Origin: Octopus vulgaris
Taxonomy: Eukaryota
Reading direction: 5' to 3'
Length of the DNA stretch: 64,000 bases
Assembly: GCA_951406725.2 (NCBI GenBank)
Contig: OX597815.1
Location: 66,154,001 to 66,218,000 of the forward strand
The notes beneath the pieces are model-generated. The model was given only the letters and a program-made list of their open reading frames with translations. It was not told where the DNA came from and ran no database searches. The translations under genes and the position numbers were made by a program. The first letter of the stretch is position 1. Every line of letters begins with the position of its first letter. Shown here in pieces: positions 1-64,000 of the stretch.

Positions 1-2977
1 AAAGTGATATAAAAACATAAAAGAGATAACAAGACAATATACAAAAATCAAACATTATGTATGTCTAGTTTTTAGGAGAGGTGGGCATAGAAATAATGCT
101 AAATTTCTCTGCTCAAAGAAAAAAAAAGAAAAAAAACCAGTTAAGTAAAGTAGGTAACGATTTCTGCACTGAATAAAATCTGAAATGAAGATAATAATCC
201 TTTGAATAGAGAAGAAAAAGAAAAATGAACAAACTTCTGTTCTGGAAACAGAAGTGATAAAGATTTTAGATGCTTCTTAGGATCAGATCAATAAATGCTA
301 CCAATGGTAAAAGGAAAGGTGATTAGAAAAACAAGCACAAGTATATGCATTAATAAATCCATACAGATAAACACACACAGGTATAAAGGTCTGTTTGGTC
401 ATTATTTCATTATTTATGTACCTTTTATCTTTTACTAGTTTAAGTAATCTGGCCTGCAGCCACACTGGGGCACTGCCTTGAAGGGTTTAGTTGAACAAAT
501 TAAAATCCGTACTTATTTCTTTTAAAAGTCTGGTACTTATTCTTTCAGTCTCTTGTGTTGAACAGCTAATTTAAAGGGATGTAAACAAACCAACACCAGT
601 TGTCAAGTGATGAGGACACACACACACAGACATACACCTGACAGGCTTCAACACAGCTTTTATATACCAAATTCACTCACAAGGTATTGGGTGACTCAGG
701 GCCATAATAGAAGAGACATGGCCAAGTGCAGTTGAACTCAAGGCATTATTTTACAGCTGGAAGCCCTTCAAATCACCAGCCTTTGGCTGCTTTTCAAGTA
801 AAAGACCTCCACACATCTTCTAAGGCACAAAGCTGGAGAGGTGACAACAGTACTGCATGTAGCAAGTGGCTATTATAGGGCACAAATTGTGAAATTTGGT
901 ATTATCCAGACCAAGTATTAACCATATCAATTTCACCTACCTCAGAGGGCCTGCAAAACTACAGTCCCTTCTTCTAAATCAAACATAACCTTATTGGGAG
1001 AGCCTGCAAAAACTATGCACACAGCTTCAGAGAAAACATTAATCACATCAGTCTCATCCATCTCAAAGAATATGGAGAAGGCCAAGGCCACAGCCAATTC
1101 CCCCAGACTAACCCATGGTGTCTATGGCTGGATGCCCTTCCTAAGGCCTACCACTTTACAGAGTGTGCTAGGTAATTTTTATGAGCCACTGGCATGGATA
1201 CACTCACATAGCACCGACACATATGCACTTTACATGGCACCAGCACGAGTGCATTTTATGTGGCACCAGCACCTCCAAAGGACATGCCTATATGTATGGA
1301 TGGCCACAATTTTACTTAGCTTGACATGTCTTCTCAAGTACAGCAAATCACCAAAAGTCCCGGTCTCTTGTCATCTCCTCAGTGAGGCCCAGCATCTGAA
1401 AATCCTTTCTCACCACTTCATCCCAAGCCTAATTATTTGTTTTACAAAATATTGCCATAGTTCAGTTAAATTGGAAAAAAAAAATCATAGCTGTTTCAGT
1501 GTTGAGTAAGCAACTACCTCTTATTAAAAATAAACAAAAAAAAAATCTGCTACAGAAAATTCAGATGTAGATGTGAAAAATTTGTAATAACTACCCACTT
1601 ACTGTTATAAAAGACAAAAGAAAATAAGACAGGTTAAAATAAAATAAAATAAAATAAACAATAAGGAACTTACAAAGAAAATGCCAAGTGAAACTCAACA
1701 CATCAAATATCTTCCCTATAGTTTTGATTTTTAGAAATAATATTTTTTTTACCATTAGTGTATGTTGGAAAATAAATACAGATTCTTTTAACAATTCTAA
1801 AGAAATAGGTTAGAGACAAAAATATATATATATATATAATATTGTTTACTTAAAAGCTCTTTTAACTGAGACACTTTTGGTTGTTGTTTTGTTTCTTTTT
1901 GCTAGTTAAAAAACAGAAAACAATGAAAAAAAAACTATTATCTATCATCGCACATTTTTGATTCAGCTTTTTATATATAAATGTGTGTGTGTGTGTGTGT
2001 GCGCGCACGCGTATTGTGCGTGCATGTATTTATATATTAATGACCAGTCATGTTTTCTTTTCCCACTCCCAATCAACAGCATAAGGAAGAAAAAGATATT
2101 CACAGGAAACTTTGAAAAAGAAATCAATATGTTTTTATCTCTAAGTATACAATCTTCTAAGTTCTGATTACTTGATATTTGATAGGCATACAATTTTCCT
2201 TGTTCATTTGCATAAACGATACTAAAATTCTCCACTTTTATGCTGTGAAGAATTTTAATAACGATCTTCAAAACCACAGACATAACACTATAATAAAATT
2301 TTAAAAGTCTCAGTAAAAATCCATAGTGCACAGAGCTACTACACAGATGTCTGTACAAGCACTACATTGTCAAAATTAACAAAGCAAATGTTCAAATTAC
2401 AGAATGTAATGGATCCACATACCTGTGGCTGTGTGGTTGAGAAGTTTACTTCCCAAACAAGTGGTTTTGGGTTCAGTCCCACTGTATGGTACCATAGCTC
2501 TTTAGCATTCAAACCAGCCATATCCGGCTTAAATATTCAACCAGTTTTAGGCTAAAACTAGCCAGATCTGGTCTCTCACACCTACCCTACAATATCTTTC
2601 TAAAACTAAGCAATCATATCATGAAAATGTCTTAGTTACAAGATAATGCATGATTAATTCAAAACAATGTGAATAAATAGACATCACATTTGAGAAAGTA
2701 ATCATTATCATCATCATCATTTAATGGCCAGTGTCCATACTGGCATGGGTTAGACAATTTGACCAGAGCTGGCAAGCTGGGGAGCTGCACTAGATCCCAG
2801 TCTGATTTGGCATAGTTTCTATGGCTAGATGCCCTTCCTAATGTCAACCACTTTACAAAGTGTGTTAGGTGCTTTTACATGGCACTGCTCAGGCACTTTT
2901 ATGTGGCACCACATGGGTACTACACAGGCACAAATTATATACATATACATACACACACTCTATACATATATATACAC

Positions 2978-3027
<50 letters not shown>

Positions 3028-3119
3028 CAATATATATCACACACAAATATATATATATATACACACACAATGATATACAGTACCACTCTGTCATAATGTA
3101 ATCAGAACACTAAAGAGTT

Positions 3120-5527
3120 TAGGCCTTGGGCTAGTGGGGACGGGTCACGGTTCACCCCTCTCCCCTAGTGATTTATTTTAATGGGTATTTTCATGTAGCA
3201 CTGGGTCTAACAAGTCAGAAAATTGATGTTGCCAGCAGAAAAACTGGGATGGAAGATACCCACCATGAACTTTTTGACCACACCCACTTTTACAGCTGGA
3301 GGCAGAAAATTAAGGGTATGGAAAATTCAAATAGCTCTAACTTCAAATATTTCAAATGACCACTTAAAATGATTGTCTGGCCAAGATCTGCAAGTTCATG
3401 CAAATAACAAGCAAATCTATTCTGTAAAAAGGTCACCAGAGGTCAAAAGGTCACAAACTTTGACTTTTACCAATAATATCTTGCATTGACAGGTTTTATT
3501 TATCACCAAGACCATAAAACGTTTTTTTTTCTTTTGAAAATTAATCAACAAGAAGATTTATATGTGCCTTTTAATACTAAAAGTACAAAAAAAATTGAAA
3601 AGAAGTAGTGTTTTCTCTGTGGAATGCAAGATATTTCTGCACTTTTACATAGTGTTTTCTACTTACTGCTGAATGTGTCAAATAGAAATAAAGCAAAGTA
3701 CTACTAGCAAGTAGTACTTTGGAATCTTTCCTTGAATCATTGCAAATGACCACAGAAGATGATATTTGAGTTGATCTTCAAAATGAAACATCAAATTCTG
3801 CAAATATTTTCATCAAAGAGGTTGTTGAAGTCAAAAGTAAACAAAAGTTGACCCTACCTACACCATAGCAGTTTGTTATACATGGTCGTTAAGAAATCAA
3901 AAATGGACAAAGTCAGATAACAAATTAGCCAGATTCCTTCAGGCTACATTTTGTCTAGTGGGAATGTCTGGTGAAGAAGACAAAGGACTGCAACATCGGG
4001 ATGTTCACACTTGTGAAATTGCAACCAGTGAGAAACTTGTCTCAAGGACCATTGCAGTTATCAAGTATGTGAACAACTCTTTCAACATCCCAGATGATGG
4101 AAAGTTGTACAATCTATCATCTGGTGCTCCGGTTTCAGAGGAAGTTGTGAAGGACATCCTCACTGCTGAGACTGATGGTAGGCTAGCAAAGGAAGACTTC
4201 ATAGAAAACAGACTTATGAAGAAGGATAGCTTCTTTGACCCTATTAAACACCCAAATTTGAAAACCATGGCACACATGCCCAAGTCCATAAGACTCTCAA
4301 CTTCTCAAAACAAAGCTGTTGAGTACAAGCAGCAAGGAAACATAGTGTTTCATTTACTAGTGAAGTCTTAAGCACAGATTGATTGGAAACTTGACCTTGA
4401 CAAACTGTTGACATACCCATTGACGCCTGTTCCATCCAGCATTGGATTGGCAGACGGATTTTTAGCAAAAACAGACAAATGGAAAGGCTTCAAAAATATG
4501 TTGTGGAAGAATGTGATGATGCACAGTTACCTGATCCAAGAAAGAGCGTCATCATAAAGGATGGAAATGCAGTGTTCCATTGCTTGCATGAGATTCCACA
4601 AACATTCAGGGAAATATCTTGTAAGGCGTTGGGATCTGCTCTTCACCTGTCACCTGTCATATTTAGCACTGACATGTACAAAGAAGACTTATTAAAAGAG
4701 ATGGAATGAAACAGACAAGGTGTTGGAGACAAACTCATCCTGAGTGGTGAGAAAACAAAATGTCCGAAATACGGGAAAGTCTTTCTTGCAAATGATGAGA
4801 ACAAGACATAGTTCATTCAGCTTTTGCTCTCAACATGGAGGAGTGAGGTATCTGCTGACATTCTCACTGGACATGATGTGATACTGATATGTGAAGGAAA
4901 AGCTCACCAGTTGACATTGAATGGACAGAACACATTCTAACAAGAAATACACTCTCTCGAATCTCACAGGAAGAAGCTGACACTCGTGTGATCCTGTACT
5001 GCATGTATACCAAAGAACAGGGATGCAAATCCGTTCCTGTGAGGAGTCCCAATGGAGGTATATTTTTCATCTTACTTCACCATGCAAGATTCCTAGAAGG
5101 ACTTCAAATATTGTTTGAAACTGGAAAGGGCATACACAATGCTGTATCGATGTGACTAAGCTGGCTATGTCTTCCACACCTCTTCTCTGTTCTGCATTGC
5201 TGGGTTATCATGCCTTCACTGAGTACGATAGTACCAGTGCCTTCAAAGGGAAGGGGAAAGTGAAAGGACTGAAAGTCATTGAAACAGATGAATCATTCCA
5301 GAAAGCATTCTCCAAGTTAGGAGAGATCTTGGGAAATGAACGAAGAGGTGATGAATGAACTGGAGAGGTTCACATGTGTGCTGTATGGTAACAAAAGGAC
5401 AAAAAAGGTGAATACATAGCAGTTCACAACCTTGTGAGTAAAGTACTGTGGGACTACATGAAAATACCCATTAAAGTAAATCACAAGGGGGAGGGATGCA
5501 CCATGACCCCCACTAGCCCATGGCCTA
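3120..5527 (+). mobile_element. Academ (AcademX-type) DNA transposon, internally deleted and degenerate
   Basis: About 80-bp TIRs starting TAGGCC and ending GGCCTA, with a 3-bp TSD GTT (3117-3119 and 5528-5530). Disrupted coding sequence at about 3958-5440 has XPG/FEN1-like motifs SQEEADTRVILY and LLGYHAFTEYDSTSAFKGKGK. Confidence 0.85.
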
Positions 5528-8500
5528 GTTACACAATAACTACCAAACCATATAAAGCTTAAGATAAAAATGCTCTTCAGTACTCTATAAACAATATTAT
5601 ACTGTGAAACTAAACTCACAAAGAATTTCAAAAACATGTTTTATAATGACAAAATGTAGTCATATTGTTTGAACTTAAGCACAATACCAGCAATTTTTAA
5701 GGGGAAGTTGGTTATATCTAGCTTATATTTGACTAATGCTGTATTTTATGACTATGGAGGGATGTAAAGCAAACTTGACTGCAATAAGATTTGAACTCAG
5801 AACATACAGAAGCAGAACAATATTGTAAGGCATTCAACCAATTCATCACCCTACAAAAATAACCTGTGCATGTTTTGTTCCGGAGAGAACTACCACACTA
5901 ACATGCAAAACAATTAGAAAACATAATTTCAAGAGTATAATCAGATTTGGAAGAGTTCATTATCTTAATTAACAGTCACAAACACCTAAAACTGGCATAG
6001 ACCAAAGTAAACCAACACGGATTTGTTGGACCTGCTAGAAACAGTAGACAAATTTCACTCAAATCATTTTCTACCAATTAAAAAAAGAAGAACACAAAGG
6101 ATAATGTACTCTTAAACACACTGTCTAAAACAAATGTGATAGTCATAGCTGGAATGTATTTCATCATAAGTCTTACAGAGTCAAAGATGACCTAACAACA
6201 GCAACAAAAGTTACCCATGGCATCTTTTATCACAAGCTGAAAAAAGTTGGCCTAACAAGAACACTGAACATGTGGTTCTCTGATTATTTTAAAGTTAAAT
6301 AATGGTAACCAATAGGTGGCTTGTTGAAAAAGAATGCAGTAATGAGTGCCGCAAAGCACCTTTCTGGAGCCCCTCTTGTTTTCTCCAATATGAGTTAGGG
6401 TTAGATTTAATTGTCTGCAGTTTATATAAGGGTGGGTTGACCTTGGATGCATGTTTGGAGTGATGAGTGTCTTTGAAAACTAAATTTAAAGATGAAGGGA
6501 TTTTATTAAGGATAGTCTGCTAGCTCTGTGCTTTTGAATTCCTCTAAATCAAAAACTATGTAAGGGTCGGTGAGAGGAAGTGCACTTCGAAATAAGACAT
6601 TAAATGAATTAACTATTCTTTCTCTGATATCTCAAAAAGATTACTTTAGTTCCAGATTAGCTGGCCCTTGCACAGTTGCAGAATATATAATCTCTGGTTG
6701 CTCATAGTGAAATTATTCCCCTTCTACACACCATCATCATTTTTTACCAGCATCCAGTTAAAATTCCATCACATAGTTATGCATGACACATGAAATGAAT
6801 TGTGACCTGACCCACCACACCAGTTACCTTGCAACATGAAAAGCTTCCTCCCATCTCCACCGGCATCTGACATCATTAACAGCACTCAGGTTTAAAATCC
6901 TACTGGCTACCAACTTCTTGACAACACAAGACTGTCCTTTCCATCATGTGGTAACAAGTATAATAATCTGATATCTGTATTTTATCAATCTATTCCTCTG
7001 ACTTGAACTGACTAATGCAGCCAATCACTACCTAACTAATATTCTCATGAATATGACATATTTAAGCCCTCTCTACTTTGAGTTGTAGATGATTTTGAGA
7101 TACAGAATGGAAAGTAAAAAGAGAGGACAAGGAGGAATATGGCAAGGAAAAGGGGAGATGGAAGGGGTTAGTGACACAGATTACTGAGAAAAAAGAAGTG
7201 ATAGAGTTAAAAGGTGACAGGGTGGGCTGTTTGCATAGATACATACATCTTATAAAAGATGAAAATTGAGGATGACATGGGGAAGATTGTCATCAGGAGA
7301 TCATGCAAAAGAAGACCCAACAAACCAATATAAGCATGACAAAAACATAAAATATTGATGATATATGACATATATAATAATACATATATGTATCATAATA
7401 TACATATATATCATTGTGTGCACTTATGTGTGTGTCTCTTACATGGAGAACATTTTAATATTTTAATGGATAACATTTTAATATAAACACTATTCATTTG
7501 TAAACATCAATTTGAGTTTAAAAAAAATAAAATTGAAAATGAAAAATATATATCTTTTGATTACTGGATAAATATGCTACCATTTATACACCATCAAATT
7601 CAGTGTTTCCTTCAAATTTTCCTTCATTGATTTCAAATACAATTTCATGAAAATATATTCAATGTATGTAACTATGTATGTGTGTGTGTGTGTATATGTA
7701 TTTTCATTTTGCTATGTTCGCACATGTGGAATTGATTTTTCAAATTGGAAAATTTGCATTGTCTTTGAGCAAGTATTTCTGCTGAATACTTAAAGAGAGA
7801 GAGTGACCTCCTTTATATTGCTAAGAACTCTATGCTGGAATAAGAGTTCCAATTATTTGCCATGTCAGGGAAAAGCAATCTGAGAAATAGAAATGTAGAA
7901 TAATTAAAGGTTTAGCTCTTTTCATAGCACCTGAGTGCTGGTGCAGTTCTCTCTGCTTCCAGCTTTGACCTAACAGTACATCATTGATGTGCTGCTGGAT
8001 CAAAAGATGTGAGATTCAAAGGAGTATCCATGCCTGCACCTACAACAATTAGCAAAAGCATGGTACATGTTTGTTTTTGGATGATGGCTGCCTGCAGTTG
8101 TCTCCAATCAAAAAAGGAGATAACATGGTTTGTTATATCAATTCACAATTGTACAGCTTGGAGCACAAATCTTGCTAATGTTTCAAACTTTACTCCTTTT
8201 TCTTTTTTTTTCAGGATAAATAAAATGTGCATCAGTAAAATAATAGTCAAATTGATTTAAAACATTAGCAGCTTCCAGCAGTTTCTTATATTAGGCATAC
8301 AGGAACATTTCCTTCTAAATTATAGTGATGAAGGTTTTAAGGGTGTGGGTGTATTGTTGACGAGCTTGGTTACCAATCACATGGTCTCATGTTCAGTCCC
8401 ACTGTGTGGAAGCACAGGTAAGTGACATCTATTATAGCCCCAGGCTGACCAAAGCCTTGTGAGTAGATTTGGTAGATAGAGATTTGAAAGAAGCCATGAG

Positions 8501-10797
8501 TGTGTGCGTGCATGCAGGTGTGTGTGTGTGTCGGTGTTTAATTATCTTGGTATCATATGATAGTTGTAAAAGAGTGACATTATCATGTAAGCAGTGTTCT
8601 TGTTTTCAATCTTCCATGAAAACATGTCTGGCCATAGGTAAATATTACTTTACTTGGAAACCGGAGGATTGACAACAAGAATGTTATCTAGCCATAGTAA
8701 ATCAGCCTCAACAAATTCTTGCCAACCCATACAAGCATGGAAAAGTGGACTGGTGGTGGTGGTGGCAGCAGTGGTGGTGGTGGTAGGTTACATAAGCATC
8801 TGAATTTTCCTAAGAGATTTTTATGTTATGAGTTTACCATATCATTTACAATTTAGACCAGCAATAATGGTAGATGGCATTTTCTTAATGAAAAACATTA
8901 ATTCATTTATGTTTTATGATAATGGGATGTTTCCAAATAGATGTCAGGTTCAGAAATGTTTTTATTTGAACAAGTGAACTGATTAACGGAATTATGAATA
9001 AAGACATGACATTACAAATTATGCTCCCAAGAGTCTAAAATATAGTAAACTCTGCCAGCACTTTAGATTTCAACTGTGAGTGATATTTTATAACCTACAA
9101 TGATTTGCTCTTTTTCATTCTTCACCTATACAGCTCAATAGTTCGAGGAAACCAAAAGAAATAAATGGCTCTTCCCTTACAAACTGAAAACTGTTTTTCC
9201 TTCTTTTTCTTTTTTATTATTCTCTATACCTACAATAATTTGATCTTTATCATGGTCAAATGGTACAAAATATCAAATTAAAGTTATTTTCTTTTAATTA
9301 AATCTCAATATTATCTCAGTTTGAAATACTTTACTTTTACTATATATAGACACTGGAAATGGCTGTGTGGATACTATGTGGCATACACTTCATAACCATG
9401 TGACTTTAGATTCTATCTTGCAGCATGGCACTTTGGGTAAGTATCTTTTACTACAGTCTCAGGCCAACCAATGACTTAGACTAAACTACAGAATTAGTAC
9501 ACATAAACTGCATGGAAACCCATTGTGAGTGTGGGTGTGGGTGTGTGGGTGCATGTGCGTGTGTGACTGTTTACATTCTGTGCATTTTCACTTGACACAA
9601 TTTGAGAAAAATAAAAATGATCTTGTCATACATCCAGGTCTCCTATAAACAATACATCCCAAAGCTATGTGTTTTGTAAATATAGGATAAGTGGAATGAA
9701 AAAAACAAACCCTTACTTGAAAAAGAGGTATGGGTTGGCAATAAGATGGACATCCAGCCATGAAATATTGCCTCGATAAGTTTCCATCCAAACCCATGAC
9801 TGCATGAAACAACAGAAGCAAACATGCACCAACCAGTTACTCAAAGCTGGCCGGCTCTTTTATGTGACTGAACATTTACAGTACAGCATATCATCATCAT
9901 CATCACTTAAAGTTCCATGCTGGCATGGGTTGAACAATCCAGCAGGGCCGGCAGGTGAAAGGACTGCATAATGCTCCAATGTCTGCTTTGGCATGATTTC
10001 TGTGGGTGGATGCCCTTCCTAATACCATGCATTTTACATCCTGTATTGGATAGCAATGCAGCTTGCAAGACTATGAACTCTGAGATAGGTAGCTTTATGC
10101 TAGAAGATGAGGGTTAATGTATGAGGGAAGGGACCAGAAGATTTCTTATTGTAGAGGAGTTACATGACTACTCATATTTTAGAAGAAGGGATGAGTGATC
10201 TGGGTGGAGCTGGAAAGAGATAAACATAGTGGTGATGAAGTGTCTGAGTGAACTCTCAAGCCATGAGGTAAGTAGAAGTGAGTGGAAGACAGAAGAACAG
10301 AGAATGTGGGTGGGCAGAGATTGCAATAGTGTATGGGAGAGAGATGTGGAATGAGTGAGGAGGTGAAAAGAACAAAGAGCAAGTGCTGAAGGATAGATGG
10401 GAAAGGTAGAGTAGAAGGAAGAGTAGGTGACAACTGTAGGAATTGAGTAATGTTGAGGGGTGCCATGGTGACTGGTGGATAAGGAATGGGAAGGCGACCT
10501 ATCATACATTTGTGTGGGGAGAGGCAAGGGAGAGTAGGAGATGACTGGCAACTAACATAACCATTAACTTCTACCAATCTTTGCATCATTTGAATATGTA
10601 CACATTTAACTGAAGGAAGAACATGGCTTCTGAATTGACCATAGTGTATTACTGGTATTTATTTTATTACCAGAGATGAATTTAAACTCAGAAAATAAGA
10701 TAAGGAAACTATATACTGTAACTCATATAAGTCAACTGCGCTATGGCTCAAAAGAAAAATGGAAGTCAGACTACTAGTATCATTTATGATAAATTAA

Positions 10798-11464
10798 CCC
10801 ATTCGATACCAGCCCACCTGAGAGCACCCCTGTTTCTCTAATACCGATGTCCTGTTTTAAAGTGATGTAAATTAATACTTCTCACCAAAATTTTATGCTA
10901 ATTTGTGTCAAACACAAACAAGGTTAATAATTTTTTCTAATTTTGGACCAATTTTGAGGGGAAGGTCATATTAATTACATTGACCTCAGTGCTCAGTGAG
11001 TACTTAATTTTTCAACCCTGAAAAGACTTTAACAGCATTTAAACTCAGAACATAAAACCAGAAGAGATGCTGCTACGCATTTTATTCAGTGTGCTAATGA
11101 GTCTGCTAGCTCACCACCAAAACACCAGGTTAATAATCCTTCCTATTACAGGCACAACACCTGAAATTTTGCAGGATGGCACTAATTGATTACATTGACC
11201 CCAGTGTTACACTAGCACCTATTTCACTTATCCCAAAATAATGAAAGGCAAAGTCAACCATGACCAAATTTGAACTCAGAACGTAACAAGCCAGAAGAAA
11301 TGACACTAAACATTTTATCTGATGTGCTAACAATTCCATCAGCTCACCACATTTAATAATGACAAAGGTTAATAATAACAAAGTTATTTTACTAAATTCT
11401 TCATTATTTTCAAAATTAACTACAACAAAGCAGTACATTTCAACAGAAATATTGTAACAAAAGG
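10798..11464. mobile_element. TTAA-flanked MITE carrying nested SINEs
   Basis: TTAA-CCCATTCGATAC...GTAACAAAAGGG-TTAA with two Nin-type SINE copies inside. Related copies lie near 30472-30670, 37995-38223 and 43720-44160. Confidence 0.6.
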
Positions 11465-12413
11465 GTTAAACAATTTCAAACCCAATATTTACAAAAACAT
11501 TGAAGATAAACATGAGACAATTACAATTATGTTAATTCATCATGAATTAGAAATATAAAACAAGTTAATGATAACACGGAACAGTATCTATAATTAGCAA
11601 TTCTTCTTCCTATTTGAGTAAAAAGAACAGTCTATTGTTTAGTTGAACATAAACAAAACACAACTGAACTTCCCACATGTTTGTGTTGTGCGTGTGTGTG
11701 TGTGCGTGTGTGTGTGTGTGTGTGTGCGTGTTTCTTTATGCACATACACAGATATTTTATTGTTTGTTTTTATGTCAAGTTATATATAAAAAATAGTTTA
11801 ACATTAAACTGAAGGATCACCCAATGCTTTTTAGTAGCGTACAAGTTTATTAAACTTTCACAGGGAAGTGAAACTTCAGCTTGCTTGCCTTCATCAGGCT
11901 ATGTACACACACACACACACATGCATGCATAAAGAGTAATTTCCTACAAACCATTAAAGGTCACATGTTTACATTTAAACAAAGCACTTACACAGATAAA
12001 GAGTAAATAAAAGAGGATGATAATAATAGTAATACCGATGATGATGATGATTTCAAATTCTGGCACAAGGTCAGCAATTTTGGGGAGGGGTTAAGTCAAT
12101 TACATTGATCCCAATGCTCAACAGGTACTTATTTTATCAACCCCAAAAGGATGAAAGGCAAACTCAACCTAATAATAATAATTCTTTCTACTAAAGGTAC
12201 GAGGCCTGAAATTTTTGGAAATGGAGAAAGTCAATCACATTGACCCTAGTACTTGACTGGTACTTAATTTACTGACCCCGAAAGGATGAAAAGCAAAGTC
12301 AACCTCGGTGGAATTTGAACTCAGAATGTAAAGATGGATGAAATGCTGCTAAGCATTTTGCTAACATGCTAACAATTCTGCCAGCTCGACGCCTTAATAA
12401 CAATAATAATAAT

Positions 12414-15400
12414 GATTTTTTTTGTATTTGCCACCAGGGCAAAGGATAAGGACAATACAAAGATAGACAAAGTGGGTGGGGGGTACATATAATGGAATGA
12501 TCAAATAAAAAGTATACACAGTATACATTAGATGAAGGGAAGTATACATGGTGTATGACACTAGAAAAAGAGGGAAAAGAAAAATAGTGATAGTGATGGG
12601 GTCCCCCTGATGCAGGAGGACCTCTAGGGATAATCAAGGAATTCCACCATCCAAGAACACCCTGAATACCAAGAATGAGAGCCCTCCCCAACTTTTTTCT
12701 TTCAACCCACAGGTCTACACTGAGAGTGGAATCATCCACTCTTGCCATTTTCACAACTTCACCCAACTTTTTATAAATTCACTTGAGAACAGCAACTCCC
12801 TCTCAACCCGCACTTACCTTTTCAGGTGAAACTTGAAAAAGTCGATGAGGACTTTACCAAAGAGGAATGTTTCTGTCCTCATTCCTTTCAGCCTTGTCCA
12901 CCAGATAACCTCTTTTGCCACAGCCACCAGACAAAGGAAAACTGCCTTGCCAGCCTGATTAAAGAAGGGCAGTATGGCAATCATCATTATGGACTTGGCT
13001 GACACATGGATCTGTCCTACATGTGATAGTAGCTGTTCAACATAACCCTACAAGTCAACAATGCCCAGACACTTAACAAGCGTATGCAGAAAGGTTTCAT
13101 TGCTCTGCAAGCAATTTAGACAAGCCTGTCTGACAGTACATCTGTGCCTATAGAGTTTATCTCGAACCGGTAGTGCCCCCTGGTAGCACTGGCAGGCCAA
13201 AGACATCTGGAAATTATCCATAATAGTCCCAGACCAGAAAGTCTTCCGGAATAGACTTGCCAGTTCATCTGTGTCAATGCCTAGAGTCTCTCCAAGGATG
13301 TCATCACACTTCCCCACTACTAATCTTCTATAAATATCTAAAGTGGAACATTCACTGATCCTATTTGTTCAACTTGTAGAGGCCAGGAATGCCTGATGAC
13401 ATTCTAAGTGCCAGGTGCCCAATCTTGGCCTATCCTTTACTCAGGACTGCAGCTCCAACAAGGAGACAAGCTGCAGAAAGGCATGTCTCACAAACAAAGC
13501 CCACACACGTTCACCTTCTAGAAATTGCTGCAGGTGGCGCGACATGAGTGCATGTCTGTGTATTAAAAGGCATGGTATGCCTTAGCCGCCACACAAAGGA
13601 AGTTGGCAGCAGACTAACCACCTGACCCTTGGAACGTGTCCCTTCCACAAGAAAACAAACAGGATATACTCCAATCTAATCAAGCAGTAACTGGGGCAAG
13701 ACACGATGGTCAGACAATAAATAATGACAGAAGCAATGTAGGCATTTTCCACCTCTGCCTGACCTTTCACGGACAACTTCTTCTCTGCCCATTTCTAGGT
13801 AAGAGAGGTCACCCTGTTCATCACCACTTCCCAATTCTTATCCACCTGGCGGTCAGGACCAACCCCGAGCAGTTTAACTGGTCTGTCAGTCCAGCAACCA
13901 ATGATGCCATCTGACAGCACTGATCTGCCTCTCCAGGTGCCCAGTCGCAATCCCACTGACTTGTCGGCATTTATGTTAGCCCCTACAACCAACTCATATT
14001 CCTTTAGAATGGAGCTGACCTACTCCACTTCTGAGGCGTCCGACACCATGACAGTGACGTCCATGTATGCAGACACTGTCCTTCCGATTTCGAAAGGGAG
14101 GCCTCTTAATTGCTCCAATTTCCACAGCAGTAGCTCAAGAGCCAGCACAGACAGAAGAAGTAACAGCGGACAGCTCTGATGGACCGAACATGCGATACTA
14201 AATGGTTCCGATAAGTGGTCATTTACTTAGACTACTGAGCAAGTGCCGCTGTGCATTGCAGCAATCCAGCCTCTGAAAACAGGTCCGAAACCAGCTGCTT
14301 TAATGACGGCTTCCAAGTAGCGATGGTCTGCACTATCAAAAGCTTTTGACTGTTCTAAATAAATTGATCAGGGCCCCACCAAAGCAATGTATTGCATAAG
14401 GTGGAGGTTGTTGAGAATAGACCTGCTCAGGATTGCGCATGTTTGTGCCCCCACACACACACACACACACAAGACTACCAATGACAAGCACCAACCTTTA
14501 CACTAACACCTTGGCCAAAATCTTAAACTATGTTTAGCAGAGTTATGGGCCAAAAATTCACTAGCAGATCCCCATTATCAGAGTCTTTTGTCAGTAGTAA
14601 TACCACACCTTGGCTAACAGTACTAGGAATTCTCCCGTTCTGCTGCCAATTACTGTAGATATCTGCCAAGAGGCTGCCAAACAAATCTGGCATGATAACA
14701 TATTTGAGCATAGGAGTCTTGAGCACTTGCTTATGATTTTGCAATTGTGGTTGTTTGTAATGTTGGCAGCAGTGGGACTTTATTTTTCCTTGTTTCAGGG
14801 CAGAAAGCCTTTAAGTAATTTACACATCCACATATGTAGCATCTTAGCTTTCTACCTTTCATGAACACTGACAGGTGAGTACCATCTGGGAGATTGATTA
14901 GATCAGGCAGCTGGTCTATATGGCCTTGCATGCATTGCAAGATCAGTTCCATACCTATACCTAACCAGTTTTGCTCAGGTAGTTTCTTGACCTCCAATAT
15001 TATGACTTCGTCTTCGTCTAAACCTGCTAAGATGGCCACCACTAACCAGGTAATGGATATTTCTGGTGGTACATCAGCACCCTAATCTTAGCAAGGTGTT
15101 GGCTGCAATAGCTGGGAATTAAGGAAAAGTTGTCATTCCTCAAAGTGGTTGCAGAATTAAATCTAGCTTCTTCTTCCGTCCCAAAACTCACCTCAATAGT
15201 TCCAAACTTCTTCCCTCAGGTGATGTGGGTCCTTTGTTTCTACACATGCCCAAGATATTTTTGTACTTCGCATTTTACATCTGCTGAGACTTGACTCCGA
15301 TACAACGGTATGTTACCATGCAGCTTATGACATTTTCTATCACGTCGGATGGAGGGTTTAGCGCTATCCTTCTCCCATCTCCCTTTACAATTTTAATTCT

Positions 15401-15960
15401 TCTTTATCTATGTGGAAACTTTCCATATTTCCCCCGACAGATACAAAAGACTCAGAGGCAGTATTTGTGTTTTTATGTTTCATTTCTTTTGTATTGTTGT
15501 TATTACTGTTGTTGTTTTTGTTGATGTCACTGCTGCTGTTGTTGTTTTCATTGTCGACACTACAAGTTTTGATGTTGCTTAGAGGCGAAAATTTTTTTGC
15601 CTCGGTGACATCATTAAATTTAGGCCATTCAATATTCATATTCCCAATTCTTTCCTCATTCTCAATTTTTTTTGGCAAGGTGTGTGTTCCTTTGTTGAAC
15701 ATTATGATGGTTTCTTTATCAGCCATCTTTAAATAATTATAGAAAATTGCAAAATATTTGTTTTAACTGAAAGCAGTTAAAATTCAAAAATTTTTGTAAA
15801 ACAGGGGATGTTTCTACACAAAAATACTATCTGCACAATCCAGATAATCTCAGAAATGTAATGATAACAATAAAAATGAAAACACAGGGCCTTAGAAGGC
15901 CGAAAAGATTACAAACACTTTTTCAACTTATGGAGCAACAAATTTTCATGACTTTTACAG
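12414..15960 (-). mobile_element. Tx1/L1-like non-LTR retrotransposon, decayed
   Basis: ORF1 remnants (15726 to about 14731) include the zinc-knuckle-like CYICGCVNYLKAFCP. RT remnants include WPITLLN, SKAFDSADHRYL and GANINADKSVGLRLG, followed by a C-terminal zf-RVT-like CLNCLQSNETFLHTLVKC. An A-rich tail lies at about 12416-12423. Many stops and frameshifts. Confidence 0.85.
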
Positions 15961-15981
15961 TATAGCAGCAGCAGCAGCAGC

Positions 15982-16013
<32 letters not shown>

Positions 16014-16014
16014 T

Positions 16015-16215
16015 AATGGTTTCAAATTTTGGTACAAGGCCAGCAAGTTTAGATGAGCAAGTAAGTTGATTACATCAACCCCAGGACTTCGCTGGTTTTT
16101 ATTTTAGTGACCCCGAAAGGATGAAAGGCAAAGTTAACCTCAGCAGTATTTGTAAACAGAATGTAAAGAACCAAAAGAAATGCCACAAAGCATTTTGTCT
16201 GATTTGCAAAAATAA

Positions 16216-16255
<40 letters not shown>

Positions 16256-16479
16256 TTCAAATTTTGGGACAAGGCCAGCAGGTTGGGGGTGGGGCTAAGT
16301 CAATTACATTGACCCCAGTGTTCAACTGGTATTTATTTTATTGCTCCCAAAAGGATGAAAAGCAAAGTTGACCTCGCCGGAATTTGAACTCAGAGTGTAA
16401 AGTAAGACGAAATGCTGCTAAGCATGTTTTTTCTGGTATGGTAACATTTCTGCCAGCTCACCATATTATTATTATTATT

Positions 16480-16513
<34 letters not shown>

Positions 16514-16715
16514 GTTTCAAATTTTTCCACAAGCGCAGCCATTTTGGGGGAGGGGATAATTCGATTACATCAACCCCAGTGTTTCACTGATACTTAATTT
16601 ATCGACCCTGAAAAGATGAAAGGCAAAGTCAACTTCAGGGAATTTGAACTTAGAACGTAGCAACAGGCGAAATACTGCTAAGCACTTCACCCAGTGTACT
16701 AATGATTCTGCCAGC
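16015..16715 (-). mobile_element. Three tandem Nin-domain-like tRNA SINEs separated by (AAT)n
   Basis: Repeated unit ...GAGTTCAAATTCC...GGTCAACTTTGCTTTTCATCCTTT.GG...ATAAAATAAATACCAG on the minus strand. The same family occurs at about 10940-11350, 12050-12395, 33160-33385, 41120-41330 and 43855-44065. Confidence 0.8.
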
Positions 16716-18851
16716 CATTATGGATAGTACAAGACAAAACAAAAAGTATGTGTGTGTGTGTTGTGAGGGTTTTGTGTGTAAACAGGATTAATATAATGAC
16801 AACAAAAAAAGTGAGCATGTAGTGGAACTCAAGTCTAAGCAGTTCTTTTGAAGTTTGGGTGAAATTACCACCATATTATGTCATCATTATCATGTGTGTG
16901 TGTAAAAGACATTTGCTTATGATGTCATACAGCAGACTAAGCAGAGTTCACAGAATGTGTGCCATGCCAACACATATTCTGGTCTCCAGTCACTTTTACC
17001 ATAAACATGCTTTCAGTGTATTAGGGTTTTGTGCATAAAACTCTTGATAATACACAGTTAAGAAATAAATGAATCACAGAAAATGATTTTTTTAATATCC
17101 TAAACAGACACTCTGTTTCAAATGGTGTTGATGTCGGTATATGTTATGTCTACAAAAGCAAGAGAGCAGAGCATTAGTGTACTTATATCATCAACATTGA
17201 CACCATTGGCTTAACATCCACTTTTTGAAGCTGGCACAGGTCAGAAGAAATTCCATGAGGCAGATTTTCTGTGGTCAGATGCCCTCCCTATAGCCAACTT
17301 TCACCTGTTTACAAGCAAAGTAATTCTTCCCTTAGTCCTTTCAACACAAACAACACAATAGCTGGACATGTTTGAGTGGAACATTGCAAACAAACAACAC
17401 TGCTTGTATGGCAGTGATGTTCATTTACAATTAGTATGTTGTGTCGAGACAAGGAGCCACAAACCCACATACATGACTAGTTTCTTTCATTCCATCTTCC
17501 AAATTCATTCACAAAGTTTTAGTCAGCCTGAAGTCACAACGTAATACACTTGACTTAATGTGCCACATAATAGGACTGAACCCAAAATCCTGTGGCTGCA
17601 AAGTGAGCTTCTTAACTATACAGCCATGCCTACACCTATTTCAGAAATTATACATGTCAGTTTATTAATGGGTGAGTAGGTATTAGATAGTGAGACACAT
17701 TATGGCTGTGTCTGTTTGATATACATGCATGCTTTTGAAATGGAGGTGGGGATTGTGTAATAAATCAGATGATCAATGTGATTGTCTAACTAGGAAGAAA
17801 CTGTGTAGGTGAATTTGTAGTATTGTTTGTATCAGAATGCAATGGGAATGTTAAGTTTTGGTGGGGTGTGTACAGGGAGTTGCCTGTGTATATATTTATA
17901 TATGTTTGTGGATACATGTGTGTGTGGGGGGGGGCATGCAGTCATCGTAAATATTTGGTTGAATACAATCTGTATAGGCACGTGAAATATTATCCACTGG
18001 AATTGTCTGAATAGATGAAGGTGTGTGGAAAGAGATTCACTTTGTGTATGTATGCGTGTGTGTATCATCAGACAAAAAATCCGAACAAGAGACAAACATT
18101 TACAAATTTGTATATAGATATTTGTATAAATGGATAAACAGCATACAGAGTAAACATGTGTGTGAAATAGGAAGTGGGTGTGGGGGTTATAAGACTCAGA
18201 AATAATTTGTGTGTATTATGCATTTGTGTATATATGTAGGTGTATGAACATGAAATTCAAAAAGCAATCTGAGAAGTAAATAAAAATTTCACAAATAATA
18301 GTAACCAAACAACAAAAATTGTCATAAAATATTAATATTTGATAGAATCTAAAATCAGAATTGCCCTTTGGTTGCCCTGCCATAAGTAGCATTAGTTCAC
18401 AAAGCTTTTATTTCTTAGCATGTAAAATAATTAGAACATAATAATGATGATGATGATGAAGATGATGGTGGGTGTGTGTGTGTCTGCATAGGTATGGCTC
18501 ATAGAGACAGATGTGATTGTGTGATAAGAAGTTTGCTCCTCAACCACATGGTTTCAGGTTCAGTCCCATTGCATAGGGACCTTGGCAAGTGCATTGAACC
18601 AACCAAAACCTTGTGAGTGGATTTGGTAGATGGAAACTGAAGGAAGCCTATCATGTGTGTATGTGTGTGTCATGTGTGTCATGTGTGTGTGTGTGCCTTC
18701 ATCTCCGAGCTTCCAAGACATGTCTGACCATGGGGAAATATTACCTAACTTGGAAACAAGAAGAGCATCTGGCTGTAAAAAATCTGCCTCGGCAACTTTC
18801 AACCAACCTATGCAAGCATGAGAAAGTGCAAGCATTAAAATGACGATGTTG

Positions 18852-18895
<44 letters not shown>

Positions 18896-19170
18896 TATAT
18901 AATAATATATTTAATATATAAATATATGCATATATACATACATATATGTACATACCTACATATATATATGTATATATACATGCATCTATGGGTACAGGAC
19001 ATCAAAAAAATGTAGAACACAATGAGAAACAAAAACATAAAAACAAGAACATAGAAACGAACTATTTTTTGGAACAATGTAAAAAACAACCAGAGAAACG
19101 AGACATGCAACATAAAGAATATTCCCCTTCTTCAGTTGTCTCTGTTTCATTTACTCCATGTTTCGAAGGC

Positions 19171-19211
<41 letters not shown>

Positions 19212-19222
19212 CAACATCACAT

Positions 19223-19546
19223 ATGCATGTATGGGAACAGGATGTTGCCAACAGTAAACAACATGAAATATGAAAACAAATTAGTTCAATACGCAAACAA
19301 TGAGAAACAAATGGGTAACAGGACAAGTAACACAAAGAACGCCTCTTAATTCGTTGTTGGCTGTCTATCTACTCCCCATTTCGAGCGCTGAGGAGTAGAT
19401 AAACAGCCAACAACTGACGAAGGGTCGTTCTTTGTGTTACTTGTCCTGTTTTCTTTTTGTTTCTCATGTTGTTTGCATATTGAACTCATTTGTTTTCGTA
19501 TTTCATGTTATTTACTGTTGGTGATGTCTTGTACCCATATATGCAT
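19223..19546. repeat. Fold-back inverted repeat (arms about 150 bp)
   Basis: 19223-19375 pairs with 19392-19546 around a loop of about 16 nt. Related single-arm sequences occur at about 18980-19170 and 62820-62995. Confidence 0.88.
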
Positions 19547-19647
19547 TTGTGCATATATATGTTATTTATATTATTATTTGATTGAATGCCACACCAGGTA
19601 GTGCCCTTGTGTATATATGTACATATCTAATATTGTAAATTAAATAA

Positions 19648-20696
19648 TAAGAGTAGAAATTGATATAAATCAATTAAAATCAGTGGCTTAGCATATTTTT
19701 AAAAATCCAAAGATTAAAAATTGTGTTACATACAAAATTAAGAGGAATGACCACTAAAGTGGACACTTAATATGCTAAACATAGATGTCAAATTGCCATT
19801 GCCACAAAGAATGTGTTCTCAAGAAAAGTCTCAGCAAAACGCCAAAATGCAAAATGAGCAAGACAAATGAAAATATGTGAAATAAAAAACAATTACCTAC
19901 GTACCAATGGTTTCACTTGTTAATATTTACATATGCAAACATGCATATATCTGCAAGATCGTCAGCATAGTCTGTCACTTACAAAATACAATTTCCAAAA
20001 CTAGATACAGAACGCTCAACCGAAATTGAGCATGTATAAGGTTCTACAAATTATATTTGGGTGTATTTTTCAAATGTCTTCACTTTGGTGCACTGAGGCC
20101 GGAAATTACTCTGCATTTGATAAATTTCAGCAGCCAATTCACCGGTTAGAGAACATTTTTTTATTTAAAATTAAATAAGAAGGGTAGAAATTGATATTAA
20201 TCAATTAAAACCAGTGGCTTAGCATATTTAAAAAATCCAAAGATTAAAAGTTGTGTTACATACAAAATTAAAAGGAATGACCACTAAAGTGGACACCTAA
20301 TATGCTAAACATAGACGTCAAATCCAGCCTCCACATGCCAAAGTGAAGACATTTGAAAAATACACCCAAATATAATTTGTAGAACTTTATACATACTCGA
20401 TTTCGATTGAATGTTCTGTATCTAGTTCTGAAAATTGTGTTTTGTAAGTGACAGACTACACTGACAATCTTGCAGATATCTGCATGTTTGCATATGTAGA
20501 TATTAACAAGTGAAACCATTGGTACATAGGTAATTGTTTTTTATTTCGTATATTTTCATTTGTCTTGCTCAGTTTTACATTTTGGCGTTTTGCTGAGATT
20601 TTTCTTAAGAACACATTCTTCAAGGTAATGACAATTTGACATCTATGTTTATCATATTAGGTGTCCACTTTAGTGGTCATTCCTCATAATTTTGTA
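19648..20696. repeat. Composite direct plus inverted repeat (pseudo-LTR-like)
   Basis: 19731-20103 is inverted at 20323-20696, and 19648-19793 is directly repeated at about 20168-20323. Confidence 0.9.
19897..19970 (-). ncRNA. Hammerhead ribozyme-like motif
   Basis: Minus strand: ctatg CTGACGA tcttg...caagt GAAA cc att gg TA cgtag. A mutated mirror copy (CTGACAA) lies on the plus strand at 20456-20529. Confidence 0.55.
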
Positions 20697-21188
20697 TCTA
20701 ATGTTGTATGTATATATTTAATTAATTTGACACTCATGATAGTATTTTAAAATACCACCCCTATATTTATTTATAAATTATTTCACACATTTCGTTTGTT
20801 CCTATAGTGATTGGTCACTTCATACGAACTTTTGCAGGCATGGTGGAAGAAAATTTTAGTAGTAATTATCTGGCAGACTTTGCCTGATGAGAAATCAGGC
20901 GCTAAATTTTAAAACCGGTACCAGGTTGAGCAGCATTACTTGTTCTAACCTAGCAGAGGTAAGACATCATTGTTCACTGAATTTTTTTCCTATCATGTCT
21001 GTAATAGATTTGTGACAATTCAGTCGTACAGAAGTATTTTTGACTTCTATTTTTTAGCGATGTAGGTGCTCATACAATGCCCTTGTGTATACATGTACAT
21101 ATCTAATATTGTATATATATATTTTATTAATTTGCCTGTACGGTTGATAATTCACTTGCCACTCATAACGGTATTTTAACAATACCAT

Positions 21189-21224
<36 letters not shown>

Positions 21225-21225
21225 T

Positions 21226-21434
21226 TAGGGTTGGTCAAAAGTCACCCGACAGGAGTCCAAAATTCCATAAATACTATCTGTAATTCTGTACTGGCTCAAG
21301 AAGGACTTCAGTTTGAATAATTCTCATGAAATTTTATATTTAGATGCTTTTATTAAATTCATTCAGTTGTTAAACATAAATAAATCTTGGAATTAAATGG
21401 TTTTGATTTACTGTCAGGTGACTTTTGGCCAACC

Positions 21435-21437
<3 letters not shown>
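21226..21437. mobile_element. Tc1/mariner-type MITE
   Basis: About 27-bp TIRs (c)AGGGTTGGTCAAAAGTCACCCGACAG / CTGTCAGGTGACTTTTGGCCAACCCTG, embedded in (TA)n. Confidence 0.8.
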
Positions 21438-21473
<36 letters not shown>

Positions 21474-22289
21474 TACATAGATATATAAGCTCATCATCAT
21501 TTCCTAACCCAGTCTTAACACACTGCACATCTCTTTTAGAATTATTCAACTCATGTTAGCACAGAAAAGTGGACATTAAAAAGCTGAAGAAAACAGAATA
21601 CATTGCATCAAAAATGCAATCACCACAAGAATAAAAAGTCGTTTGTACTATAATGAAAAAAAGATGCTTATTAATTATTTAGAGTATGTAACCTTTACTA
21701 CAAGAAAGCAATTATTAAAATCTACACTGTCTAGAAAATTGTTATAAATTCCCATTTTAATATATTTTGATCAAAATATGGTTTATAAGATTTCTTTTAT
21801 TATTAAAGATTTTAACTTCATAATCTAATCATTATCTTAATGTAATCAAGATAATTTTTATTCACTATGACATAATTATCTTACAGCTCATTTAGCTCCA
21901 CTTCTGTAACTCCGTCTCCTCAACTTTCTGCAAAATGGATATTTTTTGATGAAATTTTCCACAAATACATTTCAGATGGTGTAGTAACAAAATTGGGGTA
22001 AATATTTCATGCATCTCAACTTTCTTTCCTCATATGTTCTGAGGATTTAGATTGCAATTATCTTTTATCTTTTACTTGTTTCAGTCATTAGACAGTGGTC
22101 ATGCTGGGGCATTGCCTTGAAGAATTGTTAGTTGAATGTATCAACCTTGGTACTTATTTTTTAAAAGCCTGCTACTTATTCTTTCACTTTCTTTTGCTGA
22201 ATCACTAAGTTACAGGGATATAAACACACAAGCACTGGTTGTCAAGCAGTGATGGAAAAACAAACACAGACACAAAGACATACACATAT

Positions 22290-22326
<37 letters not shown>

Positions 22327-22500
22327 CATATATACATATAAATATATATACATATATAAATATATATATATATACATATATATATATTCATATATATACA
22401 TATATGTACGTACGTATGTATGTATGTATGTATGTATGTATGTATGTATGTATGTATGTATGTATGTATGTATGTATGTATGTATGTATTGTATGTATGC
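22290..22500. repeat. (TA)n-(TATG)n microsatellite between two oppositely oriented SINE tails
   Basis: Directly visible. SINE 3' halves at about 22068-22285 (minus) and 22505-22718 (plus). Confidence 0.9.
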
Positions 22501-22734
22501 ATGTGTATATGTTTGTGTGTCTGTGTTTGTCCCCCAAACATTGCCTGGCAACCGATGCTGGTGTGCTTACATACCTATAACTTAGCAGTTCAGAAAAAGA
22601 GACCAACAGAATAAATATTAGGCTTACAAAGAATGAGTCCTGGGGTTGATTTGCTCAACTAAAGACAGTACTCCAGCATGGCTGCAGTCAAATGACTGAA
22701 ATAAGTGAAAGAATAAAATATATACATACATAAA

Positions 22735-23082
22735 TAAATAAGTGGAGTTAAACGCAAGTGCTCTTCAAATTTTTTTACTTCCAACATATGTTTCAAAGAA
22801 AACACTGATATAATTCCAGAAGGAATAAAATGGTGTAAAACAATGCAATCTTCTCATCAAGGAAAAAAAGAAACCAAACATATCAATAAGACATTTTAAC
22901 AGAATGTGATGATTCTGTTAAAATGTCTTATTGATGGGTTTGGTTTCTTTCTTTCCCTGATGAGAAGATTGCATTGTTTTACACCATTTTATTCCTTCTG
23001 GAATGATACCAATGTTTTCTTTGAAACATATGTCGGAAGTAAAAAGATTTAAATAACTCCTGTGTTTAACTCCATTTATTTA
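22735..23082. repeat. Long fold-back inverted repeat (arms about 170 bp, 6-nt loop)
   Basis: 22735-22905 is the near reverse complement of 22912-23082, with loop gtgatg. Confidence 0.92.
22951..23039 (+). ncRNA. Type I hammerhead ribozyme motif (Penelope-like)
   Basis: Stem I tttcc/ggaag, core CTGATGA (22957-22963), stem II gaaga/tcttt with a long loop, GAAA (23023-23026), palindromic stem III acatatgt, and a GTC cleavage triplet (C at 23034). Confidence 0.7.
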
Positions 23083-24513
23083 TCTATCTATATCATCCAA
23101 AAACATTTCACTTAAACCTGGAGTTTCTACCTTTATAAATAGGCTGTTACATCTTTGGTACTTGTGTGGATTTTTGCTTCCCTGGTAACTATTTATTCAT
23201 TTTTCTGTGTCATTTGTAAACACTGAAAAAAAACACACATACATTTATAATTAGATATATATATATTCTTTCTGTTTCTGTCTAACAAATCCACTAATAA
23301 GGATTTAGTCAGCCCAAGGCTATAGTAGAAGACACTTGCCCAAGGTGCCGCACAGAGGGACTGAATCCCGAACCATATGGTTGTGAAGCAAGCTTCTTAA
23401 CCACACAGCCACACCTGCATCTGTTGAAAAAAGAATAAACTTTTAAGGACTATTTCACCCTTTGCTAAAAATTCTCTGAAAGAAATCTTTGTAGAAAAAT
23501 GAGTACAATTGAATACATATTTCTTTCATTATTTTATCAGTTTTAATCTCTCACTTTTAAATAAACTCAAAAGTACCCCACCCTGCACATGGTCATTTAG
23601 TATGCTAGAAATAGCAGGAATTACATTGGTCTCAAAAGCAATTCTTTTTCAACAAAACTGTAATCTACATCACTAAAATGTATGAGGAAACAAAGTCAAA
23701 ATGCATGTAATATCCAACCTGTCTCAATTTTTTTACATTAAATTCTGATATAATTGTAATTTACACCTTCTGAAAAGAAATTGTAGAAAATTTCCATAAA
23801 AAATACCTATTTTTCTGAAACTTATGAGGAAAGAGAGTTGGTGGAGGGAGCGGGGTCACGCATCTGTAGGTAATTACTGAGCAAGTGAGTACTATTAAAC
23901 AAATTAAGATAGAAAGGAAAATTAGATGTGACATGTGAGAGAAATTACACAAAATGAGAATCAAAAGTGTAAATATTTAGAAACTAGTAGAAAACTTTCC
24001 AGAGAGCAGTATTTCTGCTAGTTTGAAGAATAACTAAAGTCCATTTCCAATATATTGTATAATGTGTAGAAATTGTACACATGATAATCCTAAAGACCTG
24101 TTACTTATTGGAATACAATTCTGGAAATTCCTAGAAAAGTTTTGATGAAACACAACACTACTGACTTTGTAATATTTATTGACAGAAAAGTCAAGTCACT
24201 GAAATGTCAGAATCATGGAATAAACAGCAGAACTTGTACTACTTAAAAAAATATTACAAAAACATACCCATGAGAGTGCTAAAGTCTCAGGTGCATGTAT
24301 CAAAAGATACAAGTTGGCAAATTGAAAATGTCACTCAGTGTATAATTTGGTTACTATAAATGAACAAACAAATGAAATAAATAAATAAATTTAAGTATAT
24401 GTATGTAAGTGTAAAGGTGTGTGTATATATACATATATGTGTGTGTATGTGTGTGTACGTATGTATATGCATGTATGTACATATGATAAATGCATACAAA
24501 TATATATACATAC

Positions 24514-24552
<39 letters not shown>

Positions 24553-26680
24553 GCCCTCAGCCTTTGGGCTGAAATGTTATGAAAAAATAAAAAAATACAC
24601 ACACACATATATATATATGAAACATCTTGCAAAAGTTATAGTGTAATTGATATATAAATTTTACATTGGAATAGAAGAGATTTATGCTAAATTACAAATT
24701 ATGGTAATTATAATTTTTACCTGCAAAAATCTCCAAAAATCCACTAAGACCCTACAGAATATTTTTATTCTTATTTTATGTGTGAAGAGGGGCAGTCCCT
24801 TTATCCCTTAAAGGCTCTCCTTAACAGCTAATGTCGATGCTGTTGGTGCTCATTTTGAACTCCCATCTAAAAGTTAACCTGACAAAGAAAAGGTGTAATG
24901 AGACGGAGTTTAAGAGAGTTTATAGTTCTAAAGCCTAGCAAGGGGTTAGAGTTAGAATCAGTAAAACTTGGCAAGGGGTGGTGCATATCTTTCTTGTTCA
25001 TAAGAACAAGAAATATAATAATATTTGTAAGAAAATTTCATGACCCAAACGTCAGTTATTTTAATAACTTCTTATTTTCAAAATTAATTCAAATAAAGGC
25101 AACATATTTAAAAAAAAGGGTTAAGGTTGTTTGCAAAGTCAAACAGGTGCACTCATTGAATTAATATCAGAGAAAAAATTTCAACCCTGGGTATATGGTA
25201 TTTAAGTGAAAGCATGTGGCCTAGTGGTTAAGATGTTGCAGACATGAAAACAAGATTATAGTTTCAATTTCCTGACTGGGCAGTGAGCTGTGTTCTTAAG
25301 CAAAACACTTAATTTTACATTGCTCCAGTCCACTAAGCAGTAAATGAGTAATTCTGCATGGGCTAGTATCCCATTCAGGGGGTGCATTGTGATCTTTGTC
25401 ATGGAAACCAAGTAACTAGCCCTATGATTTCTAGGACTCAAGACAGTACTCTCCAAGGGATGATGATAATAATGATGATGATGATATTTGACTTATGACC
25501 TGTGGAAAACAGAGTAACAGACAGACAGCTTTATTTGTAAAATATAAGAAAGGAAAAGGAAAAAAACATTGGAAAGTAGAAATAGACTTACGTGATAGGT
25601 AAATTAGGGAGCTTAACCTTAGCAACAAGAGGATTGAAGACAGGAATGGATACATCATAAGTCTCTCGGTAAGTCCATGTAGAAAATCCACCTCCTGCAA
25701 TGATAGCCTTGTCTGTCTTGACACTAAGAATAGTACTATATTCCATCATGCCTCCAGGGAGCATGTTGAATAAGAGATGATTGGTCCCATTGTTCCAACT
25801 GAAAAAAATAAAATGATAGAATCTTTAATACATAGTTTTTCAGATTATCGTTATTACTATAGTGTTAGCAATACATTATCATCATTGTAGTCATCATTCT
25901 CATTTAACATCCACGTTCCATACTAGCACAGGTTGGATAGTTTGTTGGAATCCAAGTTTTTGGACTGCATTATGTTCTACGGTCTGGTTGGGTATGGTTT
26001 CTATGGTTCAATGCCCTTCTTAATGCCAAGCACTTGGCAGCATGTACTAGGTGCTTTCTCCATGGAACTAGTGAGATTACTAAGCAGCTTGCAAGACCAA
26101 GATTCCCTTTGATATTTAACTCTTTTGTTCTTTTTCTCTTGTTTCTCTTTTTAGTATTTTCGTCAAGAGGAAAGGCAGCGCCCATGGCCTGTTAGAGAGC
26201 CTTTGAGATTGATGTGAGGAAGGGTGAGAAGAAAGTATTCTCAAATGCTTGTCATAGTGTGGACCTTGCAAAAGGTACCCAAGATGCCAAACACAACTGG
26301 ACAACTGATTAATTCTATCAACCAAGTAGGCCATGGCAGGATTTGAACTCAAGATATAGAAAGCTGAGATAAATGTCACAAGGCATCCAGTCCAACATTT
26401 TTATCATTCTGCCAATCCACTGACTTTCACCCTTTAGAATTTAAACCAACCATGTCCAGCCCAAATGTTCTACCTGCTTTATATTCAAACCAGCCATTTG
26501 CAACCTCTCACACCTACTCTGCAATGTTACTTTCAGAAAAAACAATCACACTATTGAAGTTGTGAGAGCTATGAGATAATGCATGATTAATTCAAAAGAA
26601 TGTTGATCATTACATTTGACAGAGCAGTCTGAATGCTAAAGGGTTAAATCCTAATCACTTCATTTCAATTAATTAACATG

Positions 26681-26925
26681 AGGCGCGTAGCTTAGTGGTT
26701 AGAGTGTCAGCATCATGATCATAAGATTGTGGTTTCGATTCCTGGACCAGGCGACGCGTTGTGTTCTCGAGCAAAACACTTCATTTCACATTGCTCCAGC
26801 CCACTCAGCTGGCAAAAGTGAGGAACGCTGCGATGGACTGGTGTCCCGTCCAGCTGGGGAACACATACGCCATTGAAACGGGAAACTGGGCCCATGAGTG
26901 TGGTTAGGCTTTAAAAGGGCGCATT
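26681..26925 (+). mobile_element. tRNA-derived SINE with Meta-like central domain
   Basis: A box (TAGCTTAGTGG) and B box (GTTTCGATTCC), followed by GTGTTCTCGAGCAAAACACTTCATTTCAC and CTGCGATGGACTGGTGTCCCGTCCAG. CpGs are retained. An older copy lies at about 25210-25440. Confidence 0.75.
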
Positions 26926-27811
26926 TAATTTTTATTTTTAATGTTCACTATACCTTGTTATCAAATAGAATGAAGTAGCAGACATTTACTGTTGATTAGT
27001 GGTTATCAGTTTTTTTGTGCTTAGTACTGCTTAGTGGACTGTCAGAATGATAAGAATATTGGACTGGATGCTTATCTGACCTCAGCAGAATTTGAACTCA
27101 GAGTGCATCCATTCAACATTCATAGCACACTGACTAACTGACCAGTAGTTCAGATAATACCAGTGCCTCTTTCATTACATTTTTTCCAAGAATTGAAACA
27201 CACAGGAAGTTGAAACCAAGTTTTTACTCTCTTTTTATTTAACAATATAATTAAGTAGACCTAAAAATTATATTTAATTTTTATTTTATTCCATCATAAC
27301 CAACAGGAGCTGCCTCATGGTTGCCTGACATGCAATAAATAGCAGCCAAATTCCATTTTTACAAATTGCACCCTATTGTCTTAGAAAAAGGACATTTTAG
27401 AATATGGTTCTGGTACACACAAGAAAAAGATATGATGAAACTGTCAAAGTAGACAGTGGAGTATGATGCAATCCTTATATAATGAAATCATATTGACCAT
27501 TAGCAGATCATAAGTCATATTTTCTGCTCACTAATAGCAAAATATTCTATTCTTATCTCAACTAAGATGTTTTTTTTTTAAAAATGTGTTGCAAATATAT
27601 AAGTTTTTTCATGGTTTAAATATTTTACTTCTACAAAAAAAATTATGACTCCCACTAAATATGCTAAGTCTCCTATAAAGTCTCTTTATGTGCTCCAAAC
27701 ACCACCAAGAGAGCACTTTTGCCCAGGTTAAAAACCACCACTATAGGATGTACTTTGAGTTAGGAACAGGGCCATAATCTTCACCTATTTAACACACACA
27801 CAAACATACAT

Positions 27812-27846
<35 letters not shown>

Positions 27847-28640
27847 CATATATATATATATCAGAGGCAACTCCAGGTCATCACCATCAGTCGAGCTCAT
27901 CATATATTTCGCATAAGGCATATGCCTGCTTGAAGAATTTTCCACTTTATTTCTAGCCCCAAATGGATTATTTTTGTATATCTAGCACTATGTCTTTCTC
28001 CATTTCTAAGTTAAGCATGAAAATAAACCAACCTTGCAAAACACAACTGATCTTTGCACACAGACACACAGAATAGCAGCAATCAAATAACAGTGGAGTG
28101 CACAACAAACGGGAGTGTTCTCACTGTCAGCTGTACTCTTGACAAGAGATGCCAGTTAGTTTTTTACACCTACTAGGCACATTTGTTTTAGCCCGAGTTG
28201 CTGGATAAATTTTCGTTCCTTTGAGAATATTGTAGAATGGAAACTTTTCATAGATTGGAATTTAAATACTAATCCCCTCAGAAATTTATTGTTTCATGAA
28301 AACATTGAATTTGAATTACTTTTAATTTTTACGATTATAGATAACAACTCAGACTGTAACTTCTGAGCTTTAGTCAGGTGCATGTGAATGATGTCAAGAA
28401 ACTGTCTACTACTCTCTCTTTTACTTGTTTCAGTCATTTGACTGCGGCCATGCTGGAGCACCGGCTTTGTAGTCAAGCAAATCGACCCCAGAGCTTATTC
28501 TTTGTAAGCCTAGTACTTATTCTATCGGTCTCTTTTGCCGAACTGCCAAGTTACAGGGATGTAAACACACCAGCATCAGTTGTCAAGCGATGCTGGAGGG
28601 GACAAACAGACACACAAACATATACACACACATACATACC

Positions 28641-28680
<40 letters not shown>

Positions 28681-29367
28681 AACACACATATACGACAGGT
28701 TTCTCTCCATCTACTAAATCCACTCACAAGGCTTTGGTCGGCCCAAGGCAATAGTAGAAAACACTTGCCCAAGGTGCCAGGGCACTTCTAAGATACCACC
28801 AGATGCTGAACGAAAATAAATGAACTGAAACCAGGCTCAATAAAAGGAGCCCAAGTTATTGGCTGAAATTACATACTTGAAGTCAGTGTTAGTAGAAATT
28901 AAATCAGCTTATACCCAAACACCACTGATATATATATATCATTGGGGTGTCAAACCTGAAGTTTACTCTATTAAGTTCATGCACTGAAGCAGGCTATCAG
29001 TGAAATGGTAATCCAGAGATTGTTTGTTATATCAGACATGTTTGAAAATCTGCAAATATTCACAGATTTCTACAAGTATAACCAAGGAGAATAGAGTGAA
29101 CAAGTCTTTTTATTTCATAAATAATAAATAAAAGGACTTGCTCACTCCATTTTCCTTGTTATACATACATACGTATATTCGCCATGATAGATTACTAGCC
29201 ACTAAACCTTTTTCTTTTTATTTTTCCTCTCCCTGTTTATTTCTGTGTTCCTTTCTGTCGAAGAGCATAGGCTCGAAATGTAAAAGACTTTCTCACCTCC
29301 TGAGCATTAAACTAATACATCTGCTTGTTTAAACACCCGTCTTTGTCTTTTTTTTTTTGAAAATTCT

Positions 29368-29416
<49 letters not shown>

Positions 29417-32400
29417 CACACACACACACACACATACACACACACACAAACATATATGATAGGCTTCATAGAGTTTATGGCTATTAAATTCACTCACAAG
29501 GCATTAGTAGGCCTGGGACTTTAGTAGAAGACATTTACTCAAGGCGCTGCACAGTAGGACTGAACCTGAAACCACAAGGTTAAAAGGTGAACATCTTAAC
29601 CTCTCAGCCATGCCTGCACCAATGTTTTAAATGAATTTTCGATTTGGAATGTTGACTTAGTTGCTATTCCATAAAATTTCTTTAATAATAAATTTCCGAT
29701 GAAATAATCTTTTCATCTTTTGCAATTTTTATTTCATTTAATGGAATCTTTCATGTTACATTCACATAGATTTTATATTCAAACAATGTTTTAATCTTCA
29801 AAAGGAAGGTTAAGTATCTAATTGAGTTTATTTCTTTTAAATTGGTAGTTTATTAGGTAGTTTCAGGTGTTCAATCTTTTAGTTTTTTTATTTGTAACAT
29901 TTTAGTAATAGTGTAGCAGCATAAATCTTTAAAAATGTTGATCTAATTTTTGTTAATTTCTTTTATATATTATGGATAAAAGCAACTTTTTTTTTTAATT
30001 TTCTAAGTTAATTGTCTGTAATTTCATTAATAGATACTATAAAAATCTGCAATGGCATCTTATCTTTTATCTTTTATATGTTTCAGTCATTAGACTGGGA
30101 CCATATTGGGGCACCACTTTGACGAACTTTTAGTCAAATGAATCAACCCCAGTATTCTTTTTTTCAAGCCTGAGACTTATTCTATTGATCTCTCTTGCCA
30201 AACAACTAAGTTACAGAGATGTAAACAGACCAATACCCCGTTGTCAAGTAGTGGGGGATAAACACAGACACACACACACATATATACATACATGACGGTC
30301 TTCTTTCAGTTTCCATTTACCAAATCCACTCACAAAACTTTAGTTGGCCAAAGGCTATAGTAGAAGATACTTGCCCAAAATGCCACACAGTGGGACTGAA
30401 CCCAAAACCATGTGGTTGGGAAGCAAGCTTCTTACCACACAACCATTCCTGCACCTATAGCTATAATCTTTAACCATTTCAATACCATATTTCTGTTCAA
30501 ATATACCGCTTTTGTTTCAATTAATTTTCTAAATAATGAAGAATTTAGTAAAATATATTTTCCAGTATTAAGTTGACATTTGGAACATAACTTGAAGTTT
30601 TCAAGGACAGTTTTAATTTATATTACTTTAGAATAGTAAGTTTTAAATTACAGGCAGTCTCAGGCAGTTACGTCTAAACTTTAAATAAATTACGGTGTTA
30701 AAAAAACAGCCTGATGATACCCATTGACCAGGTATGCTGTGTGCTTCCAGTTAATATGATATATATATATATGATTAATGTAATTACAAACAGAAGGGTT
30801 AGAATTAATAGTACCATACCATCAACTTCTTCATCTAAGAATTCTCAACATCATCTTCTTCATCTGAGTACTCTAAGCATCAACTTCACAAAATGGAAAC
30901 AATGACTGATGCTAAAGGTGAAATATGACTAACTTGAGAGCATGAAACAGAATCACTGCAGGGTCTGAACTCATAATATTTTAGTCAATAGGACACATTA
31001 ATCACTTAGGCCACTGCACATTTACACTTAATATAGGGAAAGAAAAAAAGTCTTTGCTCAATGTAGTGTTGATGACGCAAATTTCAAGACCCATAAATCT
31101 CAGAAATCCTTCAGAAAAGTAATTATGTAAATATGTGATATAGATTTTCAGTTAAAAGTAATCCCAATCAACTATCACATTCTGCTATATGAAAGGAATA
31201 TTTATGAATAAGTAGCAAATATAATTAATAGTTTATATTTTGGTGGTTCACCTCACCTACATGCATCAATAACTAGCTCACAGAAACATGGTTTCCTCTC
31301 TCTCTCTCTCTTCTACTACTACAACTACAGTAGCCTTCTCCACACAATGCTACCCAACCAAACTTTCTCTCATCTTACCATCACTGTTACTATTTTGTTT
31401 AATTTCCCACACCACACATAAAACACTTTTCACAGTCCTTCCCCTCCAGAAAAGCAAATCTTTGGATAGGGAAGTCAAATTTTACAACCAGATGCTCTTC
31501 CTGTCACCAACCATTACATGTTTATCCTAAGGGATTTTATAGTCTACAGGTTTTCAAAAGCAGAGAGCAACTGATCATAATGTCACCAAGGAACGCGAAC
31601 ATTCACATTCGTGCATACACACACCACATACATAACAAGCTTCCTGTATTTCCTATCTACCAAACTGACTTGCAAGGCATCAGTAGTTATAATAGATGTT
31701 TACCCAAGGTGCCTACTATACAGTAGATATTTATGTTCAGAGATGAATAATAATAATAATAATAAAAAAAAGCACAATAATACACATGAGTGTAATCTAG
31801 AACCTCCTTCAGTTCCTTTTTCTTGAGGCTACCCTTTCAGGCAAACTCACTGCCTTATAGAGCAAAAACACTAATTTTAATAATAGAATAGAATGAAACA
31901 TTGGAAACTTGAGAATAAAGAAGCCATCATCATTAGCAAGACCAAACAATGTATTAACAACAGAATTGAGCTGCACACAGGCAACTGGCTATTATAGCAA
32001 AGTTATCCTGTGCATGCAAAGTACTTCCTCTATATACATATACACAGTACAGAACAGAAAAGCTAGCTAGCAAGACCAAAACTTCGATCTCCCTGAAATA
32101 TCAAAATAGATGTTAAAATACAGAGCATTCACTTATCTTATTTATAACTTGCATTGTATTGGCTTTTCAAAAACATAAACAATGATACTTCAATGATACC
32201 ATTATGAAATGTCAAATCTATGAGACAGATAATTAAACAGAATAAAGTGATATTTTATGACTAACAAAAAACTGATATAAGTCAGTACAAAAGACTATAG
32301 CCACCACCACCTCCCAGACACACCTCTGTACAAATTGTCCTTGTAACATATCAAAAAAAATCAATATCTTAAAAACATGCCAAGTTATTTAATTCTTTTA

Positions 32401-33627
32401 CTTGTTTCAATTATTGAATTGCAACCATGCTGGGTTGTCAATCAAATTAATTTCTGGACTTAATTTTATAAGTCTAACACTTATTAAATCTGCCTCTTTT
32501 GCTGAACCACAAAGTTATGAAGATTTAAACAAACTAAGACTGGTTGTCAAGCTGTGAAAGGAACAGATGCAAAGACATGCGCACAAACACACATGCATAC
32601 AACACCCTAAGCACTAGGCTGTATACATCCAAATTTAAATGAGTCAAGGAAAAAAGTTTCCAGAGATAAATTTCAAGATTTATTTTCATAAACAAGAAAT
32701 CTATTCTTTAGTGGAGAGGAAAGAGATCCGTGGTCTGTGTCAGGCATTCGAACAATCATCTAAAAGCTACAAGTCTGCTTAATCAGAGATGATTGAGGCT
32801 ACACAATAATGCCCACCCACCAAGCAGGTTTTATGTGCACATGAGTGCACATATACATGTCTGTACATGTATGTATAGCTATTTATGCAGTGAATGCAAT
32901 AGAGTAGATGGGGAGTTCTTTGCAAACATAAATTTATCATCATCATCATCATCATCATCATCATCGTTTAACATCCGTTCTCCATGCTAGCATGGGTTGG
33001 ACGGTTCGACCAGGGATCTGGGAAGCCAGAAGGCTGCCCCAGGCTCCAGTCTTATCTGGCAATGTTTCTACAGCTTGCTGCCCTTCCTAACGCCAACCAC
33101 TCCGTGAGTGTAGTGGGTGCTTTTTATGTGCCACCTGCACAGGTGATAAAAATAATTAATTCCTTTATTGCCCAAGAGGAGCTTAACATAGAGGGGACAA
33201 ACAAGGACAGACAAAGGGATTAAGCCAATTACATCAACCCCAATGCGTAACTGGTTCTTATTTAATCGATCATGAAAGGATGAAAGGCAAAGTCAACCTC
33301 AGCAGAATTTGAACTCAGAACACAAAGACAGACAAAATACTGTTAAGCATTTCACCTGGCTTGCTAACAATTCTGCCAGCTCGTTTGAACATTCACTTTT
33401 ACATGTTTTCATGGATTAGACAGAATTCATTGAGACAGATCTTTTACAGCCAGATGCCTTTCCTGTCACCAACTCTCACTTGTTTAGGAGTAAAGTAATA
33501 TTTTCCAGTGGCTAGACATGTATTTCAAGGAAGGAGATGGATAATGAACATCATCATTTGTATGATATGATGCTTGTTTAGAATCATCACATAATGATAA
33601 GAGAAGGGTACAAACACAAATGCGCGA

Positions 33628-33663
<36 letters not shown>

Positions 33664-34215
33664 CAGGCTTCTTTCAGTTTCTGCTTACTCATAAGGATTT
33701 GGTTGACCTGAAGCTATAATAGAAGACACTCACCCAAGTGGGACCTAACTTAAGATCACATGCTTGGGAAGAAAGATTCTCAACCAGCCAGCCACTCTTG
33801 TGTCTATTTGTGTGTATATAAACAGACAGACATGCACATATATATATATATATATATATATATCATCATCATCATCATCATCATCATCATCGTTTAACGT
33901 CCGCTTTCCATGCTAGCATGGGTTGGACGGTTCAACTGGGGTCTGGCAAGCCCGAAGGCTGCACCAGGCCAGTCAGATCTGGCAGTGTTTCTACAGCTGG
34001 ATGCCCTTCCTAACGCCAACCACTCCGAGAGTGTAGTGGGTGATTTTATGTGCCAGCGATACAGGTGCCAGACGAGGCTGGCAGACGGGCACGCTCGGAT
34101 GGTGTTTGTTACGTGCCCTCAGCACAGAGGCCAGTCGATGCGGTACTGGCTACGGTCACATTCGGATGGTTTTCTTATGTGCCACCGGCACTGGTACCAC
34201 AAGGATACAAATTCC

Positions 34216-34246
<31 letters not shown>

Positions 34247-34277
34247 ATATGATAGGCCACCTATGAATGGTTTAAAT

Positions 34278-34442
34278 CAGTAGTTCTTATCCTTGGTTCA
34301 TATAGCCCTTGTGGGTACATATAATATTTAATTATGAAAATACAGTAGGATTTTTTTATATACAGTGGATGGCCACAGAGGTCCAGTAAAGTAAAACAGG
34401 AATCAAAGTGGTCCATATGCAAAAAATGGTTGAGAACCACTG
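34278..34442. mobile_element. hAT (Charlie-like) MITE
   Basis: Ends CAGTAGTTCTTATCC / GGTTGAGAACCACTG. The 8-bp TSD GTTTAAAT is intact on the left and split on the right by a TTAA element. Confidence 0.75.
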
Positions 34443-34448
34443 GTTTAA

Positions 34449-34669
34449 CCCTTTAGTGATCACATTATTCTGCCAAAATTAATGCTTTTTTATTCACATT
34501 GTTTTGAACTAATCATGCATTATCTTGTAGCTTTGAGATTTTGATGAGGTAGCTGTTAATTTTTAAAACGATATTGTAGGGTTGGTGTGAGAGACCAGAT
34601 CTGGCCAGTTTGAACATAAAACAGGCAGAATACTTTTGGCCGGATATGGCCGGTTTAAATGCTAAAGGG
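34449..34669. mobile_element. TTAA-flanked piggyBac-like MITE
   Basis: TTAA-CCCTTTAG...CTAAAGGG-TTAA. Related decayed copies lie at about 2497-2695 and 26428-26648. Confidence 0.75.
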
Positions 34670-36011
34670 TTAAATAATCAATTGTAGCAGTTTACAGCCA
34701 CAAGCACTTCTATTTTGTGTGGTAAAAGCAATCTTGAGTTTGCCATAGAATATTCAAGCCCCATGACATTATAGCCATTTGTTACTGAACTCTGTGCAAA
34801 ATTCAGCAGCTCGAGCAATGCACCAGCATTGATTTTTGCTTTAAACCGAATAGTTTTATAACTGTGAATAGAGCTTTATTTGATTTTTATTTATTGATTT
34901 CATCTAGAGGAAGAGCAGTTTCAATGGCCTTCATAGACTCACCAAAACCAAGGAGATCAACATGGTTAATATTTTTACTGAATAGTTAACAGCTGCAGGA
35001 AAAATATATTCTTAGGGGGAATTCCAGAAAGATGATGTAGAGGAGAAAATAGACTGGATGTAAATGGATAGTGTAGGGAGTGGAAGGATGGACACAATAT
35101 TGGTGATGAGAAGACAAATGAATTAGGAGTGTCATAACGGAGATGGTTGAAGTTGACCAAAGCCTTGGGTGGATCTGGTAGACAGAAACTGAAGGGAGCT
35201 CATCATATATATGTATGTGTGTGTGTGTGCTGGTCTTGATATTACATAACGGTTCGCAATGAGCTTTACCATCATACAAACAATGTTGCTTGTTATCAGT
35301 CCTCCATAAAAAAACATGTCTAACCAAGGGTAATAAATATTACCTTGCAGTAGGTGAAAGTTGTATCAGGAAGGGCACCTGGTAGTAGAAAAGCTGCCAC
35401 AACAAATTCTGTCTGACCCATAGAATCAAAGAAAAAGTGGACATCAAAATAGTGATGATGATAATATTTTCCTTGAATGCAACAAATGTAAAAACTTTCA
35501 TTAAATCTCTTTCTAAAGGATTATACAGAAACTAGTTAATATGAAATGAAGCATGACATTGGATATCTTACACAAATGTATTGGCCATGTTAGCTTCAAC
35601 TCACTTCAATTCATTTCACTGTTTTCTCTCTCTTTCGTTTTGTGTTCTTGCTTAGTGTAAAAACCAATTTCTCCAAACCCAATAATATAAGTATTTTTGC
35701 TGTTCATGTAATGTTAAGCTTAGCCTAGCAACCATACTCTCTCTCTCTCTCTCTCTCACCCTCTTTGTATATGTCATTTTTCATCATATGTTTGTCTTCC
35801 TTTTATTTTAATTTTAATATTAATCCATAGAACCTTAATTCTTTATAATAATGACATAAAGAATAAAGGGTGGGGAAGGTAAGTGAGGGTCAATAAAGAA
35901 GGGAAAATAAATAAAGCTATATTTTGTACTGCTAAGCTCTTTCATTGCCTTTTTCTTTTCCTTTCTTCCTGTTGTATGTTTCCCTTTTAGGTTATTCCTA
36001 CTGCCATCTAT

Positions 36012-36065
<54 letters not shown>

Positions 36066-36413
36066 ATATATATATATATATACACCTACCTACCTAATTA
36101 TCTATCAACCTATATCTAAAGAGTCAGCAACCTATTTATCCATCTTGCTGTTTATATCTAGCTATCTAACTACATACCACATTACATATCTATATGTATC
36201 TATTTACTCGTAACTAAGAAGCTAACTCGGCATCAATCTCCTCACAGTTTATATCTATTTTTCTATCTATCTACATCTCTTTCTAACTACATCTCTATCT
36301 ATCTCTTTGTTTCTCTTCTATTCAATAAATGTCTTCTGTTCAATTACAGGCTCTTATAACATTAAGCTAGAGTGTGATTTGTTTTCCTTGTATTGATCTA
36401 TATCAGAACTTAC

Positions 36414-36434
36414 TTCAGACCACCACAACTCACC
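36414..36434 (-). other. Candidate 21-nt microexon in EXT2 intron
   Basis: Minus strand: U-rich tract ...tgtctgcctttcAG|GGTGAGTTGTGGTGGTCTGAA|GTAAGT. Length is 21 nt and it is open in the phase-2 frame of EXT2. Confidence 0.45.
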
Positions 36435-37302
36435 CTGAAAGGCAGACACAACAACATTACAATAAAAGAACAGGTTAAATAAAAAGATTAAACTGCCACG
36501 TTGAACTCCTTTAAATATGTCACCTTCCACCTAGGTATCAGTTAAAACAGCTGGGAATTGTTATGTTGTACACACATAAATATGCATACACATGAGTGCA
36601 CACACACATGCACACAAACAAAAACCAAAAGAAATAACATCAAATAAGGCAGTTTCTAGTTCAGTGAACAAGGCAGAACTTTAAAAGTACCTGATACTTT
36701 AAACATTCAATTGATACACTTCTAGAAACTTCTGTTCTTCAGCTCCTTACTGTTGCTAAATAATCAATATATAACCACAACTATCACTACACACACACAT
36801 ACACCACTAAAGACACATCTATGAAAGAGAATTATTTACTGTCATTTAATATATATTTTATTTCTTTACACCTTTTCCTTATATTTCCTTTCAATTGTTG
36901 TTAGTTACAATAGCTTTCACCATCTTTTATTTTTATTTTTCATATCTATTACATTTATTTTTATTTTCTTCATTTCCTAAATATATATATATATATTTAC
37001 AAATTGGAAGCAAATGTTCTGGTTTAGAAGTGTTCCAGAATTAGCAAATACTAGTAATAAGTTTGGAGCACATAGTTCTGTCTAGACTGGTAGGGTTAGC
37101 AAGCCTTTTATATCATTCACCTATTGATAGAATCAGTGAAACCTTATTGTAATTCCATCCAGCAGCATGTAAATTTCTAAAATAAAATTAAAAAGTATCA
37201 TTAATAAAAAAATTTCTTGATTTAAAAACAATAATTCCTTTTTTCCACCATGGTATTATGACATTTTAATAAGAAATATTTAAGGTGATTAATGAAAAAT
37301 GG

Positions 37303-37710
37303 GTGCAGGTGTGGGGAAAGAAGGTTACTTCCCAGCCACATAATTCTGGGTTCTGTTCCATTATGCGGCACTTTGGGCAAGCATCTTCAACTATAGCCTA
37401 GTGCCAACCAAAGCCTTGTGAATTGATTTGGAAGACAGAAAACTGAAAGAAACCCATTGTATGTGTGCGTGCGTGTGTGTGTGTGTGTGTGTGTTCACTT
37501 TGTGCTTGTGCGCCCCATTATCACTTGACAACTGGTGTTGGTTTGTTTACATCCCCATAACTTAGCAGTTTAGCAAAAGATGACTGATCGAATAAGCACC
37601 AGGCTTTAACAAATTAGTACTGGGATTAATTTGTTCAACTAAACCCTTGAAGATGGTGCCTCAGCCTGGCCACAATTCCGAGACTGAAACAAATAAAAGA
37701 TAAAAAGATA
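37303..37710 (+). mobile_element. tRNA-derived CORE-like SINE with internal (GT)n and CR1-like tail (representative copy)
   Basis: Head GCAGGTGTGG...GGTTC, then GGCACTTTGGGCAAG...CTATAGCC...CCAAAGCCTTGTGA and tail ...ACTGAAACAAATAAAAGA. Other copies lie at about 425-730, 28412-28780, 30060-30455 and 55605-55960 (all minus). Confidence 0.8.
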
Positions 37711-39692
37711 ATGAAATTCATAAAGAACAATAAAAATTCAATCTAATAATATTGATATAGTTGGAATATTTAATATGTGTTTGGTGAGCACTACTTATCT
37801 CATTGATATTTGGCTGGAAATTAGTGAGTTTTGGCCTTTTATTACCTACTCTCTTCAAGATTCACTTCACTAATAATTCAGCATCCTTAATGCTCAAAAT
37901 TGCTTCAGGCATTTATTGACCGATTGAAGTCAATACTAACTATCTGCAAGCCCTAAGTCTAAACCTTCATAGTCTTTTTGTTACATAACTGGTCAACCCT
38001 TTGATGGCAACAAACTCAAAATCAACCCTGGTTCTACAACATAAATCTCATGTTTTTAAAATTATCTAAATTAGAACATTCCATTAAAATTTCATGTTAA
38101 TTTATATCCCAAACATTAGCTTAATAATGAGAAAGTTATTTTAATAAATGTTTCATTATTTTCACAATGAATTGAAAGAAAGGTAGTGTATTTTAACAGA
38201 AACAATGTGACACAAGGATTAAATGAATAAGCCAACAGGCTAAAAAAGAAGTAATGACCAAGGTAGAAAACTGTCAAACTGATCAGGCTTCTTTTGGTTA
38301 CAGTCTTCCAAATCCATCCAGAAAGCTTTGGTCATCCCAGGCTTACAGTAGAAGACACTTACTTGCCCAAGGTGCAATGCAGTGAGATTGAATTTGAAAC
38401 CACATGGTCAGGAAACCAATTTCTTAACCATGCATTTATACTTGAACTAAATCTCTTTTCAATTATCTAGTTATGGATTTTTGATTGAGACTTACAGGTA
38501 GACAAAGGTACAAGTAGGTCAAATGTCTAAAATCATTGATCTTAAAGCTGTTAAAACCAGCTGTTGAATATTCTTTAGTCAATGATGTAACAGTATATTA
38601 TCCTTACAGCAAGTCGATATCATAATGCTTCAGTTATTACATGTTGTTACAAACATGGGAAACATTTTAAGTTAAGCAAATACTTACTCAATATTATATT
38701 GAACAACTGGTTTCATGATCATCATTTAACATTTGTGTTCCATACTGATATGGGTTGGACAGTTTGACAGGATCTAACAGATCCAAGAATTGAATCATGC
38801 CCCCGTATCTACTCTGGCATAGTTTCTAAGGCTGGATGCCCTTCCTAATACCAAACACATAACAACAAGTACTGAGTCGATTTACTTGACTAAACGTTCG
38901 AGGTGGTGTCCCAGCATCGTCACAGTCTAATGACTGAAACAAGTAAAAGATAAAAGATAAATAGCTAAAATATCAGCATCACTTAATAAACTTCTTTTTA
39001 ACATTCTGAGTTCAAATTCTGCTATGGTCCTTCTTTTAAGGTTGATAAAATAAAGTACACCTAAAGTCCTGAAGTCAATGTAACTGACCTACCCGTCCTC
39101 TCAAAAATGCAAATCTTGTATCAAAATTATTATTATTAATGCATCATTATCATTATTGAAGATGAAAGAAAAAATGTTTAAACAAAATGATTGGTACAGG
39201 ATAATGAATAAAATCAGGAATCATAATGGATAGATAGAAGGAAGAAGAGACAGACAGCAAAAGAAGAACAATACAGAAAAAGAAGCTAAGCAAGCCAATT
39301 AGACATACAGAGAGCAGTGTGGATAAAGACAGAAAAGAAAGGAGGGAGAATAACAAAAGAGAATGAGAAACAGTAAAGAAAGAGGGAGGGAGGTGAGTAA
39401 TAGTTGCTGCTGCTGATGAATTATCTACATTCAAGGAATTTCATCAATGGTGTATATGTGGGGGAGGATGATGTCAATCAGGGATATAGCATTCAGATTA
39501 AGTATTCGTGTAGGTGTTGTTCTTGTTTAGCTCAAAGTAGGCCATGCAGAAGAGCTTTAATCAAAGGCATTCCAGTCATGGCCATCTAGTCTTTTATGTT
39601 CCAAACAGACACTACACTGGACTACATTGTACTTCTTTTATAAAGCAGTAAGGTATAATTTGAGAAAGATTTCGCAGTAAATTTTTTTTATT

Positions 39693-41783
39693 ACACTCAT
39701 TTACAACTATCATGTGATTGTTAAAATAAGTTAAAATAAGGCATGCACACACACACATGATGGGCTCTTTTTAGTTTCCATCTACCAAAACAACTCACAA
39801 GGCTTTTGTCAGCCTGGGGCTATAGAAGACACCTGCCCTAAGTGCCATACAGGTGAACCTAAAAGCATGTGATTGGGAAGCAAGTTTCTTAACTACACAA
39901 CCATACCTGCATCTGTTCCAAACAATTCAATAGACCTTACCATAAAAAAAAAAAACAATGAAAGAAAAGTATTATAATTACTTCATTTCATCTAGATAAG
40001 ACTTTGAAGGTTTTTTGGAAAGATAATGAACCTTGGAATTGTTTCTAAATGTAACATACAACATTAGTAATCTCTGATTGGTAGTCTTTCAGACTAGCTA
40101 CCACTGCCTCATGGAGAAAAAAGAGCGAGGAATTGGGTGATTGTTTCTTCCAAGAAATTTTGTTCTAAAAAATTTATTTATTTTACATTTTTGCCTTCAA
40201 ATTCTGTTCCCTTTTCCAATATATTTTAACTATTATACCCTTGATTTTACTGCTATTTCTCGCACATCAAACGACCACTTTGAGGCTGCTTCATTAACTC
40301 ACGATGTGTGTGTTGTGTATGGATGTGCATGTAATACTTAATCAATCAAAAATGTTAATTGGTGATGGCAGTATGAAGAACTGAAATACACAGCAATTAA
40401 ACAAGACGTACTCCCTCAATCTCTTCACCCCACCCTCAATAACAGAATGGACTCCCTGGATTGACTGTTTAAATATAATTTTAGTAGAAACACTTTATTT
40501 CTGTTAGACGGACTCATCACTTGTCACAGGATAAAAGGAAAATGAGACAGCAATTTAAAGAAATTACCAAAAATAAAAACTTGGGAAACACATACACACA
40601 ATTCTGTGTCTGCCTAAAATGGCTGGTTTGGCAAAAAGATACAAACCACAACACAGGTGCAGGCATGGCTGCATTGTTAGGAAGTTTGCTTTCTGGCTAC
40701 ATGGTTTTAAGTTCTGACCAACTGCATAATACTTTGGACAAGTGACTTCTACTATAGCCATATCTCAACCACAGCCTCATGAGTGGATTTGGTAGATAGA
40801 AACTGAAAGTAGTCTGTTGTATATATGTGTGTGTGTGTGTGTCTGAATATTTATATTAGTGTCTCTATGTCTTGACATCACATGATAATTGTAAATGAGC
40901 ATCACTGTCAAACAAGCAGTGTTATTTATTTCTAGTATTCCTTGCCATGGAGAAATAATATCACCTTGCTTAGAAACAGGTAAGAACAGACAACAAGAAG
41001 GGCCTCTAATCATGGAAAATCTGCCTTAATAAAACCTCATCAGCCCCATGCAAGCATGCAAAAGTAGACATTATAATGATGATGTTGATCATCACAAGTA
41101 TAACATACACACATATTAGTTTCAAACTTTGGCACAAGGCCAGCAGTTTTGGGGGATAGGCTAAACCAATTAAATCAACCCCAATGATCAACTGGTACTT
41201 ATTTTATCAATCCCAAAAGAATGAAAAACAAAGTCAACCTCAGCAAAATTGGAACTCAATGTAACGTCACAAATGAAATGTCACTAAGCATCTTACCTGA
41301 CATGCTAATAATTCTACCAGCTTGCCATCTTAGCACACACACACAAATTGAAAGCAAGATGATAAAAAAAATTTTATGGGGATATTTTATCAAAAACATT
41401 GATATTTCCTTACTAATGCTAGAAACAATTCCAAGGTTCATTATCTTTCCAAAATCCTTCAAAGTCTTATCTAGATGAAATGAGGTAATTATAATACTTT
41501 TCTTTCATTGTTTTTTTTTTTTATGGTAAGGTCTATTGGATTGTTTGGAACAGATGCAGGTATGGCTGTGTAGTTAAGAAACTTGCTTCCCAATCACATG
41601 CTTTTAGGTTCACCTGTATGGCACTTAGGGCAAGTGTCTTCTATAGCCCCAGGCTGACAAAGACCTTGTGAGTTGTTTTGGTAGATGGAAACTAAAAGGA
41701 GCCCATCATGTGTGTGTGTGTGTGTGTGCGCACGTGCACGCACACCTTATTTTAAAAATCACATGATAATTGTAAATGAGTGT
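39693..41783. repeat. Inverted duplication, arms 39693-40047 and 41420-41783
   Basis: Arms are highly similar reverse complements and include both a SINE head and about 135 bp of its non-SINE flank. Confidence 0.92.
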
Positions 41784-43546
41784 CACTGTCTTACAAGCAA
41801 AGCCATTCATTTCTAATCTTCCATGAAAACATGTTTGGTTATGGGGAAATACTACTCGCTTACAAACAAGTGAGGTTTGGAGACTTGAAAGGCTTCTGCC
41901 CAAAGAAAATCTGTTTCAATGAATTCCATCTGACCCTTGTAAGCATGGAAAAGTAGACATTAAAATGGCAATGATGATGATGATTCATTGGAATGTTCTG
42001 GTGTCTATTTCTCCTTTCTTCATCATCATTATTTTATTCACTTTCCATGCTGGGATAGATAAGACAAAATACCACAGTCAGAATCAGCACATCTTCTGAA
42101 GTGGTGCTTATGTAGATGGGTCATAGTAACTGCATCCCAGTTAGTTTCTACAGCTGGAAGCCCTTCCTAACAGCAGCCATTTTACAGATAAGTATACAGG
42201 GTGTGTTTTTCATGGCAGCAGTATTAGAGAGATAGCCATGTCTTTGACAAAACAAAAGAGTCTACAGTGTGTTCAGAGCTAGCCCTATCAGATAGCAAGC
42301 ATAGAAGGACTTCCTCGATATAACCAAAGGGATTTCACATACCTGCTCATGAAATTTACACCTCTGCTTATGAATGTTTGTCCTCTATGCTGGCATGGGT
42401 TGGACGATTTAACAAGAGCTGGCAAGCCAGAGGGCTATGCCAAATGCTATTGTCTGTTTTAGCATGATTTCTACGGCTGGATGCACTTCCTAATGACAAC
42501 TATTTTACAAAGTGTACTGAGTACTTTTTTTGTTACAATAGCACTGGTAGGGTCACCAAGTAACTTGCAAGACAAGACAACATCCCCTTGATTGGTGGCA
42601 GGGAGTATCAAGGGAGGTAGCTTTGTACCAGCTGATGTGAGGTTAAAAGAATGATAGAAGGACAGAGATAGGTGTCTTGCTGTAGAAGAAATAAAAGGAT
42701 ATCCCAGTTGGAGAAGAAGGGAGGACACAGAGAGGAAGATAGAGATAAGGAAGGTGGGAGAGATGGTGGTGAATATGACTCAGAACACAGCTTCAAGGTG
42801 TAGTGGGGAAAAATAATAGGTGAAGTGATACAGAGGATTGTACTGAGGGGGTGGGGACAGAGAGGAATATTTCATAAGAATATGAGAGGAGATGGTTAGA
42901 TGGGATAGAGGAGGCTGTAGTAACTGAAGGTGAGATATATAGGAATGGCTCAGGGGGAGGGCTTAGGTTACATACATGATGGCACTGAGAATGATAGAGG
43001 ATAAAGGAAGTGTTAGGGATAGAGTTAAGCACAGAGGAAGGAGCTTGACTGGAAGAAGATGAGGAATGGAAACTGTTTTGGGGAGGGGAGGAGAGGGGAA
43101 GGTAAAGAAAGGAGAAGTGTGTAGTTTGTACCCATTTTGCTTTCAGGTGATTATGGTAGTTGAATAATATCAGATCGGAGGAGCAGTGAGAATGGGAGTG
43201 GGGCAGAGCTTTGCACATACAAGCATTTACTAAGGTGGTTTTAGGAAATCAATTCTATTGTGGTGGGTAGGTTTTAGTTAGAAATATAGATTCCTCAGGT
43301 GATGAATGAAAGACTTAAACAGCACACTACCTAAGTGTTACATAATATTATGTTGTATCTTTTTACATTCCAAGTTTAAATCATACCAAGATTAATATTC
43401 TTTAATCCTTCTAGAGTTGATAAAATAAGTACCTGTCATTTCTCATAAATGGTGATGCCAATGTCCTATGTAAAATAAATTCATTTGTAAACATGAATAT
43501 TGACAACTTCATGAACTACATGTGATATACAAAGGCCAAATTAGAT

Positions 43547-45780
43547 CTTATATTGAAACACTCATACAAGAATAGAATCTATATTAATGATAAAATGTAA
43601 TACAAAACTCACTTACAAATAACACATCTTATTAATTAATTAATATGAAATACCATAACCAAACCATTTCCTGATTGCTGAGAGATACCAGATGTCAATA
43701 GTCACAAAAATTTTCCTTGAACCTTTTAATATCAACCTGTCTGAGACTGCTTTTTATCTTATGATAAAACTTCTTGTTCAAAGTGATCTAAATTAAAACT
43801 TTCCATCAAAATTTCATGTTAATTTATTTATGTATCAAACACCACTTTAATAATGGTTTCAAATCTTGGCACAAGGCTAGCAATTTCAGAGGAGGGATTA
43901 AGTTGATTACAATTACTCCAATGCTCAACTGGTACTTATTTTATTGACACTGAAAGGGTGAAAGGTAAAGTCAATTGTTACAAAGTTTGAATTCAGAATG
44001 TAAAGAAACAAAATGCTGCTAAGCATTTTGCTCAGCACAGTAACAATTTTGCCAGTTCACAACCTTATATCAGTTTAATAATGACACTTATTTTACTAAG
44101 TTCCTTCTTAATTTCAAAATTAATTGAAACAAAGGCAGCATATTTCAACACAAGAGTTAACCCTTCATGGGGTGTGTTGTTACCTGAAATTTTTTTAAAT
44201 ACTCATAATTTCTAGTTGGCAACTTATTTTTTTGCTCCCTTCCTCTACTCTTCTGACTCAGTCAGAGTGTGCTGCAGGTGGTGTGGTGCAGTTATGGCTC
44301 AATTGTCATGGGAGGTAGACATCATTTTTGTCTGGTCACCCCATGTGACTAACGCAGTTCAAGTTTTGATTTAATGCATATTGTAACAGAGATTGCTTGT
44401 TATGTTATTTTTTCATGTTAATATTCATGACAGAGATTAAAAAATTCCACAAAATGGTGTATTCTGTGCATATTTTCAAAATATGATCTGAATCTAAGAT
44501 TTTTTAGTTTTCCTTAATTTTATATTTTGTTTTTGGATTTGGTTTGCAAGATTCTTTATATGAGTTCGTGTGTTGAAGCATATTCTGTTGTGTCTGGGAA
44601 GAGTCATTTTCTTTTTGTGCCTTATAATGTAACACACTCATTGGTAAAATTTCCACTTTTTTTCTTATTTTTATTTTCCTAAAATTTTCGTTGCGTCTTG
44701 CAACCTTTTCAATAGTTTTGACTATAAGAAAAAAGTGGAAATTTTACTGGTGATTGAGTTAGATTATAAGGTACAAAAAGAAAATTACTCTCCACAGACA
44801 CAACTTAATTTTATAATTTATCTTATTGTATTGTTTTATATCAATCAGCTACAAGGGTTTAAAACTTCTCAGCAGTGATTGCAGATATACATTCTGAACC
44901 AAGAGAATGAGTATATTTTACATAATGCTAAAACTATAAACATTTTTGTATTGGGGTGTGTAAACACCCCATATAACTAACCATGTTCAGCAAGGTCAGG
45001 TGACTAATGAAGGGTTAATAATAATAACAAATGAGAAACAGAAGAACTATAATTCCTATGATTCTTGCTTCATTAAAATTTAGGAAAAAAAAACAGCAAT
45101 ACAAACCTACACTACAATAACTTGACAGGTTTTCCTAAAAGTAATCTGAGCATCAGATTATGTCTAGGAAAGGCATGAATGTCACAGTTGAAGATATTAA
45201 ATAAAAATTAAAACAGAAATGCAGCAGAACTGTGCCAGTGATCAGATCACAGCTGTGTGACAAAAAATGACATTACAGGTTCAGTGTGTGAGGCTGGATC
45301 TGGTCAATTTGAACATAAAACAGGTAGAATATTTCCGCCAGGTACAGCCAGTTACTTAAGGATTAAATTTTGTTCTAGTCTATTGAGAATGTCTGTTGTT
45401 TATGGTGATATCTAGTGGTTATTTAAGCTAGTGTTATAACTCTTATATTGAAACTCCCACACAAGCATAGCATTTATATTAATAATAAAATATAACACAA
45501 AACTCAATTATGAATCATAACACATCCAAATAATTAATTAGAACCAGACACCATGACTAAACTATTGCTGAGAAACATCAAATATCAATAGTTACAAGAA
45601 TTTTCCGTAAACCTTTTAATATTAACCTGTCTGAAACGGCCTTTGGACTTATTCTTTTACTTGTTTCATTTGTCTGCAGCCATACTGGAGCACAATAAAA
45701 TTTCCTGTTTAAAGTGACCTAAATTAAAACTTTGCATCAAAATTTTATGTTAATTTTTATGTATCAAACACCAGTTTAAG
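43547..45780 (+). repeat. Older dispersed direct duplication (43547-43850 vs 45443-45780)
   Basis: Colinear diverged match from CTTATATTGAAAC through TTGCTGAGA and AACCTTTTAATAT.AACCTGTCTGA to TATGTATCAAACACCA. Confidence 0.8.
44161..45014. mobile_element. TTAA-flanked non-autonomous DNA element with a nested hairpin repeat
   Basis: TTAA-CCCTTCAT...ATGAAGGG-TTAA (8-bp terminal match only). Internal inverted repeat 44586-44668 / 44724-44803. Confidence 0.5.
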
Positions 45781-45835
45781 GCAAAATGTGGTTGTTTAGG
45801 TTGATGTTGTAAAATTTTCAATGCTATCCAAGTAT

Positions 45836-46245
45836 CATAAGACTTTGCAAGAAGCTAGACATGCAGTTGCAGATCATATTCACATGTGTGTGTCTGTGAA
45901 GGGTGCATCATACCCTTAAAAGAAGTTAAAATCAGTATTGTAAAGTAAATGAAACATTTGCTAGTTTTCTAGCAGTGATACCTATTTACAGCCAGGTAGA
46001 GTGGACAAATGGGAGTTACAAATCAAGTAACTGAATGACATAAGACTTTGCAAGAAGCTAGACATGCAGTTGCAGATCATATTCACATGTGTGTGTCTGT
46101 GAAGGGTGCATCATACCCTTAAAAGAAGTTAAAATCAGTATTGTAAAGTAAATGAAACATTTGCTAGTTTTCTAGCAGTGATACCTATTTACAGCCAGGT
46201 AGAGTGAACAAATGGGAGTTACAAATCAAGTAACTGAATGACATA
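45836..46245 (+). repeat. Tandem duplication of a 203-bp unit
   Basis: 45836-46038 is repeated at 46039-46241 with one visible mismatch (gtggac/gtgaac) and CATA microhomology at the junctions. Confidence 0.95.
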
Positions 46246-46884
46246 CAGAAAAATTTTCAAATAGGCACAAGTATGGCTTGCTTTGCAGCCATGTGGTTTT
46301 CAGATTCACTCCCACTGCACAGTATCAAGGGCAAGTATCTTCTACTATAATCTGGGCTTTGTGAGTGAATTTAGTAGACAGAAACTATGCAGAAACCTGT
46401 CATATATGAGTATATATACATGTGTGTGTATGTGTGTCCCACACTGCATAAGTCAGATGGAATTTGTTGAGGCATATTTTCTATAGCTGAGACACCCTTC
46501 TTGTCACTAACTCTCACTTATTTTCAAACAAAGTTTGTTTGCATCCCCATTACTTAGCAGTTTGGCAAAAGAAACTGATAGAATAAGTACCAGACTTTCA
46601 AAAATAAATACTGAAGTTGATTTGTTTGACTAGACATTTCAAAGCAATGCTCCAGCATGGCTGCAGTCCAATGACTAAATCAAGTAAAGGACAAAACAAT
46701 TAACTGAAATTTGCCTTTTAGTTAGAGAAGGGAAACCAAAACCTAGTGTTAGCTGTGACTCTTGATTAAAAGAGGAGATAATTTCAAAAAATTCATAATT
46801 AATTTCAATACTTGGAGAGAAAAAATATGTGTTCTTTGTTAGCAGATAAGGTGACAGCTGCAGACATTTTATAGTTTTATTGAG

Positions 46885-47315
46885 ATGCAGGTATGATTGT
46901 GTGGTTAAGAAGTTTGCTACCAAACTACATGATTTCAGGTTCTGTCCCACTGCATGGCACCTGAGGTAGGTGATTTCCACAATATCCCCCAGACTGACCA
47001 AATCCTTGTGAATGGATTCAATAGAGAGAAACTGAAAGAAGCCTTTCATGTGCATGCGTGTGTGTTGGTGTATACCCTTTTCTTGACATATGATGGTTGT
47101 AAATGAGCATCACCATCATACAAGCAACACTGTTCATTTCCAGTCTTCTGCAAAAACATGCCACAACATGGGGAAATATCTTGCTTGAAAATAAGTGACA
47201 ATTGGTGGCAGGAAGGGCATCTCAGCTGTAGAAAATATGACTCAACAAATTCCATCTGACCCATGCAAGCAATGGAAATTCAATGTTAGATGATGAAGAT
47301 GATGATAATGATGAT
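46885..47315 (+). mobile_element. tRNA-derived CORE-like SINE with (GAT)n tail (representative copy)
   Basis: Same head as the previous family but a different 3' part (GGCAGGAAGGGCATC...CCCATGCAAGCA..GG, then GATGAT). Other copies lie at about 8340-8750, 17200-17640, 18505-18850, 40655-41085 and 41553-41985. Confidence 0.78.
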
Positions 47316-47338
47316 GAAAAATAGAAAACAGTACTTAC

Positions 47339-47838
47339 GAATGTAATGTTGCAAGAGCTTGTCCCATTTCTTCACTTCTAAAAGTGTTTTGATTTAGCAT
47401 GTCAATAGATGGAACAAATATACAAGCAGACTCCGGTGAACGTGTATAAAATGGACTATTAGCAATTGTCTGTACAATTTCCATAAATTCAGGAGAGGTG
47501 GGCTGAGAAATACCAATTCCTTTCTCATCCACAAATTTTTCAAAAGGATATACGTAAACACTGATTTTGGTATCATCATTGTATCCACAGTGGTAAACAT
47601 CCATACATGTGTGGAAGATGCAGTCTTGATTATGAGATAATGGCTGGGAACTAGTTGACAGGATTTTAACTTCTCTACTTTTTTCAGCAGTTTGAAAATT
47701 GAAATGGTAAACTTCAGATGGCTTGTTTGAATTAGGCCAAAACAAAATGGCACTTAGCAGTAATACAAACAGTAATATTAATATAAATTGGTAATTGTTT
47801 TTATAAAATGTTCGCACCACTCTAGTTCTCCCAACCAT
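47339..47838 (-). CDS. EXT2: Exostosin-2 (heparan sulfate copolymerase subunit), first coding exon
   Basis: ORF has a type II membrane anchor (FILILLFVLLLSAILFWP), then CIFHTCMDVYHCG, KISVYVYP, SPEFMEIVQTIANSPFYT and ACIFVPSIDMLNQN, matching the EXT2 N-terminus as I recall it. Start context ccATGG. Ends TC|GTAAGT (phase 2), the same intron position I recall for vertebrate EXT2. Candidate acceptors lie at 47871 (strong pyrimidine tract) or 47841. Confidence 0.93.
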
Positions 47839-48162
47839 GGCTGGTAATTATTTTTAAAAGAAAAAAAAAACTGAAAAAGAAAGAAGAAAATGTGAACTGA
47901 AAATATTTGCAAACTTTATGGAAGAAAATAAAGTGCAGGTACAACATCAATTTCCAGAATTTTTGGTTCCAAAGCTTTTCAGAAAAAGTGATTTTTTCTG
48001 AACATGGGCTGGTCACCACACTCTAAATTAAACAAATATTAAATTTACTTAAATAATTAAATGAAATACAGGTACCTGTACATTAGTGTGGATTGTAGGA
48101 GGTTCCGGAACATCAGTGTCCAGAAAGTTGGTGTTGTACATGTATGTATGTATGTATGTATG

Positions 48163-48199
<37 letters not shown>

Positions 48200-48669
48200 C
48201 AAATTTACAGAAAACAAAAGATGAAGACAGATGTAGGAACAACAAGCAGGTGTATTAGTTTAATGCTCAGGAATAGAGGAAAAGTTTTTAACGTTTCGAG
48301 CCTAGAGAGAGAAAAAGAAAATATACAGAGTTCAAGGATCCACCATGACGAGATGTGTGTGAGTATGAACGTGCATGTGCACATGAGTGTTTGTGTCACA
48401 TTGTCTTGACATTGACAGAGAAATGAGTGTCACTGTCATACAATCAGTGTCATTCCTTTCCAGTAATCTATGAAAACCTGTCTGGCCATAGGAAAATATT
48501 ATTTTGCTTGAAAATAGATGAGGATTAGTGGCCAGAAGGGCATCTGGCAATAAAAAATCTGCCTACATAAACTCCATGGAAGATGGTTGCCAGAGATGTC
48601 ATGCAGTGGGATTGAACCTGAAACCAAGTGATTGGGAAGTAAGCATTTCACCTACACAGCCACACTTGT

Positions 48670-49120
48670 GTCATCATCATCATCGTTTAACGTCCGTTCT
48701 CCATGCTAGCATGGGTTGGACGGTTCGACCGGGGTTCTGGGAAGCCAGAAGGCTGCACCAGGCTCCAGTCTAATCTGGCAATGTTTCTACAGCTGGATGC
48801 CCTTCCTAACGCCAACCACTCCATAAGTGTAGTGGGTGCTTTTTACGTGCCACCTGCACAGGTGCCAGGCGAGGCTGGCAACGGCCACGGTCGGATTGGT
48901 GTATTTTATGTGCCACTGGCACGGAAGCCAGTCGAGGCGGTGCTGGCATCGGCCACGAGTCGGATAGTGCTTTTTACGTACCACCAGACCAGGGATCCTG
49001 GCTGGTTCAATTCGATTTTGATTTCGATTTCGCTTGCCCCAACATGTCTTCACAAGCAAAGGGGGTTGGCATGGGTGCCGGTTGTACGGTCGCATTGGAG
49101 TATTTTACGTGCCACGGCCA
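48670..49120 (-). mobile_element. Young (GAT)n-tailed retroposon (RTE-type tail) with internal tandem hairpin units
   Basis: Near-identical 3' region (CATCGTTTAACGTCCG..CCATGCTAGCATGGGTTGGACGGTTCGAC) is shared with copies at 32940-33143, 33863-34210, 60720-60972 (opposite strand) and 63879-63920. Confidence 0.75.
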
Positions 49121-52100
49121 TGTATAATAACATGAAGAGGTTGACACAAAGAAAATAGCTAATTGGGCTGCATCTGAATTCAATGGTATGGTTTCTTTGC
49201 GCTTCTAAATGAATTTTTAAAAAAAAAAAAAGGTGATAATATATGAAAGAACATAACTAATCTCGGTTGGTTGTTGGCTTAGGTTTTGATTAAGCAAAAA
49301 CACTTTGCCAGAGATGTGACACAAGCTACATCTAAAATCTAGAGAAGATGATGGATATGCTGATGATGATGATTTCTGGGACAGAAAAAAGGACACAAAT
49401 TTTGTTATTATGGAAGTCGAAGGGATAACATAAATCACCTTCACTACTTGACAGGTACTTATTTCATTGATTCTAGGAAACTGGAAAGCAAAATTGACCT
49501 CAGCAGGATTTAAACTCAAAACTTAAAAGGATATAACTACCTGGGTACCATTTCTGTCATTATTACCATTTATATGACAAATGATCTAGATTTTGAAATA
49601 ATTTCTAATAATCCCAAGCTACTGATGAAGTCAAACATTTTTAAAGATTTAATTGCTAAACACATAGTTTCAGGTTCAGTCCCACCGCATGAAACATTGG
49701 GCAAGTGTAGTCCCAGGCTGATCAATACCTAGTGAGTGGATTTGGTAGACAGAAACTGTGTGGAAGCCTATCCTTGTCCCTATACCCATTCCTTTCCCCC
49801 AACATTCATCTATCCTTGGCACATATTACATCCCCTAACTCTTTGTGCTACCAGTTACTGCCTTCCCCCAACCACACCACACACACACAATTCCAGCCCT
49901 CATTCTCATTATCATTTCATCCCCCACATACCTCCAGCTATATTTCTTCTCTGCTCTGCTATACTTCATTTTAACACCTCTCATATCTGCTATCATTCCC
50001 AATGCTCGCTTAAGTTTGCCACCACACACACACACTTCACTACAACGACCTTTATGTATATCTATATCTCATTCCTCCACTACTTTTGTGCCTTGTTCAT
50101 TATCCCCTACTCCCTGGACTATCATTCCTGAGCCATTTCTGTCTCTCTCACCTAACTCCACCTCATTACTGATATTTCCCATCAAGCTACACCTCCATTC
50201 CTGTTCATCACTCACTACAATCACCTCTACCCTATCTCTAGCTATCTATTACTCTCCCCACACACACTTATAACCACTTCCCTTTCCTCATACATTATTT
50301 GTTGTTCCTTGACGTTATGGCACCCCATCACTACCATCCTATCTTCCTCCCAGATATTCCTACTCACCCTTGTATAACTGCAGAGTTAGCAAGAGGCCTC
50401 TGCTTGTCCCTGCCATAAAGTCACCTCTCTGCCCTCTCAAAAACTCACCTACTTAGTTAAAAGGGCTTTTCTTCTTTCCTGTCTTGCAAGTTACTTGGCA
50501 ACCTCATTGGTGCTGATGGCACGAAAAATAGCATCCAGTACACACTGTAAAGTGTCGATATTTGGAAGGGCATTCTGCCATAGAAACCGTGCCAAAGCTG
50601 ACTTGGAGCACACCAGTTCAGCAGGTCCTGTCAAACCATCCAATTCATGCAGTATTGGAAAACGGACGTTAAAATGACGATGATTATGGTGTATGTGTGT
50701 GTGAGTGCGTGTCTTTGTCCGCCATCGCCGGTTGACAACCAGTGTTGGTTTGTTTACATCCTTGTAACTTAGATGTTCAGTAAAAGACGCCAACAAAATA
50801 ACAGATACTAGGGGAGAAATGTTTTTGTTCGACTAAACACTCGAAGGTGGTGCCCTAGCATGGCCGCAGACCGGTAGCTGAAACAAGTAAAAGGTAGAAG
50901 TAACTTTTAAGTGTATACACTAATGAAACTGAACAATATCTCTTCACTTGACACGAATGTCCTGAACTCCAAAGGCGCCATCTGTTTGTCTTGAATTCGG
51001 GAAACGTCAGTTTAAAGTTTATACATCTTTATATTTATAATTTATCTAAAAATACATAGATAATGGTGAATGTGTAGGATAGCTGTTGTCTGAAGTAAGA
51101 TATTTAGATAATGTACACATGCTTCCTGTGGTTTGTCTGTTCACTTCCGTTGACCATATTAAAATGGTATCTAGAATCTAAAAGGAATTTAATTTTAAGT
51201 AATGTTTTAATTTCACAAGGTTATAGCAGGAGTTGCTATACTATGCTGAGAAAAACACAGATGACATTGTATGTAACGTGTCCTGCAAATATATCAACTA
51301 TAAACAGCGCTTGATTTTTTAAATAAATAATTTTTAAAAAACATTAATAAATATGATGACTTTTACAATGGTACACAGACACAAAATTCAACTTTAAGAC
51401 GCTAAATTAAAGTAAAATGTCCTGAACCATATACTCGTCAAATAGTTTTAGGATTTCCAGTCATCTCTGTGGAATTGGTAAAATGATACAAGTAGTGGGA
51501 ATAGCTAGGATTAAATAATACAATTAAACTAAATATAAGTAAACAAGTATTTCAGAGTAGAAATGAACTGGGATCATAATACACAGATATTATCTATAAA
51601 AGCTAAATCTTTTATTTTAATAACCCCTAATGCGCGTAAGTGGGTGACCCTTGATTTAAAATAATTTACAGTTTTAATTAATGTTTCTTAAGTAGATAAG
51701 AAGCAGGTTTGTGACTGTGATGTTCATACGTTTCTCAAGAGTAATATTAGTGATGTAATGAATGTTAAATTATCCAAAAAGCGGGGCCGAAATTGATTAA
51801 CATTGGTAGAAAGCCTAATGATGATGATGATGGCTGCTTACCAAAACATGACACTTGGAAAAAGAAATGAAATTATGTACCAGACATTTTCTTTCTTCCT
51901 AAGAGCATTAAGAATATATTTCAAGAGTTAAGAAACAAAATAATTTGCTTTTTTAAGGGAGAAATTAAATCGAGATTCCTTGATTACCAAATTTATCTTC
52001 ATCGACAAAATATCCCATTCGATGTTATTTCAATCTTCAGAAGATTGAGGGGGTTGTTGTCGAAATTAATAAAACAAAGGTGGAGAAGGACTATTTCAAT

Positions 52101-52899
52101 TCTGTTCCTAAGAACAGATGTGAGAAACGTAATTACTTTGAAGATTGTAACGAAGATGGAATTCTAAGATATTTATTTCCTGTCCGATAATGTTCTTCGA
52201 CAGAGAATTCCAAGACTGCTGAGTAAGATAACAAGAAAACAACAGGTTAATACTCCTCTAAATTCCAGAATGAGATTAACTGATAACAAATGTTAATGTT
52301 ATTTCAGGGTAAAATAAAGATATCACAAAGAAAACAAAAACAATAAGTTGGGATCTTAAGTCGTTTCATCTGTAATGGTCCCAAGAGAAATAATTAAATA
52401 ATCTCAAAGGAATTGATAATTTCCAATTTTGATATATCAAGACATTTATCGAATCTCCTGAAAATATAGTTAGTTCCAATGTAAAGCTAATATCACTAGC
52501 GATCAGAGAAAAGTATTTTAATAAAGTAAACATTAAGGTCCGATGAAGCGAGTGGCGGTTTGTCTGCGTCGGCAATTAGTGAAGAATATAAACAGTTGGA
52601 AAGCGGAGGAAGACGGAAAAGCATAACGATTTTGACATAGTCCTTCGTTTCTATGTAGGGTACGGTTAGAAATCTTTCATCGAGGATGTTAATTATTAGA
52701 CTTTCCTTTCTCTCAACGTCAATTAAATTAAAATTTTAAATTGTGTAGAGAAAATGACATCCAACAAACGATCTATGATCGTAGATGTATCAACAAATAA
52801 CACATTAATGACTATAAATAATCAACTTCGTATATAATTCCAAGCACCAGATGAAGTTAGAAGTACAGTTAATAAGTTAGTGGGTGGAATTAGTAAGAA

Positions 52900-53130
52900 A
52901 GACATTGATGAATGAGACTATAAGCAAAAGCAATTTACCTGGTCGTGTGGTTTAATTCGCGTCAACCAGCTTCAGACATCCATTTCCGGTTCTGACGTCA
53001 GAGAGGTGCGCGCGCACTGCCAGCAGCGAAGCAGACGACTCGGTTGCATCGCGGCGGCGGCAGCGGCAACAGCGGAGGCGGCTGTTGTTGGGTGACTGCA
53101 GCTAGGATTTCTCTGGCAAAGCAAGGTAAA
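52900..53130. promoter_or_regulatory. CpG-rich bidirectional promoter between EXT2 and DAGLA
   Basis: Strongest non-repeat CpG/GC-rich island in the window. Contains an ETS-type TTCCGG (52984-52989), the palindrome TCTGACGTCAGA with a perfect CRE (52991-53002), the palindrome GTGCGCGCGCAC (53006-53017, NRF1-like) and a GCG/GCA run. Divergent coding exons lie on either side. Confidence 0.75.
52939..52990 (-). other. EXT2: Probable non-coding first exon of EXT2
   Basis: Minus strand reads CCGGAAATGG...ACGACCAG|GTAAAT at the edge of the CpG-rich promoter, about 5 kb upstream of the first coding exon. The transcription start is approximate. Confidence 0.55.
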
Positions 53131-53424
53131 ACTCTCAGTACTAAATATCAACAACAAACAGATCAACCACTACCACACATAAATCGACAAACAGCAGTGG
53201 AAAGTAAAAAAAATCAAAGTATCCAACTGAAACAACCCAGTTATATTCCAATATAACTTCGTTGTGGTCATCATGGATTTATTTCGGAGGCATTTTAACC
53301 AAATATTTTCGGAAAGATTTTCGCCTACCATATGAAAGGATGAAATAAAATGGAATAAATAACAAATGCATACATATTTCCGGATATTCTACGACCAGCC
53401 TGATTAAAACATTCTGTTTCCACG

Positions 53425-53519
53425 ATGCCTGGTTTAGTGGTATTTAAACGAAGGTGGTCCATCGGATCCGACGATCTGGTTGTACCTGCCGTCATCATGA
53501 TCGTCGTGCATCTCGTATG
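53425..53519 (+). CDS. DAGLA: Diacylglycerol lipase alpha, first coding exon (95 nt)
   Basis: Translates to MPGLVVFKRRWSIGSDDLVVPAVIMIVVHLVW, closely matching the DAGLA N-terminus (MPGIVVFRRRWSVGSDDLVLPA, recalled) and less well DAGLB. Ends TG|GTAAGA, phase 2 within the Trp codon. Confidence 0.92.
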
Positions 53520-53615
53520 GTAAGACATCTCTTTATTATATTCCTTTCTTTTGAATATATATATATATATATATATACATTACTATGTTATCTCTTCTTG
53601 AGACTTGATAACTAG

Positions 53616-53713
<98 letters not shown>

Positions 53714-53817
53714 CATACAAACACACACATACGTAGATTCAATTTCTCTAATAATAATGATAATATATACATATCTATGTATGAATATGTATGTATATAT
53801 ACATATATACTTATCTA

Positions 53818-53859
<42 letters not shown>

Positions 53860-53891
53860 CATATATACTTATCTATGCATATATACATACA

Positions 53892-53926
<35 letters not shown>

Positions 53927-54237
53927 TTATATACATACATACTATATATATATATATATATTACTATAAATGTTTCATACAACATGTATGCGCTACTAAT
54001 AATTCGTTTCCCCGCCGCTGCACCATATCTAATGGCTGTGCTCCAGCATGGCCACAGTCATTGGACTGAAACACGTAAGAAAAGATTAAAGTACGTTCAT
54101 CTGACGCTGATTAATGTACTTCTGTGCGTGAAACTATTAGTAGCGCACATAATGCATGTAGTAAGAAGCATTTATAGCAATATTAGACGCTCATTAGATG
54201 GAGTATTCTTCTTATTGATTTTTACACAAATTAATTT

Positions 54238-54280
<43 letters not shown>

Positions 54281-54818
54281 ATGTGTGATGTGTGTGTGTG
54301 GATGGATAGATAGATAGATAGATATGTATATAATATAAATATATATCTTTTCTTTTATTGTACTAAGACTTATAGACTAGTTACTTTTTAATTATATTAC
54401 TAGAATTCCATTCCATTTATTAGAAAATTCTATTGTTATTTTATACCGTTTTTACTATTATTGTCTTTCATAATTCGTTTGCTTTTTTCTAACATTACAT
54501 TGAAAATTTTGGTCAGGCTTTTTCACCTGAGGACGCAGCCTCAATTCTGCAATATTTTGGAATTTTTCCCTTTTTTTTTTTTTTTTTTGCATTTTGCATT
54601 TATACAGATATGTAAGTAATTCATTTATTATTAAATATAATAATGTGAATTATTTACATGTTTTTAGCTTAAGAAACAATTTGTCGTGCTATTTCAATTT
54701 TCTTATGGCTAAATAGAATTTCATCAAACTATTTCTCTGTCATTTCTGACTTTATACACTCTCCATCGTACTATATATTCTGTTTTGGAGAATGATATTT
54801 CCTTCCCGATTCCTTGAA

Positions 54819-54890
<72 letters not shown>

Positions 54891-55352
54891 TGTATGTATA
54901 GGTATATATATTACATATATACATAATGTATTTATATATATGCATATATATAATGTATGTATATATACATTATACATATACATATATACACACACTCACA
55001 TGTAATCTTTTCTTTGTTTCAGTCATTTGACTGCGGCCATACTGGAGTACCGCACGTAGACTCCAGAGTTTATTCTATCGGTTCCTTTTCCCGAACCGCT
55101 AAGTTACGGGACATAAACACACGAGCATCGGTTCCCAAACGATGTTGGGAGTACAAACACAGAAACACATGCATATATATATTCTTTTATTGTCTCAGTT
55201 ATTTGACTGCAGCCATGCTGGAGCATCGCATTTAGTCGAACAAATCGAATCCGGGGCTTATTCATTATTAGCCTAGTACTTCTATCGGTTTCTTTTACCT
55301 AGTCGTTAAGTAACGTAGATGTAAGCACACTAAGATGGGTTTTCAAGTGATG

Positions 55353-55406
<54 letters not shown>

Positions 55407-55472
55407 TACATACATGAATATATATGTATATATATATGATGTATATATATCTGTATGTATATATACATGATG

Positions 55473-55509
<37 letters not shown>

Positions 55510-55810
55510 ATGTGTGTGTGCATCTATATATCTATAAATATGATGTGAATATATATGTATGAATATATGTATATATATGTATGCATATATATATATATAT
55601 ATATTTTATATGTTTCAAGTCAGTTGACTTCGGCCATGCTGGAGCACCGCCTTTAGTCGAACACATCGACCCTAGGACGTATTCTTTGTAAGCCTAGTAC
55701 TTATCCTCTTGGTATCTTTTTCCAAACAGCAAAGTCACAGGGTCATAAACAAACCAACATTTGTTGTCAAGCGATGATGGAGGGACAAACACAGACACAC
55801 AAACATATAC

Positions 55811-55863
<53 letters not shown>

Positions 55864-55967
55864 ACGGACTCCTTCCAGTTTCCGTCTACCAAATCCCCTC
55901 ACAAGGCTTTGGTTGGCCCAGGCTACAATAGAAAACACTTGCCCAAGGTGCCACGCAGCCATATCTA

Positions 55968-56002
<35 letters not shown>

Positions 56003-56035
56003 TATGTATATATATCTATTTATATATAATGTATA

Positions 56036-56088
<53 letters not shown>

Positions 56089-56182
56089 TAGCAAACGCCC
56101 CCTATCCATTGGACAGACTGTATAAGTGAAGAGGGTTAACTTGGACAGTGTAATAGAAGTTTTAATCAATATGTATATATAT

Positions 56183-56234
<52 letters not shown>

Positions 56235-56317
56235 ATTTATATATATATATGTATGTACATATATATATTTATATGTATATAAATACGTATATATATGTAT
56301 GTACATATATATATATA

Positions 56318-57280
56318 GTCTCTCAGACAATACAAAACCCTGGAAATATTGTACATCTGCAACAGGAGTTGGATACAATATACAGGTGGGCTGAGGACAA
56401 CAACATGCAGTTTAATGCAGGGAAGTTCCAAACCCTGTGCTACCGGCACACAAAGGTGAACGACATGCAGACCGGATACACTGGTCCGAGAAGAATTGCA
56501 ATTCCTGGGTCAAAAATCAATGCATGACCTGGGCATTGACATGAGCAATGATGCATCTTTCCAAGTGCATATTGCCAATTTGGTAATTAAATGCTGACAA
56601 CTAGCTAGACAGATCCTCCGAACTGTCAGAACAAGAGAGAAGGATACACTGATGGCCCTTTGGAAGACATTTGTCCTCAGCCGCTTGGACTACTGCTCCC
56701 AACTATGGTCACCACACAATATAAAGTTAAAAGAACTCGAAACAATCCAACGAAGTGACACTAAGAAGATCGTCTCAATGCAACATATCAGCTACTAGGA
56801 AAGACTGAAAGTATTAAAACTCTTCTCCCTAGAGCGAAGGCGGAAGAGATATGCAGTAATATACATCTGGAAAATCCTGGAGGGTCTTGTCCTGAATTTT
56901 GGCATTGAAAGTTACCCCAGCAGCAGAACGGGGCGCCACTGCATGGTGCCAAAGATCCGAACATCACCATCAAAATACAGGACTAGATACTGCAACAGCT
57001 TGGGTTTCAGGGGACCACAGCTCTTCAATATCCTTCATAAATGCCTGAGAGACCTGCAGGGTGTGGATGTGGGTTTCTTTAAAACAAAACTGGATCTTTT
57101 CTTGTTAGGGGTACCAGATGAACCAACCTTTCGGCGGGAAACACAGATGCGGGCAGCAGCGTCGAACTCCCTTGTTGACCAAGTGCCACGTATCAGAGGT
57201 GGTTTTACATACTAGTGTAGCTCATTCAATGGTGGTGTCCCAGCATGGCTGCAGCTTTTGGGCAGAAACATTTTTAAGGA
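56318..57280 (+). mobile_element. 5'-truncated CR1-clade LINE (RT C-terminus and 3' UTR)
   Basis: Encodes [54 protein letters not shown] and GPQLFNIL...FKTKLDLFL, with stops and frameshifts. Flanked by (TA)n on both sides. Confidence 0.88.
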
Positions 57281-57496
57281 TATATATATCTATATGTATA
57301 TGTCTATATATATATATGTATATATATATGTGTGTGTGTGTGTACATATATATATATTTATATGTATATATATGTATGTACATATATATATTTATATGTA
57401 TATATATGTATGTATATATATATATATTTATATGTATATATATGTATGTATATATATATATTTATATGTATATATATGTATGTATATATATATATT

Positions 57497-57527
<31 letters not shown>

Positions 57528-57774
57528 GTATATATAGATATATATATTTATATGTATATATATATATTTATAAGTATGTATATATATTTATAAGTATTGT
57601 ATGTATGTATATATATTTATAAGTATTGTATGTATGTATATATATATATATGTGTGTGTGTATATATATATATTTATAAGTATGCATGTATATATATATA
57701 TATATACATATATATTTATCTTTATATGTATGTATATATTCACTTAATACTAATATACATATATATATAATTAT

Positions 57775-57903
57775 ATTAAAGGATCAAGGGTGAAAATGAC
57801 TTAACCCCAAAATGCTTCAAGTACCGAGTCCTTCACAAATCTACCAAAAGGTCTCAGCACTTTAGCATGTTGAGGTTAGGTCATCTCGCCCTTGCTCTCT
57901 TAA
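57775..57903. repeat. Short imperfect hairpin element (MITE-like)
   Basis: CAAGGGTGAAAATGACTTAACCCCAAAATGCT pairs with AGCATGTTGAGGTTAGGTCATCTCGCCCTTG. Confidence 0.6.
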
Positions 57904-58045
57904 TGTAAATATATACATATATATATTATTATTAATTTAATGTATAAATTACCTACCAATTTTTATAGCCTGCTGAGTTCCATGTATATATATATATCTA
58001 TATGTATGTATATATACATATATGTGTATGTATATATATAAATAT

Positions 58046-58104
<59 letters not shown>

Positions 58105-58238
58105 GTGTGTCTGTGTGTATGTATGTGTATATATGTATATATGTGTCTGTGTGTGTGTATGTATGTGTATATATGTATATATATGTATGTATGCATATAT
58201 ATATGTATATACATGTTTATATATATATACGTATATAT

Positions 58239-58284
<46 letters not shown>

Positions 58285-58574
58285 GTATATATATGTATAT
58301 ATATATGTATATATATATATGTAAGATATATGTATATAGCATATATAGTAGTTATATAATTATATAAAAATATATGATGGTATATTTTTTTATATGTATA
58401 GTATGCGTCCCTAGACAGTATGTGGTTTGTGTTTATATATATACCATGTATTTATCGATATTATATATGTATGAACTTTATATATATATATATAGTTATA
58501 TATATATACATATGGCTATATCAAGTTTATCATATGTTGATAGCCGTGGTCAGGTAGGGTACAAGTATATAGAA

Positions 58575-59602
<1,028 letters not shown>

Positions 59603-60016
59603 ATTTTTGAGAGTGAAGGGTTGGCCAACTAAATTGACATCCAGTATTTAATACTATATTAATTATATTATATCTTTCTCCCCCCAGTCTCTCTCTTCTA
59701 TATTATGTATATGCACAAACACACTCTCATAAATATCTCATATGTGTGTCTTTATGTAAGTATATGTTTGTGTAGTTGTGTGTGTGTCTGCATACAGAAA
59801 GACAAATAAAGACAAAGATAGATAGATAGATAGATAGATATTAGCTATTGGACTACAAATGTCACTCAAAGGCCTTGTGGTTTCATGTTCAAACATCTCT
59901 CAAAATCAGCACCTTTGAATCACATATTTAGTGTCGCAGCTACTAAATAATATACTTTGCTCTATTTATATATTGAGTTTTCATATATGCATGCATAGAT
60001 ACATGCTTTCATGCAT

Positions 60017-60064
<48 letters not shown>

Positions 60065-60662
60065 TACATACATACAATACACACACACACACATATGTAA
60101 TATGTATTAGTAAAATAGATTATTTTTGCATATTTGAAGCTTTCAAATAGTTGACTTTAGTTACCCACTCATTTCTATCTATATTTATCTGAAACACACA
60201 CATACACACATATATAAAGCACAACTCAAGATCGGGTGTTGATTTTTACTCCCATAATTTATCTATATTCAATGGAATTATAATCAATTATATTTATATG
60301 ATATATATGTGTGTATGTAACAAAACTATGTACAAAAAAACTATAAATTCACACACCACATACATGCTAGCATACACACACACATAAATACTAATGAAGC
60401 GTTGTATCTTTAACTTTCATAGCTTTCTCTGTCATGACATGTGATCACACATTGAGATTACTATCTTAATCTATACATCTACATATTATTCTGTGCTCTC
60501 ATCTGTAATATATGTGTGAATGTATAAACAGTGAATAGGATGAATTCAAATCAATACTTATAGTGCTATCTGGGTATGTTGTCTTCCAAAGTGTGTGTGT
60601 GTGTTGGTGTGTTGTTTGTGTGAATTGCTTTCTCTATCTCTGTCTCTGCAAATTATTTTGTA

Positions 60663-60709
<47 letters not shown>

Positions 60710-61411
60710 AAATTGTAGTTGTGAGCCCTGTGCTGGTAGCACGTAAAAAGCACCATCCGATCATGGTTGATGCCAGTTCCTCTGGCCCTTTGTGCCGGTG
60801 TCACGTAAAAAGCACTCACTACACTCTTGGAGTGGTTGGCGTTAGGAAGGCCATCCAGCTGTAGAAACAGACCAGATTGGGGCCTAGTGCAGCCTCCTGG
60901 CTTCCCAGACCCCAGTCGAACCGTCCAACCCATGCCAGCATGGAAAATGGGCGTTAAACGATGATGATGATGATATATACATGCATGAATACATACATAC
61001 ACACACTGCACACACATATATTAAACTTCATAGTCAATGTTGAACTTTTCCTTGTAAAGGTTTAATATATGTTTATTCTACTAAAAGTACACAGTAATCC
61101 ATCAATTTAATGTTAAGTTGTTTTTATACCTAACTTCACATAAAAACAAAGATAAATATATATGTGTGTGTATATATATATGTATGCATATATTTCTTTT
61201 ACTTGCTTCAGTTATTTGACTATGGCCATGCTGAAGCATCGCCTTTAGTCGAACAAATTGACCCCAGGACTTATTCTTTGTAAGTCCAGTTCTTATTCTA
61301 TTGGTCATTTTTGCCAAACCGCTAAGTTGCAGGAACATAAATATGCCAAGATTGGTTGTCAAGCGATGGTGGGAGGACAAACAGAGACACACAAATATAC
61401 ACATATTTTTA

Positions 61412-61455
<44 letters not shown>

Positions 61456-61499
61456 TACATATATACCATATATATATACATATATACCATATACAGTTT

Positions 61500-61860
61500 G
61501 TTTGTTTCTGTAAAGCCAGAAATGTAGTCTATAGTATAAGATGTATAGAGGGACGATGCAGTAACAAGACAACGACATACGAAGGGGAAACGGCAAGAAG
61601 CATAGGAGAGCGGGTAAATGAGCATTGGAGACAACTCAAGGAAGGTAAAAGCTCATCAATTCTGTACCAACACGCCGAACAAGAACACGGGGGATCAATC
61701 AATAACATAGAAATTAAAATATTATCCACACATAGATCAGATGCAACAATTAGACAAATTACAGAAGCTACACACATAATAGAAAATAAACCTAGCCTGA
61801 ATAGAAAACTAGAATGGAGCACTAACACACACCACAACATATGACGATAGAGGATCCTGA
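61500..61860 (+). mobile_element. Penelope-like element fragment (GIY-YIG endonuclease domain)
   Basis: NVVYSIRC...YEGETARSIGERVNEH...SILYQHAEQEH...RQITEATHIIENKPSLN is the typical C-terminal GIY-YIG domain of Penelope-like elements. The frame is open to the stop at 61844. Confidence 0.85.
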
Positions 61861-61906
61861 AAACATAATAAATACACAGATAAATAAATAAACTAATAAA
61901 AATAAA

Positions 61907-61943
<37 letters not shown>

Positions 61944-61944
61944 G

Positions 61945-61975
<31 letters not shown>

Positions 61976-62659
61976 TAATTTTTTTTTTGTTACATTTCAA
62001 TTTATTATTATTATTACTAGTATTGTTGTTATACATACATACATACATACATACATACAAGCATATATAATGATAATAATGGGTGGATGTAAACACATGA
62101 ACAAAATAAGAATAAACAAAAACAACAAAAACAATAAACAAAATACAAATTACATGAACATATAAAATTACAAATTACATGAACATATATAAACAGAAGA
62201 TACAAATATTACAGGCATCCCCCACATACACACACTAAATAAACATAAACGCACATAGAGATATAAGCATGCGCAAATGAAGACATACAATAGAAATACA
62301 AAATGGCTGACGGTTAGTAAGGAGAGACACAAATAAGTAAGAAGAAAACAAAGGACCACTGATGCGGTCACAGGAGTGTGACGAAAGAACTCTGGCCGAA
62401 ATAAGATTAAGATTAATGTAAAAGATAAATAACACTGAAGCAAAGTAACACCAAATATATAGTGCGTGTGTTTTTATTGGCTAAACTGGCAAAATGACCA
62501 TTCCTAAATACAACAATATATATATATACATATACATATGTATACGTATATATATATATATATAAATATATATATATACATATGTATACGTATATAAATA
62601 TATATATATATATATATACATATGTATATGTATATATATATATATATATATACATATGT

Positions 62660-62745
<86 letters not shown>

Positions 62746-62994
62746 CAAATTAATAAATAAAACATGTGCATATATACATACATATATGTACGTACCTACA
62801 TCTATATGTATATATACATGCATATATGGGTACAGGACACCAAAAAAAACGTCGAACACAATGAGAAATGAAAACATAAATACAAAACCAAGGAAATGGA
62901 CATTTTTCTTAAACAATGAAAAAATAGAGTACAAGACATACAACACAAGGAACATTCCCCTTCTTCAGCCGCCTCTGTTTCATCTATTCCGCGT

Positions 62995-63078
62995 TATATA
63001 TACATACACATATATATATATATATATACGTATACATATGTGTATATATATATATATATATACACACACACATATACG

Positions 63079-63125
<47 letters not shown>

Positions 63126-63128
63126 CAC

Positions 63129-63211
<83 letters not shown>

Positions 63212-63268
63212 CATATACATATATATATACATATATATATATACATATGTATGTATATATATATTATG

Positions 63269-63309
<41 letters not shown>

Positions 63310-63435
63310 ATATACATATGTATATATATATATATACATATGTATATATATATACATATGTATATATATATATATACATATGTATATATATATACATATG
63401 TATATATATATATATACATATATATATACATATAC

Positions 63436-63467
<32 letters not shown>

Positions 63468-63493
63468 ATATACATATGTATATATATATATAC

Positions 63494-63543
<50 letters not shown>

Positions 63544-63601
63544 ATATACATATATATATACATATATATATACATATACATATATATATATATATATATA
63601 C

Positions 63602-63675
<74 letters not shown>

Positions 63676-63824
63676 ATATATACATATACATATACATATA
63701 TATATATACATATACATATACATATATATATATACATATACATATGTATATATATATATACATATACATATGTATATATATATATACATATACATATGTA
63801 TATATATATATACATATACATATA

Positions 63825-63874
<50 letters not shown>

Positions 63875-64000
63875 CATATCATCATCATCATCGTTTAACG
63901 TCCGTTCTCCATGCTAGCATATATGTATATATATATACATATACATATGTATATATATATATACATATGTATACATATATATATATATATATATACATAT
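62995..64000. repeat. About 1-kb (TA)n/(TACA)n compound microsatellite
   Basis: Directly visible. Interrupted by a short retroposon tail at 63879-63920. Confidence 0.98.

Follow-up and report, generated by a model that had tools for sequence, protein, structure and literature searches.

Long fold-backs in the EXT2 gene of Octopus vulgaris: probable scars of old Penelope-like element insertions, three of them with hammerhead-ribozyme motifs

Four long inverted repeats in the EXT2 gene of Octopus vulgaris are, on the evidence of their sequence, most likely scars left by old insertions of Penelope-like elements (PLEs); three carry hammerhead-ribozyme motifs, two of these with an unusually long second stem. 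A first-pass annotation of the window, the 64-kb stretch of DNA analysed here, had proposed four unrelated long inverted repeats (HP1 to HP4), and all four are real: their arms are 85-92% identical, and in pairwise comparison none of the four resembles another. They probably descend from insertions, now decayed, of 5'-truncated PLEs or of non-autonomous derivatives, in which only the hammerhead-bearing pseudo-LTR (pLTR) was copied and integration supplied the inverted copy. The fold-back itself is probably a side effect of integration rather than the form of the family.

19223..19546, unstranded: HP1, head-to-head fold-back of the very abundant repeat family A, arms 14.9% divergent
19638..20694, minus strand: HP2 insertion, 1.3 tandem units of a ~530-nt non-coding unit, 3' end at 19638
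22735..23082, unstranded: HP3, near-perfect head-to-head fold-back, 9.4% divergent, 6-nt loop at 22906-22911
44587..44804, unstranded: HP4 fold-back, arms 12.3% divergent, loop ~55 nt
47338..47838, minus strand: first coding exon of EXT2, residues 1-167, 100% to Octopus vulgaris exostosin-2-like
25591..25800, minus strand: second coding exon of EXT2, residues 167-236, 100%

All four fold-backs are housed inside the transcription unit of EXT2, HP4 in the intron after the first coding exon and HP1-HP3 downstream of the second; no exons beyond the second coding exon were found in the 64-kb window. With microsatellites masked first, no other fold-back in the window has arms of at least 80 nt and a gap below 260 nt, except one pair of dispersed repeat copies in opposite orientation (22068-22286 and 22504-22712, 71%). 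The arms have drifted by 8-15%, transitions predominating, and predicted folding of the four duplexes gives minimum free energies of -90 to -585 kcal/mol. HP1, HP3 and HP4 consist of a head-to-head inverted copy with no partial tandem, and HP2 has the full partial tandem plus inverted copy. HP1 and HP3 show only short TA-type matches as target duplications, and none was found in the flanks of HP4. No RT or endonuclease frame is joined to any hairpin, and HP1-HP4 gave no ORF or protein match; the hairpins can therefore be only truncated or non-autonomous members of PLEs.

The anatomy of HP2 is the published PLE layout: a partial tandem, an adjacent tail-less inverted copy and a 14-bp target duplication.

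19624..19637, unstranded: left copy of the 14-bp target-site duplication, 13/14 identical to 20695-20708
20695..20708, unstranded: right copy of the target-site duplication
19897..19970, minus strand: left-arm type I hammerhead motif, 5-bp helix I, intact core, UA site
20456..20529 (end approximate), plus strand: second motif copy in the right arm, G8 to A at 20466
20779..21190 (boundaries approximate), plus strand: host repeat family hit by HP2, ending at (TA)n

The insertion is larger than first annotated. A direct repeat (19637-19793 and 20168-20323, 5.8% divergent) accompanies the inverted arms (19731-20088 and 20338-20696, 7.8% divergent), and the inverted copy at 20338-20696 lacks the last ~90 nt of the unit. 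The similar divergence of the direct and inverted parts is consistent with one event; a single target duplication encloses all three segments, and the target sequence stands single-copy, as an empty site, at 21100-21113 in the host repeat. Family-level data (paralogous public contigs from four runs) cover 19215-21180, with 40 of the 217 variant rows listed. The head-to-tail junction near 20167 is bridged by diverged paralogous contigs at ~84-86% identity in runs X1, X2 and X7. Copies of the family have loose ends in (TA)n at 20180, and summed depth over the tandem unit exceeds 140,000 at its 3' end (20139-20270, X1) against 5,900-63,000 further 5', as expected from 5' truncation. This family is likely retrozyme-like and non-autonomous. 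The claim of non-coding families has support for HP2 only; the others may be pLTR ends of ordinary coding elements.

The left-arm motif of HP2 has a 44-nt helix II region and a 7-nt near-palindromic helix III insert, and both arms have U.U in place of the G10.1-C11.1 pair. The damaged core of the right arm is restored in the paralogs, whose majority letter at 20466 is G (92-100% of summed depth, all four runs). The host repeat, which forms a partial tandem with 19602-19637 plus 20709-20778, has a decayed hammerhead of its own at 20879-20925. Its paralog majority (20910 T>C and 20911 A>G, 84-100% of summed depth, 4/4 runs) restores C11.1 and G12, hence GAAA, and provides the G10.1-C11.1 pair; the first helix I pair is a C.C mismatch. 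A short terminal-inverted-repeat element with TA flanks lies nearby, at about 21226-21438.

A tail on one end is seen in HP2, whose inverted arm is short by ~90 nt, and in the HP1 family, which has 3' ends at 19546 and beyond 19592; no one-sided tail was seen in HP3.

19547..19592, plus strand: probable 3' tail of the HP1 family, present on the right arm and not the left, from paralogous contig ends
18980..19172, minus strand: solo copy related to family A, no hairpin; GAAA block at its end, (TA)n tracts on both sides
62818..62999, minus strand: another solo relative of the family, 79% identity with the one at 18980

Forty contigs of run X1 end in (TA)n at 19546, and other copies of the family (35-49 contigs in three runs) pass 19592 by ~21 nt to a TA-rich end. 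The proposal that such families insert as hairpins does not describe family A, which has two solo relatives in the window and whose HP1 junction is followed by non-inverted sequence in 33-83 contigs per run. HP1 contains half a motif, with a GAAA block at the junction and CTGANGA downstream of it, at 19414; in all four runs T makes up 97-98% of the summed contig depth at position 19418. A complete hammerhead is absent from HP1, since GAAA precedes CTGANGA and helix I does not form. We rejected family A as a permuted hammerhead (types GSC and GCS; PMC10085705): by eye, the four aligned copies would have G at H17 and share no helix I partner in register.

22952..23039, plus strand: HP3 right-arm type I hammerhead motif, 5-bp helix I, intact core, UC site
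22778..22865, minus strand: second motif copy in the HP3 left arm, C3 to U
44679..44715, minus strand: minimal type I hammerhead motif of HP4 with the U3-A8 core variant, in the loop, 0 mismatches

The right-arm motif of HP3 has a 59-nt helix II region, a 6-nt palindromic helix III insert and a predicted cut after 23034; both arms have G.U at 10.1/11.1. The motif of HP4 has a 3-bp helix I, a 5-bp helix II closed by G-C and a palindromic helix III, and the sequence copied in the inverted arm (44724-44804) lies entirely downstream of it, with a 5-bp micro-hairpin at the junction. The first-pass annotation saw a core or remnant in each hairpin, which is borne out by HP2, HP3 and HP4 and reduces to the half motif in HP1. 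Its picture of a ribozyme/anti-ribozyme hairpin suits HP2 and HP3; it does not suit HP4, where the motif sits in the loop and the inverted arm has none, or HP1, which has no complete motif.

Motif frequency equal to that in shuffled sequence had been named as evidence against hammerheads. This is the case for the bare CTGANGA heptamer (26 in the window against 24.7 +- 4.3 in 25 shuffles), and complete motifs are in excess. The first descriptor, limited to a short helix II, returned no intact motif and a single one with one mismatch, where 0.72 were expected. With helix II of up to 100 nt, a limit raised post hoc after the HP3 sequence was known, there are two zero-mismatch type I motifs (HP3 right arm, 22952-23039, plus strand; HP2 left arm, 19970-19897, minus strand) against 0.02 per shuffle, and 0 of 100 shuffles reach two. 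A descriptor of the published minimal-hammerhead consensus, likewise composed after the sites had been inspected, gave three matches against 0 in 200 shuffles: HP4 (44715-44679, minus strand, 0 mismatches), 29251-29286 and 62356-62395 (1 mismatch each). The core elements CUGANGA (or U3-A8), GAAA and UH stand in order in HP2 left, HP3 right and HP4, and with one mismatch in HP2 right, HP3 left, 29251 and 62356; the type I motifs have a helix I of at least 3 pairs and a palindromic helix III. The G10.1-C11.1 pair is present in HP4, 29251 and 62356. Self-duplex energies are -8.4 (HP3), -10.9 (HP2) and -0.2 (HP4) kcal/mol. Isolated motifs fold no better than shuffles in 9 of 10 segments (z +0.3 to -1.8), HP4 reaching -2.6. 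Rfam gave no match at all at gathering thresholds, and no hammerhead among the 150 E-value matches listed of 270 or in two local scans.

29251..29370, plus strand: solo copy that ends in (TA)n, with a T-rich 3' part; 29251-29286 is a minimal hammerhead (A6 to U)
48141..48304, minus strand: sister copy in the 29251 family, truncated 5' within loop II, 81% over 164 columns including (TA)n
61500..61844, plus strand: end of a Neptune-like PLE that encodes the C-terminal GIY-YIG endonuclease, truncated 5' at (TA)n
62353..62397, plus strand: minimal hammerhead remnant, A9 to C, ~510 nt after the GIY-YIG stop codon on the same strand

Five cores had been listed outside the fold-backs, and those at 20879-20925, 29251-29286 and 62353-62397 are supported. 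The sister copy at 48141 retains GAAA and the CG palindrome. The segment 54524-54688, a possible hammerhead core, has the core, GAAA, a near-palindrome and a 3-bp helix I, with no helix II closure and no second copy found. The candidate at 11833-11902 is not supported, as no descriptor matches it and GAAA is not retained in its sister copy at 61048-61171. In several unrelated repeat families, the type I motifs are followed after ~45-270 nt by a 3' end that is AT-rich or (TA)n, the HP4 end excepted, and the proposed preference for AT-rich and (TA)n targets is supported.

The suspected link to PLEs is supported by the HP2 layout and by the GIY-YIG end at 61500-61844, which lies elsewhere in the window and is not joined to the hairpins. 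For 146 of the 150 relatives searched, the best alignment to this endonuclease end falls at 61509-61760. An RT domain was recognised in 3 and a GIY-YIG match in 5 of the 22 relatives scanned, and a Cys-rich linker in 15 of the 17 with sufficient upstream sequence. In O. vulgaris, PLEs account for 6.83% of the whole genome (PMC13282606 supplement).

By analogy with known PLE biochemistry, a PLE RT/GIY-YIG protein would nick both strands of AT-rich DNA. Reverse transcription would be primed within the RNA, at either of two neighbouring sites, leaving a one-sided tail, and would halt at or just upstream of the ribozyme. The new strand would then snap back, or a second strand would be primed from the other nick, so that the arms come to lie head to head and meet at a palindrome or micro-hairpin; since insertion the arms have diverged by the observed 8-15%. 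[quoted passage not shown] Fold-back priming is favoured for HP1, HP3 and HP4 because their arms start within a few bases or at a micro-hairpin. The hammerheads of the parent elements are predicted to act as dimers via the palindromic helix III; those of the genomic copies, being mutated, single or paired to their own antisense arm, are likely inactive.

Dedicated non-coding families might instead transcribe and retropose the whole ribozyme/anti-ribozyme fold-back as a unit. The motif does occur in both arms of HP2 and HP3, and the HP2 unit is non-coding with a head-to-tail junction that recurs in paralogs (~84-86% identity), but such families appear very unlikely: the arm of family A stands solo twice in the window, 33-83 contigs per run cross the HP1 junction into non-inverted sequence, the inversion point varies (at the GAAA block, or 40 nt, a few nt or 118 nt upstream of the motif), and a full hairpin RNA would mask the ribozyme by pairing with the antisense arm. 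It is more improbable still that the hairpins are palindromic MITEs or fold-back DNA transposons with TA targets and chance hammerhead-like motifs. HP1 and HP3 are symmetric to their ends at TA-rich sites, the heptamer is at chance, Rfam is silent, and the terminal-inverted-repeat element at ~21226-21438 is close by; against this, complete motifs far exceed shuffles, paralog majority letters repair the core, HP2 joins a 14-bp target duplication to a tandem-plus-inverted layout, and the solo arms and non-inverted continuations of family A leave that family no fixed two-ended unit. For HP1 and HP2 the transposon reading, which the first-pass annotation had itself raised, is not tenable.

Equally improbable is a later inverted duplication of single PLE remnants through template switching in replication or repair, apart from integration. 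Junction micro-hairpins and microhomologies would also suit a repair snap-back, as would HP4 with no framing target duplication; yet a single duplication surrounds the three HP2 segments, whose divergences are alike, and all four long fold-backs fall on this repeat class while far commoner dispersed repeats show none. The hairpins could also be under selection as EXT2 intronic double-stranded RNA, for instance as editing substrates, or as active intronic ribozymes. All four lie in the EXT2 transcription unit with long predicted duplexes, and the intact loop motif of HP4 is on the transcribed strand, but arms diverged by 8-15%, with mismatches and not compensated pairs at those columns, and several mutated cores make selection the least credible reading, and scarcely to be expected.

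Integration of PLE remnants accords with EN+ PLEs (Penelope/Poseidon, Neptune; PMC3846280, PMC8557442, PMC11167929), which share the partial tandem, the adjacent inverted 5'-truncated copy, the one-end tail, variable target duplications (clear in HP2), junction palindromes, AT/(TA)n targets and a type I hammerhead near the 3' end. The hairpins differ in having no ORF, in the target duplication (14 bp in HP2 against 8-10 bp in rotifer PLE examples) and in the one-sided extension (~65-90 nt against 30-40 nt reported for PLEs). Earlier work describes pLTRs in inverted orientation that have a tail, a target duplication and palindromes at the junction (PMC3846280, PMC8557442), and dual minimal hammerheads on opposite strands 100-700 bp apart (PMC4209133); the layout, of which the first-pass annotation knew no description in cephalopods, is published for other animals. 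Four short motifs of the hairpin families do not occur in the supplement text of PMC8557442, the long cells of which are possibly incomplete. The minimal hammerheads of Cervera and de la Pena 2014 (PMC4209133) resemble ours in being type I with short helix I, an extra base after A9, G10.1-C11.1 (here in HP4, 29251 and 62356) and a palindromic helix III, and in being mostly single motifs from truncated elements; the U3-A8 variant of HP4 is found there too, in a Schistosoma row of fig. S3. In the fig. S3 rows examined, helix II is ~25 nt or less, whereas HP2 and HP3 have 44 and 59 nt with inner hairpins and, unlike minimal hammerheads, no Watson-Crick 10.1-11.1 pair; no cephalopod row appears among those examined.

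Non-LTR retrozymes (PMC7229834; bioRxiv 10.64898/2026.07.22.740005) likewise have non-coding units of a few hundred nt, one type I hammerhead, a head-to-tail junction, common monomers and a proposed PLE-pLTR origin; cephalopods are unmentioned in the sections consulted. The HP2 family alone fits such a non-coding head-to-tail unit with one type I hammerhead; with 1.3 tandem units it falls short of the two complete units of an active retrozyme, and its inverted copy is a further difference. The giant squid genome has 235 'hammerhead 1' Rfam matches (PMC6962438), an automated count that the available text does not link to PLEs, whereas the motifs described here are unmatched by Rfam models.

What is new here are the octopus families and possibly the long-helix-II hammerheads, the layout being known from other animals. 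A speculative and rather doubtful extension is that octopus genomes abound in PLE-mobilised, non-autonomous retrozyme families in whose type I hammerheads helix II is long and branched (44-59 nt) and helix III has a palindromic insert of 6-7 nt, and that RT stalling seeds the fold-backs. If true, this architecture would be missed by Rfam and minimal descriptors, making cephalopod ribozyme counts far too low. In an animal whose RNA undergoes heavy A-to-I editing, the ribozyme itself would then seed long intronic double-stranded RNAs, since RT that stalls close to it would start fold-back priming.

All four long fold-backs described in the first-pass annotation are real and mutually unrelated, and the link drawn there to Penelope-like elements (PLEs) holds. 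The hairpins (HP1-HP4) and the family copies discussed with them are as follows.

19223-19546: HP1, fold-back whose arms belong to family A, an abundant repeat family
19638-20694: HP2, fold-back inserted into a copy of another repeat family (the host repeat)
about 20779-21190, plus strand: host repeat, with a decayed hammerhead at 20879-20925
22735-23082: HP3, fold-back
44587-44804: HP4, fold-back
29251-29286, plus strand: hammerhead-bearing family copy or remnant
62353-62397, plus strand: family copy or remnant (62356)
48141-48304, minus strand: family copy or remnant (48304)

The arms diverge by 14.9% in HP1, 7.8% in HP2, 9.4% in HP3 and 12.3% in HP4, and transitions account for 57 of the 77 mismatches in the four fold-backs. 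The arms of HP3 start 6 nt apart, the junction of HP1 is a short palindrome, and that of HP4 is a 5-bp micro-hairpin, with the inverted arm beginning downstream of the ribozyme motif. On the minus strand, HP2 consists of an inverted copy, a short 5'-truncated copy and a complete unit, about 530 nt long, that ends at 19638 and has neither a reading frame nor a protein match. Its direct repeat (19637-19793 and 20168-20323) diverges by 5.8%, near the figure for the inverted pair. The whole of HP2 is framed by a 14-bp duplication (19624-19637 and 20695-20708, 13 of 14 positions identical), and an uninterrupted copy of the host repeat carries this sequence once, at 21100-21113, as the empty site. 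A small imperfect fold-back at 29076-29164 (89 nt, 82%), some 90 nt 5' of the 29251 hammerhead, may be the inverted junction of that insertion.

The annotation had placed hammerhead cores or their remnants in all four hairpins, which stands for the complete motifs in HP2, HP3 and HP4 but not for the bare CTGANGA string. The latter occurs 26 times in the window against 24.7 ± 4.3 in 25 local dinucleotide shuffles, and was rejected as evidence because this is the chance level. Complete type I motifs exceed their frequency in shuffled sequence under descriptors that are post hoc. An initial type I descriptor that allowed a short helix II found nothing intact and a single motif with one mismatch, where 0.72 were expected, and missed the motifs of both HP2 and HP3. 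The descriptor was widened after a long helix II had been spotted by eye in HP3, which makes the test post hoc; it yields five matches with at most one core mismatch against 1.68 expected. Two of them have no mismatch, in the right arm of HP3 (22952-23039) and the left arm of HP2 (19970-19897), against 0.02 such matches per shuffle, none of 100 shuffles reaching two. A second descriptor, built on the consensus of PMC4209133 with the U3-A8 variant included, gives three matches against none in 200 shuffles: the HP4 loop matches throughout, while 29251 and 62356 each carry a single mismatch. HP1 is matched by neither. The Rfam hammerhead models, proposed earlier as a check, gave no hammerhead match in four scans, among the matches listed, and folding z-scores of the isolated motifs were uninformative.

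The long-helix-II motifs of HP2 and HP3 have intact cores in two unrelated families and lack a Watson-Crick 10.1-11.1 pair; judged by sequence, they are candidate hammerheads missed by standard searches. At 54524-54688 a core, GAAA, a near-palindromic helix III insert and a 3-bp helix I are found about 135 nt apart, with a poly-T tract; by its sequence this could be a third long-helix-II remnant, lacking helix II closure and a second copy. A CTGA...GAAA...TC motif in the HP2 spacer (about 20089-20114, plus strand) was first read as the HP2 core and then discarded: G8-A9 and helix II would not fit into it, and it runs antisense to the HP2 unit. Its fragments lie beside a TGCA palindrome, and no frequent paralog indel occurs there among those listed.

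In family A (19389-19440, and 19135 and 62968 on the minus strand) the order of the motif halves is wrong for type I: CTGANGA lies about 25 nt downstream of GAAA, and in the four aligned HP1 relatives that share this order no helix I forms. The true first ribozyme half may lie further 5'. A permuted hammerhead, considered by comparison with the permuted motifs treated in the available part of PMC10085705, is unsupported by the four aligned copies. In the family's loose ends a palindromic segment is seen 20-30 nt upstream, and position 19418 has the top summed depth among the variant rows listed. Metagenome scans returned no match to the family A pattern and 11 matches to a 20-mer of HP3, which are attributed to chance since none is alike outside the 20-mer.

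Contigs of four public runs, representing four organisms, provide family-level data for HP1, HP2 and the host repeat, HP3 and HP4 lying outside the compared interval. Between 4,442 and 10,639 contigs per run align to 19215-21180 at 80% likeness, and 40 of 217 variant rows were listed. Two contigs that resemble this locus (2 differences) reach a depth of 42-51, against a summed depth of 520,670 at 19418 in run X1, which shows a very large family although the figure is no copy number. The majority letter at 20466 is G (92-100% in all four runs), which restores G8 of the HP2 right arm. Likewise, the majority CG at 20910-20911 (84-100%) turns the 20879 remnant into a core with a G-C-closed 5-bp helix II, GAAA, a palindromic CCGG and UA; in the window copy the first pair of helix I remains C.C. 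Other copies of the HP1 and HP2 families terminate in (TA)n (loose ends 19546 and 20180), and a second 3' end of the HP1 family lies beyond 19592, represented within HP1 by the right arm only. In each run, 33-83 contigs extend past the HP1 junction without inverting, and the window contains two solo relatives of family A (18980-19172 and 62818-62999); the hairpin is therefore not the standard form of this family. The head-to-tail junction of HP2 is bridged by 40-60 nt in diverged contigs (about 84-86%) of runs X1, X2 and X7, so the 530-nt unit is common to other loci. Joints labelled as opposite-strand were left out as evidence of inversion, because those checked by coordinate sums, among the joints listed, are explained by one contig running across both arms.

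A possible coding partner is found at 61500-61844, a frame that encodes the end of a GIY-YIG endonuclease. Word-index protein searches gave no match to this fragment, and a full HMMER search found 621 relatives at E <= 0.001. Among 22 chosen longer relatives, Pfam GIY-YIG is present in 5 (one above the cut-off) and RVT_1 in 3. Of the 150 relatives listed, 17 have the endonuclease-start pattern preceded by 60 residues or more. A Cys-rich linker, which the accessible text of PMC8557442 gives as characteristic of Neptune and one further clade, is present in 15 of the 17. A minimal hammerhead remnant follows about 510 nt past the stop on the same strand, with microsatellites between, and we infer that the two belong to one insertion. 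No hairpin is joined to an RT or endonuclease frame, and any tie of the hairpin families to this element would be hypothetical.

The hairpins most likely arose as follows. A PLE protein would nick AT-rich DNA and reverse-transcribe RNA starting inside the terminal repeat; most products would be 5'-truncated, leaving only the hammerhead-bearing end, and in HP1-HP4 a second, inverted copy would be joined head to head. At the junctions of HP1, HP3 and HP4 the new strand may have primed itself by fold-back, as proposed for junction palindromes in the part of PMC3846280 consulted. The 6-nt gap of HP3, the palindrome of HP1 and the micro-hairpin of HP4 lead us to infer fold-back priming in preference to two independent truncations. 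A PLE protein in vitro cleaves and extends both target strands, and it has two start sites whose distance equals the tail (PMC11167929). For HP1, HP4, the 48304 copy and both solo copies of family A, the 5' end is either inside the motif or no more than about 10 nt from it; for HP3 and the HP2 inverted arm the distance is 40 and 118 nt. In copies chosen for holding motif parts, this is a hint that reverse transcription stalls near the ribozyme. The genomic ribozymes are predicted to be silent, being mutated, single or paired with an antisense arm; folding energies of the whole hairpins range from -90 to -585 kcal/mol.

Two minus-strand exons (47838-47338 and 25800-25591) encode residues 1-236 of Octopus vulgaris exostosin-2-like with 100% identity, so the window derives from this species or one very close to it. 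The intron between the two exons contains HP4. As no later EXT2 exon was found within the window, HP1-HP3, all downstream of the second exon, are most likely intronic as well. The interval 18980-21210 is a nest of at least four adjoining or nested PLE-type insertions: a family A solo, HP1, the host family and HP2. Other repeats occur elsewhere in the window. A short element with about 30-bp terminal inverted repeats and TA flanks (21226-21438) is likely a MITE, and a young inverted duplication (39693-40047 and 41420-41783; 92% overall, 97% across 287 nt, spacer 1.4 kb) takes in part of a dispersed repeat; neither has a hammerhead match. The tandem duplication at 45836-46245 (about 203 bp, 99.5% identity) is a recent event or an assembly artefact. 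Old inverted matches (72-77%) at 21908-22059 and 23656-23839, on either side of the HP3 region, possibly represent a larger decayed element into which others inserted. LINE-like remnants occur at 13048-13368 on the minus strand (zf-RVT, E 2e-6) and at about 56100-57215 on the plus strand, where frames resemble a non-LTR element end by eye and the one frame scanned has no Pfam match.

Much of this anatomy is familiar from other hosts. The portions of PMC4209133 available describe minimal PLE hammerheads with the U3-A8 variant, mostly single motifs left by truncated PLEs, and opposite-strand pairs 100-700 bp apart; two molluscs are listed, and Octopus is absent from supplement file 2. Two direct and one inverted pseudo-LTR appear in PMC3846280 together with a tail, duplications of 8-10 bp, palindromes at the junctions and non-coding sequence captured between solo pseudo-LTRs, and the same layout with a (TA)n bias in PMC8557442, which reports Octopus Naiad elements without canonical hammerheads (both in part). 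Hammerhead cleavage is dispensable for insertion in vitro (PMC11167929). Excerpts of a preprint (bioRxiv 10.64898/2026.07.22.740005) argue that the retrozymes of animals derive from PLEs and are non-autonomous, and report cleavage in one of nine elements assayed. In the text available, PMC13282606 assigns 190 PLE families and 6.83% coverage to O. vulgaris with no mention of "hammerhead" or "ribozyme", PMC7229834 contains none of "octopus", "cephalopod" and "inverted", PMC6962438 gives 235 hammerhead matches for giant squid, and PMC6765202, like PMC10085705, treats permuted and dimeric hammerheads. A literature search with thin coverage of subscription papers found no description of octopus hammerhead-bearing PLE families or long-helix-II PLE hammerheads; repeat databases or further supplements may already contain these families.

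The annotation is mostly right, but the hairpins are known PLE anatomy in a new host rather than a novel type of element. Earlier publications already describe the class, the ribozyme and the layout of inverted insertions, so knowledge of retroelements is unchanged. What is added are octopus families and a clean nested case, HP2 inside another hammerhead family with a duplication and an empty site, together with two candidate long-helix-II hammerheads, the part worth pursuing. Across a genome, where the junctions fall with respect to the ribozyme provides a test of whether PLE inverted copies arise by fold-back priming or by priming at both nicks, the making of inverted copies being named in PMC11167929 as a step still to be validated. 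Should the HP2 and HP3 motifs prove to cleave and to covary, descriptors would have to be broadened, and the number of cephalopod ribozymes would rise.
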